A stretch of DNA of 64,000 nucleotides, from contig CP174360.1 in the NCBI GenBank assembly GCA_045401155.1, forward strand, positions 233,403-297,402. Direction: 5' to 3'. The position numbers were made by a program, and so were the translations under genes. The DNA is from Candidatus Minusculum obligatum. GTDB lineage: Bacteria > Patescibacteriota > Minisyncoccia > Phycocordibacterales > Phycocordibacteraceae. The notes under the pieces were generated by a model. The model was given only the letters and a program-made list of their open reading frames with translations, searched no databases and was not told where the DNA came from. The first letter of the stretch is position 1. Every line of letters starts with the position of its first letter. This document shows positions 1-64,000 of this stretch, piece after piece.

Positions 1-32
1 TATCAACAAAAGAGGCTGAGAGTCTAAAAGAG

Positions 33-1247
33 GTGTCTCGAGCAGTATATGCAATGCTCGAAGAGTGTTTTGAAAATACCAACAAAACAACTTTTGTTGT
101 TTCTGGAGAAGAAGATGCGAGTGTTTCTGGGGTGCATACAAAAATTGCGTACGCAACATTTGCTCGTATGCCTACAGAGAAAGCTCATGGTGCGTCTATT
201 GCACATATGTGCACCTCTTTTGTAAAGAGCGGGTTTGAAGTGCAACTTATAACGCCAGAGCGGAAAAATGTAATTGATACAGATATATATGAATACTATG
301 GTGTGCCGAACGTGTTCTCGCACACATATCTATCAGTACGGGATCTGTTATCTTTTTGTACGTCACAACTTTGTTTTTTCTTACAAAAAATATTATTTGC
401 ACGAGCTGTAGCAAAGAAGGCTCTTGCTCCAATTGTGTATACGCGAGATCCAGAGGTTGCGTTTTTCTTGAAGAAAAAGCGTACGGTTGTATTTGAGGCA
501 CACCGCATGCCTTCTGGAGTAAAGGCATCTATTGTTGGGTGGTTGTTGCGCGGAGTTTCTCTTGTTGTTGCAAACTCAAAAGGAACTGCCCAGGCATATG
601 CCTCTCAGGGTATAGAGAATATTGTTGTGGCGCCAAATGGTTTTGATGCAGCATCTTTTGATGTGGCGCATGCAAAAAAAGATGCACGTGCTGATCTTGG
701 AATTAAGGAGAGTATAAATGTTGCAATGTATGTTGGATCGCTAGAGTTGTGGAAGGGTGTGAAGACACTTTTTGAAGCAGCAGAAGGTTTGAGGCAGCAT
801 GGTATTGAAACGGTTGTTATAGGAGGAGGTGACAAGGAAGTAGAAAAACTTAAGGTAAAGTATCGCTCAGTTACATTTCTCGGATTTAAGCCGTATAAGG
901 ATTTGGCAAAAAATCTTCAAGCCGCAGATGTGCTCGTGTTGCCAAATACCAAGAAAGACACGCAGTCATTGAAGTACACGTCTCCTATTAAGCTATTTGG
1001 CTACATGGCCTCTGGGGTTCCTGTTGTTGCTTCAGATATTGAATCTATTCGAGAAGTTCTTACAGAAGATATGGGTGTTTTGGTTGCGCCAGATAATGTA
1101 GATGCACTTATCTCGGGAATTATTGGAGTTGTAGAGAGTGAGGGAAAAGGTCAGGAGCTTGCAGCTAATGCAAAAGAAGAGAGTAAGAAGTACACGTGGG
1201 ATATGCGTGGAAAGGCTGTTACTAGTGCAATACGTAACGTTATATGA
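33..1247 (+). CDS. Glycosyltransferase family 1 (GT4-like, GT-B fold)
   Basis: The 404-aa ORF has a C-terminal half with typical GT1 features: a FLG...K..L....ADVLVLP block and the EGFG-equivalent region 'KLFGYMASGVPVVASD'. The start is uncertain: GTG at 33, an alternative GTG at 132 giving '...HTKIAYATF', and the frame stays open to the window edge. Confidence 0.8.
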   Translation: MSRAVYAMLEECFENTNKTTFVVSGEEDASVSGVHTKIAYATFARMPTEKAHGASIAHMCTSFVKSGFEVQLITPERKNVIDTDIYEYYGVPNVFSHTYLSVRDLLSFCTSQLCFFLQKILFARAVAKKALAPIVYTRDPEVAFFLKKKRTVVFEAHRMPSGVKASIVGWLLRGVSLVVANSKGTAQAYASQGIENIVVAPNGFDAASFDVAHAKKDARADLGIKESINVAMYVGSLELWKGVKTLFEAAEGLRQHGIETVVIGGGDKEVEKLKVKYRSVTFLGFKPYKDLAKNLQAADVLVLPNTKKDTQSLKYTSPIKLFGYMASGVPVVASDIESIREVLTEDMGVLVAPDNVDALISGIIGVVESEGKGQELAANAKEESKKYTWDMRGKAVTSAIRNVI

Positions 1248-2263
1248 AAATCTGTCTTTTTGGTTTTTTTGATCCCTCTTACTCACGCAACAGTATTGTT
1301 GTAAAAAGCCTTTTGGCGTGTGAGGCGGAAGTTGTTTCAGTGCAAAAAGAGAAAGTGAGTTTAGGTGGGATTTTTTCACTCCTATTTTCAATTCCAAAAG
1401 ATATAGATGTTGTGCTTGTGGGATATTCAGATAATCGTATAGGAGTATTGCTCGCAAAAATCTTTTTTAGAGGTCCTGTTATTTGGGATGCATTTTATTC
1501 ACTCTATGATACGCGAGTACATGATAGAAACCTTGTATCAAAACATAATCTAAAAGCCTGGCTATATTGGTTTTTGGATTGGATGAATATTACTCTTGCC
1601 GATGGGTATGTATTTGATACTGCAGCACACAGGGAGTATTTTGAGAAAACGTTTGGTGCAAAAAGAAATAAAGGTAAGGTTTTGTATATTGGTTCAGATA
1701 CAGAAGAAGTTAGCTGTGAGGAGCGGGACGTCATTGGTTTTTATGGAAAGTACATTCCATTGCAGGGGGTTGAAAAAATAGTGGAGGCAGCAGCGTTGCT
1801 GCCCGAGTATTCTTTTGAATTTATTGGTTCAGGGCAAACGTATAAAGCAGTGCAAGAGCGCATAAAAGAACTTGGTGTAGAGAATATTACGTGTATTGAT
1901 CGTCTTCCATACGATGAGCTTATGCAGCGTGTTTGTTCATGGAAGCTCGCACTCGGTATTTTTGGCGCATCAGAGAAAGCGTCTCGTGTAATTCCAAATA
2001 AGATTTATGATGCTGCAGCTTTAGGTAAGGCAATTATCACACTTGATACACCTGCTGTTCGGGAATTATTTGTACACGATAGAGACATTATTCTTGTAGA
2101 TGGAAGTCCGGAGTCTGTTGCAAGGGAGATTAAAGACCTCATGGAGGACGCTGAACGCAGAGTGCGTATTGGAGACTCTGCAAAGATGCTTTCAAAGAAA
2201 AAACTGGCAAAGAAAGTGCTTGGCATAGAGCTTATTTCCTTTTTGCGTAAATACGTGGGATAG
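1244..2263 (+). CDS. Glycosyltransferase, GT1-like (GT-B fold)
   Basis: 339 aa. The C-terminal region 'NKIYDAAALGKAIITLD...DIILVD' resembles the GT1 nucleotide-sugar binding domain. There is a 4-nt start/stop overlap with the upstream GT, suggesting translational coupling. Confidence 0.65.
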   Translation: MKICLFGFFDPSYSRNSIVVKSLLACEAEVVSVQKEKVSLGGIFSLLFSIPKDIDVVLVGYSDNRIGVLLAKIFFRGPVIWDAFYSLYDTRVHDRNLVSKHNLKAWLYWFLDWMNITLADGYVFDTAAHREYFEKTFGAKRNKGKVLYIGSDTEEVSCEERDVIGFYGKYIPLQGVEKIVEAAALLPEYSFEFIGSGQTYKAVQERIKELGVENITCIDRLPYDELMQRVCSWKLALGIFGASEKASRVIPNKIYDAAALGKAIITLDTPAVRELFVHDRDIILVDGSPESVAREIKDLMEDAERRVRIGDSAKMLSKKKLAKKVLGIELISFLRKYVG

Positions 2264-2279
2264 GGCACTATAACTATAT

Positions 2280-3596
2280 ATGGAGCAGAAAAGCTACTAC
2301 AATACGCGTACTCCGTACGAGAAAATATCTCGAGGTAGATACGAGTCTATCGCTCGTCTTCTTAAGAAAAAGAACGTGCGTGCGGTTCTTGATATTGGTT
2401 GTGGTGTAGGAGGTCTTGGAAAAAAGTTAAAAGAGGACGGTATTGTTTCTTCTGTATACGGTCTTGATATCTCTAAGGAGGCTGTGGGAGAGGCAAAGAG
2501 CGTACTTGATGGCGCGTGGGTATTTGATGCAGAGAGTAATTCTTTCCCCAAAGAAGTTCCGCTTGAAGATGTTGATATCATTATTATTTCAGAAGTACTA
2601 GAGCATCTTTTTGATCCAGAAGAATTTCTTAAAAATGTTCGGGCGGTATCTAGTGCACCGATTTTAATTTCAGTTCCAAACATTCTCTTCTGGAAAAATA
2701 GATTAAAGTTATTGTTTGGTTCATTTCGGTATACACAAAGCGGTCTGATGGATCGGGGTCACATTCGTTTCTTTACACCAGACACGCTCAAAGAAACGCT
2801 TATTCGTGCGGGGTATGAGACTGTTGGTACAGACCATGTCTTCCCAACACGTATCACATCACTTTTAAATAACGTCTTCCCGGGCTTGTTTGCCCGGCAG
2901 TTTGTTGTATTGGCAGATCCTATCGATGTGCTGGTATATACTGCAATATTTGGAAAGTACGACACGCTTGCACCAGCGCCATCTATTCCAGGAGTTGCTT
3001 TTGTTTGCGTAACTGATTCAGAGAAATACAAAGTTTCGGGATGGACGATGCAATATATGGAGCCACAGTATGAAGATGTGGTGCGTAATGCACGGTTTGT
3101 AAAAGTAAATCCGCACATTGTATTTCGGCACATTCCTACAAGCATCTGGATAGATGGAAATATTTCTGTTGTTGGAGATGTAAAAGAGGCCTTGGAAAAG
3201 TATCTTGCAGATGGCGTGTCTATGGCCGTGTATGACCATGGGTCAACTGTAGGAGATGCTCGCACCTCGCTTTTTGAAGAGGCAGGTGTGCTTATCGCTT
3301 CAGGAAAGAAGGATGATCCAGAGGTGATGCAGAAACAGATTGATCGATATAAGGAGGAGGGGTATGCGGATGATCAAGGGCTTATCTCAAGTATGGTTAT
3401 GTTTCGTCGGCATATGGATCCTGTGCTTCAGAAGGGTCTTTCTCGTTGGTGGGAAGAAATAGAGGGAGGCAGCCGTCGTGATCAGCTCTCATTTAATTAT
3501 GCGATGTGGAAAGAGGGCGTGCCATTTACATATATAAAGGAAGATTCTCGAAATAATGCATATTTCGTACATGTTCCACATAAGAAGCGATCATGA
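2280..3596 (+). CDS. Fusion protein: class I SAM-dependent methyltransferase domain + DUF616-like putative glycosyltransferase domain
   Basis: The N-terminus carries SAM motif I 'VLDIGCGVGGLG' and a post-I acidic 'ISEVLEHL' block. The C-terminal ~240 aa ('YTAIFGKYD...IWIDGNISV...RRDQLSFNYAMW') resembles DUF616 (TOD1/MUCI70-like) as recalled from memory. Confidence 0.6.
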   Translation: MEQKSYYNTRTPYEKISRGRYESIARLLKKKNVRAVLDIGCGVGGLGKKLKEDGIVSSVYGLDISKEAVGEAKSVLDGAWVFDAESNSFPKEVPLEDVDIIIISEVLEHLFDPEEFLKNVRAVSSAPILISVPNILFWKNRLKLLFGSFRYTQSGLMDRGHIRFFTPDTLKETLIRAGYETVGTDHVFPTRITSLLNNVFPGLFARQFVVLADPIDVLVYTAIFGKYDTLAPAPSIPGVAFVCVTDSEKYKVSGWTMQYMEPQYEDVVRNARFVKVNPHIVFRHIPTSIWIDGNISVVGDVKEALEKYLADGVSMAVYDHGSTVGDARTSLFEEAGVLIASGKKDDPEVMQKQIDRYKEEGYADDQGLISSMVMFRRHMDPVLQKGLSRWWEEIEGGSRRDQLSFNYAMWKEGVPFTYIKEDSRNNAYFVHVPHKKRS

Positions 3597-4444
3597 AAGT
3601 AAGTGTAGTTATTCCAACGTACAATAGAGTAGATCTCCTAAAGAAGGCGATTGATTCTGTCGCAGCACAAACGTATAGAGATTTTGAAATTATCGTAGTT
3701 GATGATGGAGAAGACTCTCCAGAGGAAATGCTCGCCGCATTTTCAAACCTCTCTATTACGTATCATAAGAATGAAAAGAAGTTAGGTGGTGGCGGGTCTC
3801 GCAATAAAGGAGTGTCGCTTGCAGCACATGATGTTATTGCATTTTTAGATGATGATGACTCTTGGGTTCCCGAAAAGCTGGAGAAGCAGGTGGCAGCACT
3901 AAGGGAACACAAAGAAGCTCTATTTTGTTTTTGCGCGGTACTAAATGTGTTTCCAGATAAGGAAGAGCGCACGCATGTAGTAGAAGGGCTTTCTGATGTA
4001 CATCTACTATCTCTTCGTCGATTCAAAGGTTTTCTTACAAGCGGGCTTGTTGTGTATAAGGATGTGTTTGAGCGTATTGGTGGATTTGATGCTACCTTTC
4101 CAAGTCATCAAGAAGCTGAGCTTATGATTAGACTCTCGAGAGAGGGTAAGGGTGTTGGTATAGATGAACCACTTGTTCGCATGAACTTAGCGCATGGGAG
4201 AGATCATATTGGCGGAAATATAGAGCGAAGAATTAAAGGAAGAGAAATGCTTTTAAAAAAGCATGAAGGAGTATATAAAGAACATAAGGATATATATGCG
4301 CTTCAGTGGTACCGGCTCTCCTTTTTATACAGAGATGCTAAAAAAAGCGTTGTCGCAGCTTCATGCCTGCTTCATGCCTGGAGATTTAGTCTGAACCCGT
4401 ATTACCTGATCAGGTGCATTGTAATGTTGGTTTTTAAAAGGTAG
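3593..4444 (+). CDS. Glycosyltransferase family 2
   Basis: N-terminal 'VSVVIPTYNRVDLLKKAIDSVAAQTYRDFEIIVVDDGED' is a classic GT-A/GT2 signature with a DxD-like 'DDDD' block. It overlaps the upstream stop by 4 nt. Confidence 0.8.
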   Translation: MKVSVVIPTYNRVDLLKKAIDSVAAQTYRDFEIIVVDDGEDSPEEMLAAFSNLSITYHKNEKKLGGGGSRNKGVSLAAHDVIAFLDDDDSWVPEKLEKQVAALREHKEALFCFCAVLNVFPDKEERTHVVEGLSDVHLLSLRRFKGFLTSGLVVYKDVFERIGGFDATFPSHQEAELMIRLSREGKGVGIDEPLVRMNLAHGRDHIGGNIERRIKGREMLLKKHEGVYKEHKDIYALQWYRLSFLYRDAKKSVVAASCLLHAWRFSLNPYYLIRCIVMLVFKR

Positions 4445-4448
4445 TATT

Positions 4449-5174
4449 TTGGACATGAGAAATTTTGTAAAAGAGTTTAAGAGGCGAAACCTATATTTGA
4501 AGGGTGGAAGAGAAATTTTTTATGATCTTGCTGGAGAGTACCTTCCAGAAAACGATGATGCGGTTGTTGTTGATGTGGGTAGTGGCTTTGGTGTTTTTGC
4601 AAAACACCTGGGGCTGCATGACAGGTATAAGAACCTTCACCTTCTTGATGGAAGCAAAGAGGCTTTTAGAGTTGTTCCTCTAACTACGCTCTACACAATA
4701 CCTGAAAAACTTCCTTTTAAAGATGAAAGTGTAGATTTTTTGCACGCAAGCCATATCGTTGAGCATTTGTACTATGAAGACCTGCATTTTTTCATGAAAG
4801 AAGTAAATAGAACACTTAAAAATGGAGGAGTCTTTGTGGTAAGTGCACCGTTGTTTTGGAAGAAGTTTTTTGGGAATCTAACACACATAAAGCCATATGA
4901 GCCGAGAATGTTTGAGCGTTATTTAGGTCCGGAGGGAAATGGCCCTACGGCAGGCACAACACTTCCTAAAATTGCAGACACTTTCCATACTGAACGCCTA
5001 GAGTACAGGTATACAGAGCACGGGAGTGTTAGCGAGCTTGGATCTCGTTACTTCGTTGTTGATGTTTTAATGAAAATTACCCAGAATATCTTATGGCATT
5101 TTGGATTTAGGAGGTATCAAAAGAACGGTTATACGCTCGTGCTTAGAAAATTAGAGTCTGTTGAAAAGAAATAA
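4449..5174 (+). CDS. Class I SAM-dependent methyltransferase
   Basis: Motif I 'VVVDVGSGFGVFAKHL', the 'ASHIVEHL' block and 'LKNGGVFVVSAP' match the Methyltransf_11/23-like fold. Confidence 0.7.
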   Translation: MDMRNFVKEFKRRNLYLKGGREIFYDLAGEYLPENDDAVVVDVGSGFGVFAKHLGLHDRYKNLHLLDGSKEAFRVVPLTTLYTIPEKLPFKDESVDFLHASHIVEHLYYEDLHFFMKEVNRTLKNGGVFVVSAPLFWKKFFGNLTHIKPYEPRMFERYLGPEGNGPTAGTTLPKIADTFHTERLEYRYTEHGSVSELGSRYFVVDVLMKITQNILWHFGFRRYQKNGYTLVLRKLESVEKK

Positions 5175-6422
5175 AAGGAGGGCAATTCCAATTGCTCTAG
5201 AAGAGACAAGAGCATATATTGCACCCCAAAGCCCAAAGAGTGGAAGCAGTATAAGTAGTAGTGTTATCCGAACAATAGGCATTGTAATTTGAATAACATA
5301 AAGCTCTTTTGTGCGCATGTGTGCTGTTAGAACATTTGAAAAAAACATTGAAGGTAATGCAAGAAGAGTGAGAGAGAATATCTGAGAGTACGGAACAGCG
5401 TTTAAATAAAGAGGGAAAAAGATTTTAAATATATATGGCGCTGTAACAATATATAGCCCTACAACAAAAGTAATAAAGATAAAAAATAAGAATGCCTTGC
5501 GCGGCACACTTTCTTTTAGGCGATCTAATTTCTGCGTGCTTGTTTTGGGCAGGAGTAGTGTTGAAATAATTCTAGAAGACCCTTGTATTTGAGAAGGGAT
5601 TCCTGTTGCAAAGGCATATATTGCAGTTGGTAGTGCTCCTAGGAAGTGAAAAACAAGAATAGTATCAACATTATTGGCAACACTTCCAAGTATATTCATA
5701 AGACTTAGGTGAAGTCCGTAGGCGGGAAGTTCAGGGTCTGTTTTTTTCTCGGAACTTACATTTTTTTGTACGTATACAAAAAACACGAAAGAGATCAACG
5801 CGTGAGAAAAGAAGTGGGCAAATAAAATCAAAAGCACTTCTTTTGTAACTAAGAGAGTTGCAATAATTGTTGCGGTTGCAAGTGTGTTACGTATAAGAAA
5901 TAAGATTGTTTTTGTTTTAAACTTTTTCTTTCCAACAAGAAAAGCGTCATAGTAACCACCTGCTATGGATATTATTGAAAATACTCCTCCCAAAAGAATT
6001 CCACCTGCAAGAGTTAAGTTTTGATTTAGGAAGTAGTAGGCTCCAAGTCCTAAAGCTATAGTGATTGGAATAAAGCTCCAACGAATTTGAGTTAGAAAAC
6101 CTTGTAACAGCGCTCCATCAAAACCTTTTGCTGCAGAGCGTGTGATTGCCGCAGCCATGCTAGAAAGGGAAAATGCTGTAATAATTCCAACAATTGCAAG
6201 CACAAACTTATAATTGCCATACGTTGTCGCGGGGAGAAGGTTTGCAAAAAGAACAGTAAGGAGGAAAGTTAAGAAAATTCCGCCTATTTGGCCAACACTA
6301 AGCCAAAAGCCTCCATGGGCAAGGTAGACCATGTCTGTTTTTGTATATTTTTCACTCCATCTGAGTGTTTGCACAAGCATGTTTCTCATAAATATAAGTA
6401 TAGCAGCGAAGTTTGGTACCAT
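5151..6422 (-). CDS. Polysaccharide/oligosaccharide flippase (Wzx-like, MOP superfamily) membrane protein
   Basis: 423 aa and hydrophobic throughout with about 12 predicted TM helices. Its position inside a GT locus and its length are typical of Wzx/MurJ-like flippases. Confidence 0.7.
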   Translation of the reverse strand: MVPNFAAILIFMRNMLVQTLRWSEKYTKTDMVYLAHGGFWLSVGQIGGIFLTFLLTVLFANLLPATTYGNYKFVLAIVGIITAFSLSSMAAAITRSAAKGFDGALLQGFLTQIRWSFIPITIALGLGAYYFLNQNLTLAGGILLGGVFSIISIAGGYYDAFLVGKKKFKTKTILFLIRNTLATATIIATLLVTKEVLLILFAHFFSHALISFVFFVYVQKNVSSEKKTDPELPAYGLHLSLMNILGSVANNVDTILVFHFLGALPTAIYAFATGIPSQIQGSSRIISTLLLPKTSTQKLDRLKESVPRKAFLFFIFITFVVGLYIVTAPYIFKIFFPLYLNAVPYSQIFSLTLLALPSMFFSNVLTAHMRTKELYVIQITMPIVRITLLLILLPLFGLWGAIYALVSSRAIGIALLLFLFNRL

Positions 6423-6429
6423 AGTACAT

Positions 6430-6762
6430 ATGTACCTCTGGCTTGCAATTAGTTTTATCGCTGGCGTTTTTATAGGAAGAATGTTTTTAGGTAAGAAACA
6501 TAATGTTTTTTCTCATAAAGAAGCTGTAGAGTTTGGTAAAAAAGGAAGGGAGGCTCAGCAAGAAAGGGTGCAGCGCCGAAAAGAAAGAATTTTGGCGTAT
6601 GCAATAAAGAAGGGGAGAGTTGTAAATGATGATGCAGAAGACATGTTTTGCATTAGTGACTCTACGGCGTATAAGTATTTGCGCGAGTTAACTGATGAGG
6701 GAAAGCTAGAGAAACATGGGGAAGGTAGAGATACGTACTATGTGCCCATAAAGACACAGTAA
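6430..6762 (+). CDS. Small membrane-anchored protein with C-terminal winged-helix (HTH) domain
   Basis: Starting at ATG 6430 ('MYLWLAISFIAGVFIG', one TM) avoids overlap with the convergent flippase. The C-terminal 'RILAYAIKKGRVVNDDAEDMFCISDSTAYKYLRELTDEGKLEKHGEGRDTYYV' looks like a wHTH DNA-binding domain (DeoR/MarR-like). Confidence 0.45.
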   Translation: MYLWLAISFIAGVFIGRMFLGKKHNVFSHKEAVEFGKKGREAQQERVQRRKERILAYAIKKGRVVNDDAEDMFCISDSTAYKYLRELTDEGKLEKHGEGRDTYYVPIKTQ

Positions 6763-6771
6763 TAATTTGTA

Positions 6772-8628
6772 ATGAAAAAAGCACTTACATATTTTCTTGT
6801 CGGAATTACATTTTGTATAACCATTTTGCCGCTGCTGGTGTTTGATGGTCTATTTTTTCCATTTATTACGAGCAAGGCATTTGCATTTAGGTTTCTTGTT
6901 GAGTTTGGGGTAATTGCATTGTTGCTTCTTGCAACAATGGATAAGAAATTTATTCCAAAAATTACTCCGGTAACGGTATTCTTTTTTGTATTTGTAGGAG
7001 TAATGTTAATCGCAGATCTTTTGGGTCTTAATGTTACGCGAAGTGTATGGAGTAATTTTGAGCGTATGGAGGGGTGGGTAATGTTGGCGCACTTGTTTGG
7101 GCTGTTTCTTATATTTGATCGAGTGCTTTTTGTTAATGAATTATGGAAGCGTTTTTTACAGGCATCTCTAGGAGTTTCATTTTTGGTTGGGGTTCATGGC
7201 GCAGCTCAGCTTTTAGGATATGCAGAAATTCACCAGGGAGGTGTACGTCTTGATGCAAACTTTGGAAACGCAACATATCTTGCGGTATATACACTATTTC
7301 ATATCTTCTTTGCAGCATGGCTATTCTTTTCTACAAAGGTATCGTGGTTGCGATTCTTATACGTCGGAGTTGGTGCACTGAATCTTGTACTTTTGTACTT
7401 TAGTGGGACACGTGGTGCGCTTCTTGGTCTTATTGGAGGAGTGTTTGTGTCATTGCTTGTATATGGGTTTGCGAAGAAGAGTAAAAAAATACTTTCATTT
7501 GGACTAGGGTTTGTTTTGCTATCAGTCTTAGGTTTGGGAGTATTAAGTGCATATAAAGAGCACTCAGTTATTAAGGACGATCCTGTGCTTACACGTATTG
7601 CGGACATCTCGTTTCAGGCAGGAGAGACACGTTTTCGTATTTGGGATATCGCACTACAGGGATTTTATGAGCGACCACTTTTAGGTTGGGGGCAAGGGAA
7701 TTTCAATCTAGTATTTTCTAAGTATTACAATCCAAAACTTTATGCACAGGAGCCGTGGTTTGATCGTGCACACAATGTGTTTCTTGATTGGTTGATTGCA
7801 GGAGGAGCTTTTGGACTGTTGGCATATCTTCTGTTTTTCCTCTCCCTCTTTTTCTTTGTGTGGAGAGGTTCTTTTAGTCCAACAGAGAAAGGTCTTGTTA
7901 TAGGAGCATTAAGTGCGTATGCAATAAATAATTTATTTGTATTTGATAATCTTTTGAGTTACGTACCGTTTGTGTTTATTGCCGCGTTTGTAAGTAGTAG
8001 GGTTGTCAGGACATATAGCTTGCCAAAGATTTTACTACCCATCTCTATCACTCAGTCTCTCATTATTATTATTGGACTGTGTGTGGTGTATGTAGTGAAT
8101 ATCCCAGCGCTAAATGCAAATGGCGCGCTGCTTCGTGCACTTAACGGCACATATGCGCTTGAAGAGCGTCGTACATTCTTTGTAGAGGCGCTTTCATATA
8201 ACTCGTTTGCAGATCAAGAGATTCGAGAGCAGATGGTGCAGGTTGCGCTTTTGGGTGTGCGTAGCCCAAATCTTTCAGACCAGGCAAAGTTTGCACTTAT
8301 TGCTGATGCTGCTATTGAGATAGGGAAGCAAGCGCAGATTATGGAAGAGAGTGCTCGTATTCATATATTGTATGGAATCATGCTTCGTCTTCTTGGAAGC
8401 TTTGAAGATGCAGAAGTTGTGTTAGAGCGCGCATATAATGCCGCGCCAAACAAGCAAAGTGTTATTTTTGAATATGCACTCACAAAAGATCTTTTAGGTA
8501 AGCAAGAAGAGGCTGTTGCGTTGTTTAAGAAGGCGTATGAGTTAGAGCCAGGTTATTCAAAGGCAGAAGAGCTGTACCGTGCCATACTTGAAAAATATGA
8601 AAATTCTGCTATAGTATCGCCTAAGTGA
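6772..8628 (+). CDS. O-antigen ligase/polymerase family (Wzy_C) membrane protein with C-terminal TPR repeats
   Basis: Multi-TM N-terminal region with 'FSGTRGALLGLIGG', 'RFRIWDIALQGFYERPLLGWGQGNF' and 'AHNVFLDWL', matching Wzy_C/WaaL/PglL-type signatures. The C-terminal ~200 aa is TPR-like helical repeats ('EDAEVVLERAYNAAPNK...EEAVALFKKAYELEPGYSKAEELY'). Confidence 0.75.
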   Translation: MKKALTYFLVGITFCITILPLLVFDGLFFPFITSKAFAFRFLVEFGVIALLLLATMDKKFIPKITPVTVFFFVFVGVMLIADLLGLNVTRSVWSNFERMEGWVMLAHLFGLFLIFDRVLFVNELWKRFLQASLGVSFLVGVHGAAQLLGYAEIHQGGVRLDANFGNATYLAVYTLFHIFFAAWLFFSTKVSWLRFLYVGVGALNLVLLYFSGTRGALLGLIGGVFVSLLVYGFAKKSKKILSFGLGFVLLSVLGLGVLSAYKEHSVIKDDPVLTRIADISFQAGETRFRIWDIALQGFYERPLLGWGQGNFNLVFSKYYNPKLYAQEPWFDRAHNVFLDWLIAGGAFGLLAYLLFFLSLFFFVWRGSFSPTEKGLVIGALSAYAINNLFVFDNLLSYVPFVFIAAFVSSRVVRTYSLPKILLPISITQSLIIIIGLCVVYVVNIPALNANGALLRALNGTYALEERRTFFVEALSYNSFADQEIREQMVQVALLGVRSPNLSDQAKFALIADAAIEIGKQAQIMEESARIHILYGIMLRLLGSFEDAEVVLERAYNAAPNKQSVIFEYALTKDLLGKQEEAVALFKKAYELEPGYSKAEELYRAILEKYENSAIVSPK

Positions 8629-8659
8629 GTGCTTTGAGCGCACACCGATGTTTGTAGAG

Positions 8660-8684
8660 ATCCGCCTTTCGGCGGATTTTTGCA
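8660..8684 (+). terminator. Rho-independent terminator hairpin
   Basis: Stem ATCCGCC/GGCGGAT with a TTTC loop followed by a T-run (TTTTTGCATTTTTT), 30 nt after the stop of the upstream + strand gene. Confidence 0.5.
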
Positions 8685-8951
8685 TTTTTTACAACTCCTC
8701 TATACACTATATATAGTTTGTAGGAAGAAGTGGGGGCGGCTGCACTCACGTATTAACATCGGTGGAGCTCGCACCCGTCCCCGCTTCTCTCTAGAAACAA
8801 TCTACATAAACTACGTAGTTACAATTTATCCACACAAAACATGATTCATGCGTCATGTTTTTTGTTTTGTGTTCGATAATACATGCATGGACACGCAGGT
8901 GAGTTCCTGCAACAGGGGTCGACTTTTATTTCAGTAAACTACGTAGATTCT

Positions 8952-9194
8952 ATGCCGGCAAAAAAGAAAGCTGCGCCTAAGCGAAAGACTGCTAAGAAAG
9001 CAGCTCCAAAGCGAAAGGTTGCAAAAAAGGCAGCACCTAAGAAAAAGGTGGCCAAGAAGGCTGCACCAAAGCGAAAGGCAGCACCTAAGAAAAAGGTGGC
9101 CAAGAAGGCTGCACCAAAGAAGAAAGCAGCTCCAAAGCGAAAGGTTGCAAAAAAGGCAGCTCCTAAGAAGCGAGTTGCAAAGCGACGAAAGTAG
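8952..9194 (+). CDS. Histone H1-like / AlgP-like lysine-alanine repeat DNA-binding protein
   Basis: The protein is almost entirely tandem KKAAPKRKVA / KKAAPKKKVA decapeptide repeats, like bacterial histone H1-like proteins (Hc1/AlgP/HU C-tail type). The start is taken at ATG 8952 (MPAKKK) rather than 8883, because the 5' extension is not repeat-like and contains an intergenic palindrome. Confidence 0.6.
   Translation: MPAKKKAAPKRKTAKKAAPKRKVAKKAAPKKKVAKKAAPKRKAAPKKKVAKKAAPKKKAAPKRKVAKKAAPKKRVAKRRK
8990..9170 (+). repeat. Tandem ~30-nt coding repeats (KKAAPKRKVA units)
   Basis: Reiterated aaagcagc(t/a)cc(a/t)aagcgaaaggttgcaaaaaaggcagc... units are visible directly. The out-of-frame ORF 9019-9246 is the same repeat read in another frame. 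Confidence 0.7.
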
Positions 9195-9252
9195 TTTCGT
9201 AGCGTATCAAAACCCTCCAGAAATGGGGGGTTTTGTGCTATCTTAGGGCAAT

Positions 9253-11739
9253 ATGATGGATATGCTCAGTCGAGTATTTGGAGGAAAACCAGGCGCTTCA
9301 GAAGTGAAGCGTTTTACACCTGTAGTTTCGCAAATTAATGCTCTTGAGGAAGAGTTTAAAGGAAAAACTGATGAAGAGCTTATTGCGGTTACAGAGTCTC
9401 TCAAGAAAGAGTTAAAAGATGGCGCATCATTTGAAAGCGTACTGCCACGAGCATTTGCAAATGTGCGAGAGGTCTCAGCGCGTCGCTCTGGCATGCGTCA
9501 CTATGACGTACAGCTTATAGGAGGACTCATTCTTACAGATGGGAAGATTGCAGAGATGCGTACGGGAGAAGGAAAGACACTTGTGGCGACACTTCCAGCG
9601 TATGCGCATGCGCTTAAGGGTAAGGGGGTACATGTTATTACGGTGAATGATTATCTTGCTCGTCGAGATGCGGCATGGATGGGGCAAGTGTATTACGGTC
9701 TTGGTATGAGTGTTGGGGTTACCACTGGTGCGGGTGCATTTATATATGACCCAGAGCACCCAGAGGTAGATGAGAAAAGAGATGAGGAAGGATTTTTCAA
9801 AATTTATGAAGAATACCTTCGTCCATGTACAAAGAAGGAGGCATACGAGGCAGATATTACATACGGTACAAACAATGAGTTTGGATTTGATTATCTTCGA
9901 GACAATACCGTATACAGCAAAGAGCAGCGAGTGCAGCGTGGTCATCACTTTGCGCTTGTCGATGAGGTGGACTCAGTATTGATTGATGAGGCACGTACAC
10001 CTCTTATTATTTCTACTCCAGATACAGAGCGGGAGAATCTGTATGAGCGCTTTGCGCAGATTGTGAAAGGCTTTACAGAAGAGGACTACACAATTGATGA
10101 GAAGCAGAAGGCGGTGCAGATTTCAGACTCTGGTATTGATAAGGCGGAGCGTGCGCTTAATGTAGATAATCTATATGTAGAAGGAGGAGTAAAGTACGTA
10201 CATCTTCTTGAGAATGCGATTCGTGCAAAGGCTTTGTTTAATAAAGATAAAGAGTACGTAGTTAAAAATGGTGAAGTAATTATTGTCGATGAGTTTACGG
10301 GGCGTATGCAGCCAGGGCGACGATGGAGTGAGGGATTACATCAGGCTGTAGAGGCAAAAGAAGGCGTGCAAATTCAAAGAGAGAGTAGGACACTTGCTTC
10401 TATTACGTTCCAGAATTATTTCCGTATGTACGATGAGCTTGCCGGTATGACTGGTACCGCACTCTCTTCAAAGGAGGAACTTTATACTGTGTATGAACTT
10501 GATACGGTTCCTGTGCCTACACATCGGGATATTCAGCGTATTGATCACAATGACCTTATTTTCCAGACTGCAAAAGGTAAGTATCAAGCGCTTGCAAAGA
10601 AGGTGAAGGAATTACATGAGAAGGGGCAGCCGGTACTTATTGGTACGGTTTCTATTGATGATAATGAAGTGGTAGATCACGTGCTTACTGATGCAAAGAT
10701 TCCGCATGAGGTGCTTAACGCAAAGAATCATGAGCGAGAGGGAGAGATTGTTGCTGATGCGGGGCGCAAAGGTGGCGTTACGGTTGCTACAAACATGGCA
10801 GGTCGTGGAGTTGATATTAAACTCGGAGGAGAGTCTGCAACTAAAGAAGAAGAAGAAGAGATCAAGAAGCTTGGAGGGCTCTTTGTGATCGGTACAGAGC
10901 GACATGAGGCTCGACGTATCGATGATCAGCTTCGTGGACGTTCAGGGCGTCAGGGAGATCCAGGGGAAACACAGTTCTATGTGTCACTTGAAGATAAGCT
11001 GATGCGTATCTTTGCCACAGATTCTATAAAAGCAATGATGGGGCGTTTTGGTATTCCAGAAGATGAGCCTATTGCAAACAAGATGATCACCGGAGCACTT
11101 GAGAACGCACAGAAGAAAATTGAGGGCGTAAACTTTGATACACGTAAGCAGATTCTTGCGTATGACGATATTCTTAATCACCAGCGACAGATCTTCTATG
11201 AGAAGCGCAATACAATCGTAGATGGAGAGAAAGAAGATATTGAAGCTTACATTAAGAGTGTTGTTGCAGGTACTCCTGCAGAGGAGGCGCTTAAGAATAA
11301 AGAAGAAGCTTTTGGAGAAGAGAAACTTTATACAGGTATGCGGGGATTGCTACTACAACTTCTTGATGCACTGTGGCTCGATCATCTTGAGACTATGGAG
11401 TACCTACGACGATCTGTATCGCTTCGGGCGTACGGGCAGCGTGATCCACTCATCGAGTATCGTCGGGAGGGTCTACGGCTCTTCAAAGAGCTTGAGGAGG
11501 CTATTAATGCTCGTATTGTTGAGCTTGTTCCGCACATTGAAGAGAAGAAGTCTGAGCCAAAGCCGGTTGAGATTGTGATGGAAGGTGGATCAGAAGAGGC
11601 AAGTACAACCACTGTAGTAAAGGGTGATAGTTACGGTCGTAATGATATGGTGAAGGTGACAGATGGAAAGGAGGTAAAGGAGATGAAGTACAAGAAAGCA
11701 GAGGCACTTCTTGCTGCTGGTTGGCGTATCCAAAAATAA
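9253..11739 (+). CDS. secA: Preprotein translocase ATPase SecA
   Basis: 828 aa with the DEAD-like motor motifs ('MRTGEGKTLVATLPAY', 'LVDEVDSVLIDEARTPLIIS', 'TNMAGRGVDIKLGG') and collinear SecA architecture. Confidence 0.95.
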   Translation: MMDMLSRVFGGKPGASEVKRFTPVVSQINALEEEFKGKTDEELIAVTESLKKELKDGASFESVLPRAFANVREVSARRSGMRHYDVQLIGGLILTDGKIAEMRTGEGKTLVATLPAYAHALKGKGVHVITVNDYLARRDAAWMGQVYYGLGMSVGVTTGAGAFIYDPEHPEVDEKRDEEGFFKIYEEYLRPCTKKEAYEADITYGTNNEFGFDYLRDNTVYSKEQRVQRGHHFALVDEVDSVLIDEARTPLIISTPDTERENLYERFAQIVKGFTEEDYTIDEKQKAVQISDSGIDKAERALNVDNLYVEGGVKYVHLLENAIRAKALFNKDKEYVVKNGEVIIVDEFTGRMQPGRRWSEGLHQAVEAKEGVQIQRESRTLASITFQNYFRMYDELAGMTGTALSSKEELYTVYELDTVPVPTHRDIQRIDHNDLIFQTAKGKYQALAKKVKELHEKGQPVLIGTVSIDDNEVVDHVLTDAKIPHEVLNAKNHEREGEIVADAGRKGGVTVATNMAGRGVDIKLGGESATKEEEEEIKKLGGLFVIGTERHEARRIDDQLRGRSGRQGDPGETQFYVSLEDKLMRIFATDSIKAMMGRFGIPEDEPIANKMITGALENAQKKIEGVNFDTRKQILAYDDILNHQRQIFYEKRNTIVDGEKEDIEAYIKSVVAGTPAEEALKNKEEAFGEEKLYTGMRGLLLQLLDALWLDHLETMEYLRRSVSLRAYGQRDPLIEYRREGLRLFKELEEAINARIVELVPHIEEKKSEPKPVEIVMEGGSEEASTTTVVKGDSYGRNDMVKVTDGKEVKEMKYKKAEALLAAGWRIQK

Positions 11740-11745
11740 AATACT

Positions 11746-12753
11746 ATGGCATTCGTAGATGAGGTATACATATTTGCCCGTGCGGGTAATGGAGGAGACG
11801 GTGTTGTTCGTTGGTCTACTTCACGTGGGAAGCCAAAGGGAGGGCCTGCAGGAGGAGATGGAGGTCGTGGAGGAGACGTATATTTTGAGGCCGTACGAGA
11901 TCTCGCATTTTTGAGCACATATCGACATACTAAAAGCTTTGCCGCAGAGGATGGGGGAGATGGAATGAAGAATGATATGGAGGGTAAAAATGGAGAAGAT
12001 CTCATTCTCCAGGTTCCTGTGGGAAGCGTGGTAGTAAATAAAGACACTGACGAAGTGTTTGAGCTTGTTCATGAAGGAGAGCGGGTGCGTGTGCTTCAAG
12101 GTGGTCGAGGAGGTTTTGGAAACACTCATTTTAAAAGTTCTCGCAACGTTGCGCCAAGGCAGTCTACGACCGGGAAGCCAGGAGATCGAGGCAATTTTCA
12201 TATTGAACTAAAACTTTCTGCCGATATCGGCCTTATCGGATTTCCAAATGCAGGGAAGAGTTCACTATTAAACGCGCTTACAAATGCAAAGTCGCAGATT
12301 GGCGCATATCCATTTACGACACTAGAGCCACATCTCGGAAGCTTTTTTGGATACGTGCTTGCAGATATTCCTGGTCTTATCGAAGGCGCTTCATCTGGGA
12401 AGGGGCTTGGAGATAAGTTTTTACGCCATATCTCGCGTACCCGAGTATTATTTCATCTTGTTTCAGCAGAAGAGGAGGATGTATTGGAGCGATATCATAC
12501 TATCCGAGATGAGCTAAAAGCCTACGGAAAGGGGCTAGATGAGAAGCGCGAGATTATCGTGTTGTCTAAGGTAGATACTGTAGACCCTGAATCACAGGAG
12601 AAATATGTGAAAGAATTAGAGGGAGAGGGGAAGGAAGTATGGGTACTCTCTGTAGAGGATTCTAAGATTTTGAAGGAATTCTCAGCCAAAGTGTCACAGT
12701 TGCTTCAGGAGGAAGAGGCTAGTAAAGTAAAGGAAACGGAAGAAGATGTCTAA
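11746..12753 (+). CDS. obg: GTPase Obg/CgtA
   Basis: The Gly-rich N-terminal Obg fold 'GGDGGRGGDVYF' is followed by G-domain motifs 'GFPNAGKSSLLN' and 'DIPGLIEGAS'. Confidence 0.93.
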   Translation: MAFVDEVYIFARAGNGGDGVVRWSTSRGKPKGGPAGGDGGRGGDVYFEAVRDLAFLSTYRHTKSFAAEDGGDGMKNDMEGKNGEDLILQVPVGSVVVNKDTDEVFELVHEGERVRVLQGGRGGFGNTHFKSSRNVAPRQSTTGKPGDRGNFHIELKLSADIGLIGFPNAGKSSLLNALTNAKSQIGAYPFTTLEPHLGSFFGYVLADIPGLIEGASSGKGLGDKFLRHISRTRVLFHLVSAEEEDVLERYHTIRDELKAYGKGLDEKREIIVLSKVDTVDPESQEKYVKELEGEGKEVWVLSVEDSKILKEFSAKVSQLLQEEEASKVKETEEDV

Positions 12754-14152
12754 ATACAAACCAACAATTGGACTTGAGATTCATGCGGAGCTAAAGACAG
12801 CTACGAAGATGTTTTGTGACTCTAAGAATGCGCCGCATGCAAGTGAGCCTAATACGCACGTATGTCCTATTTGTATGGCGCACCCAGGAACACTTCCTGT
12901 GATCAATAAAGAGGCGGTACGACATGTGTGTCGTGTGGGAGTTGCGCTTGGCGCAAAACTTGCAGACTTTACCGAGTTTGATCGGAAGAATTATTTCTAT
13001 CCAGATATTCCAAAGGGGTATCAGATTAGTCAGTACAAGTATCCTCTAGTCTCTGGAGGAAGTTTAAATAATATAGAGATCACACGTGTGCATCTTGAAG
13101 AAGATACTGCGCGATCTTCTCACAAGGGGAATGAATCACTCATTGATTTTAATAGAGCGGGAGTTCCACTTATGGAGCTGGTGACGGAGCCGGTGATTCA
13201 TTCAGCAGAAGAGGCGAGTGCATTTGCCCGCGAACTTCAGATGCTTCTTCGTACACTTGGGGTGTCAGATGCAAATCTTGAGAAAGGGGAGATGCGTATC
13301 GAGGCAAATATTTCTATTAGTGATACTGATGCGCTTGGAACAAAAGTTGAGGTTAAAAATCTAAACTCATTTAGATCAGTTGAGCGTGCGATTGCGTATG
13401 AGCTTAAGCGACATGAGAAAGTGCTTGAGGAGGGAGGAGAGCTTCTTCAGGAGACTCGTGGATGGGATGAGGGTAAGCAGGAGACATTCTCTCAGCGTCT
13501 TAAGGAGGGTGCTGCGGACTATCGATATTTCGCAGAACCAGATCTTCCAAAATTGAAACTCTCAGAGATTCCAGAGTTTGCAGAAGATGTGTTGAAAGAA
13601 ACTCTTCCAGAGCTTCCGTGGGAGAAGCGTACTCGCTACGAAGGTCTTGGACTTAAGGAAGAAGATGTTACGTATCTTGTATCAAGTGTTGAGCGGGCAG
13701 AGTTTTTCGATACAGTGCTTGAGTCTATTGATGAGAAAAATATTGCAAAGGCAGTTAACTACCTAACCTCAGATGTTGCTGGTTTTTATAATGAGGTAGA
13801 TACACCAGAGTTTGAGAAACTCTCACCTAAAGCATTTGCAGAAGTGATTAGCATGCTTGCGGCAGATGAGATTTCATCTCGGGGAGCAAAAGATATTCTA
13901 CGAGTCCTTATGGAGGAGGGAGGAGAAGCACGCACTGTTGCAGAAGAAAAGAGTTTATTCCAAGTACAGGACACAGAGGCTCTTAAAGAAGTAGTGCTTG
14001 AAATCATCAAAGAAAATGAATCTGTTGTTGAGGAGTACAAGGGAGGTAAGGAAGCATCTCTTCAGTTTTTGGTAGGGCAAGGTATGAAGAAAACTAAAGG
14101 TGCTGCAAACCCGGGTCTTCTAAAAGAGGCTATTCTTGCCGAGATAGGCTAG
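12746..14152 (+). CDS. gatB: Asp-tRNA(Asn)/Glu-tRNA(Gln) amidotransferase subunit B
   Basis: 'PTIGLEIHAELKTATKMFC' and 'NYFYPDIPKGYQISQY' are GatB signatures. It overlaps the obg stop by 8 nt. Confidence 0.93.
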   Translation: MSKYKPTIGLEIHAELKTATKMFCDSKNAPHASEPNTHVCPICMAHPGTLPVINKEAVRHVCRVGVALGAKLADFTEFDRKNYFYPDIPKGYQISQYKYPLVSGGSLNNIEITRVHLEEDTARSSHKGNESLIDFNRAGVPLMELVTEPVIHSAEEASAFARELQMLLRTLGVSDANLEKGEMRIEANISISDTDALGTKVEVKNLNSFRSVERAIAYELKRHEKVLEEGGELLQETRGWDEGKQETFSQRLKEGAADYRYFAEPDLPKLKLSEIPEFAEDVLKETLPELPWEKRTRYEGLGLKEEDVTYLVSSVERAEFFDTVLESIDEKNIAKAVNYLTSDVAGFYNEVDTPEFEKLSPKAFAEVISMLAADEISSRGAKDILRVLMEEGGEARTVAEEKSLFQVQDTEALKEVVLEIIKENESVVEEYKGGKEASLQFLVGQGMKKTKGAANPGLLKEAILAEIG

Positions 14153-14178
14153 AAAATAAGGTTATCTCGTTGTTATTC

Positions 14179-14208
14179 TTGCCGAGACCGGAGGGTCTCG
14201 GCTATAAT
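14179..14208 (+). promoter_or_regulatory. Candidate sigma70-type promoter (TTGCCG-N18-TATAAT) overlapping a hairpin, immediately upstream of the 14216 ATG
   Basis: The -35-like TTGCCG at 14179-14184 and TATAAT at 14203-14208 are visible. The hairpin GCCGAGACC-GGAG-GGTCTCGGC at 14181-14202 sits between them, and the start codon is only 7 nt after the -10, which suggests a leaderless or very short leader mRNA. Confidence 0.4.
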
Positions 14209-14215
14209 ATATGTA

Positions 14216-14992
14216 ATGAAAGAGCTTACATTAAACGGGCGCACGTATTTGAGCACGAAGCGCGCAGCAGAAATTACTGGTTATACAACAGACTATGTCG
14301 GGCAGCTTGCTCGACAGGGAAAGGTGGATGCGCAACTTGTTGGGCGCAATTGGTATATAAGTGAAGAGGCAATTAAAAAGCACAAGTTTGGAGAGGCTTC
14401 GGTAGTGATAAAAAGAGAAGAGGAAGAAGTATCAGCTCCGCAGCTTGAAGTTCTTGTAAGTGCCACTGATGATGTTCTTGAAGTGGATGAAAAAGAAGAG
14501 GTTCCAGTTGAAGAAAACGTTGCAGAAGAAAAAGTTTCATCAGAAAACTCTCTTACAGAAATGCAAAGTGCGTGGCAAGAATGGTACAAGGCTCAACGAT
14601 CAGTTCCTACAGAAGAGGAAGAAGTTTTCTTAAGCAAAAATGATATTGAGGAAGAGAAGGCTTCAGAAGAAGTTTCTGTACCGATAACTAAAATGGAGTC
14701 TCCAAAAATAACACGTATTAACAATGATGTTAGTGCACCAACAGAAGTTGTTGAAGTTAAGCATGAAGAGGAGCGTGCACCCATGCCCTCACCTGTACAG
14801 GTAAGAGATCTTCCAGCAAAGCGTTCATGGACAGGAACAGGGTTGGTCGCTGCTGCGCTCGTAGCAATTCTGTTTGTAGGTGTCATTACAGTTTCTACTA
14901 CGTACGTACTCACAAAAAATACGGATACGCCTGTTGCAGCAGCTTTTCAAAGTCTTGAGGATTACCTACTTGGAATCAAGCGAATTGAATAG
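14216..14992 (+). CDS. Membrane protein with N-terminal excisionase/MerR-type HTH domain, acidic linker and C-terminal TM helix
   Basis: The N-terminus 'TKRAAEITGYTTDYVGQLARQGKVDAQLVGRNWYISEEAIKKH' is an HTH_17/excisionase-type HTH. A long E/D-rich linker follows, then a TM segment 'GLVAAALVAILFVGVITV' near the C-terminus. The HTH is clearly paralogous to the N-terminus of the downstream giant ORF. Confidence 0.6.
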   Translation: MKELTLNGRTYLSTKRAAEITGYTTDYVGQLARQGKVDAQLVGRNWYISEEAIKKHKFGEASVVIKREEEEVSAPQLEVLVSATDDVLEVDEKEEVPVEENVAEEKVSSENSLTEMQSAWQEWYKAQRSVPTEEEEVFLSKNDIEEEKASEEVSVPITKMESPKITRINNDVSAPTEVVEVKHEEERAPMPSPVQVRDLPAKRSWTGTGLVAAALVAILFVGVITVSTTYVLTKNTDTPVAAAFQSLEDYLLGIKRIE

Positions 14993-15100
14993 TTATTCTA
15001 TCCGAGATCTCCGAGATAGGTTATAAATAAAGCATATATCGGTCACCGAGATATCCGATAAGTCAGTAAAAGTAAGGTAAATAGAGCTTGGAGTGGTGTA

Positions 15101-15133
15101 AAAGCCCAGGAAACACAATTCCTGGGCTTTTTG
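15101..15133 (+). terminator. Rho-independent terminator
   Basis: AAAGCCCAGG-aaacacaatt-CCTGGGCTTT followed by TTTT, about 110 nt downstream of the stop at 14992. Confidence 0.55.
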
Positions 15134-15656
15134 TACAAGTCTTTGTAGAGAAAGATTCTTTATATACTCTTTCTTTGCTTAAGCAACTTATATCCTTAGG
15201 AGTTTTTTATTTAAAAATATCTCGGATACATATATATAGGTATAAGGGCAGGCGTATCTTCAAATATTAAGACCCTCAAGTTTTATTTTTTTATTGATTT
15301 ATATAGCTATTCTTTCAGTTCGTTAAAATTTTGTGTCGCAAAACAGCTTATATAAATTTACTTTATAAAAAATCCATTTCATCATTTCGAGTAAGTGTTT
15401 TTTGTTTGAACTGGGTATTTAAAATACGTTTCTAGTACAGCAGGTTTATGTGTAGTGTTTCTTTGGAGAAATATTTAATACTTTTCAAAGTAAATTTTGC
15501 TTCGAAATAAGAGGTTTAACAGTTTAATTTTTTATAATTCTCGGTAGGAAAACTTTTCTACGTAAACTACGTATTTATTAAAAAAGTATCCACATACAAA
15601 GTGCGTCAATACGGGAAATATTAGGTAAAATAATAGGGAAATCGTATATCCGTACT

Positions 15657-18600
15657 GTGTCTGCCGATTCAGAAAAATTTATTCCAACAAAGGAAGCTGC
15701 GTCTCTAGTCGGGCGTACTTCTGATTACGTTGGTCGACTTGCTCGAGAAGGGAAAATACCTGCGAGTCGGATTGGTCGATCTTGGGTTGTGAGTAAAAGA
15801 GCACTTCTGGAATATTTTGATGTTCAAGAGTCTGTAAAAGAAATTAAAAAAGAAAAACTTTCTCAAACAAGAAAAGAAGAATACAAGGAGGTCCAGAGGC
15901 CAAAAGCTAACGTTGGAAAAAGCTTAACAATTTTTGTTCAGAAGCTGCCAGTTGAAAATCTTGTTTCTTTTGCAGTTGCGGTCCTTGTTGTGTTTGGAAG
16001 TTTTTCTCTAGTGCATGCTTCTGGTTTAGCAAAGCTTCCAAAAGTTGCTCTTGATGTGATTCATGAAAAGGTTGTCTCTTTGAATCGAGGAATTGCAAGT
16101 GCAACAAACGGTCCTCGTCCAACATATGTAGGGAACTACGTAGTTGAAAAAGAAAACTTTGAAGTAGAGGGGTTTGAGATGAACAATATTTTTGCATCAG
16201 CCCTCGAAGGGTTTGAGAGTGTTGGAGAAGGTTTTGAATATCAAGGATTTTCAAAAAAGAATGACTACGTAGTTGAAGGTGATGATGGTCTGTCTCTCGT
16301 TGCTGTTTGGAATAATTACGTTGCACTAGGAGAAGGGATCGTGGAGACCTCTCATGTTTTGTCTCAAGCATATGTAGATCTTGTGCACGCGTTAGGTAAG
16401 GGGACTCTGCAGAACGCACTTGCCGCGAGAGATCTCTCACGAGCACTACATAGAAACACATTTGTTGCATATGAGTCTGGCGTGAACACTTACGTGAGTT
16501 CTCTTCAGGTAGCTCCAGATGCGTATACGGGTGCTGTATACGCTTTCGTAGATGAGAGTTATAAGATTACTAATGCTTTCGCTAAGGCTCCACTTCAGGT
16601 TGGTAATGCGATTCTTTCTTCGTCTCAGTCTATTCCTGAAGGGAACCAAAAGATCGGTTCTGGATTGCGTATAATAATGCCGGCTTTAGGTGAGGCTATT
16701 ATTAGCAGCCATGAACGTCTTGTGTATGGTTTTGTCGAGTCTTCATACGCTGTTGTAGATGCGTATAAGGATTCAATTATGCGTGCTGGTGACCATGTTG
16801 GAGGAGCGTATGCTTTTGCTCGTTTTGATTTGCCACCTAAGGTCGGCAAGGGTCTCGCAAATGCCTTTATGGCAACTACAGATGTTGTAGACGAGAGTGT
16901 AGAGCGCGCAGGAGAATATCTAGCGCAAGCATACATTGTACCAGCCGTTACAGTTACTTTGTCTGGGATTGAGGGTGTTCAGCATGATGTAGAGGGCTTC
17001 TCTAAAAATCTTGCGTCCGGGACTATTGCTAAAAAGAGTCTTTTTGAAGATGTTGCAGAGTCTGCACAGGCAAATGTTGTGGATGGTGTTCAGAACTTCT
17101 TTGCTCGAATCTTTGGGCGCGGAGAAGATCCTGTGCTTCTTGTAAACCCAGGGCCAGCTCAGACGAATGTTGTTATTAAAGAAGATGAGCCTGCGGTAAT
17201 CACTCCTGGAAACGTTGTTCAGAACTTCTTTGCAACAACAGATGTAAGTAAGAGCTACGTAGATGCCGGTATTACTTCATTGCATGCTGCGCTTTCTGCA
17301 GAAATACAAAAGCTTACTTCATTGAACCGCAACCAGATTATTCAGAACATTCAAACTACACATGTTCTTAATCGAATTGAAGATCTTACAGATACAATTC
17401 TTCGTACACCTGAAATTATCGGAGGAACACTCGATGATGTAGACATTCGAGGAAATTCTAATTTCTCAGGAAACACAGTCTCAGGAAATGAGTTTATTGG
17501 TGGTACCGCAAGCTTTGGAACAACAACTGTTTCTGAGATTAACGTAACAAATAACATTACAGCAGGAGGAGTACTTTCTGTTGCAGGTCTTACATCAAAC
17601 GGAGTTCTAACAGGACCGTACTTTACTGCAACAAGTACCACTGCAACTTCTACATTTGCTGGAAGTATAGCGGTTGATACAGACGGGTTCGTGTATGCAA
17701 CAAGCACTCGAAATGTTGGTATTGGAGTACTCTCTCCAAGTGCGCTTCTTTCGCTTCAAAACTCTACAAGTACACAGCCAATTGCGACGTTTGCAAATGA
17801 TTCTGGTTCTGAGTTATTCCGGTTTACAAATACTGGATATTTAGGAATTGGAACAACAAGTCCATATGAAGCGCTTTCAGTAGATGGAAATGGTGTGTTT
17901 ACAGGAACACTTACAGCAGGAGCAACGACGCTTTCGGGGGCGTTGGTTGGTACAACGGCAGAATTTACTTCTGGAACTACCACAAATGCTACAAGTACTA
18001 ACTTCTTTGCAACAAATGGGCGGTTTACCAATCTGATTGGCACAAATGCCACTATTACTGCAGCTACAACCACAAACTTCTACGCATCTATTTTTGACGC
18101 CGCGACAGCTGCACTCACAAATCTTGTAGCCACAAACGCCACAAGTACTAACTTTGCAGTTAGCTCTCTTGCACAAGGTTCAGTTCCATTTATTGGAACA
18201 GGGGGACGGTTAATTGATGATAATGCCAACTTCTATTGGGATGATACAAATAACCGTCTTGGCATTGGAACAAGTTCTCCGTATGCGAAGCTTTCTGTAG
18301 TAGGACAAACAGTGTCTGAATACTTTACAGCAACAAGCACCTCGCTTGTATCTACATTTCCGCTTGCGAGTTTTACATCTGCAACATCAACACAGCTTGC
18401 AGTAAATTCTCTGACATCAGGACGCCTGCCGTATGTCACTACAGGAGGTCGGTTGATCGATGATGCAGACCTTACATTCGACGGCACAACGCTTACGGGG
18501 ACAGATTTGATCTTCACTCGAGCAACCACCACAAATGCAACAAGTACCAACTTATCTGTGTCAGGAACCTTTAATGCGGTGACAGGAGGAGCTCAAGCTG

Positions 18601-21600
18601 CTGGAATTACAGTAAATGCAGATGGGTATGTAGGTATTAATAATACGAGTCCATTATCCCCACTTGATGTGACTGTTTCTGCGGCAAAGCCAGCTGTATT
18701 CAGAGGAACAACTGAGCCACGTGTTCGATTTGTTGCAAATGGAAGCAATGTCGGACTTCTAAATGGATATGTTGGAGATTCTTTCCGTGTGTACTCTTCA
18801 AGTGGGCTGCCGCTTCACATAGGAGCAAATGAGAGCACGCAGCTCCGCTTTACCACAACAGAGATTAATGTAAGTGATGATCTTATTCCTACTGCAAATG
18901 CAACATATGATCTTGGTTCTCCATCATTTTATTGGGACGATGCATACCTAGATTCTTTGACGGTAAATAACCTTTCAGCTGCATCTACATCTATTGCAGG
19001 TACAAATAATGCTTCATTCTCAATTAACTCAGACAACGCAACATCAGATGGTGAAGATGCATCACTTGTGTTTTATCGAGGCGTGGTGGTGCCAAATGCA
19101 GTGATTACGTGGGATGCAAGCGAAGATCATTTTGATTTCAACCAGAATATATTTATTCAAAATGATAATGGAGGAATTGCAACATCAACACTTGCGATTC
19201 GTGCGGCAAGTGGGCAGACAGGAAATCTATTTACAGTGCAGGATGTAAATGGTCTTGAGCTTGCAAACTTTGGGGTAAATGGATACTTGGGACTTGGGAG
19301 CTCAAGTCCATCAGTGCGCCTTACAGTTGGTACAGGCACCCCAAGTTCAATCGCTTCAGGTAATTACTATAATAGTGCGTATGTAAGTGGGGATCTTGAA
19401 GTGGATGGAACTATTTACGGAACGGTAAGTGGGGCAGTGACACCTGCTGGATTTACAGAAGGTTCGGTGGTGTTTGCGGGATCTGGAGGGACACTAACGC
19501 AAGATAATAGTAATTTTTACTGGGATGACTCAAATAATAGACTTGGAATCGGAACCTCAAGTCCGCGTAGAGCACTTCATATTGCAGAGAACAATCCATC
19601 ATTCCTCCTTGAAGATGTTTCTGGAGCTTCTGCAGGACAAAAGGTTTTGCGATTTAACTATACAGGGGGAACGGTAGATTCAGAGAGTAATTTTGCAGTA
19701 CAGTCTGCAACTGATATTGGGGGATTTTCTGAAAATCTTTTCCAGATTTTCAGAAACGGACAGGTAAGTATTAATGGAGACGCAACCCCAGAGTTTACGC
19801 TTGAGGTTTCAGGCAATGAAGGAAGTGCTGGATATTTTGGACTGTCTTCAAATACCTCAAGCGCTGGAAACATATTTATTGTTGATGGTTCAGGAAATGT
19901 TGGAATTGGTACAACTACCCCGGGGGCACGACTTCATTCTCTAAGTACAGGTACACAGCTTAGACTTGGATACGATTTTGATACGTATGCTGATTTTCAG
20001 GTTGGGTCAGGTGGCGTAACCACATTTAGTGGCGCTGGTCTTGAGTTGGATAATACAGCTGGTAATAGAATTAAACTTTCGCAAGATGGTGCAAGCGGAT
20101 GGTCAAATGAGCTTGCACTTACAGATGGATCTCAGGAATGGTGGATTCGTACAATCGCAGGACGCTTTAGTGTTCGTGATCAAACAGGCGGATCAAATGG
20201 AGTGTTTGATATTGAGGCAGGAGCTCCTGCTGAATCACAAAGTATCCAGTCAGACGGAGATGTCATCTTTGGTGTAGGAAATGTAGGAATTGGAACCACT
20301 TCTCCATATGCAAAGCTTTCAGTAGTCGGGCAAGCAGTTGCTGAGTACTTCACTGCAACAAGCACGTCGCTTGTTTCTACGTTCCCTCAGGCAAGCTTTA
20401 CATCAGCAACATCAACAAACTTCTATACCAGCACCTTTGGTATTAATAGTGAATACATTTCAGATCTTACAGGAAATGGTCTTTCAATCTCAGGCGGGCA
20501 GCTAAACGTTGCAACGAGCTCGCTTTCTGCAACCTCTGGATTCTTTTTGCAAAATGGAAATAGTTTTGGAGAAACTGCAGTTCTTGGAACAAATGATAGT
20601 AATAGTCTGGCATTTGAGACAGGAGGGTCTACAAGAGTAACTATTGATACAAGTGGAAACGTGGGAATCGGTGATACAAGCCCTGATGCTCAACTTGATA
20701 TTGTGGATACATCAACAACAGGAGCAGGTCTTATTGTTCAGAAAGATCTTGCAGCATCACGCTACACTACGAATGTTGAATCACAGTTCTCAATTCGAGG
20801 AAATACAGATGATACGGAGCGGTTGTTAATTGGGTACGCCACTGATGAAAATTATGGATATATAGAAGCTGTAGATTTCGGGAGCACCTTTAACAGGGAT
20901 TTGGTGCTTAATAGTCAGGGTGGAAACGTAGGAATTGGAACTACAACTCCTAATGTTCCACTTGAGGTACTTCGTTCAGGTGCTGCTGGGTATACATGGA
21001 CTCCAAATGCTCGTACCGCAGCACTATTCCAAAATAGTAGCGCTTCAGGTTCTGCTATTGGAATTATTGGAAAATCAACAGGATCAAGTTTTATCTGGTT
21101 TGGAGACGAGGCTTCAGAGACAATTGGACAGATTGGATTTAATCACACAAGTAATACCTTCTCTATTGAAACAGCGGGAGGGGCTGGAGACTTGTTCATC
21201 AACTCTAGTGGAAACGTAGGTATTGGAACCACAACAATAAACGCAAGCTTGACTGCGAGTGTTGCCTCAACAGGAGATGTGCTTTCTCTTGTGCGAAATG
21301 ACAACGGAAATAGGTGGGCGCTAGATCTTGGAGGAAATAATCTTAATTTCAAGTTTAATGGTGGAAATGATATTGTCACTATTAATAATGGTGCCCCAGC
21401 TGCTTCTCTTTATGTAGGGACTACAGGTGTGGGAATCGGTACAACAAGTCCATTAAGTAAGCTACATGTTGCTGGGCAAGTTACTATTGATGGCACAAAC
21501 TATTCTCGAGTAGAGTACGCGCGCAATGGTACAGATGTATGGACTGCTGGACTGCACGAAAGTGATGATTTTGAATTTTTCCGAACAAGTGGTTCGGGGA

Positions 21601-24600
21601 ATATTATTCTCCGAGCGGGCAACTTGAGTGTTGGTACAACAAGCCCAGCTGGGAAGTTGCATGTAGAGGGGTCCGGAACACAAAATGTTTTGGTTAAAGG
21701 TATTGGCAGTTCAGATCAGACAATACAATTTGGTCGTTCAGATCTTGCAACAAACTGGGTTGTTGGGCGTGATAATACAAGTAGCCGTTTTGGTATTGAG
21801 TACTTTTCTGAAGTTGGAGCAAGTCAGCTTACCGATAATTCCGTGTTCACCATTCTTCAGGGTGGAAACGTAGGTATTGGAACCACAACACCAGCACACC
21901 TCCTTGATGTAGATGGAGACTTCCGAGTAGGAGAGGCAGGAAGTTCAGACGCCTTCTTTGTAGATGCAACAAATGCATACATTGGAGTTGGTACTACAGC
22001 GCCAACTTCAAATCTTCATGTTGCTGGAACTGGAAACACTTTCCTTACAGTTGAGGCTGTAAATGGAAATGCTGTGCAGTGGATTTTGAAGACTGATAGC
22101 GGTAACCGTCGTTTTGTGGCTACTGATAATTCAAATGTACAACAATCTCAAATTCACTTTGCAGGGCAGAGAGAAATTGATTTCATTGGGGATTCTGTAA
22201 ATGATCCACTTGGAACATTTGAGGGCGGGAAGTTTGCGGTAGGAAAGACAAGTACACCAAACTTTGGTCTCGAGATTGCAACAAGTACTACAAACGGTTG
22301 GTTTGGTATTACAGATTCAACAGCTGGAGACATCTTCATTGTTGATGGTTCAGGAAACGTAGGAATTGGTACCACTACGCCAGTTGCAAAGCTTACCGTG
22401 CTGGACACATCGGCAGGTGCAGAAACGTTTGCGTTGTTTGGCCAGAACTCATCAGGTAGTGCGGGTACTGGTACTGGAATCAGGCTCGCACCGAGTGCTT
22501 TCTCATCAGGAGCAACGGTTCGAGCATTTGATATTGTTGCGGTAAATGATGGCGCAAATACCATTGATCTTGATTTCAGAGGTTCAAGTGGAGGAAGTCC
22601 AGCATCGCGTGTGCGAATTACTGGTGCTGGAAACGTAGGTATTGGTACTACTACGCCAGACGCAAACCTTTCTATTGTTAGTTCATCAGGAAACGATGCA
22701 ATTGTAAAGATAGAAGGAATACATAATGCTGTACCAGCTATTAAAATTACAGATGTAAGTGATAGTTCAGGAGGAATTGCACAAGTGATTCTTACTGGAA
22801 GACGTTTAGATGCAAATGTATCAGGTTCATTTGCAGGTAACTTTGCAGTAGGAAAACATTACAGTGGTGGTGCTGTTACAAGTGGGCAAAGGTTGGGAAG
22901 GTTTTTGTTTGGAGGAAATCATACGGATGGAACAATTGATAATCTTCTATACTCAGCAGGGATTACTGCAGTTGCAGAAGGTACGTTTACTAATGCCACA
23001 ACCATGCCAACAGGACTTGCGTTTTATACTGGCTCTGCAGGAGTGGCGCCAGGTACACCAAATGTAGAGCCTGGTACAGAACGTCTGCGTATTGATAATA
23101 GTGGAAACGTAGGTATTGGCACTCAAGCTCCAGGACGTAAGTTTGAGGTGGTTGATGCAACACAGCCGGCAATAAATGAAGTTGGATCATTTGGGGTTGG
23201 CGCAAGTGCTACAGAACAGGTTCGTATCGGGTACGATACCGCAGGTAGTGATTATGGGTGGATTCAATCTGCTGTATTTGGCACAAGCGCGACTAGTCTC
23301 TCACTTAATCCAAGGGGTGGAAACGTAGGAATTGGTACTACAACGCCATCTACAAAACTTGTTATTGCTGGGGCAAATTACAATGGAGAGCCAACCCACA
23401 AAGCAAAAGTGTTAATTCAAAATGATAATGCTAGCCAAACATTAAATAACACGGGAGGTATCGAATTTAGGTTAAGTGGATTTGGTTCAGGGTATGGATG
23501 GCGTATTGGAGGGTGGGACCTTGCTGCGTCTGGTGGAGGTGCGCCGTATGTGTGGGAGTTCCGAGGAAACTCTGCAACATGGTCAGAGCAGATGCGCCTT
23601 ACTGCAGATGGAAAGCTTGGTATTGGAACCACGAGTCCAACAGAGAAGCTTGAGGTGTATGGAGGAAAGATTTCAGTAGATTCTGGCGGGGCAACAGACA
23701 CAGAGTATCTAGAGTTTAGTTCTAGTGGAACAACGATTGGAGGAATTGGAAGAGACACAAATGATCTTGTGCTTTCAAGTCCATTTGGTATTCGACTTAC
23801 TGAAGGAAGCACGGATGTGCTGACTGTTGCGGGTGAAAATGTGATTATTGGTGGATCAAGCTTTGCCGGGCAAAGGGTGCAGATTACTGCAGATGCTGCG
23901 GTGCCGCTTGCGCTAAATCGTACAACAGATGATGGTGTGCTTGTCGATTTCTATCAGGCAACAACTGCTGAAGGATCAATTTCTGTTTCTGGAAACACAG
24001 TATCGTACAATGCCTTTACGGGGTCTCACTACGCAACTACAAATGAAAATATTCAAAAGGGACGCCTAGTTACCTTTACAGGAAATAATGCTCGCCTGAA
24101 TGGAAATCCAAGTTCTGAAATTTTGTATGGTATTACAGAGTCTTCAGTAGAAAACTCATCAAAGGTGTTGGGGTCAATGCTTGCGCTGGAAAGTCCAAGT
24201 AAGGTTCATTCAAATACAAATCCGTACCTTGTAATGGCGGTTGGTAACGGTGAAGTGTGGGTGGTAGATGAGGGAGAGAACCTTGAGCCAGGAGATTATC
24301 TTATTTCTTCAGATACGCTTGGGCATGCAGAGAAAGATACAGGAGCATATCCAATTTCACATATTGTTGCGCGTGTAGCAGAGCCAGTAGATTGGAGTAC
24401 GATTTCTGCAACCGTGGATGGAAAGAAACATGCGCTTGTAAGTGTTACGTTTGAGCAGTTTGATAAGCCAAACGGTATTAGTGTTGATGCGCTTGGAAAC
24501 GTAGGAATTGGAACAAGTGCGCCAGAGTACAAACTGCACGTTCTTGGGGATGCTGCTGCTACAAGCTTTGTAAACATTTCAACTCGTGAACAAAAGAAAG

Positions 24601-25949
24601 GTATTGCATATCTAGATGAAGCTCGAAAGGAAGACATTCTTGAGAAGCTAAAGGAGGTACAAATTGCAGAGTATCGATACAATTATGAGGATGATAATAA
24701 CCCGCTGCGCCTAGGGCTAATTGCAGAGGAGGCGCCCACAGAAGTACTGTCAGTATCAGGTAAGGGAGTTGATATCTATAAACTTGCAACCTTTACACTT
24801 GCGTCAGTACAGGAGCTTGCAACTCGTGTTGAGTCTCTTGAGGAGCGTGTCGCGGCCCTTGAGGCGCAAGGTGTAATGTCAGGATCTGGAGGAGTATTCA
24901 GTACCTCAACACTGCAGTCTGCACTTTCAGAGCTTGGTGTATTGATTGAGAGGGGGTTTGCACAGTTTGATAAGCTTGCATTCCGTCAGTTGATTGCACA
25001 GAAGGATAATGATGGACAGGGTGCTGCAGGTACAGGAACCGTACGTCTTGGAGACAAACTTGTGCTTGTTGAAAATAAGCAAATCAAAGCAAGTTCTAAG
25101 GTGTTTGTAACCTTCACGTCTCCAGTGGTTGGAAGCTGGTTTATCACAGACAAGGCAAATGGAAGCTTCCGTGTGACCCTAGATCAGGTGCAGACAAGTG
25201 ATGTAACCTTTGATTACTTCATTGTGCAGACTGAGCGAGAGGCTGTACCTACATCAGATACAGGAGTGGTAGATACTGAGGCACCTATTATTGAAATTAT
25301 TGGAGCAAATCCATACTACATAATTACAGGTAATACATTTACTGATCCAGGAGTAAATATCACAGACAATGTAGATCAAAATCTAGAGCACGAGCTATTT
25401 GTAGATGGGTATCCAGCAGCAGAGCGGCCACTTGATACGTCTGTAGCAGGAGAGCACGTGCTGACATACAAGGTGCTTGATACAGCAGGCAACCTTACAA
25501 CTGCGACACGAGCTGTGGTGGTTGGGTCGGGAGCAGGTCTTGGATCAACCGACACAGGAACTACAACACCAGCAACTACAGGAGACACAGGAACCTCTAC
25601 ACCTCCAGTTGTAGAGGAAGAAGGGGTTGTGGTTGAGGAGGAAGCAGAAGAAGTTCCAGTAGATGAGGTGGCGCCTGTAATTACGCTTACAGGAAAGGCG
25701 GCGCTTAAGGTTGCAGTTGGAGATACGTTTGTTGATGCGGGCGCAACCGCAACAGATGATGTAGATGGAGATCTTACCGCAGGTATTGTGGTAAGCGGAT
25801 CAGTTGATACAGCTACCGCAGGGCTATATACGCTCACATACACTGTTGCTGATGCGGCAGGAAATGAGTCTTCTGTATCACGTATTGTGACCGTTGAAGC
25901 TCCTGTGGAAGAAGAAGAGGAGGAAGTTACTGAAGAGGTGGTAGAGTAA
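15657..25949 (+). CDS. Giant (3430 aa) membrane-anchored surface protein: N-terminal HTH domain, TM helix, tail-fibre-like GNVGIGTTxP repeat array, internal intramolecular-chaperone (peptidase S74-like) domain, C-terminal Ig-like (DUF5011-like) domains
   Basis: An uninterrupted 10.3-kb ORF. It has an N-terminal excisionase-type HTH (aa ~10-55) and one TM helix (aa ~101-119, 'LVSFAVAVLVVFGSFSLV'). At least 12 copies of '(D)GSGNVGIGTT(T/S)P...KL.V' are Thr/Ser/Gly/Asn-rich beta-type repeats. Near aa 2975 sits 'STREQKKGIAYLDEARKEDILEKLKEVQIAEYRYNY...LGLIAEEAPTEVLSV...GVDIYKLATFTLASVQELATRVESLEERVAALEA', which matches the tail-fibre/endosialidase C-terminal intramolecular chaperone domain. Two Ig-like modules close the protein. 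Confidence 0.85.
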   Translation: MSADSEKFIPTKEAASLVGRTSDYVGRLAREGKIPASRIGRSWVVSKRALLEYFDVQESVKEIKKEKLSQTRKEEYKEVQRPKANVGKSLTIFVQKLPVENLVSFAVAVLVVFGSFSLVHASGLAKLPKVALDVIHEKVVSLNRGIASATNGPRPTYVGNYVVEKENFEVEGFEMNNIFASALEGFESVGEGFEYQGFSKKNDYVVEGDDGLSLVAVWNNYVALGEGIVETSHVLSQAYVDLVHALGKGTLQNALAARDLSRALHRNTFVAYESGVNTYVSSLQVAPDAYTGAVYAFVDESYKITNAFAKAPLQVGNAILSSSQSIPEGNQKIGSGLRIIMPALGEAIISSHERLVYGFVESSYAVVDAYKDSIMRAGDHVGGAYAFARFDLPPKVGKGLANAFMATTDVVDESVERAGEYLAQAYIVPAVTVTLSGIEGVQHDVEGFSKNLASGTIAKKSLFEDVAESAQANVVDGVQNFFARIFGRGEDPVLLVNPGPAQTNVVIKEDEPAVITPGNVVQNFFATTDVSKSYVDAGITSLHAALSAEIQKLTSLNRNQIIQNIQTTHVLNRIEDLTDTILRTPEIIGGTLDDVDIRGNSNFSGNTVSGNEFIGGTASFGTTTVSEINVTNNITAGGVLSVAGLTSNGVLTGPYFTATSTTATSTFAGSIAVDTDGFVYATSTRNVGIGVLSPSALLSLQNSTSTQPIATFANDSGSELFRFTNTGYLGIGTTSPYEALSVDGNGVFTGTLTAGATTLSGALVGTTAEFTSGTTTNATSTNFFATNGRFTNLIGTNATITAATTTNFYASIFDAATAALTNLVATNATSTNFAVSSLAQGSVPFIGTGGRLIDDNANFYWDDTNNRLGIGTSSPYAKLSVVGQTVSEYFTATSTSLVSTFPLASFTSATSTQLAVNSLTSGRLPYVTTGGRLIDDADLTFDGTTLTGTDLIFTRATTTNATSTNLSVSGTFNAVTGGAQAAGITVNADGYVGINNTSPLSPLDVTVSAAKPAVFRGTTEPRVRFVANGSNVGLLNGYVGDSFRVYSSSGLPLHIGANESTQLRFTTTEINVSDDLIPTANATYDLGSPSFYWDDAYLDSLTVNNLSAASTSIAGTNNASFSINSDNATSDGEDASLVFYRGVVVPNAVITWDASEDHFDFNQNIFIQNDNGGIATSTLAIRAASGQTGNLFTVQDVNGLELANFGVNGYLGLGSSSPSVRLTVGTGTPSSIASGNYYNSAYVSGDLEVDGTIYGTVSGAVTPAGFTEGSVVFAGSGGTLTQDNSNFYWDDSNNRLGIGTSSPRRALHIAENNPSFLLEDVSGASAGQKVLRFNYTGGTVDSESNFAVQSATDIGGFSENLFQIFRNGQVSINGDATPEFTLEVSGNEGSAGYFGLSSNTSSAGNIFIVDGSGNVGIGTTTPGARLHSLSTGTQLRLGYDFDTYADFQVGSGGVTTFSGAGLELDNTAGNRIKLSQDGASGWSNELALTDGSQEWWIRTIAGRFSVRDQTGGSNGVFDIEAGAPAESQSIQSDGDVIFGVGNVGIGTTSPYAKLSVVGQAVAEYFTATSTSLVSTFPQASFTSATSTNFYTSTFGINSEYISDLTGNGLSISGGQLNVATSSLSATSGFFLQNGNSFGETAVLGTNDSNSLAFETGGSTRVTIDTSGNVGIGDTSPDAQLDIVDTSTTGAGLIVQKDLAASRYTTNVESQFSIRGNTDDTERLLIGYATDENYGYIEAVDFGSTFNRDLVLNSQGGNVGIGTTTPNVPLEVLRSGAAGYTWTPNARTAALFQNSSASGSAIGIIGKSTGSSFIWFGDEASETIGQIGFNHTSNTFSIETAGGAGDLFINSSGNVGIGTTTINASLTASVASTGDVLSLVRNDNGNRWALDLGGNNLNFKFNGGNDIVTINNGAPAASLYVGTTGVGIGTTSPLSKLHVAGQVTIDGTNYSRVEYARNGTDVWTAGLHESDDFEFFRTSGSGNIILRAGNLSVGTTSPAGKLHVEGSGTQNVLVKGIGSSDQTIQFGRSDLATNWVVGRDNTSSRFGIEYFSEVGASQLTDNSVFTILQGGNVGIGTTTPAHLLDVDGDFRVGEAGSSDAFFVDATNAYIGVGTTAPTSNLHVAGTGNTFLTVEAVNGNAVQWILKTDSGNRRFVATDNSNVQQSQIHFAGQREIDFIGDSVNDPLGTFEGGKFAVGKTSTPNFGLEIATSTTNGWFGITDSTAGDIFIVDGSGNVGIGTTTPVAKLTVLDTSAGAETFALFGQNSSGSAGTGTGIRLAPSAFSSGATVRAFDIVAVNDGANTIDLDFRGSSGGSPASRVRITGAGNVGIGTTTPDANLSIVSSSGNDAIVKIEGIHNAVPAIKITDVSDSSGGIAQVILTGRRLDANVSGSFAGNFAVGKHYSGGAVTSGQRLGRFLFGGNHTDGTIDNLLYSAGITAVAEGTFTNATTMPTGLAFYTGSAGVAPGTPNVEPGTERLRIDNSGNVGIGTQAPGRKFEVVDATQPAINEVGSFGVGASATEQVRIGYDTAGSDYGWIQSAVFGTSATSLSLNPRGGNVGIGTTTPSTKLVIAGANYNGEPTHKAKVLIQNDNASQTLNNTGGIEFRLSGFGSGYGWRIGGWDLAASGGGAPYVWEFRGNSATWSEQMRLTADGKLGIGTTSPTEKLEVYGGKISVDSGGATDTEYLEFSSSGTTIGGIGRDTNDLVLSSPFGIRLTEGSTDVLTVAGENVIIGGSSFAGQRVQITADAAVPLALNRTTDDGVLVDFYQATTAEGSISVSGNTVSYNAFTGSHYATTNENIQKGRLVTFTGNNARLNGNPSSEILYGITESSVENSSKVLGSMLALESPSKVHSNTNPYLVMAVGNGEVWVVDEGENLEPGDYLISSDTLGHAEKDTGAYPISHIVARVAEPVDWSTISATVDGKKHALVSVTFEQFDKPNGISVDALGNVGIGTSAPEYKLHVLGDAAATSFVNISTREQKKGIAYLDEARKEDILEKLKEVQIAEYRYNYEDDNNPLRLGLIAEEAPTEVLSVSGKGVDIYKLATFTLASVQELATRVESLEERVAALEAQGVMSGSGGVFSTSTLQSALSELGVLIERGFAQFDKLAFRQLIAQKDNDGQGAAGTGTVRLGDKLVLVENKQIKASSKVFVTFTSPVVGSWFITDKANGSFRVTLDQVQTSDVTFDYFIVQTEREAVPTSDTGVVDTEAPIIEIIGANPYYIITGNTFTDPGVNITDNVDQNLEHELFVDGYPAAERPLDTSVAGEHVLTYKVLDTAGNLTTATRAVVVGSGAGLGSTDTGTTTPATTGDTGTSTPPVVEEEGVVVEEEAEEVPVDEVAPVITLTGKAALKVAVGDTFVDAGATATDDVDGDLTAGIVVSGSVDTATAGLYTLTYTVADAAGNESSVSRIVTVEAPVEEEEEEVTEEVVE
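24570..24870 (+). other. Intramolecular chaperone auto-processing (peptidase S74-like) domain inside the giant ORF
   Basis: The Ser of 'NISTREQKK' is encoded at 24579. The stretch shows the S(D/T)R..K ... AxEYxY ... GxIAQE..xV.PEVV ... GVDYxxL ... QEL ... LE.R. pattern of tail-spike/endosialidase chaperone domains. It is preceded by 'GNVGIGTSAPEYKLHVLGDAAATSF', as in many bacterial tail-fibre-domain proteins. Confidence 0.6.
25276..25905 (+). other. Two Ig-like DUF5011-type domains at the C-terminus of the giant ORF, separated by an acidic PT/E-rich linker
   Basis: 'APIIEIIGANPYYIITGNTFTDPGVNITDNVDQNL...EHVLTYKVLDTAGNLTTATRAVVV' and 'APVITLTGKAALKVAVGDTFVDAGATATDDVDGDLT...LYTLTYTVADAAGNESSVSRIVTVEA' have the G(D/N)xFxDPG(V/A)TATD..DG.LT...YT.TY.V.D.AGN pattern typical of DUF5011 Ig-like domains. 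Confidence 0.5.
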
Positions 25950-25956
25950 TAGACAT

Positions 25957-26976
25957 ATGGCAAAGATAGCAATAAATGGATTTGGAAGAATTGGACGAGC
26001 GTTTTTTAAATTGGCGCTTGAGAGAGATGAGTTAGAGATTGTTGCAATAAATGATCTGGGAGATCCAGAGAATCTTGCATACCTCCTTAAATATGACTCT
26101 GTGTATGGAGCAAGTGGTTTAGAAGTTGATGTAGAGGAAGGGAGGTTGATTGTAAATGGGAAGGAGGTACTCCTTCTTTCTGAGAGAGATCCAGCCAAGC
26201 TTCCGTGGAAGAAGCTTGGCATTGATGTTGCTCTTGAAGCAACAGGAATATTCGCAAGTTATAAAGATGCACAAATGCATCTAAAGGCCGGTGCAAAACG
26301 TGTTGTGGTATCTGCTCCAGTTAAAGACGTGCCGCCAAGTGGTGTAAATGGAGCAACAGTTTTGATGGGGGTAAATGATGAAAAGCTTAAGACATGTGAC
26401 ATTTCATCAAATGCATCATGTACAACAAATGCAGGAAGCCCGCTTGTTGCAATTCTTGATGAAGCTATTGGAATTGAGAAGGCAATTCTAAATACTGTGC
26501 ACGGATATACAAGTACGCAAAATCTTATTGATGGCCCAAACAAAAAGATGCGTCGTGGACGAGCGGCTGCATTAAATATTGTGCCAAGCTCTACAGGTGC
26601 TGCTGTTGCAACAACACAAGCTTACACATCTCTTGAAGGGAAGTTTGATGGTGTTGCAATGCGTGTCCCTGTGCCTGCAGGCTCAATTGTAGACATCACA
26701 TTTATTGCAAAGAAAGATGTGACGGTTGAAGAGGTAAATCAGGCGCTTATTGATGCGGCGCACGAAGATAGATGGAAGGGAATCTTCACAGTCACCACAG
26801 ATCCAATTGTTTCTACAGACATTTTGGGATCTCCGTTTGCATCTATTGCAGACCTTGATATGACACGCGTGGTCGATGGAAACCTTATTAAGGTATGTGC
26901 GTGGTACGACAATGAGATGGGGTACTCACACATGCTTGTAGATCATGTGGTTAAGACAGCTGGGTATGCAAAATAA
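25957..26976 (+). CDS. gap: Glyceraldehyde-3-phosphate dehydrogenase
   Basis: 'KIAINGFGRIGR' is the NAD-binding motif, 'SNASCTTN' is the catalytic Cys motif, and the protein is collinear over 339 aa. Confidence 0.95.
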   Translation: MAKIAINGFGRIGRAFFKLALERDELEIVAINDLGDPENLAYLLKYDSVYGASGLEVDVEEGRLIVNGKEVLLLSERDPAKLPWKKLGIDVALEATGIFASYKDAQMHLKAGAKRVVVSAPVKDVPPSGVNGATVLMGVNDEKLKTCDISSNASCTTNAGSPLVAILDEAIGIEKAILNTVHGYTSTQNLIDGPNKKMRRGRAAALNIVPSSTGAAVATTQAYTSLEGKFDGVAMRVPVPAGSIVDITFIAKKDVTVEEVNQALIDAAHEDRWKGIFTVTTDPIVSTDILGSPFASIADLDMTRVVDGNLIKVCAWYDNEMGYSHMLVDHVVKTAGYAK

Positions 26977-27412
26977 AACTGTACTATTTGCAACAGACCA
27001 CGCGGGATTTGAGTTGCGTGAGTTTGTGCTTGATCATCTTCGGTCTCTTGAATACACTGTTGAGGACATGGGGCCACAAAAACTAAAGGAGGGAGATGAT
27101 TATCCTGAATATATGAATCCTCTGGCACAAAAGATCTCAGAGAATCCCGATAAGTATGTCGGCATTGTTATGGGAGGATCGGGGCAAGGGGAAGCAATGG
27201 TGTGCAATCGATATAAGAATGTGCGTGCCGCAGTGTACTATGGAGCAGATGAGGAGATCGTAAAACTCTCTCGAGAGCACAATGATGCAAACGTGCTTTC
27301 TCTTGGGGCCCGATTTCTTTCAGCAGATCAGGCACGTAAAGCTTGTGAGCTCTGGCTCTCTACAGCGTTTAGTGGAGATGATCGTCACGTGCGTAGGTTA
27401 GAAAAGTTTTAG
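26966..27412 (+). CDS. rpiB: Ribose-5-phosphate isomerase B (RpiB/LacAB family)
   Basis: 'KTVLFATDHAGFELREF' and 'GIVMGGSGQGEAMVCNRYKNVRAA' are RpiB signatures. The start is taken at ATG 26966, which overlaps the gap stop by 11 nt. Confidence 0.9.
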   Translation: MQNKTVLFATDHAGFELREFVLDHLRSLEYTVEDMGPQKLKEGDDYPEYMNPLAQKISENPDKYVGIVMGGSGQGEAMVCNRYKNVRAAVYYGADEEIVKLSREHNDANVLSLGARFLSADQARKACELWLSTAFSGDDRHVRRLEKF

Positions 27413-27413
27413 C

Positions 27414-27878
27414 ATGAAAAAAGGATTTACACTCATTGAATTGCTTGTGGTGGTTGCCATCATTGGCATGCTTTCATCTGTAGTGCTTTCTTCTTTGAAC
27501 ACTGCTCGTGCAAGTGCTCGTGATGCACGTCGTGCACAAGATGGGAAGCAGGTGGCTGCTGCACTCGAACTTTACTATAGTGCAAATAATGGATTTCCTG
27601 CCAATGGGGGGACCGGTTGTTCTACAAACTATTGTTTATCTCATATAAGCGCAGCACTTACGCCTACGTATATTCCAAACTTACCTACGGATCCTATTTA
27701 TGGAGACTCAGGAACGTATCCATATCGGTATTGTGTGACAGGGAATGCATTTGAGCTCCTTGTGTACGATGAAGGCCTATCGTCTTGGTGTCATATTAGA
27801 CATGGATCAAATGACTCTGGAAGTGGGTGTTGGATGACAAATGGAGTTCCAAATAGTGGAACTGTTTGGTGTGACTAA
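27414..27878 (+). CDS. Type IV pilin-like protein (prepilin-type N-terminal cleavage/methylation domain)
   Basis: 'MKKG|FTLIELLVVVAIIGMLSSVVLSSLNTARA' is a class III signal peptide with a conserved Glu at +5. It is about 150 aa with C-terminal Cys residues. Confidence 0.85.
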   Translation: MKKGFTLIELLVVVAIIGMLSSVVLSSLNTARASARDARRAQDGKQVAAALELYYSANNGFPANGGTGCSTNYCLSHISAALTPTYIPNLPTDPIYGDSGTYPYRYCVTGNAFELLVYDEGLSSWCHIRHGSNDSGSGCWMTNGVPNSGTVWCD

Positions 27879-27899
27879 GGGCATGCTACAATTTTCTTA

Positions 27900-28619
27900 A
27901 TGCTTGTTACTCCAGCAATACTTCCAAAAAGCTTTGCAGAATTAAGTGAAAAGATCACGCAAATACGCCCATTTGTAAAAAATGTGCAGCTTGATGTGTG
28001 TGATGGGAAGTATGTAGACACAATGACGTGGCCGTATACAGAAGCCGGTCCTTCTGTTGAGGAAATGAAAAGAAGAGGTGAGGTGTTGCCCGAGGCAGAC
28101 ACGATTCACTATGGTGTTGATCTTATGGTTTCGAACCCAGATGAGGTGATCGGTGATTTTATTGCTCTCGGTGCTACGCGAGTCATCATTCATTTCAAGA
28201 GCACTAAGGATTTTAAAAAAACGATTGATCGCATCACTCGTGACTTTGGATACGATAAAGAATTTGCACCAGATCTTCTTTCCGTTGGTATGGCGGTGCC
28301 AATTGACTTGCCACTTACAGAATTTGCACCGTACGTGCAGCATGTAGATTTCATTCAGTTTATGGGGATTGTAGATATTGGAAGACAGGGACAGGGATTT
28401 GATCCTCGTGTGGTCGCAAAGATAAAAGATTTCCATAAGCGATATCCTGACGTAACAATTCAAGTAGATGGTGGCATCTCGCTTGAAACGGCACCTGCAC
28501 TGTTGGGGGCAGGTGCAGATAGATTAGCTGTGGGTTCTGCACTATTTAAAACACCAAACATAGGTCATACTATAAAAGAGTTTGAGAAGCTCTCAGAGCA
28601 ATATGGTATTTACGAATAA
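27900..28619 (+). CDS. rpe: Ribulose-phosphate 3-epimerase family protein
   Basis: 'VQLDVCDGKYV', 'DLMVSNP', 'IHFKS' and 'IQVDGGIS' are characteristic RPE TIM-barrel motifs. Confidence 0.88.
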   Translation: MLVTPAILPKSFAELSEKITQIRPFVKNVQLDVCDGKYVDTMTWPYTEAGPSVEEMKRRGEVLPEADTIHYGVDLMVSNPDEVIGDFIALGATRVIIHFKSTKDFKKTIDRITRDFGYDKEFAPDLLSVGMAVPIDLPLTEFAPYVQHVDFIQFMGIVDIGRQGQGFDPRVVAKIKDFHKRYPDVTIQVDGGISLETAPALLGAGADRLAVGSALFKTPNIGHTIKEFEKLSEQYGIYE

Positions 28620-29070
28620 CAAAGGGTTTACACTTATTGAATTGCTTGTGGTGGTTGCCATCATCGGCATGCTTTCTTCCGTTGTTTTAAGTTCTTTAAA
28701 TCAGGCACGAGCAAATTCTCGAGATGCTCGACGTACAGGTGATATACATTCTATACGTACTGCACTTGAGCTTTTTTATAATGCTTATAACAGGTATCCA
28801 TCATCTGCAGATGGTAATTGTGTTTATAATAACAGCTTTGCTTCAGGTGGGTGTTTACAAGTGCTTGTTTCAAACGGTTTTATTCAAGCTTTGCCAGAAG
28901 ATCCTGTCGGAACACAAACGTACTACTACGATAATTGGTGTCGAGAGATCGGTTCAAATAATCAGAATTTTCGTGTATGGGCAAATGGAGAAACAGACAA
29001 CAATGGTCTTGCTGAAAATTGGTGGTATGAGGAAACAATTGGTGAGACAACGTGTTATGACCCGAGTTAA
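28603..29070 (+). CDS. Type IV pilin-like protein (prepilin-type N-terminal domain)
   Basis: 'MVFTNNKG|FTLIELLVVVAIIGMLSSVVLSSLNQARA'. The start at ATG 28603 overlaps the rpe 3' end by 17 nt. Confidence 0.8.
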   Translation: MVFTNNKGFTLIELLVVVAIIGMLSSVVLSSLNQARANSRDARRTGDIHSIRTALELFYNAYNRYPSSADGNCVYNNSFASGGCLQVLVSNGFIQALPEDPVGTQTYYYDNWCREIGSNNQNFRVWANGETDNNGLAENWWYEETIGETTCYDPS

Positions 29071-29174
29071 TCACTCTGAGCACATGCTACAATTTTTCTA
29101 ATGCGTAATAGGAGCATGGGTGCAGATAATAAATTTCTTGTACATAATTTGATGGGTACTCGCTGCTGGTAAAT

Positions 29175-30008
29175 ATGATTTCAGAAAAACAAATACAAAT
29201 TATAAAAGATAGAGCTCAAGATATTCGTGAAAGCATTATTGAGATGCTTGTTGAAGCCAAAAGTGGTCATACTGCAGGGCCACTTGGTATGGCAGATATC
29301 TTTGCTACATTCTATTTTCATATTTTAAAGCATGATCCCAAGAGGCCTGATTGGGAGGAGCGTGATCGTCTTATTCTTTCAAACGGGCACATTGTGCCAG
29401 TTCGCTATGCAACGATGGCGCACGCAGGATATTTCCCAGTAAAGGAGATCATGACGCTTCGTAAATTTGGAAGTCGTCTGCAGGGGCATCCAGAGCCAGA
29501 GCGATTGCCTGGGCTTGAAAGCACCTCAGGACCTCTTGGAAGTGGTCTCTCTCAAGCTTCCGGTATTGCGTATGCAAATAAGATGGATGGGAAGGAGAAT
29601 TATACATACTGCTTCCTTTCAGATGGGGAGCTGCAAGCAGGCAATACATGGGAGGCGGCAATGTTTGCGGGGAACAATAAACTAAATCGTTTGATTTGTG
29701 TTGTAGATCGCAACTTTATTCAAATTAATGGGAATACTCAGGATGTGATGCCGCTTGAGCCACTTGCTGATAAGTTCCGATCGTTTAATTTCCACGTTAT
29801 TGATATAGACGGTCATGATATTGAGGCAATTATTGCTGCGGTTGAAGAGGGGAAAGCTCAAGCGGATAAGCCAACAATGATTTTGGCAAAAACAATTCCA
29901 GGCAAAGGAGTTCCTGAGATTGAGGGAAATTATATTTGGCACGGGAAGCCACCAACTCCTGAGGAAGCAGAGCGATTTCTAGAAGCAATACGCGGATACT
30001 ATGATTAA
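29175..30008 (+). CDS. tkt: Transketolase, N-terminal (TPP-binding) subunit
   Basis: 'GHTAGPLGMADIFATFYFHIL', 'DRLILSNGH' and 'GSRLQGHPE' are present. The gene is split, with the C-terminal subunit encoded immediately downstream (an 8-nt overlap). Confidence 0.9.
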   Translation: MISEKQIQIIKDRAQDIRESIIEMLVEAKSGHTAGPLGMADIFATFYFHILKHDPKRPDWEERDRLILSNGHIVPVRYATMAHAGYFPVKEIMTLRKFGSRLQGHPEPERLPGLESTSGPLGSGLSQASGIAYANKMDGKENYTYCFLSDGELQAGNTWEAAMFAGNNKLNRLICVVDRNFIQINGNTQDVMPLEPLADKFRSFNFHVIDIDGHDIEAIIAAVEEGKAQADKPTMILAKTIPGKGVPEIEGNYIWHGKPPTPEEAERFLEAIRGYYD

Positions 30009-31002
30009 TAAGAATGCACATATACATGAAGATGTTTTTACTCCTGAGAAGTTAGAGCAGGGTTCTACTCGCGATGGGTATGGAAAGGGTGTTGTAGAGG
30101 CTGGAGAGGAGGATGTAAACATATGTGTGCTTTGTGCAGATCTTATGGAAAGCACGCGCTCACATTGGTTTTATGAAAAGTTTCCTGAGCGATACATAGA
30201 GCTTGGGGTGGCTGAGCAAAACTTAGCAGCTCTTGGTGCGGGACTGGCTCTTGGCGGAAAGGTTCCATTTATTGCCTCATATGCTGCATTTTCTCCAGGG
30301 CGAAATAATGAGCAGATACGCACACTTATTTCATTGCAAGGCACAAATGTAAAAGTGTGCGGTATGCATGCGGGGGTTTCTGTAGGGCCAGATGGCGCAA
30401 CACATCAAGCGCTTGAAGATGTTGCGCTTATGCGTACACAGCCAAACATGACAGTTATTGTTCCTGCAGATGTAGAAGAAGCTCGTAAGGCAACTATTGC
30501 TGCAGCAAAGTATAAGGGGCCAGTGTACCTCCGTTTTGGACGAAGTAAGTTTCCTATCTACACTACAAAAGATACGCCGTTTGAAATTGGGAAAGCATAC
30601 CGTGTTTGGGAGAGTGAGAATCCAAAGGTTGGTATTGTCGCAGCAGGAGGACTGCTTCACAATGCGCTTCTTGCTGCAAAGAAATTAGATGAAGCTGGTA
30701 TTGGAAGTATTGTGCTTAATTTACACACCATAAAACCACTTGATGGAAAGGCACTTCTTGCGCTTTCTGAAGAGGTAGGTGCGATTGTTACTGTTGAGGA
30801 GCATCAAGTTGCCGGAGGGATGGGGTCTGCTGTTGTAGAGTACCTCTCTCAAGTTAAACCGATGCCGTTTGAGTTTGTCGGCGTGCGGGATCAGTATGGT
30901 CAGTCAGGTAATCCTGATGAATTAATAGAGCACTATGGTATGGGCGTATCTCATATCGAGCGTGCGGTTCATAAAGCAATTGATCGTGTTAAGGCTATTT
31001 AA
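30001..31002 (+). CDS. tkt: Transketolase, C-terminal (pyrimidine-binding) subunit
   Basis: 'ELGVAEQNLAALGAGLALGGKVPFIASYAAF' and 'GPDGATHQALEDVALMRTQPNMTV' are present. Confidence 0.9.
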   Translation: MINKNAHIHEDVFTPEKLEQGSTRDGYGKGVVEAGEEDVNICVLCADLMESTRSHWFYEKFPERYIELGVAEQNLAALGAGLALGGKVPFIASYAAFSPGRNNEQIRTLISLQGTNVKVCGMHAGVSVGPDGATHQALEDVALMRTQPNMTVIVPADVEEARKATIAAAKYKGPVYLRFGRSKFPIYTTKDTPFEIGKAYRVWESENPKVGIVAAGGLLHNALLAAKKLDEAGIGSIVLNLHTIKPLDGKALLALSEEVGAIVTVEEHQVAGGMGSAVVEYLSQVKPMPFEFVGVRDQYGQSGNPDELIEHYGMGVSHIERAVHKAIDRVKAI

Positions 31003-31145
31003 AAACAAGTGGTTCATTATTATTTTATTCTTTGCGTTTGCAATTTTTGCTATTACAGTAATTGCGCAATCAAGTGGAGACCATGACTTTCTTTATCATG
31101 ACGAAGAAGGGGATATATTTGATGTAATAGATACACTTGAGTAAT

Positions 31146-31172
31146 AAAAAGCCCTCAGTTGAGGGCTTTTTA
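31146..31172. terminator. Bidirectional rho-independent terminator between convergent genes
   Basis: AAAAAGCCCTC-agtt-GAGGGCTTTTT with A/T runs on both sides, lying between the tkt (+) stop and the PfkB kinase (-) stop. Confidence 0.6.
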
Positions 31173-32162
31173 TTATAGTTCTTGTACTTTGTAATCCTCT
31201 GGAGCGTTTTCGAGGTGATCGAGTAGCTTGCCTCGTGTAAGGAGTCCTTTTTGTGCTCCCATGTATTGCACTACAGACATTGAGTTAATTGGCCCCCAAA
31301 GAAGCGCGTGTTCAAGTGGTTCACCAAGTGCTAGCGCTGCGGTTACGGTTGAAGAGAAAGCGTCTCCCGCGCCGGTTCTATCTACAGGTTTTTTGGGATC
31401 TGGGTACATTGGCGCAAAGAGAAACCTGTTTCCATCATAGCTATATGCGCCATTTGGGCCGTCGGTGATGATTGGCACCTTTGGTCCTTTCTTCTTCATC
31501 ATCTTAAGAAGTTCTTTGATGTCAAGTTCGTCAGTTTTTAGAATTCGTTGCGCCTCTTGTTTGTTACAGAAGAATAGATATGAGGCTTGGTATAGATCTT
31601 TTAGTTCTTCATACCCCTGGTTTATCTGGAATGTGCCCGGTTGGAATGCAAGACGGATATCAGGGTGCCTTTTTACATAGTCTGCAATTTCATGTTGAAA
31701 AGGAAGAGAGTTCTCAGCAAGGCTTGAAAGGTACATGTACTTAGGAGGTGCCATTTGAGGAAGTTTGTAATCATATTCGTAGTGTTTTACGAGAATAGTT
31801 CGCTCTGCGTTATAGCTAAGTACGTAGTGGTAGTTACTTCCCATACCTGCCTGGCGTGTAAGGTATGTAAGATCAATACCTTCTTTTGTAAACGCATCTT
31901 CAATCTCATCTCCAAACTTATCGTCTCCAATCCAGGCCATAATGCCACTATTAAGTCCTAGGCGATGTGCAGATACGGTTGCATTTGCAGCGTTTCCTAC
32001 GGCAGGCACTACCGTCACGCCATCAAAAGGGATTTTATCTCCCCAGTTCATTGAAATCTTGCAATTATCTTTATCTATATCGCAGGTAATTTCAGGGTTG
32101 TGTAATTGGATAAAGGCATCAATTACGGGGTCTCCAATTCCTAAGAAGTCTAGTTTTTTCAT
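31173..32162 (-). CDS. Carbohydrate/nucleoside kinase, PfkB (ribokinase) family
   Basis: The C-terminal 'DRTGAGDAFSSTVTAALALG' is the PfkB signature 2. The N-terminal 'MKKLDFLGIGDPVIDAF' gives the likely start at 32162; an alternative upstream ATG is at 32195. Confidence 0.8.
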   Translation of the reverse strand: MKKLDFLGIGDPVIDAFIQLHNPEITCDIDKDNCKISMNWGDKIPFDGVTVVPAVGNAANATVSAHRLGLNSGIMAWIGDDKFGDEIEDAFTKEGIDLTYLTRQAGMGSNYHYVLSYNAERTILVKHYEYDYKLPQMAPPKYMYLSSLAENSLPFQHEIADYVKRHPDIRLAFQPGTFQINQGYEELKDLYQASYLFFCNKQEAQRILKTDELDIKELLKMMKKKGPKVPIITDGPNGAYSYDGNRFLFAPMYPDPKKPVDRTGAGDAFSSTVTAALALGEPLEHALLWGPINSMSVVQYMGAQKGLLTRGKLLDHLENAPEDYKVQEL

Positions 32163-32208
32163 ATGTCCGTATTGTAACAGGAGAGTGGTGTACACTTACG
32201 CATATATG

Positions 32209-32772
32209 AAAGTTTTTCTTGTAGATAATGGCACAACACTTCTTGAGAAGTTACAGAAACTTATTCCAGGAGAGGAAGAGGTGGTTTGTTTTGACTCGTT
32301 TGATAGTGCTGCCGCACAAGATGCTGATCTTGTAGTGCTCTCAGGTAGTAGTATCGGACCTTTGTATGGAAATGAAGATAAGTACAAAGAAGAGATCGAG
32401 TTTATAAAAAACACAGACAAGCCCATTTTTGGTATTTGTTTTGGATGTGAACTCATCGTGCACGCATTTGGTGGTACGCTAAAAAAACTAGATGAACATG
32501 AGCATGGAGAAGTGTTGGTTTCTGTCGTAGATAATAAAGAACTTTTTTGTGGCAAGGATTCTTTTACAGCATTTGAGAATCATAGATGGGGTATAGATGT
32601 TTTGCCTGAAGGATTTAGCACTCTTGCAGAGTCTGAGCATGGTCCAGAAGTGATTGTAGACAGAAAAAGGAATATGTATGGAATTCAGTACCATCCAGAG
32701 AATCAAGTAGAAGAACATGAGGCAGATGAAGTGTTCTTACACATGTTTGAGAGTGTTGTGCGTGGAATCTAA
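32209..32772 (+). CDS. Class I glutamine amidotransferase, stand-alone (possibly GMP synthase GATase subunit-like)
   Basis: 'PIFGICFGCELIVHAFGG' is the Cys nucleophile elbow and 'GIQYHPE' is the His-x-Glu motif. The start is taken at ATG 32209 (MKVFLVDNG), because the longer ORF from 31942 overlaps the divergent kinase gene. Confidence 0.65.
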   Translation, partial: KVFLVDNGTTLLEKLQKLIPGEEEVVCFDSFDSAAAQDADLVVLSGSSIGPLYGNEDKYKEEIEFIKNTDKPIFGICFGCELIVHAFGGTLKKLDEHEHGEVLVSVVDNKELFCGKDSFTAFENHRWGIDVLPEGFSTLAESEHGPEVIVDRKRNMYGIQYHPENQVEEHEADEVFLHMFESVVRGI

Positions 32773-32808
32773 AATTGTACGGTTAGAGTGCGTGCTAGAG
32801 TAGAGGTA

Positions 32809-33831
32809 ATGAAAAATCTAAAAGATGTTGCCGCAGCACTTGTTGCGCCCGGAAAGGGTATTTTGGCTGCAGATGAAAGTACAAAATCTGCAAATAAAAG
32901 ATTGCGTAGCGTTGGTATTGCAGAGACACCAGAGATGCGTCGTGTGTATCGAGAGGTGTTTCTAACTGCTCCGCAAGTAGAAAAGTATCTTTCGGGAGTA
33001 ATTTTATATGAAGAAACGTTTAATGATCATACTCGATCAGGTGTTTCTTTCATTGATCTTTTAAATCAAAAAGGAATTTTGGTTGGTATTAAGGTAGACC
33101 AAGGAACAGCTCCATTTGGAAAGGACGAGCTTACAACAGATGGGCTAGAAGGTCTTCCTGGAAGACTAAAGGGATATAAAGAAAAGGGCGCGCATTTTGC
33201 AAAGTGGCGTGCAGTAATTGAGATTAAAGGGGATGAGCTTCCAACTGCTGCAGCCCTTAAAGAAAACGCAGGACGTCTTGCACAGTATGCAAAAGATTGT
33301 CAGGAAGCAGGTATTGTTCCAATTCTTGAACCAGAAGTTTTACTTCAAGGAAATCATACTCGAGCACGAGCGTGTGAAGTAATAACAGAGACACTGCAGG
33401 CTGTATTTAAGGAGGTTGTGGCGCTTGGCGTTGACCCTGAGGCTCTCATTATCAAATCATCTATGGCAGTTTCTGGTTCTGAATCTCATTGTAAAGACCG
33501 ACCACATGATGTGGCAGAAGATACACTTGCTGCTTTTCACGACTCTGTTCCAGAAGAGGTGCCCGGAATCGTATTTCTTTCAGGTGGACAGTCTGCTGCT
33601 CAGGCCACAGAAAATTTACAAGCAATAGCATCTAGAAAAGAAACAATGTGGCAGCTTACATTTTCATACGCTAGAGCCCTTCAGGGAGAAGCGCTTCAGG
33701 CTTGGGCAGGAAAAGATGAGAATATTCCACGTGCTCAGCAAATCTTCTTAAAGAGATTAGAGCTTGTGGCGCTTGCAAGAGATGGGCGATACAAGGAGGA
33801 AATGGAGGACGAACTATCTGAAATTTTGTAA
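32809..33831 (+). CDS. fba: Fructose-bisphosphate aldolase, class I
   Basis: 'GKGILAADES', the Schiff-base Lys region 'IKSSMAVSG...' and 'ARALQGEAL' are present, and the length fits class I FBA. A GAGG lies 4 nt before ATG 32809; the ORF also opens at 32788. Confidence 0.88.
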   Translation: MKNLKDVAAALVAPGKGILAADESTKSANKRLRSVGIAETPEMRRVYREVFLTAPQVEKYLSGVILYEETFNDHTRSGVSFIDLLNQKGILVGIKVDQGTAPFGKDELTTDGLEGLPGRLKGYKEKGAHFAKWRAVIEIKGDELPTAAALKENAGRLAQYAKDCQEAGIVPILEPEVLLQGNHTRARACEVITETLQAVFKEVVALGVDPEALIIKSSMAVSGSESHCKDRPHDVAEDTLAAFHDSVPEEVPGIVFLSGGQSAAQATENLQAIASRKETMWQLTFSYARALQGEALQAWAGKDENIPRAQQIFLKRLELVALARDGRYKEEMEDELSEIL

Positions 33832-33833
33832 GT

Positions 33834-34796
33834 ATGGGAATCGTATACGTTACAAGGCATATACCAGAAGTTGGTATTGATCTGTTAAAAGATGCGGGGC
33901 ATGAAGTTATCGTCTCAAAAAAAGACGGGGTTCTTGAAAAAGGTGAGTTATTAAAAGAACTTTCTTCTCGACCGTTTGATGCGGTGCTTTGTCTGCTTAC
34001 AGACGCAATTGATGCAGAGGTTTTTGACACGGTTCCTTCTGCAAAGGTTTTTTCTAATTATGCGGTTGGTTTCAATAATATAGATATAGATGAGGCAAAG
34101 AAGCGGGGTATTACGGTTACAAATACTCCAGGAGTGTTAAGTGATACTGTCGCTGAATACACATTTTCTCTTATGCTTTCACTACTACATCGTATTCCTG
34201 AGGGAGATCGTTTTGTGCGTAGAGGCAAATATGAAGGGTGGGCACCAGAGCTTTTACTAGGGGATGATATTAAAGGGAAGGTAATTGGTATCTTGGGCGC
34301 AGGTCGTATTGGCTCTTCTGTTGCAAAGTGCGCAGCATGTTTTGGGGCCTCAGTTATATATAACGATGTAGTAAGGAATAATGCTTTTGAAAAGGAAACA
34401 GGTGCAGTGTTTAAGGATATAGATGATGTGTTTAAAGAGGCAGATATTGTGTCTGTACATGTGCCGCTCCTAGATAGTACGCACCACTTTGTCTCAAAAG
34501 AAAGGTTAGAGATGATGAAGAAAGATGCGTATCTTATAAATACATCACGGGGAGCTGTTGTTGATGAGCGCGCACTTATTGATCACCTTAGAGCAAAAAA
34601 GATTAAAGGTGCGGCTATAGATGTGTTTGAGTATGAGCCTAAACTTACGCCCGGAGCAGTTGAGTTAGATAATCTTATTGTTACGCCACATATTGCTTCT
34701 GCAACACATAAGGTTCGGGAAGAAATGGCAATCCTTGCAGCAGAAAATGTTATCAACTTCTTAAAGGGAAAGGTTCCCAAACATGTAGTATCGTAA
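33834..34796 (+). CDS. D-isomer-specific 2-hydroxyacid dehydrogenase (glycerate/hydroxypyruvate/phosphoglycerate dehydrogenase-like)
   Basis: 'GILGAGRIGSSVAKCA' is the NAD-binding GxGxxG motif, and 'VHVPLLDSTHHFV' and 'INTSRGAVVDE' are family motifs. Confidence 0.85.
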   Translation: MGIVYVTRHIPEVGIDLLKDAGHEVIVSKKDGVLEKGELLKELSSRPFDAVLCLLTDAIDAEVFDTVPSAKVFSNYAVGFNNIDIDEAKKRGITVTNTPGVLSDTVAEYTFSLMLSLLHRIPEGDRFVRRGKYEGWAPELLLGDDIKGKVIGILGAGRIGSSVAKCAACFGASVIYNDVVRNNAFEKETGAVFKDIDDVFKEADIVSVHVPLLDSTHHFVSKERLEMMKKDAYLINTSRGAVVDERALIDHLRAKKIKGAAIDVFEYEPKLTPGAVELDNLIVTPHIASATHKVREEMAILAAENVINFLKGKVPKHVVS

Positions 34797-34802
34797 AAGT
34801 AT

Positions 34803-35030
34803 ATGAACAACGTTCAATTTGATGATCAGCAACAGTTTCGTACTGTGCAAAAGAAAAAGGGCTTGACCCAAATGGTTATTAATATGGGGCTCGCAAAGGA
34901 TGAGAAGGGTGCGCAGGTAGTGCTTCTTATTGTGGGGGTGGTTGCGCTTGCAGTCATGTTCTTCTTTATGTTTTCAGGAGGAGGCGCACCTGCTCCAGCT
35001 GAGCTTCCAGATCCAAATGTAGGTCTATAG
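34803..35030 (+). CDS. Small single-TM protein, pilin-associated family (paralog of 60129-60368)
   Basis: 'MNNVQFDDQQQFRTVQKKKGLTQMVINMGLAKDEKGAQVVLLIVGVVALAVMFFFMF' then a short Gly/Pro tail. It ends 4 nt before a pilin gene. The N-terminal 45 aa are about 80% identical to ORF 60129. Confidence 0.55.
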   Translation: MNNVQFDDQQQFRTVQKKKGLTQMVINMGLAKDEKGAQVVLLIVGVVALAVMFFFMFSGGGAPAPAELPDPNVGL

Positions 35031-35033
35031 ATT

Positions 35034-35534
35034 GTGAGAAAAGGATTTACACTTATTGAACTTCTTGTAGTAGTAGCCATTATTGGCATGCTTTCTTCAG
35101 TGGTACTGTCGTCACTTAATACTGCACGCGCAAATACCCGTGACGCAAGACGCTATGCTGATCTACGCCAAATAGCAAACGCCCTTGAGTTGTATTATCA
35201 AGCAAATGGTCGCTATCCGATACAGACAACGTGGAGAGGGACAACTCCCGGATGTTATGGGACAGGAAGTGATCCAAATACGTCTATTCCAGGTCTTGTA
35301 CCAACATATATACCAGTCATACCACAAGATCCTCGGTGGGTGCCAAACTCGTATTGCTATCTGTATGTTTCGTATGCTCCTTACCAAGACTATAAACTGC
35401 TTGCGTACGGCACAGTTGAGGGTGGTCAGGTACCGGTAAGTGACCCTAAGTCACGGTATGCGGGGTGCTCATCTGGTGGCGCCGCCGAAGCATCCTACGG
35501 GATTGCGTCAAGCCCAACATCAGCCTGTTGGTAG
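35034..35534 (+). CDS. Type IV pilin-like protein (prepilin-type N-terminal domain)
   Basis: GTG start. 'MRKG|FTLIELLVVVAIIGMLSSVVLSSLNTARA'. Confidence 0.85.
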   Translation: MRKGFTLIELLVVVAIIGMLSSVVLSSLNTARANTRDARRYADLRQIANALELYYQANGRYPIQTTWRGTTPGCYGTGSDPNTSIPGLVPTYIPVIPQDPRWVPNSYCYLYVSYAPYQDYKLLAYGTVEGGQVPVSDPKSRYAGCSSGGAAEASYGIASSPTSACW

Positions 35535-35694
35535 CTTTTCATCACTACTCATCAATAGGTACTAAAGCTCTTTGTTATGCTAAAGGCGTATATGATTGTT
35601 GATTGTGCAATTTCAGGAAATGCTGGCAAGGTTTGTTTTTAACGAGTTTAGTCATGATATGTGTTGAAATAACGGCATGCGCCTACGCATAGGC

Positions 35695-35722
35695 TTGCAA
35701 AACATCAATTTATCGCTATACT
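35695..35722 (+). promoter_or_regulatory. Candidate promoter TTGCAA-N16-TATACT upstream of rplY
   Basis: The hexamers are visible at 35695-35700 and 35717-35722. The ATG at 35733 is only about 10 nt downstream, suggesting a short or absent leader. Confidence 0.35.
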
Positions 35723-35732
35723 CCTTCCTATT

Positions 35733-36371
35733 ATGATCAAACTAGAAGCAAGTCCTCGAGAGGCGGGGAAGAATGTGGTTAAAACTCTTCGAGAAGAAGA
35801 GCGTATTCCTGCTGTGGTATATGGGGCAAAGGTAGAGGCTGCACCTATTTCTGTAGGGCGCGCAGACCTTGAGAAGATCCTCCGAGAAGAGGGAGAGACA
35901 GTACTTATTACTCTTACTGGGCTAGGAGAGGATCACGAGGTGCTTATGCACGATATCGAGGTAGATCCTGTAAAGGGATTTGTGTCGCATATTGATTTTT
36001 ATGCAGTAGAGCGAGGAAAAGAAATTGAGGTTACCGTACCGTTTGAGTTTATTGGAGAGAGTGCTGCTGAGAAGGGTGGTGCAAATATTGTTAAGACAAT
36101 GCACGAGCTTGATGTAAAGACTACTCCAGGAAAGATTCCTTCACACATTGAGGTGGATCTTGCAAAGCTTGCTGCAGTTGGAGATCAGATTCTTATTAAA
36201 GACATTACGTTCCCAGAGGGTGTAGCGCCTGTTGCTGAGGAAGATGAGGTGGTTATCTTGGCGCAGGAGCATGTTGAGGAGGCTGAAGAGGAGACAACAG
36301 CAGTTGATATGGACAGTATCGAAGTTGCTCAAAAAGGTAAGGAAGAGCAAGAAGGAGGAGAAGAAGAGTAA
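35733..36371 (+). CDS. rplY: 50S ribosomal protein L25 / general stress protein Ctc form, with acidic C-terminal tail
   Basis: 'KTLREEERIPAVVYG', 'DFYAV' and 'LPFEFIGES' are bL25 Ctc-type signatures. The C-terminus is an E-rich low-complexity tail. Confidence 0.85.
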   Translation: MIKLEASPREAGKNVVKTLREEERIPAVVYGAKVEAAPISVGRADLEKILREEGETVLITLTGLGEDHEVLMHDIEVDPVKGFVSHIDFYAVERGKEIEVTVPFEFIGESAAEKGGANIVKTMHELDVKTTPGKIPSHIEVDLAKLAAVGDQILIKDITFPEGVAPVAEEDEVVILAQEHVEEAEEETTAVDMDSIEVAQKGKEEQEGGEEE

Positions 36372-36375
36372 GGAA

Positions 36376-36403
36376 AAGCCCGGGACAGCACCCGGGCTTT
36401 TGC
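36376..36403 (+). terminator. Rho-independent terminator
   Basis: AAAAGCCCGGG-acagca-CCCGGGCTTTTG immediately after the rplY stop. Confidence 0.6.
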
Positions 36404-36418
36404 TATACTAGGCACTGC

Positions 36419-37792
36419 ATGATACGTGCTCTTATATTTTCATTTTTGTTTTTATTGCCAGGCATCGCATTTGCTGATGTTGTAGCAGAGCGTAGAGCGC
36501 AGCTTGAGGCTGAGCTTAGAGATCTTGAAGTGCAGATTGCAGCGCAGCAAGAGCTTTTGAATGATAAGGCGCGAGAGCGAACAACGCTTGAGCGAGATGT
36601 GGCGATTCTAGACGCACAGATTAAGAAGGCAGAGCTTCAGATTCGTGCACGTACTGTCGCAATCCAGCAGTTAAATAATGGTATTGCACAAAAACAAGAA
36701 ACTATTGGAGAGCTTGGGGAGAAGCTTGTGCGGGAAAAGAATTCTCTTGCGCAAATTTTACGCAAAACAAGCCGTATTGATGATATTTCATTAGTTGAAA
36801 TTGTATTAAGTCAGGAAACACTCTCAGACTTCTTTGGAGATTTAGATAACTTCTCAGATATTAAGGTTGCACTCTCTGCTTCTTTTGATGAAATTGCATA
36901 CACAAGTGCTCAAACTGAGGAAGAAAAAGTGGTGCTTACAGATCGTAGAGCTGAGGAGCTTGAGCTTAAGCAGCTTCAAGAGCTTGAACGACAGAAGATC
37001 GCAGGATTTAAGGCAGAGAAGGATGAAATTCTAAAGATTACAAAAGGAGAAGAGGCGGCATACCAGGCGCTTGTGAATACAAGTAAAAAGACTGCAGCAG
37101 AGATTCGCTCAGAGTTATTTGCGCTGCGAGATTCTGCAGCCATTCCATTTGGAGAGGCGCTTGCGCTTGCGGAGAAGGCGGGTGCTGCAGTTGGAGTACG
37201 TCCCGCAGTTATTCTTGGAGTGCTGAAACAGGAGACTCGGCTTGGAGAGTTTTTAGGTACTGGTAGTTGGTTAACTGACGCACACCCAACAAGAGATCGT
37301 CCTGTGTTTGCATACATTATGGCTGAGCTTGGGCTTGACCCAGATCAGATGCCGGTTTCTAAGGCACCAAGTTATGGTTGGGGAGGAGCTATGGGGCCAT
37401 CTCAGTTTATTCCTTCTACATGGGTGTGTTATGGAGGATTTATTAATGTAAATACAGGGGATTGTAATAATGCCAAGCGTTCAATGAGTTGGGATAACTT
37501 CTGGCAAGGACCATGGGAGTATCGAGCAAATAAAGACCGTATTCGGAATGCGCTTGGTTCAGGTCGTGTTTCAAATCCTTACAATAACCAGGATGCTTTT
37601 ACCGCTACCGGTATGCTTATGGCAGATAATGGGGCAGATGCGGGCACATGGGCGTCTGAGCGACTTGCCGCACTCCGGTACTTTGCGGGATGGGGAAATG
37701 CAAATAAGCCACAGTATGCCTTTTATGGAGATTCTGTGATGGAGCATGCTGATTTCTTCCAGGAGCAGATTGATATCTTGTATGGAAACTAA
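36419..37792 (+). CDS. Secreted coiled-coil protein with C-terminal MltB-like lytic transglycosylase domain
   Basis: A signal peptide 'MIRALIFSFLFLLPGIAFA' is followed by about 200 aa of heptad-rich coiled coil. The C-terminal 'YGWGGAMGPSQFIPSTW' resembles the family-3 lytic transglycosylase (MltB/Slt35) catalytic motif AGAMGxxQFMPS. Confidence 0.5.
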   Translation: MIRALIFSFLFLLPGIAFADVVAERRAQLEAELRDLEVQIAAQQELLNDKARERTTLERDVAILDAQIKKAELQIRARTVAIQQLNNGIAQKQETIGELGEKLVREKNSLAQILRKTSRIDDISLVEIVLSQETLSDFFGDLDNFSDIKVALSASFDEIAYTSAQTEEEKVVLTDRRAEELELKQLQELERQKIAGFKAEKDEILKITKGEEAAYQALVNTSKKTAAEIRSELFALRDSAAIPFGEALALAEKAGAAVGVRPAVILGVLKQETRLGEFLGTGSWLTDAHPTRDRPVFAYIMAELGLDPDQMPVSKAPSYGWGGAMGPSQFIPSTWVCYGGFINVNTGDCNNAKRSMSWDNFWQGPWEYRANKDRIRNALGSGRVSNPYNNQDAFTATGMLMADNGADAGTWASERLAALRYFAGWGNANKPQYAFYGDSVMEHADFFQEQIDILYGN

Positions 37793-37836
37793 AGGTGGTG
37801 TAGTATGTATTATATAATCATATTATATTTTAATAT

Positions 37837-38049
37837 ATGGCAACAATTTCAGTACCATTAAGTAGTGAGCTTGAAGCGCGTCTAGATGCGCTTATTGCAG
37901 ATGGGGCAGGCTCAAACCGTGCAGATGTCATGCGTCGAGCTCTTGAGCAGTTTGCAGAAGATGAGGCTGTTCGAAAAGTTCTAGAATCAGAGCAAGAAGT
38001 AAAAGAAGGAAAAATTATTCGAGGCGACATTGATGCGCTTCTTGCATGA
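37837..38049 (+). CDS. Type II antitoxin, ribbon-helix-helix (ParD/CopG-like)
   Basis: 70 aa, 'ISVPLSSELEARLDALIADGAGSNRADVMRRALEQF' is an RHH fold. It overlaps the downstream toxin gene in an ATGA arrangement. Confidence 0.7.
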   Translation: MATISVPLSSELEARLDALIADGAGSNRADVMRRALEQFAEDEAVRKVLESEQEVKEGKIIRGDIDALLA

Positions 38050-38309
38050 TTGAAGCAAGTGTAACGCCACGGTTTCTTAAAAGCTTTAAGAAACTACATC
38101 CTGACCTTAAGGATGAGGTTAGGATTGCGATAAAGGAGTTTTCAGACCCCAGTCTTCACGAGAAACGAAAGGTGCATAAGCTTAAGGGTCGTATGGAGGG
38201 GTACTATAGCTTTTCTGTTAATTACAAGTATCGAGTTGTTTTCTCTTGGGAAAAGAAGAATACTTCAGTGATTTTAAGAATGGTTGGCGATCATTCAATC
38301 TATAATTAG
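38046..38309 (+). CDS. Type II toxin, RelE/ParE superfamily
   Basis: 87 aa. 'FLKSFKKL...KLKGRMEGYYSFSVNYKYRVVFSWEKKNTSVILRMVGDHSIY' matches the ParE/RelE core (L.G....Y..R.G.YR..Y.......V.I..I.HR..Y). Confidence 0.75.
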   Translation: MIEASVTPRFLKSFKKLHPDLKDEVRIAIKEFSDPSLHEKRKVHKLKGRMEGYYSFSVNYKYRVVFSWEKKNTSVILRMVGDHSIYN

Positions 38310-38347
38310 TTGCCAAATAAGCTTTTTCCGGTATACTCCACCCACAT

Positions 38348-38602
38348 ATGAAGAAAGATATTCATCCAGAGAATCATCGACCAGTTATCTTTGAAGACAC
38401 CGAGGCAGGTGCCCGATTTTTGGTAATGTCTACAATCAAGACAGATGAGACTGATAAGTGGGAGGATGGTAATGAGTATCCAAAGGTTTCTATCGAGGTA
38501 AGTAGCGCATCTCACCCATTTTATACTGGAGAGGATCGTACAATCGACAAGGCTGGACGTGTAGAGCGATTTAAGGCTCGCGCAGCAAAAGCAAAGAAGT
38601 AA
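38348..38602 (+). CDS. rpmE: 50S ribosomal protein L31, type B (non-zinc form)
   Basis: '[10 protein letters not shown]' and '[20 protein letters not shown]' are present. The CxxC pairs are replaced (DTEAG / SSAS), so this is a zinc-independent paralog type. Confidence 0.85.
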
Positions 38603-38618
38603 GTACAAGCGCCCACTC

Positions 38619-39578
38619 TTGGGCGTTTTACGTTATATTTTGTATATGGAATACGATCCAGCATTTAAAGAGAACATAAAGACGCAGTATCTTGCTGCGG
38701 AGTATGAGCGCCTTGAAGAGGAGAAGGCGAAGGTTATTGCTGATGGTGAGGGAGATGTGGATCTAAAAGAGCTTGCGGATGAAGAAGTAAGGACTATTAC
38801 CGAAGCGCAGGAGGGGATTTTAAATACTATTAAGGGAATCCTTGAGGAAGAAAAAGAGGAGCTAGCATCTCCCAAAAAGATTGTGATGGAGTTCCGTGCG
38901 GGAGCCGGGGGAGATGAAGCAAATATTTTTGCGCAGGACCTGCGTGATATGTATCTAAAATTTGCAGAGCATCGAGGGTACAAGAGTAAGTTTGTGGATG
39001 ATTATACGCTTGAGGTAGATGGAAAGGGTGCGTGGGAGGATCTTAAGTATGAGACAGGCGTGCATCGTGTACAGCGTGTTCCTGAGACGGAGAAGTCAGG
39101 GCGTATTCATACCTCTACCGCATCTGTTGCTGTGCTTCCTCTTCGAGAGAAATCTACGATTGAGATTAATCCATCTGATATTGAGATGGAATTCTCACGT
39201 GCGGGGGGTGCAGGAGGACAGAACGTGAACAAGGTGGAGACCGCAGTGCGATTGGTGCATACGCCAACCGGTATTGATGTGCGAAGCTCAAGCGAGAGAA
39301 GCCAGCTTGCAAACCGTGAGAAGGCCATGGCTATTTTGACCGCTAAGCTTGAGCAGCTACATGAGGAGCAAGAGGCGAAAAAGCACGCAGAAGAGCGGAA
39401 AAATCAGATTGGAACAGGTGATCGTTCAGAAAAAATCAGGACGTATAATGTGCTTCAGGACCGTATTACAGACCACCGGATTAAGGAGAGTTGGCATAAT
39501 CTTCCAAAGATTATGGGAGGTAATTTAGATGATATTATTGATACCCTAAAAGAAAGAGAATCTGCTATTGCCGAATAA
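38619..39578 (+). CDS. prfA: Peptide chain release factor 1
   Basis: '[23 protein letters not shown]' holds the GGQ motif. '[14 protein letters not shown]' is the RF1-type PxT tripeptide region, where RF2 would have SPF. The N-terminus is shorter than canonical RF1; an alternative start is at 38646. Confidence 0.9.
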
Positions 39579-39607
39579 GGTTTTATTTGGTAGTGTAGCC
39601 CCCGTAT

Positions 39608-40312
39608 ATGGCAACAGAGAACACACAGGTAAATGTTGACGCGCTCGTAGCAACTGGAGCGCATTTTGCGCATGTTAAGAGTCGTCGGCATCCTTCAATG
39701 AAGAAGTTTATTCTTGGAAACAAGAACAAGGTAGATCTTATTGACCTTTCAAAGAGCGTTGAGCTTCTTGGGGAGGCGGCTAAGACTATTGAGCGATACG
39801 GAGCAGAAGGAAAGACTGTGTTGTTTGTTGCAGGTAAGCGAGAGGCAATTAAACCAACACGTGCGATTGCTGAGTCTCTATCAATGCCACACGTAACAGG
39901 ACGATGGCTTGGAGGTACGCTTACAAACTTCTCTGAAATCAAGAAGCGACTTGCGCGACTTGAGGAGCTTAAGAAAATGCGAGAGTCAGCCGATTTCTCA
40001 AAGAAGTACACAAAGCTTGAGCGACTGATGCTCTCTCGAGAGGAGAATCGTCTGGAGACACGTCTTGGAGGTCTTTCAGGACTTAGCAAGCTTCCAGATC
40101 TTATGGTTGTAGTTGATACAAAGGCAGAGGCTATTGCGATTGCTGAGGCAAAGGGACGAGGCGTTCCTGTGATCGGTATCATGAGTTCAGACTGTGATAC
40201 TGCTGATGCGACATACCCAATCGTGGTAAACGATGCATCAGTGAAGACTATTGAGCTTGTGCTATCTGCACTTGCAGGAGCGTACAAGAAGGGGCGAGAC
40301 GGTACTGCCTAG
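39608..40312 (+). CDS. rpsB: 30S ribosomal protein S2
   Basis: 'GAHFAHVKSRRHPSMKKFI' and 'VLFVAGKREA' are present, with full-length uS2 collinearity. Confidence 0.95.
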   Translation: MATENTQVNVDALVATGAHFAHVKSRRHPSMKKFILGNKNKVDLIDLSKSVELLGEAAKTIERYGAEGKTVLFVAGKREAIKPTRAIAESLSMPHVTGRWLGGTLTNFSEIKKRLARLEELKKMRESADFSKKYTKLERLMLSREENRLETRLGGLSGLSKLPDLMVVVDTKAEAIAIAEAKGRGVPVIGIMSSDCDTADATYPIVVNDASVKTIELVLSALAGAYKKGRDGTA

Positions 40313-40315
40313 TAC

Positions 40316-40352
40316 CTCTAGGGCATACCTAGTTTACTAGTTATGCCCTAGG
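40316..40352 (+). terminator. Inverted repeat / attenuator-terminator hairpin between rpsB and tsf
   Basis: TCTAGGGCATA ... TATGCCCTAGG is a perfect 11-bp stem with a palindromic loop, and a T-run follows about 10 nt later. The rpsB-tsf intergenic attenuators of other bacteria are established knowledge. Confidence 0.4.
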
Positions 40353-40388
40353 TGTAGTAGGTTTTATTTTTGTAAATAGAAAAACATC

Positions 40389-40973
40389 ATGAGTATTTCA
40401 ACAGACGACGTAAAAGCACTTCGAGAAAAGACTGGAGTTTCTATCATGCAGTGTAAGAAAGCACTTGAGGATGCAGATGGAGACATGGAGCAGGCTATCG
40501 TACTTCTAAAGAAGCGTGCAGGAGCAATTGCGGAGAAGAAGTCAGATCGAGATCTTGGTGCGGGTTCTGTTGCTTCATACATTCATGGTGGAGAAGTTGG
40601 AGCACTTGTGGTTCTTTCTTGCGAGACAGACTTCGTAGGAAAGAATGAAGAGTTTGTAGCACTTGCACGTGAGATTGCGATGCAAGTTGCTGCTACAGAT
40701 CCTAAGTTCATCTCTGAGGCAGATATCACTCCTGAGGCTCGTGAAGCAGCTCACAAGGTGTTTGTAGAGGAGGTAAAAGATAAGCCTGCTGATATGCAGG
40801 AGAAGATCCTAGAAGGGAAGATGCAGTCATACTTTAAGGACATGGTGCTTCTATCCCAGCCATTTATTAAGAATGGTGATAAGACTATTGCAGATCTTCT
40901 TTCAGAGGGTACACAGAAGTTTGGGGAGCGAATTGAGGTAACACGTATTGCACGCTTTTCAGTACGGGGTTAG
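40389..40973 (+). CDS. tsf: Elongation factor Ts (short form)
   Basis: 'VKALREKTGVSIMQCKKALEDADGDMEQAIVLLKKRAGAIAEKKSDR' is the UBA-like N-domain and 'ASYIHGGEVGALVVLSCETDFVGKNEEF' is the core. Confidence 0.93.
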   Translation: MSISTDDVKALREKTGVSIMQCKKALEDADGDMEQAIVLLKKRAGAIAEKKSDRDLGAGSVASYIHGGEVGALVVLSCETDFVGKNEEFVALAREIAMQVAATDPKFISEADITPEAREAAHKVFVEEVKDKPADMQEKILEGKMQSYFKDMVLLSQPFIKNGDKTIADLLSEGTQKFGERIEVTRIARFSVRG

Positions 40974-40985
40974 CATACTCTGTAC

Positions 40986-41351
40986 ATGGTAGCCATGTAT
41001 TTCTTTCTTATTTTCTTTATTCTTCTATCCCTGTTTATGGGGGTGGTGTGGTTTGAGCGAAAGCGAAACAAAAAATTCTTTGAAGAAGTTCGTGCAAAGT
41101 TTGACGTATTTGTACAAGATCAGCAGGATGCACTATCCTCACTTGATATTATTCAAGCTCTCGAGTACATTATGCGGTATCTGGCACACCAGGTATCTCA
41201 TGTGACTGTTGCGCTGCTTCACTTTGCAGCACGTCGTAGCGAACGCATGTTGCGCAAGGCGCGCAAACGTCTCGCAGATGCAAAGCCGGTAGAAGAGCCT
41301 TCACACTTTGTAAAAAGCATGAAGGAGATCAAGGAGATTTCTCCTGAATAA
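40986..41351 (+). CDS. Hypothetical small membrane protein
   Basis: An N-terminal TM 'YFFLIFFILLSLFMGVVWF' is followed by a basic/helical tail. No recognisable family. Confidence 0.4.
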   Translation: MVAMYFFLIFFILLSLFMGVVWFERKRNKKFFEEVRAKFDVFVQDQQDALSSLDIIQALEYIMRYLAHQVSHVTVALLHFAARRSERMLRKARKRLADAKPVEEPSHFVKSMKEIKEISPE

Positions 41352-41353
41352 CT

Positions 41354-41427
41354 GCCACCTTAGCTCAGTTGGCTAGAGCGGCGCTCTTGTAAAGCGCAGG
41401 TCCTCGGTTCGATCCCGAGAGGTGGCT
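41354..41427 (+). tRNA. tRNA-Thr (anticodon UGU)
   Basis: A cloverleaf folded by hand: acceptor GCCACCT/AGGTGGC; D-arm GCTC/GAGC; anticodon stem GCGCT/AGCGC with loop CTTGTAA (anticodon TGT at 41388-41390); T-arm CTCGG-TTCGATC-CCGAG; discriminator T. CCA is not encoded. Confidence 0.85.
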
Positions 41428-41437
41428 CAGAGTTTAG

Positions 41438-41462
41438 AAAAACGCCCGAGAGGGCGTTTTTC
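41438..41462. terminator. Bidirectional rho-independent terminator (AAAAACGCCC-gaga-GGGCGTTTTT)
   Basis: A perfect hairpin flanked by A and T runs between the tRNA (+) and the convergent gene 41463-42125 (-). A near-identical copy is at 48353-48378. Confidence 0.6.
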
Positions 41463-42125
41463 TTATTGTTCTGTACTTGTTGCAGTGAGTATCTCTGGGA
41501 GACGCTCTGTAAGCTCATCAAGGGTAGAGAATCCATTTGTCTTCTCTCCATCGATGATAAATACAGGAAGCTCTTCTTTTTGGATGTTATGGATTGCCGT
41601 TAGTGTTCTAAGTGCTGGCAGATCTAGATCATAATCAAATGAATATACGCGTAGCGCAGGAATGTCTTTTCGGAGCTTCGTGAGTGCATATCCTGCACGT
41701 GTACAGTCCTCACAGTCATTAGCGTAGAAATATAGTACGGGTGTGATTCCAGTATCGCATGTCTCAGATACTCGAGAGAGTAGAAGGTTGTCTTTGATTT
41801 GTAGAAGTGAGTACTGCTCCTTTAGTTGTAGCACCTCTTCATTATCTGCTCCTAGACGGATCTCTGTTGTCTGTAGGCGGTCTCCAAGGCTTCCAAGCTC
41901 ACGAGAGAGTAGCGGAGAGTCTTTTAGGGTCTCACACGACACTTGAGAAAGTAGATCAAACTGTGTCTCAAGTGAGAGAATGTCAATTGCAATACGATCT
42001 TGGATTCCTTGTAGTTGAGAGATGCGAATACCAGAGATTCGATCTCCTACAAAAAATGCGGTTACAAAAATAATTACAGTGATTACAAGTGCAATCACGT
42101 ATGTCTTTGGATTTGTGGTGTTCAT
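41463..42125 (-). CDS. Membrane-anchored thioredoxin-fold protein (CxxC)
   Basis: An N-terminal TM 'YVIALVITVIIFVTAFFV' and a coiled-coil middle are followed by the C-terminal 'VLYFYANDCEDCTRAGYAL...ELPVFIIDG', which has a CEDC active-site-like motif and a thioredoxin/DsbA-like layout. Confidence 0.5.
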   Translation of the reverse strand: MNTTNPKTYVIALVITVIIFVTAFFVGDRISGIRISQLQGIQDRIAIDILSLETQFDLLSQVSCETLKDSPLLSRELGSLGDRLQTTEIRLGADNEEVLQLKEQYSLLQIKDNLLLSRVSETCDTGITPVLYFYANDCEDCTRAGYALTKLRKDIPALRVYSFDYDLDLPALRTLTAIHNIQKEELPVFIIDGEKTNGFSTLDELTERLPEILTATSTEQ

Positions 42126-42126
42126 A

Positions 42127-43359
42127 TTAGCGCCAACTATTCTTTCTAATGACTATAGCGTCAAATACTGCCTTAGAGAGCCATAGTGGACCGAAGATAC
42201 CATAGAGGAAGATATAAAGCACGATACCTCTATCAAGACGTACTTTCTCGCCTCCAATATACTTTCCAGCAAGCACAAGGACTGCAGTAAGGACAAATAG
42301 GGCAAAGGTTACGTATACGATGGTGCTTGGGGTAAATGTGTACCAATCAATTGAAAGTGGGTTGAAATAAAATGCTGAAAATCCAATGGTTTGGAACTCT
42401 ACTGCTTTTGTTACTGCAGCGTGTGCGGTACTTGAAAGTAGGCGAATTGGCATGTACGCAGCAGCAAAGATAGATACAAGCGTAAGGGGAAGAATGAAGA
42501 ATCCAAGGTAGATATTTTTTGGGTTAAAGAAGAGGTGCTTGTATGGAAGTGTATTTCGGAGGAATCCGTATGCCCATCGTACGCGTTGTTTAAATAACGG
42601 GTGGAATGTCTTTGGTGCGCGTGTGTACACAACTGCTCGCGGTGCGTTTTCAATTACTTTTCCAGCTTCCTGAAGACGCAGTCCCATCTCAAGATCTTCT
42701 GTGTTGTGTGCAGATCGGAATTTCCCGATAGTTTCAAACACCTCTTTTCTATATAGAGAGAATGGTCCTGGAGTAATAAACTGAGCGTTTGCATCAGCAA
42801 AGATGCGACGGAAGAGAATTCCAACCTCATACTCTGCTTTTTGCATGTAGCGGAAGAAGCTGTCTGGCTTTTCAATCTTGATAGCCGGTGTTACCGCCAT
42901 TGCCTCTGTGTTTTCAAACACTTTAAGAATTTCAACAAGCGCCATAGAGTCTACAAATGAATCAGCATCAAGACATCCGATGATATCTGCATTTGATCGC
43001 TCGATCGCGTAGTTTAGGGCGGTGTGCTTTCCGCCATTTTCCTTATGAGAAACAATCACTTGCGGGTGATTTTGAAATTCTTTAAGTGCCTCTCTCGTTC
43101 CATCCGTGCTCCCGTCATTTACGACGTGTACACGTAGTTTTTTCTTTGGATACTCTAGAGAGAGGATAGACCTTATGGTTGCTGCTACCGTATGTTGCTC
43201 GTTGTAGCAAGGCACAACAATTTCAACCTTCGGGTGATAGGCAAGGCCTTTTGTTGTTTCTTTTGCGCTTTTTCGTAGTCGCTCTACAAATCCAATCAAA
43301 AGAAGGACCTCAAAGTAGAGAATAAAGAAAAAGAATGCCCATGTGAGCGCGCTTATCAT
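42127..43359 (-). CDS. Processive family 2 glycosyltransferase (cellulose/PNAG/chitin synthase-like membrane synthase)
   Basis: The N-terminal TM is followed by 'VVPCYNEQ', 'VNDGSTDGT', 'DADS' and the 'QRVRWAYGF' (QxxRW) motif diagnostic of processive GT2 synthases. C-terminal TM helices are present. Confidence 0.8.
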   Translation of the reverse strand: MISALTWAFFFFILYFEVLLLIGFVERLRKSAKETTKGLAYHPKVEIVVPCYNEQHTVAATIRSILSLEYPKKKLRVHVVNDGSTDGTREALKEFQNHPQVIVSHKENGGKHTALNYAIERSNADIIGCLDADSFVDSMALVEILKVFENTEAMAVTPAIKIEKPDSFFRYMQKAEYEVGILFRRIFADANAQFITPGPFSLYRKEVFETIGKFRSAHNTEDLEMGLRLQEAGKVIENAPRAVVYTRAPKTFHPLFKQRVRWAYGFLRNTLPYKHLFFNPKNIYLGFFILPLTLVSIFAAAYMPIRLLSSTAHAAVTKAVEFQTIGFSAFYFNPLSIDWYTFTPSTIVYVTFALFVLTAVLVLAGKYIGGEKVRLDRGIVLYIFLYGIFGPLWLSKAVFDAIVIRKNSWR

Positions 43360-43395
43360 TAGACGGATACTAGCACGATTTTAAGCGTTTTTATA

Positions 43396-44118
43396 TTGAC
43401 AGATATGCGCTATACTGCGCCTTATATGAAGGGGAGTAGACACCCAATTAACCACGCGATTCGTGAGTTTTACGACATTTTCTCTGAGATGGGCTTTGAT
43501 ATAGATATGGGGCCTGAGATTGAGACTGAGCATTACAACTTTGATGCACTCAATGTGCCCAAGGACCATCCAGCTCGGGATATGCAAGATACGTTTTATC
43601 TTGAGGATGGACGCGTGCTTCGCACACACACCTCTCCAGTACAGATCCATCACATGGAGAACAATAAACCTCCTATTCGCACTATTGTTGCAGGACGTGT
43701 ATATCGAAATGAGGCAACAGATGCGACACATGAGGCGCAGTTCCATCAGATTGAAGGTCTGGTAATAGATAAGGGTATTACGCTTGCGCATCTTAAGACC
43801 ACTTTGATGAAAGGTCTTTCAAAGTATTTTGGAAAGGAAACACAGCTTCGCTTTCGTCCGGGGTACTTTCCATTTGTGGAGCCAGGTGTAGAGGTAGACG
43901 TACTTTGGGAGATGAGTAATGGAGACAAGCGGTGGCTTGAAGTGTTGGGAGCTGGGATGGTGCATCCGAATGTGCTTAAGGGCGCAGGTATTGATCCAGA
44001 GGAGTATTCAGGATTTGCATTTGGTACAGGGCTTGAGCGTTTGTCTATGTTTAAGCACGGTATTGAGGATACACGGCGCTTTAGTAGTCCAGATCTTCGA
44101 ACGATAAATCAATTTTGA
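43396..44118 (+). CDS. pheS: Phenylalanine--tRNA ligase alpha subunit (catalytic core only; N-terminal coiled-coil domain absent)
   Basis: '[16 protein letters not shown]' is class II motif 2 and '[10 protein letters not shown]' ... '[11 protein letters not shown]' is motif 3. Only 240 aa. Confidence 0.9.
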
Positions 44119-44119
44119 T

Positions 44120-45982
44120 ATGATTGTAAGTTACAAATGGCTGCAAGAGTTTTTTGATGAGCCGCTTCCAAGTGCTAAGGAGGTTGCTGATTTACTATCG
44201 GTACATTCTTTTGAGATTGAAGGAGTAGAAGAGAAGGGGGATGATGTGCTTATTGATGTGGATGTGCTCCCAAACCGTGCGCATGATTGTCTCTCACATC
44301 GCGGTATTGCTAAAGAGGTTGGTGCGATCTTAGGGAGAGATTTATATAAGGATCCACTACGAGATGATTTTCTAGAGCTTCCAGAGGGTGGAATTGTTTC
44401 TTCAGTTGAAGAAGGGTTAGACGATGTGTCTACTGTTTCAATTCTGGTTAAGAATATTTCTATAAAAGAATCTCCAGACTGGCTTAAGGAGCGGCTTATA
44501 GTATTAGGGCAGCGCTCAATAAATAACATTGTAGACATTACAAACTACGTGATGCTTCTTACGGGACAGCCACTTCATGCATTTGATGCAAAAGCATTTG
44601 CTGATGGCGTGCTTAAGATAAAAAGAGCAGAGGAAGGTGAGAAGCTTACGCTTCTTGGAGATATTCCTGTAGAACTTACAAAAGAGGATGTGGTGGTCTC
44701 AGATGGAAAGAAGGCACTTGATGTTGCAGGTATTCGTGGGGGAGAAGATGCGGAGATTACAGAGTCTACAACTGACATTGTTATTTCAGCATCTCACTTC
44801 AATCCGACAATGGTTCGAAAGACTGCGCAGCGTCTAAAGCTCTGGACCGATGCGGCAAAGCGTTTCCAAAATGAACCATCTCCATATCTAGCTGAGCATG
44901 GTGCTCGCGAGTGTCTTGAAATGGTTCTTGATCTTGCAGGAGGAGAGGTTGTTGGTATTTCTCGAGCTGGTGCAAAGCTTCCTGAAGGGAAAAGTGTAGA
45001 GGTTTCAATGGATAAGATTAATGGCCTTCTAGGACTTCAGCTTTCCCTTGAAGAGGTGGGAGATATTCTAAAGCGTCTAGGGTGTCCATACTCTGGTACA
45101 GATGTGCTCACAGTCTCTATCCCTTTTGAGCGTTTAGATTTAAATATTGCAGAGGACATTATCGAAGAGGTGGGGAGAATTTATGGGTATGACAAATTAC
45201 CAGAGATGGATTTGCCTCCACGGGAGACGTCATATGTTGCTAAAGATTTTGTAGTTTCCGAGCATATTCGAGATCTATTGTTGTCTGCTGGGTACTCAGA
45301 AGTGTTTACATACGCACTTGTTGAGAAGGGTGAGGTGAAGCTACAAAATGCGCTAAATACAGAGAAGAGTTACATGCGTACAAATCTTGCCGAGGGGCTT
45401 GAGACTGCGTTGGTATTAAATAAAAATAACGCGCCACTTCTTGGGAAAGATCATATTGATATTTTTGAGATTGGAAATATCTTTTCTAAAGATGGGGAGT
45501 ATACGCACCTTGGTATTGCTACAACTCGCAAGAAGAAGGAGCAGGTGTTTGAGGAATTGGTACAGAAGTTGGAAGAGGCGCTTGGCACATCTCTTGAAGG
45601 AAAGGTTAATGGAAATGTGTATGAAGTTAATCTGGGTTCTGTAATTGAAAAAATGGAAGCGAAAGACCTTCCAGCGTATGAGGCATCTTCTGTAAAGTTT
45701 AAGATTCCATCTCCATATCCATTTGCGCTTCGAGATGTTGCGGTGTGGGTGCCAGAGAGTTTTAAAGAAGAAGAGCTTCGTTCTCTAATTGAAAAAGAGG
45801 CGGGGGAGCTTTTGTATAGAATGGATCTCTTTGATGATTTTAATAAAGAAGGACGTACGTCATACGCATACCACTTGGTGTTCCAATCTCCTACAGAGAC
45901 GTTAAACGATGATGAAATCAATACAATTATGGAGCGTGTATATGCTGTTTTATCTCAACAGGAAGGGTTTGAGGTCAGGTAG
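44120..45982 (+). CDS. pheT: Phenylalanine--tRNA ligase beta subunit (shortened)
   Basis: 'MIVSYKWLQEFFDEPLPSAKEVADLLSVHSFEIEGVE' is the PheT N-terminus, and the B3/4 and B5 regions are collinear. 620 aa. Confidence 0.9.
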   Translation: MIVSYKWLQEFFDEPLPSAKEVADLLSVHSFEIEGVEEKGDDVLIDVDVLPNRAHDCLSHRGIAKEVGAILGRDLYKDPLRDDFLELPEGGIVSSVEEGLDDVSTVSILVKNISIKESPDWLKERLIVLGQRSINNIVDITNYVMLLTGQPLHAFDAKAFADGVLKIKRAEEGEKLTLLGDIPVELTKEDVVVSDGKKALDVAGIRGGEDAEITESTTDIVISASHFNPTMVRKTAQRLKLWTDAAKRFQNEPSPYLAEHGARECLEMVLDLAGGEVVGISRAGAKLPEGKSVEVSMDKINGLLGLQLSLEEVGDILKRLGCPYSGTDVLTVSIPFERLDLNIAEDIIEEVGRIYGYDKLPEMDLPPRETSYVAKDFVVSEHIRDLLLSAGYSEVFTYALVEKGEVKLQNALNTEKSYMRTNLAEGLETALVLNKNNAPLLGKDHIDIFEIGNIFSKDGEYTHLGIATTRKKKEQVFEELVQKLEEALGTSLEGKVNGNVYEVNLGSVIEKMEAKDLPAYEASSVKFKIPSPYPFALRDVAVWVPESFKEEELRSLIEKEAGELLYRMDLFDDFNKEGRTSYAYHLVFQSPTETLNDDEINTIMERVYAVLSQQEGFEVR

Positions 45983-46028
45983 TTTATAGTGGGGATATAT
46001 GGTAAAATATCCCTAATTAAAAGGATAT

Positions 46029-48053
46029 ATGGCAAAAGGAACGCAAGGCGGTAAAGGTAGCTACGGCGCAAAAGACATTACAGTTCTCGAAGGTCTTGAG
46101 CCGGTACGTAAGCGACCAGGTATGTACATTGGTACTACTGGTCCTGATGGTCTTCATCATTTGATTTGGGAGGTTTTTGACAACTCTCGAGATGAGGCAA
46201 TGGCCGGAGAGGCTGATGATATTGAGGTTGCACTTTTGCCTGATCATACGATTCGTGTAGTTGATAACGGACGAGGTATTCCCGTTGATAAACATCCAAA
46301 GACAAAAGTTTCAGCACTTGAAACTATTATGACGACACTCCATGCAGGAGGTAAGTTTGGTGGTGAGGGATACAAGGTGTCAGGAGGACTCCATGGAGTG
46401 GGAGTATCTGTAGTGAACGCTCTTTCAACTATGGTGCGTGCAGAGGTGCACAAAGAGGGGGATGTGTACATGCAGGAGTATGCGATTGGAATTGCACAGG
46501 CGCCAGTTAAAAAGGTTGGAAAGAGTGACCGGCGTGGAACTGTAATTACATTCCGTGCAGATGATTCTATTTTTGAAACAGTTGAATACAACTGGGATAA
46601 GATCGTGTCTCACTTGCGACAGCAGGCATATCTTGTAAAAGGTACGCGCATTTCAGTACTTGATGCACGTGAGAAAGATTTAGATCTTAAGAATGTATTT
46701 TATATTCGAGATTTAGGTGAAGAGATGCCATCTCAGAGTTTTTACTTTGAGGAGGGGCTTCGGTCTCTTATTGGATTTAAGAATCAGTACCAGACACCCG
46801 TACACAAAAACATTTTCTATATAGATCGTCAGATTGAAGATGTGCAGGTTGAGGTTGCGCTTCAGTATGTAGATGATATTTCTTCACGACTTACTGCATT
46901 TGCGAACAATACATACAACCCAGAAGGGGGTACGCACGTAACTGGATTTAAGACTGCGCTTACGCGTACGCTCAATAACTACGCGAAAAAGAATAATCTT
47001 GGCGCAAAAGATGAGGCGTTTACGGGAGATGATGTGCTTGAGGGAATTACCGCCGTGGTCTCAGTAAAGCTTCCAGAGATTCAGTTTGAGGGGCAGACAA
47101 AGGCAAAGCTTGGATCTGTTGAAGCTCGTGGAGCAACTGACACGGTATTTGCAGAAGCATTCTCATATTTCCTTGAAGAGCATCCAGAGGATGCAAAGCA
47201 GATCATTTCTAAAATCACGCTTGCACTTAAGGCACGAAAGGCTGCCAAGGCTGCCAAAGAGTCAGTGCTTCGAAAGGGTGCGCTTGAAGGAATGACGCTT
47301 CCTGGAAAGCTCGCTGATTGTTCTTCACGAACTGCAGAAGATTCAGAGATCTTCATTGTAGAGGGAGACTCAGCGGGAGGTTCTTCAAAGCAGGCTCGAG
47401 ATCGAAAGACGCAAGCCATCTTGCCGCTTCGAGGAAAGATTCTAAATGTAGAGCGGGCTCGTATTGATCGTATGCTTGCATCAGCTGAGATTAAGGCGCT
47501 TGTGATTGCGATGGGTACTGCAATTGGAGATGTATTTGATATTTCAAAGCTTCGCTACCATAAGATTATTATCGCAACAGATGCCGACGTTGATGGAGCG
47601 CACATTAGAACACTGCTTTTGACTCTATTTTATCGATACTTCAAGCCAGTTATCGAGGGAGGGTATCTATATATTGCACAGCCACCGCTGTATAAGATTC
47701 AGCAAGGAAAGAAGATTGATTACGTATATACAGAAGATGAGAAGGCAAAGCTTCTTGGAGAAGGTGATGTAGATCTTGTTGAGGCAAATGATGATGAAGA
47801 TGCAGAAGATGAAGAAGTGCAGAAGAAAAATTCCACAAAGGCTCGCATCCAGCGATACAAGGGACTTGGAGAGATGAACCCAAGTGAGCTTTGGGAGACA
47901 ACTATGGACCCAGAGAATCGTGTGTTAAAGCAGGTAACTATTAAGGATGCACAGGAAGCAGACAAGGTATTTGATATTCTTATGGGTACAGATGTGCCTT
48001 CTCGAAAGAACTTTATTCAGACAAATGCCAAGATGGCGAATCTAGACGTGTAG
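46029..48053 (+). CDS. gyrB: DNA gyrase subunit B (type IIA topoisomerase ATPase/Toprim subunit)
   Basis: 'LEGLEPVRKRPGMYIGTT' and 'HHLIWEVFDNSRDEAMAG' form the GHKL ATPase region. 'EGDSAGGS' and 'PLRGKILNVE' form the Toprim region. 'KIIIATDADVDGAHIRTLLLTLFYRY' is also present. Confidence 0.9.
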   Translation: MAKGTQGGKGSYGAKDITVLEGLEPVRKRPGMYIGTTGPDGLHHLIWEVFDNSRDEAMAGEADDIEVALLPDHTIRVVDNGRGIPVDKHPKTKVSALETIMTTLHAGGKFGGEGYKVSGGLHGVGVSVVNALSTMVRAEVHKEGDVYMQEYAIGIAQAPVKKVGKSDRRGTVITFRADDSIFETVEYNWDKIVSHLRQQAYLVKGTRISVLDAREKDLDLKNVFYIRDLGEEMPSQSFYFEEGLRSLIGFKNQYQTPVHKNIFYIDRQIEDVQVEVALQYVDDISSRLTAFANNTYNPEGGTHVTGFKTALTRTLNNYAKKNNLGAKDEAFTGDDVLEGITAVVSVKLPEIQFEGQTKAKLGSVEARGATDTVFAEAFSYFLEEHPEDAKQIISKITLALKARKAAKAAKESVLRKGALEGMTLPGKLADCSSRTAEDSEIFIVEGDSAGGSSKQARDRKTQAILPLRGKILNVERARIDRMLASAEIKALVIAMGTAIGDVFDISKLRYHKIIIATDADVDGAHIRTLLLTLFYRYFKPVIEGGYLYIAQPPLYKIQQGKKIDYVYTEDEKAKLLGEGDVDLVEANDDEDAEDEEVQKKNSTKARIQRYKGLGEMNPSELWETTMDPENRVLKQVTIKDAQEADKVFDILMGTDVPSRKNFIQTNAKMANLDV

Positions 48054-48054
48054 C

Positions 48055-48351
48055 ATGAAAGCGGTCTTTAATGGACATATTCTTGCAGATAGTACACATA
48101 CAATAGTGATTGAGCTAAATCATCACTTTCCTCCGGATACAGTTAATTTTGAGTATTTGAAAGAGAATGGAAATACTTCAGAGTGTCCATGGAAGGGTGT
48201 TGCTGAGTATTTTGATGTGGATGTAAAGGGGCATGTAATTAAAGATGGTGCGTGGCATTATCCGAATCCTAAAAAGGGTTCAGCACAGAGAGTGGGAGAT
48301 GACTTTACTGGCTATGTTGGTTTTGCTGAAGCAGTAGATATAGTTCCGTAA
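48055..48351 (+). CDS. DUF427-family small protein
   Basis: 98 aa. 'TSECPWKGVAEYFDV' and 'AWHYPNP' resemble the DUF427 conserved CPYKG.A.Y motif. The start lies 1 nt after the gyrB stop. Confidence 0.5.
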   Translation: MKAVFNGHILADSTHTIVIELNHHFPPDTVNFEYLKENGNTSECPWKGVAEYFDVDVKGHVIKDGAWHYPNPKKGSAQRVGDDFTGYVGFAEAVDIVP

Positions 48352-48352
48352 C

Positions 48353-48378
48353 AAAAAACGCCCGAGAGGGCGTTTTTT
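48353..48378. terminator. Bidirectional rho-independent terminator (AAAAAACGCCC-gaga-GGGCGTTTTTT), copy 2
   Basis: The same hairpin core as 41438-41462, again between convergent genes (DUF427 + / CARDB protein -). Confidence 0.6.
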
Positions 48379-48398
48379 GATTAAGAGTTTTGTGAGTG

Positions 48399-49160
48399 TT
48401 AGTTGGTTACGGTGATTTTTACAAATGCGCCGTTATTATTCTCATCTGATTCAGTGACACCGTTATTCTGGTCTACTGCAACTGAGATTTGTAGATCTTC
48501 TCCAACCTTAGATCGGTCAAATCCGATTACGTACTCAATCTTTTCTCCAGGGAGAAGGTTTTGTACATGCTGCTCTTGTCCTTCAAAGATATACGTAGTC
48601 TCTGTAGGCATCACAACATTGAATCGCCAGTTAGTTCCAGTCTCCTTAGTTCCATTGTTTGCTACCTGGAACTTTACTGCAATTCGATCATTTTTTACAA
48701 GATCTGATGTTGGAATAAAGTTTTCTGCTTGTACTCCTCCTACAAGTTTTCCTGTAGCAAGGATTGTTGGCACAAGGTCTGCCAATCCATTTGGATCTGA
48801 CACTGGAGATGGGTTCTGAGTAATTACCTCAGTATCCTCATTTCCTGGTGTAGGAGTAACTGGTGTTGTAGGAGCCTCTGGCTCCTCAGTTTCTTCCTCT
48901 TTATCTTCAAGTACGATAGGGAAGTTTGTATTTGGTGTCTCTGTGTCTACTACAATGACATTCTCATCTTGTACAAAGATAGATGTCACACCAATTACAG
49001 TCGCTGATAGCCCTTCTACTGCTCCATTAACAATAGTTGGTACAAATCGTGCTGCATTTCCCGCAAGTACTACGGCCAAAGTAAGTAGGGTAATGAACCC
49101 AACTACTGCAAGACCATTTACTGCTGCTTGTTTTGTTTCCATATTGCTTATAACGCTCAC
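48399..49160 (-). CDS. Membrane-anchored protein with C-terminal CARDB-like domain
   Basis: An N-terminal signal-anchor 'LAVVGFITLLTLAVVLAG' is followed by a Pro/Thr/Glu-rich linker. The C-terminal 'RIAVKFQVANNGTKETGTNWRF...ESDENNNGAFVKITV' has the CARDB hallmark (E.NE.NN). Confidence 0.6.
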   Translation of the reverse strand: MSVISNMETKQAAVNGLAVVGFITLLTLAVVLAGNAARFVPTIVNGAVEGLSATVIGVTSIFVQDENVIVVDTETPNTNFPIVLEDKEEETEEPEAPTTPVTPTPGNEDTEVITQNPSPVSDPNGLADLVPTILATGKLVGGVQAENFIPTSDLVKNDRIAVKFQVANNGTKETGTNWRFNVVMPTETTYIFEGQEQHVQNLLPGEKIEYVIGFDRSKVGEDLQISVAVDQNNGVTESDENNNGAFVKITVTN

Positions 49161-49219
49161 AAATAATGTGGCAGATTTTTACCATACACAAAGTATAATG
49201 TCAAGGAAGGGGGATTTGC

Positions 49220-49948
49220 GTGCTCTTGACATTGGGCATGTTTTCGTGTATTAATATGCCGGTAGATATGAGCGACATGAGCACTAAAGCAAACGGTTTC
49301 GCGTACGTGCTAGGTACGATTTTCAAGAACAAATGGAAGTTCTTGGCTTTTTCAGTACTAGCCTTCATCTTTTTTGTATGGATTCTTGGGAAGCTAGATC
49401 TTCTTCCAGAACCTGATACATCAAAGAGTTTAAGTACGATTACGATTGCGTCTGCGGCTGCAGCATTTCCTGTAGTTACAGATGTTGAGGAAGTTGTTGT
49501 TCCGGAAAAGCCACTTCGGGTGTCTATTCCGTCGCTTGATATTGATGTGCGTGTTAACAACCCGTACAAGAGTGATATTAAGACACTTGATGCTGCACTG
49601 TATGACGGTGTGGTGCGGTACCCAGGATCTGGAATGCTTGGAGAGAATGGAAACGTTGTTATCTTCGGGCACAGCTCATACCTTCCGGTAGTGAAGAATG
49701 AATACTTTAAAGCATTTAATGGTGTTCAGAAGCTTTCTACAGGAGATGTGATTGAGGTATACGGACTTGATACCGTGTATCGATATGAGGTTGCGTCTGT
49801 ATATGAGGCGGATGCCACAGATACACGCATTGCTCTTAGTAAGGATAGTAAGAAGCTAACGCTTTCTACATGTAATTCATTTGGTGATTTAAATGACCGA
49901 TATGTAGTAGAGGCGTACTTCGTGGGAAGCACACAGATTTCTTCTTAG
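49220..49948 (+). CDS. Sortase family transpeptidase
   Basis: N-terminal TM 'FLAFSVLAFIFFVWIL', the catalytic His context 'VVIFGHSSY', the active-site 'LTLSTCNSF' (TLxTC) and the downstream Arg 'RYVVEAY' are all present. The exact start among several in-frame ATGs is uncertain. Confidence 0.8.
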   Translation: MLLTLGMFSCINMPVDMSDMSTKANGFAYVLGTIFKNKWKFLAFSVLAFIFFVWILGKLDLLPEPDTSKSLSTITIASAAAAFPVVTDVEEVVVPEKPLRVSIPSLDIDVRVNNPYKSDIKTLDAALYDGVVRYPGSGMLGENGNVVIFGHSSYLPVVKNEYFKAFNGVQKLSTGDVIEVYGLDTVYRYEVASVYEADATDTRIALSKDSKKLTLSTCNSFGDLNDRYVVEAYFVGSTQISS

Positions 49949-50037
49949 AGATCTGTGTGCTCTCCGTGAGGGAGAGTGGAAAGAACATTACAATTGTCGC
50001 CGAGAATATCGGCGACGCAATAGAGAGGAGAATCGAG

Positions 50038-51183
50038 ATGTTCAAATATCTCGCACTCGCCGCGTCGCTGGTCTTTGGACTGGCGACGCCCGCAATTGCT
50101 CAAGTCGGCATGCCTATGTCGTATGAGCTCATGTCTCGTCCAGATGATGGATACTCCCAAGATGATCTCTTTGAGATCCGGGAGCGCCTTATCGTTCAGA
50201 TCGAAGCTTCGCTTCGTCTGGATCCGCTCGGAGACGCCTATATCGTCGGAACTCCGTGTTCGACGCCGAATGACTTTTTTCGTGCGTTTCGGGAATACCA
50301 TCCTGAACACGCTCCGGAAAATGTCGAAGATCTTCCGAGGTTCTTGCGTACGCTTCAACTGATGCGTGCACAAGAGCTCGGAATTCAGGGTGACACGTAT
50401 GCGTCTACGCGCATGATGTGTCACTCTGCAGATTCTTCTTCTTCGGAAGATGAGTTGGATCTCGAAGGTGTCGAGCGAGCCGTGCGTCTGAATGAGTTCG
50501 TGTGGGTTCACCCCAATGGCTCAGTCATGATGCTCGGGGATTGTTCGAACATTGTTCGGGCTCCGGTTACCTCCCAAGAAGCTTCGCCTGTTCCGCCGGC
50601 TCTTGAGGAGCCGTGGTACCAGCAGTGCCTGTTTGTTCCCGTCGGAACACGTCGGGGTGCGTCCTATCAATGGGCACATTTCCTACGCGAACCGATCCCC
50701 GGATCAAACTCGCAGACTTGTCGGGTGCTTTGTCAGGGCGTCTTGCGCAATGACGGAACGCCCCTGGTGGTTGAGGACACATGCATTCGTGCACCGCGTC
50801 CTTGTCAGGATTGCGAATGGGGCGAACAGCCTATTCCTTCGAGGTTTGAGGTTCAGGACAGCTCCCAGTGGGATGCTGAATGGGACCTCACCATGATCGG
50901 CATTAGTGTCGATGATGCACGTCTTGGTGGATACTTCGCAATCTGTGGCTATCAGGATGATCGTGAGCGTACCGGGGTTCCAATTTTTGAACCCAACGAG
51001 CTCGCCGATGCTGCGGATGCCGGAGTCTGGAATCAGGGGATTGTTGTTCCGTACTGGAATCGCGGTCCTACTCGTCAGATGCAGGCAGTGTTCCGTGTTG
51101 GCGACCTGGTGTACTTCCAGGATCGTCGCGGAAACGTCGAGGTTCGGGAAGATCCTTTGGATTTTTCTCGAGGTAATGAGTAG
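50038..51183 (+). CDS. Secreted Cys-rich hypothetical protein in a locally GC-rich segment (probable horizontal acquisition)
   Basis: The start is taken at ATG 50038, where a classic signal peptide 'MFKYLALAASLVFGLATPAIAQ' begins. Codon usage (GCG/CGC/GTC-rich) and GC content differ from the flanks. No recognisable family. Confidence 0.5.
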   Translation: MFKYLALAASLVFGLATPAIAQVGMPMSYELMSRPDDGYSQDDLFEIRERLIVQIEASLRLDPLGDAYIVGTPCSTPNDFFRAFREYHPEHAPENVEDLPRFLRTLQLMRAQELGIQGDTYASTRMMCHSADSSSSEDELDLEGVERAVRLNEFVWVHPNGSVMMLGDCSNIVRAPVTSQEASPVPPALEEPWYQQCLFVPVGTRRGASYQWAHFLREPIPGSNSQTCRVLCQGVLRNDGTPLVVEDTCIRAPRPCQDCEWGEQPIPSRFEVQDSSQWDAEWDLTMIGISVDDARLGGYFAICGYQDDRERTGVPIFEPNELADAADAGVWNQGIVVPYWNRGPTRQMQAVFRVGDLVYFQDRRGNVEVREDPLDFSRGNE

Positions 51184-51232
51184 CATTCGTGTCCGGGCAG
51201 GAAACTGTCCGGACACATCACCTCTCTTTTTT

Positions 51233-54073
51233 ATGATTATGATTTCAAAACCAACAAATATTCTAAGTTATGCAAAAGCACATCCGATTAAATCGGGGTT
51301 ACTTGCTGTGTTTACATTTTTTACGATTCTAGGAACTGGTTTTGGAACACTTTATGTTGTTGCGCCCGACACAGCAGAGGCTGTGCTAGTTGGTAACCCT
51401 TGTTGTACAACTGGTTGGGATCCTTGGGGGCCAGGAGGATGGAATCCTGAACCTGTTATTGATCCAGGATTTCCTGGTGGAGGCGGAGGTGGGGGAACTG
51501 TTCCTGCGCCAGTGTGTTCTCTTACTGTAAATCCAACTTCAATTGTTGAGGGTGATTCGGCAACACTTACGTGGGTAACACGATACGCAGATCTTCTTGC
51601 AATTGATAATAGTATTGGGAACCTTTCTGAGATTACAGGATCAGTAAGTGTTTCTCCTACAGAAACGACAACATATACGCTTGTGGCTCAAAACAGTTAT
51701 ACAGGGCGAACTGTTGAGTGTAATGCAACAGTTACGGTTACTGAGCCACCTGTAGTGCCAGTGTGTACGCTAAACGTAAATCCATCAGCTATTGAGCGAG
51801 GGGGCAGCGCAACCATTTCTTGGACAACTACAAATGGATCAACATTCCGTATTGGAGGTATCGGTGATCTAACTCCAGTATCTGGAGGATCAACCGAGGT
51901 TACTCCAGTTGCTGCAGGTACCTATACATATGTTGGAGTTGTAACGAGTGCAGATGGAAGTACTGCAACGTGTGAAGACACACTTACTGTTACTCCTCCA
52001 ATTGTTGTAAATCCACCAGTGTGTACGCTTGATATTGTTCAAGACACAATTACGATTGGTGAAAAAATCAATATTGATTGGGAGACACGTCATGCGAATA
52101 CTTTTAGTATTGATAATGGAGTGGGAGACATAAATCTTTGGACAGATCCAATTGCGAGTGGATCAGTTTCAACTACTCCAGGTTCAGAAGGGACCATTAC
52201 GTATACAGGAACTGCAACAAATACAGATGGAGATACGGTTGAGTGTTCAGACACGGTAACCGTGCTTCCAATTGGGATTGATACGCCAGCATGTACGCTA
52301 ACAGCAGATAAGTTCTCACTACTTCCTGGTGAGACCACAACTATTCGATGGACGCTTATAAACGTTACAGAAGCAACACTACAGCATCTAGACGCGGTGC
52401 AGATCATCGATCCTACAGATGGATCTCAGTCTGCAGTTGCGGGTACGTATACGCTTCGAGCTGGGAATGGTCTAGCGAGTGTTGAGTGTGAGGTAACCAT
52501 TGTACGGGTTACAGTAGATGCGCCAGCATGTACGCTAACTGCAGATAAACTCTCACTACTCCCAGGAGAAACAACTACCATTAATTGGACTATTGAGAAT
52601 GCCACAGAGGCGACACTACAGCATCTAGACGCGGTACAGATTATTGATCCTACAGATGGATCCCAGTCTGCAGTTGCAGGTACGTACACACTTTCAGTTG
52701 GAAACGGAACGTTGTCTGAAACATGTGAAGTTACAATTGTGCGTATTACTCCAGGAACACTCAGTTGTGATCTAAATATTGATCGAGCAATTATTCGTTC
52801 TGGTGAGACTGCTGAAATTAGCTGGACCACAAACGAGGCGGTAAGTTTTGAGATTAATGGAGAAGACAAACCCCTTAATGGTTCTGAGACTATTCAACCG
52901 CTTGGTGTACAGATCCACACATACACGGGAATTGCGACTGATGCAGATGGAAATACAGTTGAGTGTGAAGACACTGTTCAAGTAACTGGAGGTTCAGGAG
53001 GTGGAGGTCTTTCGTGTGCGATGAGTTTTGATCGATCTGCAATTCGAGCAGGGCAATCAGCAACACTTCGTTGGGAGGTGCGCAATGCCGATGTTAATAC
53101 TATTGAGATCAATCAAGGTATTGGAAATGTAGCACCGCTTGCTTCAGAGGAGGTTCGTCGAAGCGATACTGGTACACATGAGTACGTTCTTACCGCTCGA
53201 GGAGATGGAGATCAGGTTACGTGTCGAGCGACACTAACTGTTTCAGGTGGATCAGGATGTTCTGGAAACTGTGGAGGTGGATCTACACCACAGATCAGTA
53301 TTGATTTCCTTAAGACTCCTGGAGAGCAGGCGCTTGCCTTCGTGACTCTTTCACAGATTCCATATACTGGACTTGAGCTAGGTCCTGTTGGAGCCGTAAT
53401 TTACTGGGTATTCCTAATTGTATGGAGTGGTGCTGTTGCATATCTTGTACTGTTTAAGGCTCTTCCATTTGCACGTCGAAAGCTTGTGATGGTTGGAGAA
53501 GACGTAATGGAGGTGCTTGATGCAAGTAAAGAGGATACAATGTACGCATCTATGCCAGAGGAAAAAGAGCACGTGGAATTTCTACCAAACCAGAAAGGGG
53601 ATGATGCGCTATCTGTAGAAGATATCGTACGTGGCCTCTCACGTATGCATAAGGAAAAGGCTCCAGAGGAGAATGTGCTTGATGAGATAGATGTTGCTGC
53701 TGAGATGGAGCTTCCTCCAGTTGAGAAGGTTGCACCAGTTACTAGTGGGGAAGATATGCGTCTTCTAAATGCAATTATCTCAGGTGATAAGGATGCAAGC
53801 TTTGGAATTCTTCGACGAGTTATCCGAAATGGTGCTCGAGCAGAGGATCTATTTGAAAAAGTCCTTGTGCATCTTGATAGCGCATACCGAGCACGTGTTG
53901 ATGGTGCGTATGTAGATGAAGATGTGCGTCGAGCAACCGCATCTCTCGACACAGCACTTCTTGAGGAGGTTATTACCGCACTTGCTCCGGCAATTGATAC
54001 AACCTACTCACATGCACAAACTGGTGCAAAACTTGCACTTACTCGAGTGCATCAGGTGATTGCGCGTGGTTAA
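51233..54073 (+). CDS. Large surface protein: N-terminal TM, ~8 Cys-bracketed Ig-like repeats, LPXTG-like IPYTG + TM + RRK segment, and a ~230-aa C-terminal cytoplasmic domain
   Basis: The start is taken at ATG 51233 (MIMISKP...), downstream of the GC-rich gene. The repeats look like 'P.C.L...P..I..G...T..W.T......I....G.........V.P..TT.YT..A.N..G..V.C...VTV'. After the repeats comes 'GGSGCSGNCGGG', then 'LSQIPYTGLELGPVGAVIYWVFLIVWSGAVAYLVLFKALPFARRK', then a soluble E/D-rich domain. Confidence 0.65.
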   Translation: MIMISKPTNILSYAKAHPIKSGLLAVFTFFTILGTGFGTLYVVAPDTAEAVLVGNPCCTTGWDPWGPGGWNPEPVIDPGFPGGGGGGGTVPAPVCSLTVNPTSIVEGDSATLTWVTRYADLLAIDNSIGNLSEITGSVSVSPTETTTYTLVAQNSYTGRTVECNATVTVTEPPVVPVCTLNVNPSAIERGGSATISWTTTNGSTFRIGGIGDLTPVSGGSTEVTPVAAGTYTYVGVVTSADGSTATCEDTLTVTPPIVVNPPVCTLDIVQDTITIGEKINIDWETRHANTFSIDNGVGDINLWTDPIASGSVSTTPGSEGTITYTGTATNTDGDTVECSDTVTVLPIGIDTPACTLTADKFSLLPGETTTIRWTLINVTEATLQHLDAVQIIDPTDGSQSAVAGTYTLRAGNGLASVECEVTIVRVTVDAPACTLTADKLSLLPGETTTINWTIENATEATLQHLDAVQIIDPTDGSQSAVAGTYTLSVGNGTLSETCEVTIVRITPGTLSCDLNIDRAIIRSGETAEISWTTNEAVSFEINGEDKPLNGSETIQPLGVQIHTYTGIATDADGNTVECEDTVQVTGGSGGGGLSCAMSFDRSAIRAGQSATLRWEVRNADVNTIEINQGIGNVAPLASEEVRRSDTGTHEYVLTARGDGDQVTCRATLTVSGGSGCSGNCGGGSTPQISIDFLKTPGEQALAFVTLSQIPYTGLELGPVGAVIYWVFLIVWSGAVAYLVLFKALPFARRKLVMVGEDVMEVLDASKEDTMYASMPEEKEHVEFLPNQKGDDALSVEDIVRGLSRMHKEKAPEENVLDEIDVAAEMELPPVEKVAPVTSGEDMRLLNAIISGDKDASFGILRRVIRNGARAEDLFEKVLVHLDSAYRARVDGAYVDEDVRRATASLDTALLEEVITALAPAIDTTYSHAQTGAKLALTRVHQVIARG
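52283..52762 (+). repeat. Tandem 240-bp (80-aa) near-identical duplication encoding two Ig-like repeat units
   Basis: The copies 52283-52522 and 52523-52762 align base-for-base at about 85% ('cgccagcatgtacgctaac(a/t)gcagataa...cagcatctagacgcggt(g/a)cagat(c/t)at(c/t)gatcctacagatggatc(t/c)cagtctgcagttgc'). The antisense ORFs 52090-52407 and 52426-52869 translate to near-identical peptides, which corroborates the duplication. Confidence 0.75.
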
Positions 54074-54095
54074 TCACTATATTTAACCGATGTAC

Positions 54096-54126
54096 AAAAA
54101 GAGCGTCCATATGGACGCTCTTTTTG
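54096..54126. terminator. Bidirectional terminator hairpin between convergent genes
   Basis: AAAGAGCGTCCAT/ATGGACGCTCTTT, a perfect palindrome, then TTTTG. It lies between the stop at 54073 (+) and the thrS stop at 54127 (-). Confidence 0.55.
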
Positions 54127-55899
54127 TTATTGTTTTGGCGCTAGAAGCCTTCCGTCTCTTTCCTCTCTAAGTTTTTCTACTGCCGCATCAATTGAAAGCG
54201 GGTCAAGTTTTCCAAGATCTCGGTGTTCAAGAATAATTTCATCACTCTCAACCTCCTTGTCTCCGAGCACGATCATGTACGGTACGTACTGTCCTTTAAA
54301 TGCATATAGTCGCTTACCAAGAGATGTGTCTTCTTTGTTTATGTTTGCACGAAGGCCAGCATCCTCAAGCTTTTGTTTTAGCTCCTCTGCTTTCTCATGG
54401 TGCGCCTCAGCTACGGGCACAATTCCAACTTGTACAGGTGAGAGCCATAGAGGGAATTTTCCAGCAAAGTGTTCGATCGCAACTCCAAGGAACCGCTCAA
54501 GAGATCCAGAGATGGCTCGGTGGATCATCACTGGGCGCTTCTTAGACCCATCTTTGTCCGTGTATTCAAGTTCAAATCGTTCTGGAAGGTTGAAATCAAG
54601 CTGTGCAGTTGCAAGCTGCCACTCTCGTCCAATTGCATCTGTTGCAATGAAGTCGATCTTTGGTCCATAGAATGCTGCCTCACCAACACCAATTTCAAAT
54701 GTCTGTCCCACAGCCTCAATACATTCTTTTAGTGTATTAATTGAGCTCTCCCATAGTTTCTCATCTCCAAGGTAGTTCTCTGGTTTCTCAGGATCATTTG
54801 TAGATAGGCGAATACGAAGGGGCATATCAAATACCTCATAGTACTTAGTGATGATATCGTAAATTGCGAGCACCTCATCCTTTACTTGGTCCTCGGTACA
54901 AAATACGTGTGCATCGTCTTGTGTAATGCTTCGTACACGTGTAAGTCCTGCAAGTTGTCCTGTATTCTCGTCTCGATATACGGTTGTTACTTCAGAGTAT
55001 CGAATAGGAAGATCTTTGTACGATCGGGGAGATGAAGCAAAGATCTGCGTGTGGTGCGGACAGTTCATGGGCTTCATGATGAACTCATCACTTGTTTTCT
55101 TGCTTTTTACAAAGAAGATATCATCTGCAAATTTATCGTAGTGGCCGCTTGTTTTGTATAGATCACACTTTGCCATGTGAGGGATATTTACACGCTCATA
55201 CCCATACGGCTTCATGAGGCTCCATACAAAGTCTTCAAGCTCCTTACGCATGATATTTCCTTTAGGGGTGAAAAGGGGGAGTCCGCTTCCCACAAGAGGA
55301 GAAAAGGCGAATAGGTCTAGTTCTTTTCCGATCTTTCGGTGATCCCGCTTCTTTGCCTCTTCTTGCTGCTCCTTGTACTTTTCAAGGTCTTCTTTTGTCT
55401 CAAATGCGATTCCATATACACGGGTAAGCATCTGATTATTCTCATCTGCTTGCCAGTATGCACCAGCAACATTGCTCAGCATGAATGACTCAGGATCAAT
55501 GTCTTTTGAGGATTCTACGTGTGGTCCTTCACAAAGGTCAGTAAAGGTTCCGATTGTATATGTGGTGATCTTTTCTCCTGCAGTATTGATTTTCTCGATC
55601 AACTCAAGTTTGTATGGCTGATCTTTAAATCGCTGCTTTGCGTCATCGTATGAAATCTCATGCATCTCTGGAGTAAATCCTTCTTTAAGGATCTCGCGCA
55701 TAATTTCTTCTAGTTTTGGAAGATCTTCAGGAGAGATAGGGTTTTGAAGCTCTACGTCGTAGTAGAAACCATTATCTGTTGCGGGTCCCGTTCCGAATTT
55801 CGCTGTCTCATCATGTTCTAGAATTGCGCCAGCTAATACGTGGGCAAGTGAGTGTCTGATCTTTAAAAGTTTTTCTTCCATATACTGTGTACTATACAA
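54127..55899 (-). CDS. thrS: Threonine--tRNA ligase (lacking N-terminal TGS domain)
   Basis: 'RHSLAHVLAGAI', class II motifs 'FRDE...GLTRVRSITQDDAHVF', 'HRAISGSLERFLGVAIEH' and the C-terminal anticodon-binding domain. 590 aa; an alternative start is at 55881. Confidence 0.9.
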   Translation of the reverse strand: MYSTQYMEEKLLKIRHSLAHVLAGAILEHDETAKFGTGPATDNGFYYDVELQNPISPEDLPKLEEIMREILKEGFTPEMHEISYDDAKQRFKDQPYKLELIEKINTAGEKITTYTIGTFTDLCEGPHVESSKDIDPESFMLSNVAGAYWQADENNQMLTRVYGIAFETKEDLEKYKEQQEEAKKRDHRKIGKELDLFAFSPLVGSGLPLFTPKGNIMRKELEDFVWSLMKPYGYERVNIPHMAKCDLYKTSGHYDKFADDIFFVKSKKTSDEFIMKPMNCPHHTQIFASSPRSYKDLPIRYSEVTTVYRDENTGQLAGLTRVRSITQDDAHVFCTEDQVKDEVLAIYDIITKYYEVFDMPLRIRLSTNDPEKPENYLGDEKLWESSINTLKECIEAVGQTFEIGVGEAAFYGPKIDFIATDAIGREWQLATAQLDFNLPERFELEYTDKDGSKKRPVMIHRAISGSLERFLGVAIEHFAGKFPLWLSPVQVGIVPVAEAHHEKAEELKQKLEDAGLRANINKEDTSLGKRLYAFKGQYVPYMIVLGDKEVESDEIILEHRDLGKLDPLSIDAAVEKLREERDGRLLAPKQ

Positions 55900-55902
55900 C
55901 GA

Positions 55903-55928
55903 AATGCGGCCTCTGGAGGCCGCATTTC
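55903..55928 (-). terminator. Hairpin (AAATGCGGCCTC-tgga-GGCCGCATTT), putative terminator for the upstream minus-strand small gene / 5' element of thrS
   Basis: A perfect 10-bp GC-rich stem with A/T flanks lies in the 183-bp gap between the gene 56083-56370 (-) and the thrS (-) start. A second GC hairpin sits at 56041-56067. Confidence 0.35.
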
Positions 55929-56082
55929 ATCTTTGAACTACAACCACCAGGGGGCGTCTACACGGTAGTAGTTGTTGTAGTTGTGTTATTCATAATCAAT
56001 ATCTAAAAGGTAGCAGATGGGAGAGGGAAGTCAATAATAAAGGGCGTCGCGGTATGTTGCGGCGCCCCAAAACAGAGGTGCG

Positions 56083-56370
56083 TTAAGCGATTGTTGCCTC
56101 GATTGCCTCGAGGACAATTTCTCGAAATGATTTACTGCCTTTACTCGAGAGTAAAAGCAGGTTTCCACCAAGACTCTCAACGTGTTCTACGAACGTGTCC
56201 CAGTAGAGTTCTGGACCTTTGCAGATCATGTTGATTGCCTTAATGTGGTCCCCGTTTTTTGCCTCCTTAAGGATCGGGGAGAAAAATTGTTGTTTAGCTC
56301 GCCATTCTTCCGAAAATGATTTTAGGAATATGGTGACGGGCTCGAAGGTGATTGAAAACTTTTCAAGCAC
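56083..56370 (-). CDS. Hypothetical protein (95 aa)
   Basis: An ORF with no recognisable motifs, in the same orientation as dnaE and thrS and followed by GC-rich hairpins. Confidence 0.35.
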   Translation of the reverse strand: MLEKFSITFEPVTIFLKSFSEEWRAKQQFFSPILKEAKNGDHIKAINMICKGPELYWDTFVEHVESLGGNLLLLSSKGSKSFREIVLEAIEATIA

Positions 56371-56420
56371 TGTTCCTCTCCCAGTTGCCTGTTTGTAAAG
56401 TAAAACATTTTATAGAAAAG

Positions 56421-59400
56421 TCAAAGAGACTGGAGCTTATCAATGATGATACTTGTTTCTCCATTTCGTCCCGAGAGACTTCCTTTAAGCACAACGCAAG
56501 AAGAAGGGTAGATTATTTCTGCAGATTGTTCGTATACCTTAGGGAATACTACGCACTCAATAGAGCCAGATTTGTCTTGGATTTTTACAAAGGCCATTCG
56601 ATCTCCTTTCTTTGTTAAAAATGGCTTTGCTTCTTCAATCATTCCTGCAATCACGATCGGTAACCCGCTCTTTGGTCCATGTAGGATGTGGTGAATATTT
56701 CTTTTTACCGTTTTTAGTTTCTCTTCAAATTCATCCAGTGGGTGTCCAGATACATAAATTCCAAGCAATTCTTTTTCCCATACAAGTTTTTCTTTAAGTG
56801 GCGCATCTTCTGCAGGAGCAAGATCAAGTCTGTGCGTTGGCATAAGTTCTCCAAAGAGAGAGTCTTGGGATCCTTTCTCATGGCCCGCTTCTTTATGGAA
56901 GGTGATGAGTTGGTCAATATTCTTTAGAAACTCTCCTCGAGTTCCAAGGGAATCAAGCGCTCCAGATTTGATAAGTGACTCCAGTCCTTTACGGTTCAGT
57001 GCACTACTTGTTACGCGAGAGAGGAAGTCTGCAATATTTGTAAACTTTCCGTTTTCTTCACGTTCCTTGATGATTGCTTCTGCCACTCCTGCTCCAAAGT
57101 TTTTAATAGACACAAGTCCAAAGCGGATCTTTGTATTGTTCTCCACGATGGTGAAATCACTATTACTTTCATTGATGTCAGGAGGAAGTACGGGGATTCC
57201 CATGCGCTCACATTCTGCAATAAGTATTGAAATCTTTTCAGTGTCTCCCGCATCAGCAGTTAGAAGGGCTGCCATATACGGCACAGGGTAATTAGCCTTC
57301 ATGTAGGCTGTTTGGTACGCCACACGTCCATAACTTGCGGCGTGTGCTTTGTTGAATCCGTATCCGGCAAATGGGGCAATAAGGTCCCAGATTTGATTTG
57401 CTTTTGCGAGGTCTGTGCCATTATCGACGCATCCTTGAAGGAATTTCTCTTTCTGCTTTTCCATCTCCTCTGGAATTTTCTTACCCATAGCTTTTCGGAG
57501 CTTGTCAGCTTCAAGCCATGAGTATCCTGCGATATTAATCGCAATGAGGAGCACGTCATCCTGATAGGTGATCACACCGTGAGATGCTTCGAGAATATCT
57601 TTCATTTTCTCATGCATATAACTCACTTTCTTTGGATTGTGTTTTCGCTCAATATATTCAGGAATAGAGTCCATCGGTCCAGGACGATACAGCGCCACCA
57701 TCGCGTTGATGTCATTAATGTTTGTGGGCTTTAGTTCCTTGAGGAATCTAGTCATTCCAGAACCATTAAGCTGAAAGAGTCCTTCTGTTTGTCCTGAGGC
57801 AAGGAGCTTAAAGGTGATTGGGTCATCTACCGGAACATTTTCAATATCAATTTCATCTCCTGTTTCTTCTTTAGCGCGCGCCACGGCATCAGCCAAAATC
57901 GCAAGGTTTTTAATACCAAGGAAGTCAAACTTAATAAGGCCCGCATCTTCTACGGCATGCATGTCGTACTGCGTGATAAGTTTTCCTCCCTTCGGGTCGT
58001 GCTGGATTGGTGTCCATTCATGAAGTGGAGAAGGGGAGATCACCACCCCGGCGGCGTGCACTCCAGTTTGCCTAGCGCATCCTTCAACTTTCTTAGCAAG
58101 ATCAATGATTTCCTTTGCATCTTCATCCCCTTTATAGAGTTTTTTAAGATCAGGCTCAATTTGAAGTGCTCGTTCGATTGTCATGGGGAATCCCTGGCTT
58201 CCCATAGGAATAAGTTTTGCAATCTTATCTCCAACCATGTAGGCGTGTCCGAGTGCTCGAGCAGTATCTCTGACCGCGGCACGGGCTGCCATGGTTCCAA
58301 ATGTACCAATCTGCGCTACGTGGTCTTCACCATACTTTTCTCGAGCATAGTTAATAACCTCATCACGACGGTTATCAGCAAAGTCCATATCGATATCAGG
58401 AGCAGAAGGTCGCTCAGGGTTTAGGAATCGTTCAAAAGGTAGTCGGTATTCAAGTGGATCCACATTTGTAATACCAAGCACATAGGTTGTAAGAGACCCA
58501 GCAACAGATCCTCGAATGGTTGTAAGGATTTTATTTTCTCTAGCAAAACGAAGGAGGTCCGCCACAATAAGGAAATATGGAGCAAATTTCTTTTGCTCAA
58601 TAATATCTAGTTCGTAGTTTAGACGATCTACGACCTCTTTAGTTTCTTCAAGGCCCCGATTTTTAATACCCTCAAAGGCAAGTCGCCTAAGCTCATCTTG
58701 GTACTCTAGGCCGCTTGGTACCTCAATGTCAGGGAACACCCATTTCCCAAGATCAAATGAAAGATCTATTTTATCTGCAATCTTTTTAGAGTTTTCAATT
58801 GCTTCTGGAAGATCCTTAAATGCTTTTTCAATATCTTTTGGCTTTTTAAATGAAAGGTCTAGGTTTCCAGCAGCTTTTGCATGTCGTCCTTCGCGGATAC
58901 GCATCAGCACTTCTCGCGCTTCTTTATCTTCAGGTTTGATGTAGTACACCTCTTGGTTCGCAACAAGGGGTACATTTTCTTTTTCTGAAAGAGTTACGAT
59001 CTTTTCATTTAACGCTTTACGATCTTTATTTTCTGGGTGATCAGTGATTTCAAGATATAGATCGTCTTTGTATATATCTTTATAGGTAGCAAGGAGTGCT
59101 GAGGCACCCTCGATGTCATTTTGAAGGAGTAGGTTAGAAGTTTCGCTTTGGTACGCTGGAAGAATCGCAATTACTCCTTCGCTGTGGTTGGTAAGAAGTT
59201 CTAGATCTACACGTGGCCGCTCCCAAAAGCCAGTAAGGTATGAGTCTGAGACAATTGCAAGAAGGTTTTTATATCCTTTTTCATTCTTTGCAAGAAGGAT
59301 AATTCGAGCCAGATCATGCTCTCTGTCATGCGGGTCAGTTCTATTACCTGGAGCAACGTATGTGTGTACACCAAGAATGGGTTTAATTTCTTGTTTCTCA

Positions 59401-59564
59401 CACTCTTTATAAAAGGCGATAGCGCCGTGTAAGTTTCCGGCATCAGTAAGTGCGATTGCGGGCAATTCGTGCTTTTTTGCCTCTGCTACAAGCTCTTTTA
59501 TCTTTGGGAGTGCCCGAAGGAAGCTGTAGTGGCTGTGAGTGTTTATTTGCACATAATTGCTCAT
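56421..59564 (-). CDS. dnaE: DNA polymerase III alpha subunit
   Basis: 'MSNYVQINTHSHYSFL' is the PHP domain start. 'GSVAGSLTTYVLGITNVDPL', 'PDIDMDF' and 'GLFQLNGSGM' mark the polymerase core, and a C-terminal OB region is present. The start is taken at ATG 59564. Confidence 0.93.
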   Translation of the reverse strand: MSNYVQINTHSHYSFLRALPKIKELVAEAKKHELPAIALTDAGNLHGAIAFYKECEKQEIKPILGVHTYVAPGNRTDPHDREHDLARIILLAKNEKGYKNLLAIVSDSYLTGFWERPRVDLELLTNHSEGVIAILPAYQSETSNLLLQNDIEGASALLATYKDIYKDDLYLEITDHPENKDRKALNEKIVTLSEKENVPLVANQEVYYIKPEDKEAREVLMRIREGRHAKAAGNLDLSFKKPKDIEKAFKDLPEAIENSKKIADKIDLSFDLGKWVFPDIEVPSGLEYQDELRRLAFEGIKNRGLEETKEVVDRLNYELDIIEQKKFAPYFLIVADLLRFARENKILTTIRGSVAGSLTTYVLGITNVDPLEYRLPFERFLNPERPSAPDIDMDFADNRRDEVINYAREKYGEDHVAQIGTFGTMAARAAVRDTARALGHAYMVGDKIAKLIPMGSQGFPMTIERALQIEPDLKKLYKGDEDAKEIIDLAKKVEGCARQTGVHAAGVVISPSPLHEWTPIQHDPKGGKLITQYDMHAVEDAGLIKFDFLGIKNLAILADAVARAKEETGDEIDIENVPVDDPITFKLLASGQTEGLFQLNGSGMTRFLKELKPTNINDINAMVALYRPGPMDSIPEYIERKHNPKKVSYMHEKMKDILEASHGVITYQDDVLLIAINIAGYSWLEADKLRKAMGKKIPEEMEKQKEKFLQGCVDNGTDLAKANQIWDLIAPFAGYGFNKAHAASYGRVAYQTAYMKANYPVPYMAALLTADAGDTEKISILIAECERMGIPVLPPDINESNSDFTIVENNTKIRFGLVSIKNFGAGVAEAIIKEREENGKFTNIADFLSRVTSSALNRKGLESLIKSGALDSLGTRGEFLKNIDQLITFHKEAGHEKGSQDSLFGELMPTHRLDLAPAEDAPLKEKLVWEKELLGIYVSGHPLDEFEEKLKTVKRNIHHILHGPKSGLPIVIAGMIEEAKPFLTKKGDRMAFVKIQDKSGSIECVVFPKVYEQSAEIIYPSSCVVLKGSLSGRNGETSIIIDKLQSL

Positions 59565-59607
59565 ATTGGAGCTAGTATACCAAATCAAGATGGTATAGTT
59601 ATTTTAT

Positions 59608-60117
59608 ATGAAACGAGGATTTACCCTGATTGAGCTTCTTGTAGTGGTTGCCATTATTGGAATGCTTTCATCTGTGGTGTTGTCATCTCTAAACCAGGCT
59701 CGTTCTGGTGCTCGAGATGCACGCCGCGCGCAAGATATTAAGCAGTTCCAGGCTGCGCTAGAGCTTTACTATAATGACAATAATTCTTATCCAGTATCTG
59801 GATGGGCACACAGTAGCGGAGGTACAAACTGGACAAATCTACAAACGGCTTTGTCTTCATACATCACATCTCTTCCAACAGATCCGATTAATACAGCAGG
59901 TGGTGCAGGGTATAATAACGATCAATATGTGTATTCATACTATGCATCAGGGTATGGAGGATCGGGACAGTGGTACATGATTATCTGGGAGCTTGAGAAC
60001 TCAAATCAGGCATTTGAGGGTACCGATGGAGTAACTGCATGTAATGGACAAGTATTCCATTATGGTAGTGGAACAGATGGTCGTGTTAGCACCGGTGGAA
60101 CCTGTGCAGGTCAGTAA
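59608..60117 (+). CDS. Type IV pilin-like protein (prepilin-type N-terminal domain)
   Basis: 'MKRG|FTLIELLVVVAIIGMLSSVVLSSLNQARSGARDARR'. Confidence 0.85.
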   Translation: MKRGFTLIELLVVVAIIGMLSSVVLSSLNQARSGARDARRAQDIKQFQAALELYYNDNNSYPVSGWAHSSGGTNWTNLQTALSSYITSLPTDPINTAGGAGYNNDQYVYSYYASGYGGSGQWYMIIWELENSNQAFEGTDGVTACNGQVFHYGSGTDGRVSTGGTCAGQ

Positions 60118-60128
60118 TGTAAATAATT

Positions 60129-60368
60129 ATGGATAACAACGTTCAATTTCAAGATCAACAAAATCAATACACAGTCTCTAAGAAAAAGGGGCTGACACAA
60201 ATGGTGATTAATATGGGGCTTGCAAAAGATGCAAAAGGGGCACAAATGGTGCTTCTCGTGGTTGCGGTTGTTGCAGTTCTTATCGCTGGATTCTTTATGT
60301 TCACTGGAAATTCTGTCGGAGACGGGCAGCCAAATGTGCTTCCTGAAGGACAGTTTATTCCAGAATAA
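60129..60368 (+). CDS. Small single-TM protein, pilin-associated family (paralog of 34803-35030)
   Basis: 'MDNNVQFQDQQNQYTVSKKKGLTQMVINMGLAKDAKGAQMVLLVVAVVAVLIAGFFMF'. Its stop overlaps the start of the next pilin gene. Confidence 0.55.
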   Translation: MDNNVQFQDQQNQYTVSKKKGLTQMVINMGLAKDAKGAQMVLLVVAVVAVLIAGFFMFTGNSVGDGQPNVLPEGQFIPE

Positions 60369-60823
60369 TGAAGAAAGGGTTTACATTGATTGAGCTTCTT
60401 GTAGTGGTTGCCATTATCGGCATGCTGTCTTCAGTGGTATTAAGTTCTCTTAATACAGCGCGAGCTGGTGCTCGAGATGCAAGGCGTCAGCAAGACATAA
60501 AGCAGATTCAGACGGCTCTTGAGCTTTACTACAATGTAAACAATGCATACCCGCTTGAGGTTGGGTGTGACACAAGTAAAGGGAGCGGTTCAAGTGGCTG
60601 CAATAGTTCAGGAACGGATTGGGATGAAAGTAGCTATATTCATAGCGGTCTTGTGCCGGGCTTCATTGCTGATCTTCCTGTTGACCCCATAAACGACAGC
60701 ACCTATTACTACAACTATGAGCCGGGAAATCCCGCAGGGCAAAACTATTGCATCGGTGCAACTCTTGAGGGGGGAGGACGTTTCCGTGTATATGATGGAA
60801 CTCCATCGTATACTAACTGTTAA
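60368..60823 (+). CDS. Type IV pilin-like protein (prepilin-type N-terminal domain)
   Basis: 'MKKG|FTLIELLVVVAIIGMLSSVVLSSLNTARAGARDARR'. Confidence 0.85.
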   Translation: MKKGFTLIELLVVVAIIGMLSSVVLSSLNTARAGARDARRQQDIKQIQTALELYYNVNNAYPLEVGCDTSKGSGSSGCNSSGTDWDESSYIHSGLVPGFIADLPVDPINDSTYYYNYEPGNPAGQNYCIGATLEGGGRFRVYDGTPSYTNC

Positions 60824-61389
60824 TGTACGTTGCGGGTGTAGATGAAGTAGGAAGGGGGCCACTTGCTGGTCCTGTTTCTATAGGGGTTGCGTGGTGTAAG
60901 GAGGATGTGGATCTGATGAAGCTTTTTCCGTTTTTAAATGATTCAAAAAAGGTTACAGAAAAGAGAAGGGAGGAAATATATGAAGCGGTAAAGAAATGTG
61001 ATGACATTTCATTTGTGGTGGTGAGCTCATCAAATAAAGTGATAGATGAAAAGGGAATTAGTTTTGCAATTGAAGATGCAATAGAAAGAGGGTGTAAGGA
61101 TCTACCAGAAGATGTGTTTGTGTATCTAGACGGAAGGCTTTCTGCTCCAGAGAAATTTAAACAAAAAAGTGTAATAGGAGGAGATGGAAGTGTTCCAATT
61201 ATTTCTCTTGCTTCTATCGTCGCAAAAGTAGAGCGAGATAAGTATATGGAGAAAATAGGAGAAGATTACCCAGAGTATGGACTGGGGAAGCATAAGGGGT
61301 ATGGAACAAAGGTGCATAGGGAGGCGATTGTTGAGTTTGGGCTATCTGAAATACATAGGGAGAGTTTTTGTAAGAATTTGACCAAATAA
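60823..61389 (+). CDS. rnhB: Ribonuclease HII
   Basis: 'VAGVDEVGRGPLAGPV' is the DEDD site 1, and 'DSKK' and 'GYGT' are present. It overlaps the pilin stop (TAATG). Confidence 0.9.
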   Translation: MYVAGVDEVGRGPLAGPVSIGVAWCKEDVDLMKLFPFLNDSKKVTEKRREEIYEAVKKCDDISFVVVSSSNKVIDEKGISFAIEDAIERGCKDLPEDVFVYLDGRLSAPEKFKQKSVIGGDGSVPIISLASIVAKVERDKYMEKIGEDYPEYGLGKHKGYGTKVHREAIVEFGLSEIHRESFCKNLTK

Positions 61390-61429
61390 ATTTTTCATTG
61401 TACTTTTTTCTTAGAAAGAGAGGTGAGCT

Positions 61430-61624
61430 ATGGAATTTCCACTTATTATATGGCTCTTTGGTGGAGCAATTTTTGTCGGACTGTTTGGGGTTATAGCGGT
61501 CAGCATTCGAGAGTTTGCAGATCGACCGTCTATGCCGCCTGTTCGATTCTGGGGCCTTACTTTGGCGTCCATCGCATTCGTGCTTTTGGGAGCTTTTGGT
61601 CTCTATCTTGAACTTTCTCACTAG
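61430..61624 (+). CDS. Hypothetical small membrane protein (2 TM)
   Basis: 64 aa with two hydrophobic helices. A GAGGTGAG lies 8 nt upstream. Confidence 0.35.
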   Translation: MEFPLIIWLFGGAIFVGLFGVIAVSIREFADRPSMPPVRFWGLTLASIAFVLLGAFGLYLELSH

Positions 61625-61635
61625 AGGAGGAGAAC

Positions 61636-61824
61636 ATGGACATTTTTTGGTTTGGTTTCGGCATGTTGATATTTGGCATCATTGTTGGCGGAATCGTTCC
61701 TGAGTATGTGAAAGATGAAGTGGTGCCGAGAGTATTTTTCTATATAATCGGTGTCGTGTTCATCATTGTTGGGGCGCTCATGGCCATCTCAGGCGCCGTT
61801 CAAGATATACCCGCTGCTATGTAG
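61636..61824 (+). CDS. Hypothetical small membrane protein (2 TM)
   Basis: 62 aa with two hydrophobic helices. A GGAGGAG lies 5 nt upstream. It is adjacent to and similar in layout to 61430-61624. Confidence 0.35.
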   Translation: MDIFWFGFGMLIFGIIVGGIVPEYVKDEVVPRVFFYIIGVVFIIVGALMAISGAVQDIPAAM

Positions 61825-61874
61825 CGGGTATTCTCTTGCCTTTTTTCTTGTATTTAGTATAGTGTTGGCCACAT

Positions 61875-62234
61875 ATGAGTTCACGAATGCGAATCACAAA
61901 AGGAAAGACGGGAAGCCGTCGATCTCACCACGGGCTTTCTGCACCGCGGCTTTCGCATGACAAGGAAACAGATTCTACACACAAGCGACATCATGTAGAT
62001 CTTGAGACAGGAATGTATCGAGGAAAGAAGATTTTTGAACCTAAAGTAAAAGTAGCTGCACCAGTAGCAGAAGAAAAAGAGGAGAAAGAAAATGTAGTTG
62101 AGGAAGTGGTAGAAGAAGTAAAGGAGACTGCAGAGGAAGTGAAGGAAAAAGTAGAGGAGATCGGAGAGGAAATCAAAGAAGAGATCGAAGAGGTGGTAGA
62201 GGCAGTCACTGAAGAGAAAAAAGAAGAGAAGTAA
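61875..62234 (+). CDS. rpmF: 50S ribosomal protein L32 with long Glu/Lys-rich C-terminal extension
   Basis: 'RITKGKTGSRRSHHGLSAPRLSHDKETDSTHKRHHVDLETGMYRGKKI' matches the bL32 core (RRSH.AL.AP.LS.....G..H..HH....G.YRG.K.). The start may be ATG 61887. The roughly 60-aa EEVKE-type tail is unusual. Confidence 0.65.
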   Translation: MSSRMRITKGKTGSRRSHHGLSAPRLSHDKETDSTHKRHHVDLETGMYRGKKIFEPKVKVAAPVAEEKEEKENVVEEVVEEVKETAEEVKEKVEEIGEEIKEEIEEVVEAVTEEKKEEK

Positions 62235-62300
62235 TCAACAACATCCCGCAGTACATGCGGGATTTTGTGTGGTACTTTTTATGTATACGTTCTTTGTATG

Positions 62301-63185
62301 GCAAACCGACACCTTGCACGAAGTATAGTGTTACAGACACTCTTTGAGTGGGACTCTGCTGAAGCAGGGAAGATTGATGTTGCCGATGCATTGACTCGAA
62401 ATATAGAAGAGTTTGCTCCAGACTCTAAAGATCACGCCTTTATGGAAGGGCTTCTAGATGGTGTGCTTGCAAAGCAAAAGGACATTGATCTTATTATTGA
62501 AAAAGCTGCACCGGATTGGCCGCTTGAGAAAATTTCTACGGTAGATAGAAATATTTTACGTATTGGATTGTTTGAGCTGTTGTTTGCAGATCGAGAGCAG
62601 GTTCCTGCAAAAGTGGCAATTAACGAAGCAATTGAGCTTGCTAAAACATTTGGAGGAGAGAGTAGTGGACGTTTTGTAAATGGAGTATTGGGAGCGGTAT
62701 ATAAAGAGATTGGAGAGCCAGGGAAAAATGATACTGGAAAGAAGAATAAAAAAGATATTCCAGTAGAGAAATATGGTGGAGCAGTAGTCTATGCCATTGA
62801 TGATGGGCAGACGTACCTTGCGCTTGTGCATGATATCTTCGGGCACTGGACGTTATCTAAAGGGCATATTGAAGAAGATCCTTCTGTTGAAGCTGGCATT
62901 AAGCGCGTAATTAAAGATGAGCTTGATCTTGATGTCGAGGTAGAGGAAAAGGTTGGAGAAAATGATTATGTTGCAAGTCATCCTGAAAAAGGAAAGATAA
63001 AAAAGGTTGGAATTTATCATTTGGCACGGGCTGATTTTGCTCCACTGACACTAAAAAAATCAGGAGGACTAGATGACGCAAAGTGGTTTAAATTGCAAGA
63101 CATACTTGAGCTCAATTTCTATCGTGATATGCTCCCTGTAGTTACCGAGGCGGTACAGACTCTGGCAGCTAAGAAAGATTCATGA
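62301..63185 (+). CDS. nusB: Transcription antitermination factor NusB fused to a C-terminal Nudix-like domain
   Basis: Residues 1-140 are a NusB fold ('ARSIVLQTLFEWD', 'RNILRIGLFELLF', 'AINEAIELAKTFGGESSGRFVNGVLG'). The C-terminal ~150 aa ('GAVVYAIDDGQTYLALVHDIFGHWTLSKGHIEEDPSVEAGIKRVIKDELDL...') has a Nudix-fold layout with a degenerate box (REx2EE replaced by RVx2DE). The start is taken at ATG 62301. Confidence 0.75.
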   Translation, partial: ANRHLARSIVLQTLFEWDSAEAGKIDVADALTRNIEEFAPDSKDHAFMEGLLDGVLAKQKDIDLIIEKAAPDWPLEKISTVDRNILRIGLFELLFADREQVPAKVAINEAIELAKTFGGESSGRFVNGVLGAVYKEIGEPGKNDTGKKNKKDIPVEKYGGAVVYAIDDGQTYLALVHDIFGHWTLSKGHIEEDPSVEAGIKRVIKDELDLDVEVEEKVGENDYVASHPEKGKIKKVGIYHLARADFAPLTLKKSGGLDDAKWFKLQDILELNFYRDMLPVVTEAVQTLAAKKDS

Positions 63186-63871
63186 GTACAATCAAAGATT
63201 TTGAAGAAGTAATTGGCGTTTCTTTTTCCAATGCGTCACTTATTGAACAGGCCTTAACACACAGGTCGTTTTTAAATGAAAATAAAGGAGATGTACTAGG
63301 GCACAATGAGCGTCTTGAGTTTTTGGGAGATGCGGTGCTTGAGCTTGCGACTACAGATCGTTTGTATAGAGAGTATCCAAATGCACCAGAAGGTGAGCTT
63401 ACGGCATATCGGGCAGCACTCGTTAACACACAGTCTCTAGCAGATATTGCAGAGAAGCTTGGGGTAAATGATTTTATGCGCCTTTCAAAGGGTGAGGCAA
63501 AGGACACAGGGCGCGCTCGTCAGTTTATTCTTGCAAATTCAGTTGAGGCAATCATTGGAGCAATTTATTTAGATAAGGGGTATGAAGCTGCAGAGAAGTT
63601 TATTGCAGATAATTTTTATCCAAAGCTTGATGAGATTATCAGCAAGCGACTATGGCAGGACTCAAAGAGTGCCTTTCAGGAGAAGGCTCAGGAAAAGGTT
63701 TCTATTACACCTGAGTACAAGGTGGTAAGTGAAGAAGGCCCAGATCACGATAAGACATTTACCATTGCGGTATTTCTTGGAGAAGAGGAAGTTGCAAAGG
63801 GGAGTGGAAGCTCTAAGCAGGAGGCAGAGCAAGAGGCGGCTCGCTCTGGACTTGTGGCAAAGGGTTGGTAA
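63182..63871 (+). CDS. rnc: Ribonuclease III
   Basis: 'ERLEFLGDAVLELATTDRLY' is the RNase III signature, and a C-terminal dsRBD is present. It overlaps the nusB stop by 4 nt. Confidence 0.93.
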   Translation: MSTIKDFEEVIGVSFSNASLIEQALTHRSFLNENKGDVLGHNERLEFLGDAVLELATTDRLYREYPNAPEGELTAYRAALVNTQSLADIAEKLGVNDFMRLSKGEAKDTGRARQFILANSVEAIIGAIYLDKGYEAAEKFIADNFYPKLDEIISKRLWQDSKSAFQEKAQEKVSITPEYKVVSEEGPDHDKTFTIAVFLGEEEVAKGSGSSKQEAEQEAARSGLVAKGW

Positions 63872-63891
63872 AAAAGTGATACACTAGGCGC

Positions 63892-64000
63892 ATGCAGCTT
63901 AAGGCGCTCGAGCTTTCTGGATTTAAGTCGTTTGGTAAGAAAACGACGCTTTCTTTTACACGGCCCATTACTGCTATCGTGGGACCAAATGGTAGTGGAA
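63892..64000 (+). CDS. smc: Chromosome segregation protein SMC, N-terminal fragment (runs off window)
   Basis: '[36 protein letters not shown]' is the SMC N-terminal Walker A region. Confidence 0.7.

What the first reader, a model, noticed from the sequence alone, without database searches (positions are those of the whole stretch)
15657..25949. 3430-aa membrane-tethered giant protein combining a cytoplasmic HTH, phage tail-fibre-like repeats and an internal intramolecular-chaperone (S74-like) domain
One uninterrupted 10.3-kb ORF (about 16% of the window) encodes a bitopic protein with an unusual mix of modules. It has a cytoplasmic excisionase/MerR-type HTH, a TM helix, a huge extracellular region of Thr/Ser/Gly-rich segments punctuated by at least 12 'GNVGIGTT(T/S)P..KL.V' units, an endosialidase/tail-spike-type intramolecular-chaperone domain, and two DUF5011-like Ig domains.

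The repeat unit is the same motif that directly precedes the chaperone domain in phage tail fibres. In phages that domain is C-terminal and autocleaves after trimerising a beta-helical fibre. Here it is internal, with about 350 aa of Ig domains after it, so processing would release a separate C-terminal fragment.

A fibre-forming phage module anchored in the cell membrane of a putative ultra-small bacterium fits a long surface appendage (attachment to a host cell or a phage decoy/receptor). The N-terminal DNA-binding-type domain on the cytoplasmic side is, to my knowledge, not a described architecture.
Basis: partly seen in the sequence, partly recalled or inferred. Interest (0 to 1): 0.85.

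Follow-up and report, generated by a model that had tools for sequence, protein, structure and literature searches.

The report
Membrane-anchored giant fibre protein, ultra-small bacterium
A tiny-genome Patescibacteria bacterium spends about 2% of its DNA on one 3430-residue protein that most likely forms a long surface fibre built from phage-tail-fibre parts, with a DNA-binding-type domain left inside the cell; its lineage-specific features do not appear in the literature I could search.

Summary
ORF 15657-25949 is intact and encodes: HTH_17, one TM helix, a roughly 500-aa unknown region, a roughly 2300-aa fibre with 21 capping-loop motifs, an S74 chaperone domain, and three beta-sandwich domains.

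It is a chromosomal gene, not a prophage. Five orthologues (3195-4698 aa) keep the same architecture. In every orthologous locus fetched it sits in the same gene order, between SecA-Obg-GatB-small HTH/TM gene and GAPDH-RpiB.

The fibre modules match only the solved Bdellovibrio MAT fibres. Both ends are conserved and the middle is variable. The module just before the S74 domain differs between orthologues.

Two supposed oddities are the norm in this lineage:
- The HTH_17-linker-TM start matches 2460 protein clusters. Every taxon-named one I looked up is from Parcubacteria.
- In 30 relatives, 163-410 aa follow the S74 domain. Four orthologues carry two S74 domains in tandem.

The residues shown to be needed for cleavage in MyRF are conserved here (S2975, K2980, Y3006, Y3008), so cleavage into 308 kDa and 48 kDa products is likely but untested.

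Best reading: a membrane-anchored trimeric adhesion fibre with a swappable tip and a conserved, cleavable assembly cassette. The role of the HTH is unresolved. This is a new variant of a known kind.

The parts
14216..14992 (+). Upstream partner gene (258 aa): HTH_17-like N-terminus, acidic linker, TM helix near the C-terminus.
   Evidence: HTH_17 21 bits, below cut-off; TIGR01764 22 bits, below cut-off. 34% identical to the giant's first 104 residues. Sits directly before the giant gene in all fetched orthologous loci, at 56-63% identity in the three loci compared.
14993..15656 (.). 664-bp intergenic region with blocks conserved across genomes: a CCGAGAT/ATCTCGG cluster (15002-15225), TGTGTCGCAAAA, the direct repeat CTACGTAAACTACGTATTT (15558-15576), GTATCCACAT and TAAAATAATAGGGAAATCG.
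   Evidence: Alignment A3. 4 of the window's 10 ATCTCGG sites lie here. The CTACGTA repeat is present in all six loci; it lies 81-82 nt before the start in the window and in L001-L003. No sigma-70 consensus promoter found.
15657..25949 (+). The giant ORF, 3430 aa, 356 kDa, no cysteine.
   Evidence: In NCBI as XKT75440.1 'immunoglobulin-like domain-containing protein'.
15687..15818 (+). Cytoplasmic HTH_17 / excisionase-type domain (residues 11-54).
   Evidence: Pfam 31.7 bits against 27. TIGR01764 33.6 bits against 28.8. 64-80% identical among orthologues.
15945..16022 (+). Single TM helix (about residues 97-122), preceded by a K/R-rich linker.
   Evidence: Hydropathy scan. Charge counts 11 K/R before, 5 after. 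A TM helix follows the HTH in 127 of 150 family representatives.
16023..17516 (+). Extracytoplasmic N-region (residues 123-620) of unknown fold. Contains the invariant block DPVLLVNPGPAQTN.
   Evidence: 41-46% identical among orthologues. Invariant columns in A2. No family in Pfam, NCBIfam or PHROGs. AF2 model unusable, pLDDT 34.
17517..23843 (+). Fibre shaft (residues 621-2729): Thr/Ser/Gly-rich modules bounded by capping-loop motifs of the form G-N-V-G-I-G-T-x-x-P-x-x-K-L.
   Evidence: 21 motifs against 0.07 expected. PHROG tail fibre families 5e-44 and 1.5e-33. The only PDB matches are Bdellovibrio MAT fibres 8ojn and 8ond, E about 3e-5, over whole modules. 20-40% identity among orthologues.
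23844..24476 (+). Distal 'tip' domain (residues 2730-2940) with the signature TVSYNAFTGSHY ... GDYLISS..GHAMKD.
   Evidence: 40-58% identical to domains in about 100 fibre proteins of several phyla; in most of those listed only 35-50 aa follow it. Shared with only one orthologue, P0125. The other four carry a canonical S74 in this slot. No Pfam, NCBIfam or PDB match.
24495..24551 (+). Last capping loop (residues 2947-2965), directly before the S74 domain.
24579..24941 (+). S74-type intramolecular chaperone domain (residues 2975-3095), with S2975, K2980, Y3006, Y3008 and a predicted C-terminal helix.
   Evidence: Pfam 22.0 bits against 22. Profile A1 matches the MyRF ICA domain 7dc3 at E 3e-5 and a T5-type fibre 8hqz at 8e-4. 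S, K and both Y are invariant in 20 sequences. Their roles come from PMC8326128.
24942..25301 (+). 'Post' domain (residues 3096-3215), a beta-sandwich.
   Evidence: AF2 pLDDT 70-84. 77-83% identical among orthologues. No family found.
25302..25901 (+). Two Bact_surface_Ig-like domains (residues 3216-3305 and 3336-3415) joined by a low-complexity Thr/Gly- and Glu-rich linker, followed by an acidic tail.
   Evidence: PF16403 at 118 bits, two stretches. PDB 2kpn at 2.4e-12. AF2 pLDDT 81-94. Foldseek matches Ig/Rib/cadherin-type adhesin arrays.

Best explanation
The gene encodes a chromosomal, vertically inherited surface fibre of a Parcubacteria (Wolfebacteria-related) bacterium.

Proposed mechanism, with each step marked:
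1. The chain inserts N-in/C-out through its single TM helix, leaving the HTH_17 domain in the cytoplasm (inferred from topology rules).
2. About 3300 residues are exported. The S74 domain near the C-terminus brings three chains together and nucleates folding of a trimeric beta-helix shaft of MAT/tail-fibre type (inferred from homology).
3. The shaft would be roughly 100 nm long. This scales the solved Bdellovibrio pieces (135 aa = 60 A, 370 aa = 150 A) to about 2300 aa (inference).
4. The Ser2975-Lys2980 dyad then cuts before S2975. That leaves a 2974-aa membrane-anchored fibre whose free end is the exchangeable tip domain, and releases a 456-aa acidic fragment made of S74 plus three beta-sandwiches (inferred).
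5. The fibre most likely binds another cell, the presumed host of this small-genome bacterium. This is inferred by analogy with Bdellovibrio MAT fibres and with the fibrous, giant-protein-rich surface of Vampirococcus.
6. The HTH belongs to a lineage-wide HTH_17-linker-TM module. Its role (DNA binding at the membrane, or a protein contact) is not resolved.
For: - Architecture and domains.
- Homology of shaft modules and capping loops to solved Bdellovibrio MAT fibres. The capping-loop consensus is described in PMC10769870.
- S74 identity: the dyad and the Tyr pair are conserved, and their function was tested in MyRF.
- Cellular, not phage, origin: neighbours are SecA, Obg, GatB, GAPDH, RpiB, Rpe and Tkt. 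The same gene order holds in the four other genomes fetched.
- Family: five orthologues of 3195-4698 aa share the same domain order.
- Conserved ends with a variable middle, and a swapped module before S74. This is the pattern described for receptor-binding fibres in PMC10769870.
- Cost: 10.3 kb of a contig of about 579 kb.
- Precedent in the radiation: giant membrane proteins and a roughly 100-nm fibrous gap between Vampirococcus and its host (PMC8080830).
Against: - No structure supports the trimer or the beta-helix directly. AF2 of the N-terminal 640 aa failed (pLDDT 34), and the S74 part of the C-terminal model is poor as a monomer.
- The S74 Pfam score sits exactly at the cut-off. The motif here is S-T-x-x-x-K, not the canonical S-D-x-x-x-K, in all 29 clade members aligned.
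- The fragment that would be released is the most conserved part of the protein. That is unexpected for a disposable chaperone.
- No host, no expression data and no localisation data exist.
- The lifestyle of this lineage is assumed, not shown.
Confidence: 0.6

Rival explanations
1. The protein is primarily a one-component transmembrane signalling device. The fibre senses contact or tension outside, and the trimerised, membrane-tethered HTH_17 domains, perhaps with the adjacent small HTH-TM protein, bind DNA and change transcription. The logic would be that of ToxR/CadC. This can coexist with an adhesive role.
For: - The HTH passes two curated cut-offs.
- It is more conserved than the neighbouring N-region: 64-80% against 41-46%.
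- The HTH-TM paralogue is always adjacent.
- The upstream region holds conserved repeats: CTACGTA twice, present in all six loci, and a CCGAGAT cluster.
Against: - DNA binding is untested.
- The same module starts thousands of proteins with very different outer parts, which also fits a generic anchor.
- No link between the conserved DNA motifs and the HTH has been shown.
- A 3300-aa sensor is extravagant.
Confidence: 0.2
2. The S74 domain here only trimerises and does not cut. Alternatively, the cut fragment stays bound. Either way, the conserved S74 plus three-Ig cassette would be the working distal end of the fibre, as an adhesin head.
For: - The cassette is 73-82% identical among orthologues, as high as housekeeping proteins.
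- Its beta-sandwich array resembles adhesin, Rib and cadherin domain arrays.
- Position +1 of the motif is T instead of the canonical D.
Against: - S, K and both Tyr, the residues whose mutation blocks MyRF cleavage, are invariant.
- Four orthologues carry a canonical SDxRLK S74 about 110 aa upstream. That domain would detach the cassette anyway if it is active.
Confidence: 0.25
3. It is a structural envelope protein (an S-layer-like or spacer fibre) of the bacterium itself, with no role in binding another cell.
For: - Conserved housekeeping neighbourhood; only a 7-bp gap separates it from the GAPDH gene, which suggests co-transcription.
- PF16403 domains occur in cell-surface proteins (the Pfam name).
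- Foldseek also hits S-layer proteins.
Against: - The variable, mosaic shaft and the swapped tip are typical of proteins that track a changing partner, not of a structural lattice.
- The closest solved relatives bind prey glycans.
Confidence: 0.12
4. It is a phage tail fibre gene, a prophage remnant or a recent acquisition.
For: PHROG tail-fibre families match strongly.
Against: - No phage genes flank it.
- Gene order is identical on both sides in the fully fetched loci, and identical upstream in all.
- It has an N-terminal TM anchor with a cytoplasmic domain.
- Base composition is not deviant.
Confidence: 0.02

Closest known systems
Bdellovibrio bacteriovorus MAT (mosaic adhesive trimer) fibres, e.g. 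Bd3182 and Bd2133 (Caulton et al. 2024, PMC10769870)
   Same: - Cell-encoded, phage-tail-fibre-like proteins in a bacterium that depends on other bacteria.
- The same capping-loop motif.
- Whole beta-helix modules align (8ojn, 8ond).
- An S74 chaperone in one subfamily and alternative tip domains in the other.
- Variable tips on a conserved base.
   Different: - MATs are about 1000 aa and start with a signal peptide plus a conserved 130-aa beta-rich domain.
- In MATs the S74, when present, is terminal.
- Here the protein is 3430 aa and starts with a cytoplasmic HTH plus TM anchor and a different 500-aa N-region.
- Here the S74 is followed by three conserved beta-sandwich domains.
- Four orthologues have two S74 domains in tandem.
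Phage tailspike and tail-fibre proteins with a C-terminal intramolecular chaperone (K1F endosialidase, T5 L-shaped tail fibre)
   Same: - A triple-beta-helix stalk followed by an S74 domain with a Ser-Lys dyad.
- PHROG tail-fibre families match.
   Different: - Not part of a virion.
- Membrane-anchored.
- The S74 is not terminal.
- Motif is ST instead of SD.
MyRF / MrfA, eukaryotic membrane-bound transcription factors with an ICA domain
   Same: - One chain combines a DNA-binding-type domain, a TM helix and an S74/ICA domain that is internal.
- The profile of this clade aligns to the MyRF ICA structure 7dc3 over 130 positions, including the capping loop, S, K and the Tyr pair.
   Different: - In MyRF the order is DNA-binding domain, ICA, TM, so cleavage frees the DNA-binding domain.
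- Here the order is HTH, TM, fibre, ICA, so cleavage happens outside the cell and cannot free the HTH.
- The DNA-binding folds differ (Ndt80-type versus HTH_17).
ToxR/CadC-type and RodZ-type bitopic proteins with a cytoplasmic HTH (my own knowledge)
   Same: N-terminal cytoplasmic HTH, one TM helix, extracytoplasmic C-terminal part.
   Different: - Different HTH families (OmpR-type winged helix; Xre-type).
- Their outer domains are small sensors, not fibres.
Giant membrane proteins of the CPR predator Vampirococcus lugosii (PMC8080830)
   Same: Very large (1392-4163 aa) predicted membrane proteins in a reduced CPR genome, proposed to form a fibrous surface and bind the host.
   Different: - Different domains (WD40, PKD, integrin, fibronectin and others).
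- No S74 or HTH architecture is reported among the domains listed in the passages I read.

Membership tests
[quoted passage not shown] | Match to the family model at or above the curated score. | tested here: met
   PF13884 at 22.0 bits against a cut-off of 22, so borderline. The clade profile A1 matches the MyRF ICA domain 7dc3 at E 3e-5 over positions 5-135, and 8hqz at 8e-4.
[quoted passage not shown] | Ser-Lys catalytic dyad spaced i, i+5. | tested here: met
   S2975 and K2980. Both are invariant in 20 aligned clade members and align to the MyRF site.
[quoted passage not shown] | Canonical S-D-x-x-x-K motif. | tested here: not met
   The motif is S-T-R-E-Q-K. All 29 clade members have T or A at +1. 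Four orthologues carry a canonical SDxRLK copy upstream.
[quoted passage not shown] | Aromatic pair at the cleavage centre (MyRF Y615/Y617). | tested here: met
   Y3006 and Y3008 are invariant. They align with 'HYRY' of MyRF.
[quoted passage not shown] | C-terminal trimeric coiled coil. | tested here: inconclusive
   A helix is predicted at model residues 109-130, but at low confidence. There is a weak coiled-coil family hit at 3049-3071.
[quoted passage not shown] | Self-cleavage after trimerisation. | not testable with these tools
   Needs expression of the fragment with S2975A and K2980A controls.
[quoted passage not shown] | Located at the C-terminal end of the protein (the phage and MAT pattern). 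| tested here: not met
   335 aa follow the domain here, and 163-410 aa follow it in 30 relatives.
MAT superfamily (Bdellovibrio) | Capping-loop motif V-G-G/N-pi-x-x-P-x-x-x-L on beta-helix modules. | tested here: met
   21 motifs. Direct alignments to loops of 8ond, 8ojn, 8ol4 and 8oml.
MAT superfamily (Bdellovibrio) | Beta-helix modules homologous to solved MAT fibres. | tested here: met
   8ojn residues 2-141 and 8ond residues 51-253 are the only PDB matches to residues 621-2660, at E about 3e-5.
MAT superfamily (Bdellovibrio) | Signal peptide followed by the conserved roughly 130-aa beta-rich N-terminal domain. | tested here: not met
   The protein starts with HTH_17, and its TM helix is at residues 97-122. 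The N-region has no family match. I did not have a MAT N-domain sequence to compare directly.
MAT superfamily (Bdellovibrio) | Intertwined homotrimer. | not testable with these tools
   Only monomer prediction was available.
HTH_17 / excisionase-family DNA-binding domain | Match above the curated cut-offs. | tested here: met
   Pfam 31.7 bits against 27. TIGR01764 33.6 bits against 28.8.
HTH_17 / excisionase-family DNA-binding domain | Binds DNA. | not testable with these tools
   A single-sequence PDB search gave no significant match.
ToxR/CadC-type membrane-bound transcription factors | Cytoplasmic DNA-binding domain, one TM helix, outer domain. | tested here: met
   Topology inferred.
ToxR/CadC-type membrane-bound transcription factors | OmpR-type winged-helix DNA-binding domain. 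| tested here: not met
   The domain is HTH_17, and no OmpR-type match appeared.
Phage virion tail fibre | Encoded among phage structural genes. | tested here: not met
   Housekeeping neighbours with conserved gene order.
Bact_surface_Ig-like (PF16403, ex-DUF5011) | Match above the curated cut-off. | tested here: met
   118.4 bits against 27, two copies. Confident beta-sandwich models.

The most novel reading that the evidence does not exclude
The HTH_17-linker-TM module, which matches 2460 protein clusters (every taxon-named one I looked up is from Parcubacteria), is a general device that couples events at the cell surface to DNA in these tiny cells. In this protein, fibre trimerisation or host contact would bring three membrane-tethered HTH domains together on the conserved repeats upstream of its own gene. 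That would give a contact-sensing adhesin-regulator: a bacterial relative in logic, though not in topology, of MyRF.
Probability: 0.12. Interest if true: 0.85.

Novelty: new variant of a known kind. Interest (0 to 1): 0.6.

Why it matters
How CPR/Patescibacteria cells attach to and recognise partner cells is largely unknown, and most of them cannot be cultured. This family offers a concrete, conserved and very costly candidate: about 2% of the genome, with a swappable distal module. That module could be used to ask which lineages share or exchange binding specificities.

Three further features seem undescribed and can be tested in E. coli with fragments:
- A cytoplasmic HTH_17 plus TM anchor that matches thousands of protein clusters; every taxon-named one I looked up is from Parcubacteria.
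- S74 chaperone domains that are internal, and tandem in four orthologues.
- A 210-aa tip domain that is conserved across phyla but has no family entry.

Tried and rejected
- The whole-protein homology search timed out.
- The word-indexed search with the N-terminal 620 aa found only one weak hit. The exhaustive search was needed to find the family.
- AF2 of the N-terminal 640 aa with six sequences gave pLDDT 34.
- AF2 of the C-terminal 490 aa gave confident models only for the three beta-sandwiches, not for the S74 part. Foldseek then returned generic Ig arrays.
- The tip domain has no match in Pfam, NCBIfam or PDB. Its PHROG hits are weak.
- The HTH alone gave no significant PDB match.
- The sigma-70 promoter scan of the upstream region found nothing.
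- An exact look-up of the window's own protein in the contig index found no record.
- No paper links Patescibacteria with S74 or tail-fibre proteins, or with an HTH-TM module. The CPR 'Pam pilus' preprint only mentions an unrelated neighbouring 'tail fibre-like protein'.
- Rejected: prophage origin, assembly artefact and recent tandem duplication.
Full report
**Observation.** The window holds one uninterrupted ORF at 15657-25949 on the + strand: 3430 codons with a GTG start. In three orthologous loci the aligned position is ATG, which supports this start.

- HTH_17 covers residues 11-54, at 31.7 bits against a cut-off of 27.
- TIGR01764, the excisionase-family DNA-binding domain, scores 33.6 bits against 28.8.
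- Peptidase_S74 covers 2977-3026, at 22.0 bits, exactly its cut-off.
- Bact_surface_Ig-like (PF16403, the former DUF5011) matches twice, 118 bits in total.
- PHROG tail-fibre families match at 5e-44 and 1.5e-33.

A hydropathy scan finds one membrane helix, at about residues 97-122. Eleven K/R lie in the 36 residues before it and five in the 36 after. This fits a cytoplasmic N-terminus and about 3300 exported residues.

The strict GNVGIGT motif occurs 11 times. A looser capping-loop pattern occurs 21 times between residues 687 and 2949, against 0.07 expected in shuffles. Residue 2975 (nt 24579) is Ser, and the Lys is at 2980.

At the DNA level the repeats are only 60-83% identical. They are therefore old and maintained, not an assembly artefact.

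**What the organism and the locus are.** The exact protein is in NCBI as XKT75440.1, 'MAG: immunoglobulin-like domain-containing protein [Patescibacteria group bacterium]', on a contig of 578,798 bp.

The neighbours are housekeeping genes:
- Upstream: a Wzy/TPR protein, SecA, Obg and GatB.
- Downstream: GAPDH (only 7 bp away), RpiB, a pilin-like protein, Rpe and a split transketolase.

No phage genes are present, and base composition is even.

The exhaustive search with the first 620 residues found five full-length orthologues of 3195-4698 aa. One is annotated 'DUF5011 domain-containing protein [Candidatus Wolfebacteria bacterium]'.

Loci from UBA2103, UBA3533 and Wolfebacteria NORP156 show the same upstream order: Wzy, SecA, Obg, GatB, small HTH/TM gene, giant gene. 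The loci fetched for one orthologue's protein show the same order on both sides. That protein is identical on 4 contigs, and the three places fetched come from three samples. The gene is therefore a stable, vertically inherited chromosomal gene that takes 2-2.5% of a genome of about 0.56-0.58 Mb.

**Anatomy.** All six giants keep the same order of parts:
1. HTH, 64-80% identity.
2. TM helix.
3. N-region, 41-46% identity.
4. A variable number of capping-loop modules, 10-28 motifs.
5. S74, 80-85% identity.
6. A 'post' domain, 77-83% identity.
7. Two Ig domains, 70-78% identity.

A 100-residue sliding comparison shows conserved ends (residues 1-100, 500-900 and 2950-3430, at 54-82%) and a variable middle (1000-2900, at 20-40%, with one more conserved block at 1601-1700).

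The shaft, residues 621-2660, matches only two solved structures: the Bdellovibrio MAT fibres 8ojn (Bd3182) and 8ond (Bd2133). The matches cover whole beta-helix modules. The repeated motif aligns to their capping loops. The authors describe those loops as V-G-G/N-pi-x-x-P-x-x-x-L and also found them in MyRF (PMC10769870).

A profile of the S74 region from 20 clade members matches the MyRF ICA structure 7dc3 over 130 positions (E 3e-5), and a T5-type fibre (8e-4). S2975, K2980, Y3006 and Y3008 are invariant in the clade. They align to MyRF S587, K592, Y615 and Y617. Mutating the first two, or the Tyr pair together, abolished MyRF cleavage at the normal site (PMC8326128). One difference is that position +1 is Thr, or Ala in one member, instead of the canonical Asp in all 29 members aligned.

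The AF2 model of the last 490 residues is poor for S74, as expected for a monomer. It is confident (pLDDT 70-94) for three consecutive beta-sandwiches: the 'post' domain and the two Ig domains. These resemble adhesin, Rib and cadherin arrays.

First, the N-terminal module is not unique to this protein.
- 2460 cluster representatives match it at E<=0.001, and 190 at E<=1e-10.
- Of the best 150, 107 carry two tandem HTH_17 copies and 127 have a TM helix after the HTH.
- Lengths run from about 300 aa (the majority) to 4698 aa. Several carry fibre motifs and an S74 domain.
- All those I looked up that carry a taxon name are Parcubacteria: Wolfe-, Kaiser- and Zambryskibacteria and Paceibacterota.
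- The gene directly upstream (14216-14992) is such a protein, with the TM helix near its C-terminus. It stays adjacent in every fetched locus.

Second, an internal S74 is the rule in this clade. In 30 proteins, 163-410 residues follow the domain.

In four of the six giants, and in many shorter relatives, a canonical SDxRLK S74 domain (80-105 bits with a locally built model) lies about 110 residues upstream of the ST-type one. These proteins therefore carry two S74 domains in tandem.

In the window's protein and in P0125, that slot is filled by a different 210-aa domain (2730-2940) with the signature TVSYNAFTGSHY ... GDYLISS..GHAMKD. This domain is 40-58% identical to a domain in about 100 fibre proteins from Zixibacteria, Bdellovibrionales, Bacteroidota, Planctomycetes and others. 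In most of the best matches only about 35-50 residues follow it. It has no entry in Pfam or NCBIfam and no relative in the PDB.

The module that would sit at the free end after cleavage is therefore exchangeable, while the S74-plus-Ig cassette behind it is constant.

**Mechanism proposed.**

Shown:
- The domain order and the residue conservation.
- Homology to MAT fibres and ICA domains.
- The chromosomal context.
- The mosaic pattern of conservation.

Inferred:
- N-in insertion and Sec-dependent export.
- Trimerisation nucleated from the C-terminal S74 domain.
- A triple-beta-helix shaft of roughly 100 nm. This scales 135 aa = 60 A and 370 aa = 150 A to about 2300 aa.
- Cleavage before S2975 into a 308-kDa anchored chain and a 48-kDa acidic fragment (pI 4.2).
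- Binding of a partner cell through the exposed tip.

The adhesion role rests on analogy with two systems. Bdellovibrio MAT fibres are surface-displayed, and one binds prey glycans. In Vampirococcus, giant membrane proteins are proposed to make the fibrous layer that fills the roughly 100-nm gap to the host.

**What remains unexplained.** The cassette that should be cut off is as conserved as SecA or GatB: 73-82% against 75-82%. It probably has its own partner or job. It could be a retained adhesive head, or a secreted trimer. The function of tandem S74 domains is unknown.

The HTH is under stronger constraint than the adjacent outer region, but its ligand is unknown. The 664-bp upstream region contains blocks conserved across genomes. 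One is the direct repeat CTACGTAAACTACGTATTT, present in all six loci and lying 81-82 nt before the start in the window and in L001-L003. Another is a cluster of CCGAGAT sites. Whether either HTH binds these is an open, testable question. No sigma-70 consensus promoter was found there.

**Comparison with known systems.** It works most like a MAT fibre or a phage tail fibre with an intramolecular chaperone.

It does not meet the MAT definition at the N-terminus: there is no signal peptide plus beta-rich domain. It does not meet the phage/MAT rule that S74 is terminal, nor the canonical SD motif.

It shares with MyRF the combination of a DNA-binding-type domain, a TM helix and an internal ICA domain. 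The order differs, however, so cleavage cannot free the HTH.

Bitopic proteins with a cytoplasmic HTH exist (ToxR/CadC, RodZ; my own knowledge), but they use other HTH families and small outer domains.

**Verdict.** I rate the protein a new variant of a known kind, with several undescribed lineage-wide features and moderate-to-high interest for CPR biology.

Noticed in passing
window 14216-14992 (+): A 258-aa protein with an HTH_17-like N-terminus, a long acidic linker and a TM helix near the C-terminus. It is a paralogue of the giant's N-terminus and lies directly upstream of the giant gene in every orthologous locus fetched.
   Followed up: partly
window 14993-15656; L001 9292-10000; L004 about 7349-8000: The long AT-rich intergenic region has blocks conserved across genomes. 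These are a cluster of CCGAGAT/ATCTCGG sites (15002-15225), TGTGTCGCAAAA, the direct repeat CTACGTAAACTACGTATTT (15558-15576, present in all six loci) and TAAAATAATAGGGAAATCG just before the start. A hairpin followed by a T-run lies at about 15107-15140. These may be operators or a leader, and no test was made.
   Followed up: partly
window 23844-24476 (residues 2730-2940 of the giant): A 210-aa domain (TVSYNAFTGSHY ... GDYLISS..GHAMKD) with about 40 invariant positions across 15 diverse sequences. It is found in about 100 fibre proteins from several phyla, near the C-terminal end in most of those examined. It has no Pfam, NCBIfam or PDB relative, so it is a candidate new domain family.
   Followed up: partly
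P0123, P0124, P0126, P0127 (orthologues); also P0002, P0003, P0128, P0173 and others: Two S74 chaperone domains in tandem, about 110 residues apart: a canonical SDxRLK copy followed by the ST-type copy. I know of no description of tandem S74 domains.
   Followed up: partly
protein clusters P0129-P0271: Most proteins that share the HTH_17-TM start are about 300-350 aa and have two tandem HTH_17 copies before the TM helix. Their outer part has no known family. The overall layout recalls RodZ.
   Followed up: partly
window 27414-27878 (+): A 154-aa protein with a type IV pilin N-methylation motif sits between RpiB and Rpe inside a run of pentose-phosphate genes. This placement is conserved in the loci fetched for orthologue P0126 (L004-L006).
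   Followed up: no
window 29175-31002 (+): Transketolase is split into two genes, an N-terminal part and a C-terminal part. The split is also present in the fetched loci of orthologue P0126.
   Followed up: no
window 50906-54073 (+): A 1055-aa ORF with no Pfam match, in the most G+C-rich part of the window (0.506). By coincidence it has the same length as the DnaE gene on the opposite strand at 56421-59588.
   Followed up: no
window 54000-60000: GC skew drops to about zero or below where the genes (ThrRS, DnaE) lie on the minus strand. Elsewhere skew is positive and genes are on the plus strand.
   Followed up: no

Follow-up and report, generated by a model that had tools for sequence, protein, structure and literature searches.

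Probable type IV pilin paralogs with protein-constrained 5′ ends in housekeeping operons of a patescibacterial genome

In the 64,000-nt stretch of DNA analyzed here (the window), we found five complete type IV pilin genes, all located on the + strand. We consider it probable that they encode paralogous type IV pilus (type IV filament) subunits of an ultrasmall Patescibacteria/CPR bacterium, with 5′ ends that are constrained by the encoded protein and recombine on an evolutionary timescale. Their invariant 26-residue N-terminus is upheld at the level of the protein and not of the DNA, and gene conversion of 5′ tracts between neighboring pilins has occurred in relatives. The pilins are the sole unstable element within otherwise frozen housekeeping operons, and the conserved 5′ segment is the site of one or more rearrangements and of several gene-conversion tracts. 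The pilin finding itself is routine and of a kind already known: the proteins are annotated in NCBI as prepilin or type II secretion system (T2SS)-type proteins, and CPR can be expected to have multiple pilins that agree in their N-terminus. The interest of the comparative recombination result is modest.

Pilin genes, their neighbors, and their identity

Pilin 1 (27414..27878, + strand, 154 aa) starts 2 nt past the stop codon of RpiB and ends 21 nt ahead of Rpe. Its leader, MKK-G, is followed by FTLIE, and it scores 31.7 bits with N_methyl (PF07963) and 35.1 bits with TIGR02532; the type nearest to its body in relatives, L014_8192, is located elsewhere, in the L25/SLT slot. Pilin 2 (28603..29070, +; 155 aa counted from the ATG; leader MVFTNNK-G; N_methyl 35.1 bits) has its start inside Rpe, with a 17-nt overlap at the 3′ end of that gene. 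The Rpe/TktN slot that it occupies also contains a pilin in the related genome L014 and none in L006, L007, L008, and L011. Pilin 3 (35034..35534, +, 166 aa) has a GTG start and the leader MRK-G and lies between 2-hydroxyacid dehydrogenase and L25 (2HADH/L25 slot), where L011 has an ortholog with 72% aa identity. Two further genes share the DnaE/RNase HII slot, namely the hybrid pilin 4 (59608..60117, +, 169 aa, leader MKR-G) and the conserved resident pilin 5 (60368..60823, +, 151 aa, leader MKK-G), which has 1-nt overlaps with both a small ORF (60129-60368) and RNase HII. The neighbors of the pilins in the window are RpiB, Rpe, transketolase, 2-hydroxyacid dehydrogenase, L25, DnaE, and RNase HII. 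A six-frame scan of the 64 kb for G[FY][TS]L[ILV]E matched exactly these five pilins, and a repeat search of the window grouped them into a single direct-repeat family, D1.

All five proteins carry the prepilin signature, i.e., a leader that is short and basic, Gly-1, Phe+1, and Glu+5 (FTLIE after each leader). Each of them also combines a hydrophobic alpha-1 helix with a small beta-sheet head that resembles GspG and carries C-terminal cysteines. PF07963 is above its cutoff of 21.2 bits in five of five (31.2-35.1 bits), as is TIGR02532 (34.4-35.1 bits; cutoff 16.3 bits). An AlphaFold pilin model (pLDDT 92.8) shows a lollipop fold with a long N-terminal helix packed against an antiparallel beta sheet, and more than 7500 pilin homologs were found. 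The five ORFs, each with leader and Gly-1, bear out the original prediction of five full pilin genes with intact class III signal peptides, and its proposal of a repertoire of pilus subunits is likewise upheld by the paralogs and their intact prepilin signal sequences. The statement that genes for the assembly ATPase and platform are absent from the window also holds: the ~45 window ORFs scanned have no PilB/PilC/PilD-type Pfam domain, and none of the assembly genes PilB/C/D/M/N/O/T lies within the window. Because the window is without assembly genes, we infer the assembly of a pilus by these pilins.

The best family-level similarity of the pilins is to GspG-type domains (PF08334/TIGR01710), with PF08334 (T2SSG) above its cutoff of 21 bits only in the 28603 pilin (25.1 bits). 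One might therefore read the five proteins as pseudopilins of a T2SS or of a ComG-type competence pseudopilus serving DNA uptake only, and not as components of an extended type IV pilus. The NCBI annotation "type II secretion system protein" would agree with this, as would TIGR01710 GspG as best NCBIfam similarity (44-58 bits), weak similarities to ComGE and ComGC, and PulG and EpsG among the top structural matches; the pilins also have the alpha-1C motif and conserved LP.DP region in common with GspG/PulG/EpsG. However, all five proteins stay below the TIGR01710 equivalog cutoff of 88.85 bits, the ComG models are below cutoff too, and the window contains no gsp operon with a secretin beside the pilins. 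Patescibacteria are not known to possess an outer membrane or a secretin, both of which a T2SS requires. In addition, the type IV pili of cultivated Patescibacteria are extended and built from comparable pilins (PMC11623550), and we regard the pseudopilin interpretation as unlikely.

Type IV pili are almost universal in Patescibacteria, and the saccharibacterial strain TM7x (Nanosynbacter lyticus) has ~12 pilins in 4 loci, which have only N-terminal features in common, diversify in their C-terminal domains, and in part resemble T2SS pseudopilins (PMC11623550). The pilins described here are similar to TM7x PilA1/PilA2 and its minor pilins in that a tiny genome encodes many pilins at several loci (PMC11623550), and to its type IVa pilins in the conserved prepilin signal and hydrophobic N-terminal helix, the divergent C-terminal heads, the lollipop fold, and the resemblance of some to T2SS pseudopilins. 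They differ in belonging to another lineage, with relatives labeled Wolfebacteria or UBA2103 and not Saccharibacteria, and in their location away from assembly genes, singly or in pairs in operons of pentose-phosphate/glycolysis and replication/RNA-processing functions. Unlike in TM7x, all five also have one identical 26-residue N-terminus. The PilE1 and PilE2 pilins of Streptococcus sanguinis are highly similar over their whole length, whereas the heads of the window pilins are just ~30% identical. Moreover, the genes for the heteropolymeric pilus of this monoderm (PilE1/PilE2; PDB 8pfb) are adjacent and inside the pil locus. By analogy with what has been published on Saccharibacteria, the type IV pilins in the window likely serve in attachment to a host, in twitching motility, and/or in DNA uptake, with one paralog as the presumed major subunit and the remaining ones as minor or alternative subunits. 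In ultrasmall episymbionts, contact with the host is believed to be made through pili.

Conservation of the shared 5′ segment

Of the 27 residues from Gly-1 onward, 26 are invariant across the five pilins (GFTLIELLVVVAIIGMLSSVVLSSLN). At the DNA level, the pairs are on average 78% identical across the corresponding 81 nt (range 73-81%), which makes the predicted figure of about 80% correct, and 76% identical when 108 nt are compared. Third codon positions of the segment are ~50% identical, and the nucleotide identity of 79.5% compares with 73.7 ± 1.9% expected if the same peptide is encoded by random synonymous codons drawn from the window's own codon usage. Protein identity thus dictates nearly all of the DNA similarity, and the small excess could reflect shared ancestry or a local codon preference instead of gene conversion. 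Overall, it is mainly selection on the protein that preserves the match between the 5′ ends.

The longest in-register exact runs measure 11-15 nt in eight of the ten pilin pairs, the exceptions being two pairs of neighbors. Together with the values above, this shows that "near-identical" dispersed repeats was an overstatement. The 5′ segments of pilins 1 and 2 share 29 nt (27435..27463 = 28636-28664, + strand); a second-longest run of at least 29 nt occurred in 0.025% of the simulations with random synonymous codons. Pilins 4 and 5 share 31 nt (59627..59657 = 60387-60417, + strand), with a probability of 0.004 for a longest run of at least this length under the same model, and this run may be the footprint of a crossover.

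Nine other genomes have the identical N-terminus in their orthologs and paralogs too, with a third-position identity of 0.46-0.54 irrespective of relationship. The Ser at position 23 is specific to this genome and encoded by AGT, TCA, AGT, TCT, and TCG across the five genes, a mix of codons that points to convergence of the residue and not to copying of DNA. The 5′ DNA segments in this genome are old, with nearly saturated synonymous sites, which argues for stable, separately translated paralogs in housekeeping operons and against cassette switching. The invariance of the N-terminus is probably caused by processing through a common prepilin peptidase, extraction by a common platform, and packing in the core of one helical filament.

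Pilin bodies and slots in related genomes

According to the original prediction, the 3′ two-thirds of the genes are unrelated. We found them to be homologous: the bodies (residue 46 onward) match one another in tblastn searches with E values of 1e-4 to 1e-8 and 25-46% identity, they have the motif YP...(Y/F)I..LP.DP...Y.Y in common, in which YP, I..(L/I)P.DP, and Y.Y are invariant, and the similarity to the GspG-type domain PF08334/TIGR01710 spans most of the pilin length.

The recombination history was reconstructed from about nine metagenome-derived related genomes. Their housekeeping gene order is conserved (70-92% aa identity), pilin occupancy differs at six slots or more, and a given body type can turn up in different slots. 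Relatives carry recent gene-conversion tracts at pilin 5′ ends. In L011, two tandem pilins share a 104-nt 5′ tract with 100% identity, and an additional tract of ~180 nt covers the 5′ end of the small ORFs, the two tracts being separated by diverged sequence. Neighboring pilins in L007 are 94% identical with an exact run of 47 nt. The flanking genes of L011 and L007 have 92-97% nt identity, compared to only 79.5% for the 59608-type pilin, and the two genomes differ by one entire unit of small ORF plus pilin, the deletion of which in L007 is bounded by repeated small-ORF and pilin 5′ tracts.

A rearrangement is also apparent in the window. The body of pilin 4 is 64-76% identical to L007_13657, L011_10016, L013_6255, and L008_16033, all of which reside in the 2HADH/L25 slot. 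In contrast, the 48 nt upstream of it match the upstream regions of the DnaE slot (L001, L003, L015, L016, and L018) at 36-44 of 48 positions versus 23-31 of 48 for those of the 2HADH/L25 slot. Judged by its sequence, pilin 4 is a hybrid of DnaE/RNase HII-slot upstream region and leader with a 2HADH/L25-type body, pilin leaders being too short as strong markers. The block of 59608-type body and small ORF has the resident upstream region and leader at its left end, and at its right end its small ORF directly adjoins the resident pilin; the two breakpoints are thus located in conserved pilin 5′ segments. The recipient of this insertion was the pilin gene resident in the DnaE/RNase HII slot, and the mechanism was probably a crossover, or the integration of a circular intermediate, in the 5′ segment. 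The order small-35034-small-59608 found in L011 would not yield the arrangement of the window by one step alone.

These junctions, along with the 104 identical bases in a relative, indicate that occasional recombination at the 5′ end is real on an evolutionary timescale. The conserved 5′ segment, plus the small membrane-protein ORF beside some pilins, does serve as a homology patch, and entire pilin bodies appear to undergo insertion, deletion, or exchange among fixed intergenic slots, leading to pilin sets that differ between related strains. A broader version, to which we give tentative and less than even weight, is that the bodies are exchangeable cassettes among fixed slots in essential housekeeping operons that move via the invariant 78-nt 5′ segment, with the small ORF as second homology arm, no dedicated recombinase or silent cassettes, and the resident promoter and leader driving the incoming body. 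If so, strains would have specific pilin repertoires and perhaps differing host-attachment specificities. Many of the presence/absence differences could go back to differential loss among the descendants of a pilin-rich ancestor. That slot differences result from differential loss only, or from duplication or transposition unrelated to the 5′ segment, appears somewhat doubtful to us: many slots do differ by plain presence or absence, and eight of the ten window pairs share 15 nt or less exactly, but both breakpoints of the 59608 block lie in pilin 5′ segments, the conversion tracts of L011 and L007 start and stop at the conserved segment, and the L007 deletion is flanked by repeated tracts. 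If recombination at the 5′ segment is general, it would offer organisms with minimal genomes a simple path to strain-level variation in host attachment.

The original prediction pointed out that conserved 5′ ends with variable C-terminal domains are, in other bacteria, the substrate of antigenic or functional pilin variation by recombination. The part of this idea that stands here is recombination in the evolutionary sense, as reflected by unstable pilins in collinear operons, junctions in the 5′ segment, and the tracts in L011 and L007; the part that does not is a working variation system. A programmed antigenic or phase variation, in which one expressed pilin is rewritten at high frequency via 5′ homology as in Neisseria pilE/pilS, is in our view very improbable. 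The presence of several pilins whose N-terminal coding segment is identical but whose heads diverge, as well as gene conversion of pilin 5′ tracts in relatives, would fit such a system and parallel the conserved 5′ and variable 3′ parts and the inter-copy conversion of pilE/pilS. However, all five genes are full-length with start codons and leaders, and searches of the window with the five bodies (tblastn and blastn) found only these complete genes and no silent or partial cassettes. A G4 motif is needed for pilE conversion (PMC4023411), and none (G3+N1-7 x4) is present on either strand of the whole window. There is also no Sma/Cla-like shared 3′ repeat, as repeat similarity in family D1 is confined to the first ~185 nt. 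Silent copies in Neisseria donate variable 3′ sequence, whereas sharing is limited here to the 5′ end, with conversion tracts that cover this end and import no variable 3′ sequence. Exact homology amounts to just 11-31 nt, synonymous sites are saturated, orthologs with 60-78% identity are still recognizable across genomes, and the events belong to an evolutionary timescale and do not occur per generation. With no silent cassettes and no G4 motif in the window, variation of the Neisseria type is therefore unsupported in this genome. Protein-level conservation with diverged DNA, the outcome named beforehand as speaking against the claim, is largely what the near saturation of 5′ synonymous sites reveals.

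Small membrane proteins next to the pilins

Two small ORFs encoding single-pass membrane proteins adjoin the pilins, one (34803..35030, + strand, 75 aa) immediately 5′ of pilin 3 and the other (60129..60368, + strand, 79 aa) between pilins 4 and 5. They are paralogs with 79% nt identity over 95 nt (repeat family D9) and 68% aa identity. The former has no Pfam or NCBIfam match and is kept upstream of pilins in L007, L008, L011, L013, and L014. The latter is the ortholog of "small2", the gene preceding the 59608-type pilin in relatives; its protein is 73-77% identical to those of the L007 and L011 small ORFs and ends in the same C-terminus, GDGQPNVLPEGQFIPE. Between L011 and L007, small2 has 95% aa identity but 87% nt identity, and purifying selection is thus evident. 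This uncharacterized family of small membrane proteins adjoining pilins comprises 611 sequence clusters, and if slot recombination is general, it may represent a pilus-associated factor.

The pilin paralogs and the conservation of their 5' segment

Five pilin genes were identified on the forward strand, at 27414-27878, 28603-29070, 35034-35534 (GTG start), 59608-60117 and 60368-60823, and are referred to by their start positions (paralogs 1 to 5). A six-frame motif scan of the 64 kb located five G-F-T-L-I-E sites and no others. All five proteins passed Pfam N_methyl and NCBIfam TIGR02532. Their closest family-level similarity in Pfam and NCBIfam is to the GspG-type domain; the PF08334 cutoff was exceeded by the 28603 protein only, and TIGR01710 scores ranged from 44 to 58 bits, below the cutoff of 88.85, which means that the proteins are not GspG equivalogs. 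The AlphaFold2 model of the 60368 protein, calculated with 87 homologs as input, reached a pLDDT of 92.8 and shows a small beta sheet after a helix that covers residues 7-58; the best Foldseek matches were PulG, EpsG and the gonococcal pilin. The same protein has more than 7500 homologs and is 100% identical to an NCBI protein listed under 'Patescibacteria group bacterium UBA2103'. Type IV pili are almost universal in Patescibacteria, and one cultivated Saccharibacteria strain carries about 12 pilins over four loci; Saccharibacteria pilins have N-terminal features alone in common, with diversified heads (PMC11623550). Based on the profile matches, the model, the homologs and this published context, the five paralogs are ordinary type IV pilin genes from a CPR bacterium and belong to a known kind.

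The repeat finder grouped the five gene starts into one repeat family of about 185 nt (D1). From Gly-1 onward, 26 of 27 residues are invariant in all five pilins (GFTLIELLVVVAIIGMLSSVVLSSLN), and the corresponding 81 nt of DNA are on average 78% identical between pairs (range 73-81%). Identity at codon positions 1, 2 and 3 of the 5' segment, i.e. the invariant N-terminal coding part, is 87%, 96% and 50%, respectively. When random synonymous codons for the same peptide were drawn from the window's own codon usage, the expected nucleotide identity was 73.7 +/- 1.9%, compared to 79.5% observed at the invariant columns. The reported identity of about 80% is therefore right, but the protein sequence dictates almost all of it. 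The description of the gene starts as near-identical repeats is inaccurate, given the third-position value and in-register exact runs of 11-15 nt in eight of the ten pilin pairs. Longer exact runs connect physical neighbours: 29 nt between pilins 27414 and 28603 (27435-27463 and 28636-28664), and 31 nt between pilins 59608 and 60368 (59627-59657 and 60387-60417). With random synonymous codons, the probability of a longest run of at least 31 nt was 0.004 and that of a second longest run of at least 29 nt was 0.00025. The bodies (residue 46 onward), whose coding regions had been regarded as unrelated, match one another at the protein level with E values of 1e-4 to 1e-8, and the YP, I..P.DP and Y.Y positions are invariant in the alignment of the five pilins.

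Third-position identity in the 5' segment hardly varies with gene relationship (0.54 for paralogs within a genome, 0.51 for orthologs and 0.46 for non-orthologs between genomes). We conclude that the pilin 5' end is probably conserved owing to the task of the N-terminal helix and that the DNA copies are old in this genome. Concerted evolution within the window was considered as the source of the genome-specific residues 23 and 30. Position 23 is Ser in all five window pilins and Ala in most relatives, and the Ser codons across the five genes are AGT, TCA, AGT, TCT and TCG. Because these come from both codon families, concerted evolution was rejected for this genome; the codon pattern indicates convergence on the residue, not DNA copying. 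In the UBA2103/UBA3533 relatives, in which codons and whole tracts are identical, concerted evolution is plausible.

The original prediction had also linked the conserved gene starts to pilin variation by recombination. As a programmed mechanism, this did not hold. A search with the pilin bodies found no partial or silent pilin copies in the window, and the repeat finder found no common 3' repeat of the five genes there. The Neisseria pilE/pilS system requires a G4 (PMC4023411), whereas no G4 motif is present in the window. The synonymous sites of the 5' segments are close to saturated. Taken together, these results from the window speak against a pilE/pilS-like system in this genome. A literature search gave no paper on pilin gene conversion in CPR bacteria. 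The part of the prediction that stands concerns recombination on an evolutionary scale, as revealed by the related genomes below.

Operon surroundings and a small membrane-protein family

In line with the original prediction, a Pfam scan of approximately 45 window ORFs revealed no pilus motor, platform or peptidase gene, only housekeeping and envelope genes. The pilins are embedded in the orders GAPDH - RpiB - pilin - Rpe - pilin - transketolase N - transketolase C, further along aldolase - 2-hydroxyacid dehydrogenase (2HADH) - small ORF - pilin - L25, and DnaE (opposite strand) - pilin - small ORF - pilin - RNase HII, with gaps between adjacent genes of 1, 21, -17, 6, 3, 19, 11, -1 and -1 nt. 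At 26945-29175 and 60117-60823, pilins are thus packed almost without spacing into operons for central metabolism and replication: the RpiB stop is 2 nt from the pilin start, the pilin and Rpe overlap by 17 nt, and 1-nt overlaps occur with the small ORF and with RNase HII. Such near-zero spacing implies that the pilins would be co-transcribed with the housekeeping genes, and perhaps translationally coupled to them. Promoter-like sites around the pilins were no commoner than in shuffled sequence and the terminator scan found no convincing terminator flanking them, which is compatible with co-transcription with the neighbours, yet uninformative.

The divergent intergenic region between DnaE and the pilin spans only 19-43 nt (window 59589-59607; L001 5051-5093; L018 242-284; L numbers denote loci of the relatives); within this region, a conserved TATAGT box precedes the pilin ATG by 9-14 nt. 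The sequence suggests that the mRNA leader of this pilin would be very short or absent.

The two small ORFs (34803-35030, 75 aa; 60129-60368, 79 aa) are paralogous, and each encodes a single-pass membrane protein. They have no Pfam or NCBIfam match and are under purifying selection; a profile search with the family retrieved 611 related sequence clusters, all of 60-100 aa. Members are located directly upstream of pilin genes in the window as well as in L007 (13396-13632), L011 (8969-9202, 9755-9994), L013 (6001-6237) and L014 (6001-6219, 6711-6947), and share the motif VQF...GL..LVIK.GLAKDEK.AQ.VLL, followed by a transmembrane helix. The family may represent a pilus-associated factor.

Pilin slots in related genomes and probable recombination junctions

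We compared the window with pilin loci from nine related genomes. Housekeeping gene order is kept at 70-92% amino-acid identity; pilin presence and position vary among the intergenic sites of the housekeeping operons (slots). The RpiB/Rpe slot is occupied in the window only and the Rpe/TktN slot in the window and L014, and both are empty in L006, L007, L008 and L011. The TktC/PfkB slot is occupied in L006/L011 and L007 and empty in the window, L008 and L013, and the L25/SLT slot is occupied in L007 and L014 and empty in the window, L008, L011 and L013. The 2HADH/L25 slot holds a small ORF with a 35034-type pilin in the window, a small ORF with a 59608-type pilin in L007, L008 and L013, both units in tandem in L011, and two other units in L014. 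Between DnaE and RNase HII, a single 60368-type pilin is present in L001, L003, L015, L016 and L018; the window carries 59608, a small ORF and 60368. L017, from a more distant relative, has four tandem pilins there (1446-3459; 165, 173, 165 and 152 aa), and this slot can therefore expand into an array. Across the relatives and the window, different slots hold identical body types. L007 (DCYT01000002.1) belongs to the GTDB representative named UBA2103, the organism name that NCBI attaches to the window's proteins, and since its housekeeping proteins are only about 80-86% identical to those of the window, the latter derives from a different, related organism or assembly. In L011 and the window, a glutamine amidotransferase gene separates PfkB from aldolase; L007 has no such gene.

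The 48 nt upstream of 59608, with the leader MKR included, agree with the DnaE-slot upstream sequence of five relatives at 36-44 positions, but with the upstream sequence of orthologs of the 59608 body at only 23-31. The small ORF 3' of 59608 is orthologous to a small ORF found ahead of 59608-type pilins at other loci. The block that was inserted thus comprises the 59608 body and the small ORF, and both junctions of this putative insertion lie within pilin 5' segments. The 31-nt exact run between 59608 and 60368 may be its footprint. Single-step circle excision and integration from the L011 order (small-35034-small-59608) does not yield the window arrangement; the claim is accordingly limited to where the junctions lie and does not extend to the whole pathway.

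Fresh pilin gene conversion is visible in L011 and L007. The L011 tandem units have two separate tracts in common, a perfectly identical one of 104 nt at the pilin 5' end and one of about 180 nt over the small-ORF start; between these tracts, the sequence has diverged. In L007, the 5' segments of neighbouring pilins agree at 94% of positions and include an exact run of 47 nt. Between L011 and L007, flanking genes are 92-97% identical at the nucleotide level, but the 59608-type pilin only 79.5%, and one whole unit differs. Judged from these comparisons, recombination in this clade has apparently used the conserved 5' segment as a junction on an evolutionary scale.

Other features of the window

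A 3430-aa ORF (15657-25949, forward strand) contains 14 dispersed copies of a 49-nt unit encoding GNVGIGTTTP-like repeats. Pfam recognises only HTH_17 at its N-terminus and a bacterial surface Ig-like domain at its C-terminus; the product is probably a very large protein of the surface or adhesin-like type. A coding repeat rich in lysine and alanine (8964-9182), with AKKAAPKRK-type units and a periodicity of 30 nt, is flanked by an O-antigen-ligase-like gene and SecA. At 48399-54073, genes for a CARDB-domain protein and a sortase are clustered with two large ORFs of 408 and 1055 aa that lack a Pfam match; the 1055-aa ORF harbours an internal 216-nt tandem duplication (52255-52470/52492-52707, 78% identical).

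Follow-up and report, generated by a model that had tools for sequence, protein, structure and literature searches.

Two small genes in front of type IV prepilin genes

The window, that is, the whole 64,000-nucleotide stretch of DNA that was analysed, contains two copies of a small gene that lies immediately upstream of a type IV prepilin gene. Both open reading frames are present, with ATG starts and on the + strand, where an earlier note on this DNA had placed them. The features of the two loci are as follows.

34803..35030, + strand: small membrane protein gene, copy 1; ATG start, 75 aa plus TAG stop (ORF call)
34803..34829, + strand: N-terminal motif of copy 1, residues 1-9, MNNVQFDDQ; fits M-x-[DN]-[VI]-[QSE]-F-[DEN]-[ED]; predicted unstructured
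34863..34901, + strand: short helix plus turn motif G-[LIF]-A-K-[DN], residues 21-33, LTQMVINM-GLAKD (AF2, column counts)
34902..34976, + strand: juxtamembrane E-K-G-A-Q plus predicted single transmembrane (TM) helix, N-in and C-out, residues 34-58 (AF2)
34977..35027, + strand: predicted external tail, residues 59-75, variable and proline-rich (family tail statistics)
35034..35534, + strand: type IV prepilin, 166 aa, GTG start, leader M-R-K-G / FTLIELL (PF07963, E = 1.4e-7; TIGR02532)
59608..60117, + strand: type IV prepilin, 169 aa, upstream of copy 2 (PF07963, E = 1.2e-7)
60129..60368, + strand: small membrane protein gene, copy 2; ATG start, 79 aa plus TAA stop (ORF call)
60368..60823, + strand: type IV prepilin, 151 aa, ATG start (PF07963, E = 1.2e-7; TIGR02532)

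At the first junction the TAG of copy 1 ends at 35030 and the prepilin GTG begins at 35034, leaving a 3-nt gap. At the second, the TAA of copy 2 ends at 60368 and shares one base with the prepilin ATG (TAATG); by eye, no obvious Shine-Dalgarno sequence precedes this ATG. The earlier description, in which the small ORFs end 0-4 nt before a pilin start and copy 2 stands in the order pilin, small ORF, pilin, agrees with these coordinates. Copy 1 and its pilin share a reading frame, with TAG-ATT between them. We considered in-frame read-through and took the shared frame as a coincidence, because the frame differs for copy 2 and for most homologues. Promoter and terminator scans near the small genes gave nothing above shuffled expectation, and an Rfam scan of the window returned one tRNA and nothing overlapping the small ORFs.

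The window has five prepilins, starting at 27414, 28582, 35034, 59608, and 60368. Their N-terminal helix is identical in all five, and a small ORF stands in front of only two. The prepilin at 35034..35534 reaches 7e-14 against TIGR01710 (GspG), under that model's cutoff. The globular part of the prepilin at 59608-60117 is 71-77% identical to the pilins of loci L037 and L055, which follow the small gene that resembles copy 2 most. No type IV pilus machinery genes were found within the window.

Copy 1 is 100% identical to the NCBI entry 'hypothetical protein ACJKSS_01550' from Patescibacteria group bacterium UBA2103. In reciprocal tblastn within the 64-kb window, copies 1 and 2 match each other (E = 1.9e-18 and 9.3e-24) with 66% identity over 71 residues; there are no further copies, the next best match having E > 0.7. 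Over the first 48 aligned residues 39 are identical, about 80%, so the N-terminal similarity reported earlier stands, while the wording 'near-identical' for the first 45 residues was slightly generous. The DNA of the same 48 codons matches at 104 of 144 bases, and at third positions only at 23 of 48. Third codon positions have diverged while the protein has stayed about 80% identical; the two copies are paralogues from an old duplication held by protein-level selection, and not the product of a recent copying event. Recent gene conversion or a recombination cassette, considered as the source of the identical pilin N-termini and the similar 5' ends of the small genes, was rejected, since identity at third codon positions is only about 45-55%. 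Copy 1 has dN/dS values of 0.04-0.29 against orthologues, and the family median is about 0.2 with dS saturated. Both copies are genuine genes for proteins, kept by purifying selection.

A previously undescribed family of small membrane proteins

A profile search for relatives recovered 781 cluster representatives, all of them small proteins of about 40-145 aa, and copy 2 is itself one of the representatives (P0011). An HMM built from 123 members matches copy 1 with E = 4.5e-30 and copy 2 with E = 9.6e-29. The members, which number in the hundreds, have so far come almost only from Parcubacteria/Paceibacteria-type Patescibacteria, which are ultrasmall bacteria, and are named only 'hypothetical protein' in their source records. 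No family match was found in Pfam (run on the window proteins and the 123 aligned members), NCBIfam, PHROG, or, by sequence profile, the PDB. Scattered weak Pfam matches are driven by the membrane helix, one example being DUF3098, hit by 5 of 123 members with E no better than 1e-3. A literature search found no description of such a small pilin-upstream protein. The suspicion that this was a conserved family lacking annotation was therefore well founded: it is a previously undescribed family of small membrane proteins with no database accession. Its signature is a length of 55-110 residues, the N-terminal motif M-x-[DN]-[VI]-[QSE]-F-[DEN]-[ED], and then G-[LIF]-A-K-[DN]-x-x-x-A-[QN] directly before a single membrane helix. 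All of these elements are present in both window copies.

The protein has four parts, namely the acidic-aromatic N-terminal motif, a basic linker, a short helix followed by a turn and the TM helix, and a variable tail. Among 144 anchored sequences the N-terminal motif has F in 144, V or I in 142, and E or D at +2 in 133. In the AF2 model of copy 1, built on a 123-sequence alignment with an overall pLDDT of 81, residues 1-10 have a pLDDT of 62 and no secondary structure. A first helix spans residues 21-28, and pLDDT is about 90 for residues 21-40. In the turn motif G, A, K, and D are nearly invariant, as are G29 and A31 in the family alignment, and the short helix with its G-L-A-K-D turn is predicted to pack onto the start of the membrane helix. 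The second modelled helix (residues 34-58) has a pLDDT of 87-96; the TM helix is 23 residues long, and across the family A37 is invariant and Q/N38 conserved. Family-wide K+R density is 0.134 before the membrane helix and 0.065 after it, following the positive-inside pattern. Family tails are 0-44 residues long (median 19) with 16% proline, are predicted to be disordered, and shrink to five residues or fewer in 29 of 171 members; no residue dominates at any of the last five positions, Pro reaching about 15% at each.

With the helix, the G-L-A-K-D turn, and the TM segment modelled and the tail variable and often absent, the conserved part falls on the cytoplasmic side. The roughly 40 conserved N-terminal residues are predicted to be cytoplasmic, and the external tail is dispensable. 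An extracellular form of the chaperone or anchor role suggested earlier is thus unlikely, because conservation lies in the cytoplasmic N-terminus and the membrane helix and not in the external tail.

Comparison with pilins and other known systems

Proximity to pilin genes raises the question of whether the small protein is itself a degenerate or unconventional pilin subunit, that is, a very short (pseudo)pilin cut after the conserved Gly/Ser/Gln-Ala-Gln that enters or primes the filament, loosely like Flp or the Geobacter PilA-N/PilA-C pair. A long leader-like N-terminus, a hydrophobic helix, a short tail, and the adjoining pilin genes fit such a protein, and K-K-G-L-T-x-M-V-I bears a superficial likeness to the prepilin K-K-G-F-T-L-I-E-L. 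The class III prepilin signal (PF07963, TIGR02532) combines a short basic leader with Gly at -1, Phe or Met at +1, and Glu at +5, ahead of a hydrophobic helix. However, neither copy nor any of the 123 members matches it at E up to 0.01-1, and none matches Flp or another pilin model. A pilin-derived origin, considered from the K-K-G-L-T-Q-M-V-I likeness, was rejected when hhalign of the family against 48 pilin N-termini gave only 3-6% probability and aligned only generic hydrophobic stretches. Glu at +5 is absent in both copies after either candidate cleavage site (G20 or G36), Gly occupies -1 of the second site in only 63 of 136 sequences, and the most conserved part of the protein would be the leader to be discarded. 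The globular alpha-beta domain of pilins, of at least about 100 residues, is absent, just the 0-44 residues of the tail following the TM helix. For the Flp/Tad pilin (PF04964) there is no Pfam match, and after G/S/Q-A-Q stands V-V-L-L-I with no E-Y. The Geobacter pair does resemble ours in consisting of adjacent genes for a very short membrane-helix protein and a larger partner in type IV pilin biology, but PilA-N is a true prepilin with G/FxxxE, which our family does not have, and the gene downstream of our family already encodes a complete pilin of about 160 residues. The 'pseudopilin-like' label given to the protein earlier is not upheld, and a short-pilin identity is already disfavoured; we regard it as very improbable.

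Several known systems share features with the family. In Pseudomonas, TfpO/PilO, TfpW, TfpX, TfpY, and TfpZ are encoded by lineage-restricted pilin accessory genes co-transcribed with the major pilin. Like the family they are confined to a lineage and their presence varies between loci. They differ in lying downstream of pilA and in being larger, and those that have been characterised either are glycosyltransferases with several membrane passes or work on the periplasmic side, whereas the family gene is upstream of the pilin and encodes one membrane helix with cytoplasmic-side conservation. Pfam and NCBIfam searches detected no sequence relationship to the Tfp type. The sensor kinase PilS reads the conserved hydrophobic N-terminal helix of the pilin inside the membrane by means of another membrane helix, although it is a six-helix histidine kinase without homology to the family. 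The small bitopic regulators MgrB, SafA, and AcrZ illustrate that one-helix proteins of 30-80 residues can regulate larger membrane machines, but these enterobacterial proteins are neither linked to pili nor homologous to the family.

PilN, with its T2SS counterpart GspL/GspM grouped alongside it, is a further parallel. The N-terminal motif of PilN docks on the actin-like PilM. PilN and the family are both bitopic and N-in, with a short motif at the extreme cytoplasmic N-terminus, a basic stretch, one membrane helix, and a pilus gene neighbourhood. Unlike PilN, the family has a tail that is variable and often absent, and its gene lies beside pilins and not beside pilM/pilO. Neither the window proteins nor the 123 members match PilN (PF05137) in Pfam, and there is no INLLP-type PilM-binding motif and no periplasmic domain like the one by which PilN pairs with PilO. 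PilM and PilN, sought in the fetched loci, were not found there, and pilB-pilC occurred in one locus only (L071). According to Méheust et al. 2019 (PMC6744442), genuine PilM/N/O families are widespread in CPR, so the small protein does not simply stand in for them.

Linkage of the small gene to pilin genes

Loci of relatives were retrieved with hand-designed degenerate DNA patterns. A prepilin lies directly downstream of 77 of 111 distinct family genes (69%) from other genomes and metagenomes; taken separately, genome-derived loci give 44 of 58 and metagenome loci 36 of 57. The prepilin is of the major type, and in about 70% of cases the small gene precedes it by 0-10 nt, in many genomic contexts that are unrelated to one another. 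With few exceptions the small gene comes first and the pilin follows on the same strand. From the stop codon to the pilin start, most pairs measure between -11 and +13 nt and the median is 3 nt, although close spacing is usual in the very compact genomes of this group and proves little. Apart from these pilins, pilin motifs account for about 5% of the genes there. Against this background the adjacency has a binomial P of about 2e-26, which is not corrected for relatedness and overstates independence, as many of the sampled loci are orthologous. The co-occurrence test that the earlier note had proposed for its claim thus comes out in favour of an association. The small-pilin pair follows 18 of 26 upstream-neighbour families, which include 2-hydroxyacid dehydrogenase, aldolase, glycosyltransferase, RpiB, Rpe, topA, and pgk, and no neighbour other than the pilin keeps recurring from one context to the next. 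Tandem small-pilin-small-pilin arrays are found at L001, L005, L009, L013, L024, L044, and L055; the small gene and the pilin duplicate together as a unit.

The association is not exclusive. In about 30% of cases a family gene stands without a pilin beside it and is nonetheless intact and conserved. At dnaE/rnhB loci the small gene is present, in some cases without a pilin, and in conserved syntenic slots the pilin is gone and the small gene kept. The commonest context, between a glycosyltransferase and FtsW/RodA (24 of 111 genes), is an envelope cluster, and 9 of these 24 have no pilin. In L069 and L129 two small genes stand in tandem after gyrB with no pilin at all. Conversely, three of the five window pilins lack a small gene, some of them directly behind RpiB and Rpe, as do many pilins outside the window. 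A protein 'dedicated' to its adjacent pilin, as was first proposed, does not fit these counts. They would suit a general Paceibacteria small membrane protein with no tie to pili, for example in envelope housekeeping, the pilins being abundant duplicated cassettes in compact genomes and the adjacency a matter of a few old syntenies and co-duplication. Such an account is harder to square with the prepilin alone recurring as neighbour across contexts, with pairs behind 18 different upstream families, with the near-constant order, strand, and 3-nt median gap, with duplication of the pair as a unit in at least seven loci, and with a pilin density of only about 5% in the surroundings. We consider it somewhat unlikely.

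From the spacing at the junctions, translational coupling of small ORF and pilin is plausible, and the small gene could be a cis-acting upstream ORF whose translation or membrane insertion controls pilin initiation, in the manner of MifM, SecM, and VemP or by termination-reinitiation, with the peptide itself secondary. The gaps of -11 to +13 nt, the lack of an obvious Shine-Dalgarno sequence before the second pilin, and a tail with 16% proline are compatible with this. MifM, SecM, and VemP likewise involve a small ORF directly upstream of the regulated gene with closely spaced or overlapping translation signals, and MifM is membrane-targeted. However, what defines them is an arrest motif conserved at the C-terminus, together with an mRNA hairpin masking the RBS of the next gene, whereas the C-terminus is the least conserved part of the family. 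Conservation centres on the first 40 residues and on the membrane helix rather than on the residues beside the stop codon; no residue is conserved in the last five positions, and the 29 nearly tailless members have little left there. RNA folds across the junctions (34975-35070 and 60310-60405) gave z = 0.09 and 0.80 against dinucleotide shuffles and are not extra stable. Lacking both a conserved C-terminus and a stable junction structure, the arrest-peptide and RBS-hairpin models were rejected. The gene is also kept where no pilin follows, and 781 clusters, a dN/dS of 0.2, and a confident predicted fold point to a functional protein. Control purely in cis is, in our judgement, quite unlikely.

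A candidate helper of type IV pili

Taken together, the family is probably an unrecognised helper of type IV pili in Parcubacteria/Paceibacteria-type bacteria. In the form that we favour, with a probability of roughly 0.45, the protein would be a lineage-specific accessory, expressed together with pilins and working at the membrane's inner face. The small protein and the pilin would be made from one transcript, probably with coupled translation. The small protein would then act on the membrane-embedded (pre)pilin pool or on the pilus assembly machinery through two contacts. Its membrane helix, with the conserved Gln/Asn at the cytoplasmic boundary, may pair with the invariant hydrophobic N-terminal helix of the pilin, and its free N-terminal motif may dock on a cytoplasmic partner, for example PilM, PilC, PilB, or the prepilin peptidase. 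By these contacts the protein could hold, deliver, or meter pilin subunits.

We infer that the protein works in trans and has no strict 1:1 partnership with the neighbouring pilin, since the N-terminal helices of the five window pilins are identical, the small gene outlives lost pilins, and several pilins have no small gene. That three of five window pilins, and many elsewhere, have none argues that the protein is not required in cis and is not tied to one pilin subtype. A more ambitious version would make it an unrecognised lineage-specific core type IV pilus component of Paceibacteria, a tail-anchor-like adaptor synthesised alongside the major pilin. Its TM helix would bind the pilin N-terminal helix with Gln/Asn facing pilin Glu5, its N-terminal motif would fit into one of PilM, PilC, PilB, and the prepilin peptidase, and it would control the processing, storage, or hand-over of subunits. 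We know of no such component class described for type IV filament systems, and we hold this version to be unlikely.

Type IV pili are thought to be central to host attachment and DNA uptake in the ultrasmall, host-dependent Patescibacteria, as set out in two published accounts (PMC6744442, PMC9763046). Pilus genes of these bacteria have so far been catalogued only via homology to model organisms, and small ORFs escape family databases, as 781 clusters with zero accession illustrate. The signature M-x-D-V-Q-F-x-E ... G-L-A-K-D-E-K-x-A-Q could become an annotation model, and the 75-residue protein and its pilin offer a concrete pair for interaction studies. Were the family unrelated to pili, it would still be a widespread and well-defined membrane family in genomes with few spare genes. 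If the favoured reading is true, a conserved, cytoplasm-facing small protein encoded before most major-pilin genes of the Parcubacteria/Paceibacteria lineages would be a new part of the pilus machinery or a regulator of it.

A small membrane protein encoded beside prepilin genes

Two paralogous genes for a small protein with a single membrane helix lie in the window, together with five prepilin genes.

Small genes (from the ORF listing) and prepilin genes in the window
27414-27878: prepilin, no small ORF in front
28582-29070: prepilin, no small ORF in front
34803-35030, plus strand: small gene copy 1, 75-aa ORF, ATG start
35034-35534, plus strand: prepilin downstream of copy 1, GTG start, PF07963 and TIGR02532 matches
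59608-60117, plus strand: prepilin upstream of copy 2, PF07963 and TIGR02532 matches
60129-60368, plus strand: small gene copy 2, 79-aa ORF, ATG start
60368-60823, plus strand: prepilin downstream of copy 2, PF07963 and TIGR02532 matches

The paired small ORFs that the earlier note had described against pilin starts are present, including the pilin, small gene, pilin order at copy 2. A 2-hydroxyacid dehydrogenase gene ends 6 nt before copy 1, which is separated from its GTG-initiated prepilin by 3 nt, while copy 2 is flanked by prepilins on both sides and its TAA shares one base with the downstream ATG. Promoter and terminator scans, otherwise uninformative, gave one good promoter-like site (10/12; 32747-32775) upstream of the aldolase gene, consistent with a multigene operon. 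We infer that small gene and pilin are co-transcribed, and probably co-translated.

Utilizing tblastn over the whole window, we found that each copy matches only the other (E = 1.9e-18 and 9.3e-24; 66% identity over 71 residues). Identity rises to about 80% in the first 48 aligned residues, but the DNA of those codons agrees at 104 of 144 bases and at just 23 of 48 third positions. The duplication is therefore old, its likeness held by protein-level selection. The pilins behave similarly. Some 30 N-terminal residues are the same in all five, with third codon positions 40-58% identical across the opening 120 nt of the mature pilin sequences (from 27423, 28624, 35043, 59617 and 60377). This uniformity indicates strong purifying selection, not gene conversion; the third-position divergence rules out recent conversion as the source of either the identical pilin N-termini or the similar small-gene 5' regions.

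A large family with no curated model

An NCBI 'hypothetical protein' from Patescibacteria group bacterium UBA2103, encoded on a 579-kb contig, has exactly the sequence of the copy 1 protein. A word-indexed search returned only nine close relatives. A full HMMER profile search against 1.84 billion cluster representatives matched 781 proteins at E ≤1e-3 and 33 at ≤1e-10, with lengths of 38-144 residues in all of the 150 matches listed. For twelve close homologues, the median pairwise dN/dS is 0.2, and dS is saturated. The small gene is thus a real gene and belongs to a large family. Searches of Pfam-A (both copies and 123 aligned members), NCBIfam, PHROGs and PDB sequence profiles gave no curated-family match beyond scattered weak ones to hydrophobic helices, and the source databases name members 'hypothetical protein' every time, confirming that the family is unannotated. 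No account of such a protein came up in full-text literature searches or in targeted look-ups in papers dealing with protein families of the CPR and with pilin clusters of Paceibacteria. Lineages named in record titles are Parcubacteria, Paceibacteria/Paceibacterota, Kaiserbacteria, Wolfebacteria, Taylorbacteria and Patescibacteria group; some third-party assemblies carry Saccharibacteria as a record label only. One 65%-GC contig labelled 'uncultured Alphaproteobacteria' (L044, CAVTUM010000020.1, 5414-6628) has two small-then-pilin pairs, which means that the family extends beyond Patescibacteria unless the contig was mislabelled or misbinned.

Protein anatomy and topology

The protein has four parts. 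The extreme N-terminus reads M-x-[DN]-[VI]-[QSE]-F-[DEN]-[ED], with Phe in 144 of 144 anchored sequences. It is followed by a variable linker of 10-25 residues, basic at its end, and by [LIF]-[TS]-x-[LM]-[VI]-I-[KR]-x-G-[LIF]-A-K-[DN]-x-x-x-A-[QN]-x-[VI]-[LM]-L. This last motif, near-invariant at G, A, K, D and the second A, continues as a hydrophobic helix some 23 residues long. The variable tail has 0-44 residues (median 19; ≤5 in 29 of 171 members) and is 16% proline. Some sub-families end in L-P-E-G-Q-F-I-P-E, [IL]-P-A-E-[FY] or G-L-P-P-Q (for example at 60342-60365 of the window and in cluster representatives P0009, P0081, P0017, P0019, P0022, P0027 and P0095), so the tail may carry lineage-specific short external motifs, though none is conserved family-wide.

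K+R density is twofold higher before the helix than after it (0.134 vs 0.065), which indicates a predicted N-in, C-out topology. AlphaFold2 with a 123-sequence alignment (mean pLDDT 81; about 90 or above at residues 21-50) modelled residues 21-28 as a short helix and 34-58 as a long one, with a turn at G-L-A-K-D between them and with residues 1-20 and the tail unstructured; ten sequences alone gave the same elements at lower confidence. The functional part is presumably the conserved cytoplasmic head with the membrane helix, and the external tail is dispensable. This arrangement argues against an extracellular chaperone, a pilus anchor or a pseudopilin-like partner; the earlier note had suggested a chaperone, an anchor or a minor pseudopilin-like partner. 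Against 48 pilin N-termini, a profile-profile comparison (hhalign) of the family gave 3-6% probability, with generic hydrophobic residues alone aligned, and within the family the prepilin signal lacks Glu at +5 and has Gly at -1 inconsistently. On these grounds we reject a pilin that has degenerated, a pseudopilin and a subunit of the Flp type, and any pilin-type subunit is very improbable. The small protein resembles PilN in its N-in topology and in the idea of an N-terminal docking motif. Unlike PilN, it has no periplasmic domain, INLLP motif or PF05137 match. Genuine PilM/N/O families have been reported to be widespread in CPR (PMC6744442).

Linkage to pilin genes

Close homologues on five further contigs are each followed by a prepilin gene, on two of them in a small-pilin-small-pilin tandem array. 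In one TARA marine contig (L004, 3962-4465), the pilin after the small gene is frameshifted, with its N-terminal helix and globular part in different frames, through either pseudogene decay or faulty assembly. For wider sampling, one genome per species was scanned with a degenerate pattern for DNA encoding I-x-x-G-L-A-K-D-x-x-x-A-[QN]-x-[VI]-[LM]. This yielded 48 loci, comprising 39 true members by HMM and 9 chance matches in unrelated phyla, about the number expected. A slightly looser pattern on metagenome contigs gave 120 loci, 58 with family genes.

All loci DNA was then scanned by HMM, and genes with downstream sequence were scored for a prepilin motif within 250 nt on the same strand. 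A prepilin follows 44 of 58 family genes in genome-derived loci (the two window copies included), 36 of 57 distinct genes in metagenome loci, and 77 of 111 (69%) with duplicates removed, so the proposed pilin association holds beyond the window. In a few further cases, the pilin is immediately upstream or convergent. Other prepilin motifs make up about 5% of genes in the same genome loci (nominal binomial P ~2e-26, ignoring shared ancestry). The downstream pilins are major-type, with a median mature length of 162 residues and a 37-residue consensus (not shown), and no feature separates them from nearby pilins without a small gene. The median distance from small-gene stop to pilin start is 3 nt in genome and metagenome samples alike; it is ≤11 nt in 39 of 44 genome-derived pairs, with several overlaps. 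A MifM/SecM-type arrest-peptide or monitoring ORF is not supported: conservation is lowest at the C-terminus, which is often absent, and RNA around both window junctions is no more stable than shuffled sequence (z-scores 0.09 and 0.80). A purely cis-acting coupling ORF is improbable.

Genomic contexts and reshuffling

With shared ancestry in mind, we clustered the nearest non-pilin upstream neighbours. They form 26 families, 18 of which precede a small-then-pilin pair, and no neighbour other than prepilin recurs from context to context.

Recurrent gene neighbourhoods of the pair
Context A (window copy 1): PfkB(-) / aldolase / 2-hydroxyacid dehydrogenase / small / pilin / ribosomal protein L25
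Context B: sugar transferase(-) / glycosyltransferase / small / pilin / FtsW(-)
Context C (window copy 2): dnaE(-) / pilin / small / pilin / RNase HII
Context D: GAPDH / RpiB / small / pilin / Rpe / small / pilin / transketolase
Context E: topA / small / pilin

There are many single cases besides, such as pgk / small / pilin 6 kb from pilB-pilC in locus L071. That locus (minus-strand orientation, 1165-11295) reads pilB / pilC / (minor pilins, opposite strand) / tpiA / pgk / small / pilin; it is the only one obtained with the pair close to pilus machinery, and the minor pilins beside pilBC have no small gene.

The earlier note had also taken the small protein for a dedicated pilin accessory. 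However, the small gene is kept where the pilin has been lost, in context A (L031, L043, L056), context B (nine loci) and context C (L014, L051, L127, L154, L177), and many pilins lack a small gene. The context D operon of the window (25957-30008: GAPDH / RpiB / pilin / Rpe / pilin / transketolase) has both pilins and zero small genes, unlike locus L060, where a family gene precedes each. Two loci (L069, 9304-9800; L129, 258-758) have two tandem family genes (63-64 aa and 99 aa) after gyrB and no pilin nearby, which does not fit the pair model.

The pair is duplicated in tandem in at least seven loci, and the pilins of window 25957-30008 abut or overlap metabolic genes. The main rival explanation is that the small protein is a general membrane or envelope protein, and that pilin adjacency arises from compact genomes and co-duplication. 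We consider this unlikely, though it is the strongest alternative. The window pilin at 59608-60117 is 71-77% identical in its globular part to pilins of two related genomes, at L037 (5642-6145) and L055 (minus strand, 7264-7773), which lie downstream of copy 2's most similar small gene in an aldolase / 2-hydroxyacid dehydrogenase context. Small-gene/pilin cassettes have thus moved between loci and been reshuffled.

Other features of the window were noted. The ORFs at 14216-14992 (258 residues) and 15657-25949 (3430 residues) share a helix-turn-helix-like N-terminal motif (...T.DYVG.LAR.GK...GR.W.(V/I)S..A...), and the larger product could be a giant protein of the cell surface or of cell interaction. 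ORFs of 70 and 87 aa at 37837-38309 overlap by 4 nt and look like a toxin-antitoxin pair, by synteny with ORFs of locus L002 that match PF01402 (RHH) and PF05015 (HigB-like toxin). Adjacent 64- and 62-residue ORFs at 61430-61824, just downstream of the RNase HII gene and each with apparently two membrane helices, could be a further unannotated pair of small membrane proteins.

Proposed role

Taken together, the small protein is conserved, membrane-anchored and cytoplasm-facing. Its gene and a major prepilin gene lie on the same strand a few nucleotides apart and are inherited and duplicated together, but the pairing is not obligatory. The small protein would act at the cytoplasmic face and inner leaflet, where its conserved part sits. 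The prepilin leader and Phe1-Glu5 of the pilin lie in the same place, as do the active site of the prepilin peptidase and the PilC, PilM and PilB domains that face the cytoplasm. We put the probability of a pilus-related role in general at about 0.45, and favor a trans-acting accessory of the pilin pool or of assembly. Three findings demand action in trans: the five window pilins share their N-terminal helix, the small gene outlives its neighboring pilin, and pilins without one are common. The membrane helix, with its conserved Gln/Asn at helix position 2, might pair with pilin alpha-1N, while the unstructured acidic-aromatic N-terminal motif might dock on a machinery protein. This specific adaptor mechanism is speculative and clearly less probable than a pilus-related role in general. 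The accessory function first proposed thus survives in part: pilin association and missing annotation stand, while 'pseudopilin-like', 'anchor' and 'dedicated' do not. The small membrane protein represents a new family within a system of known kind, that of type IV pilin loci. It is large, cleanly defined and unannotated, with a strong genomic link to the organelle believed to underlie the dependence of these bacteria on a host.
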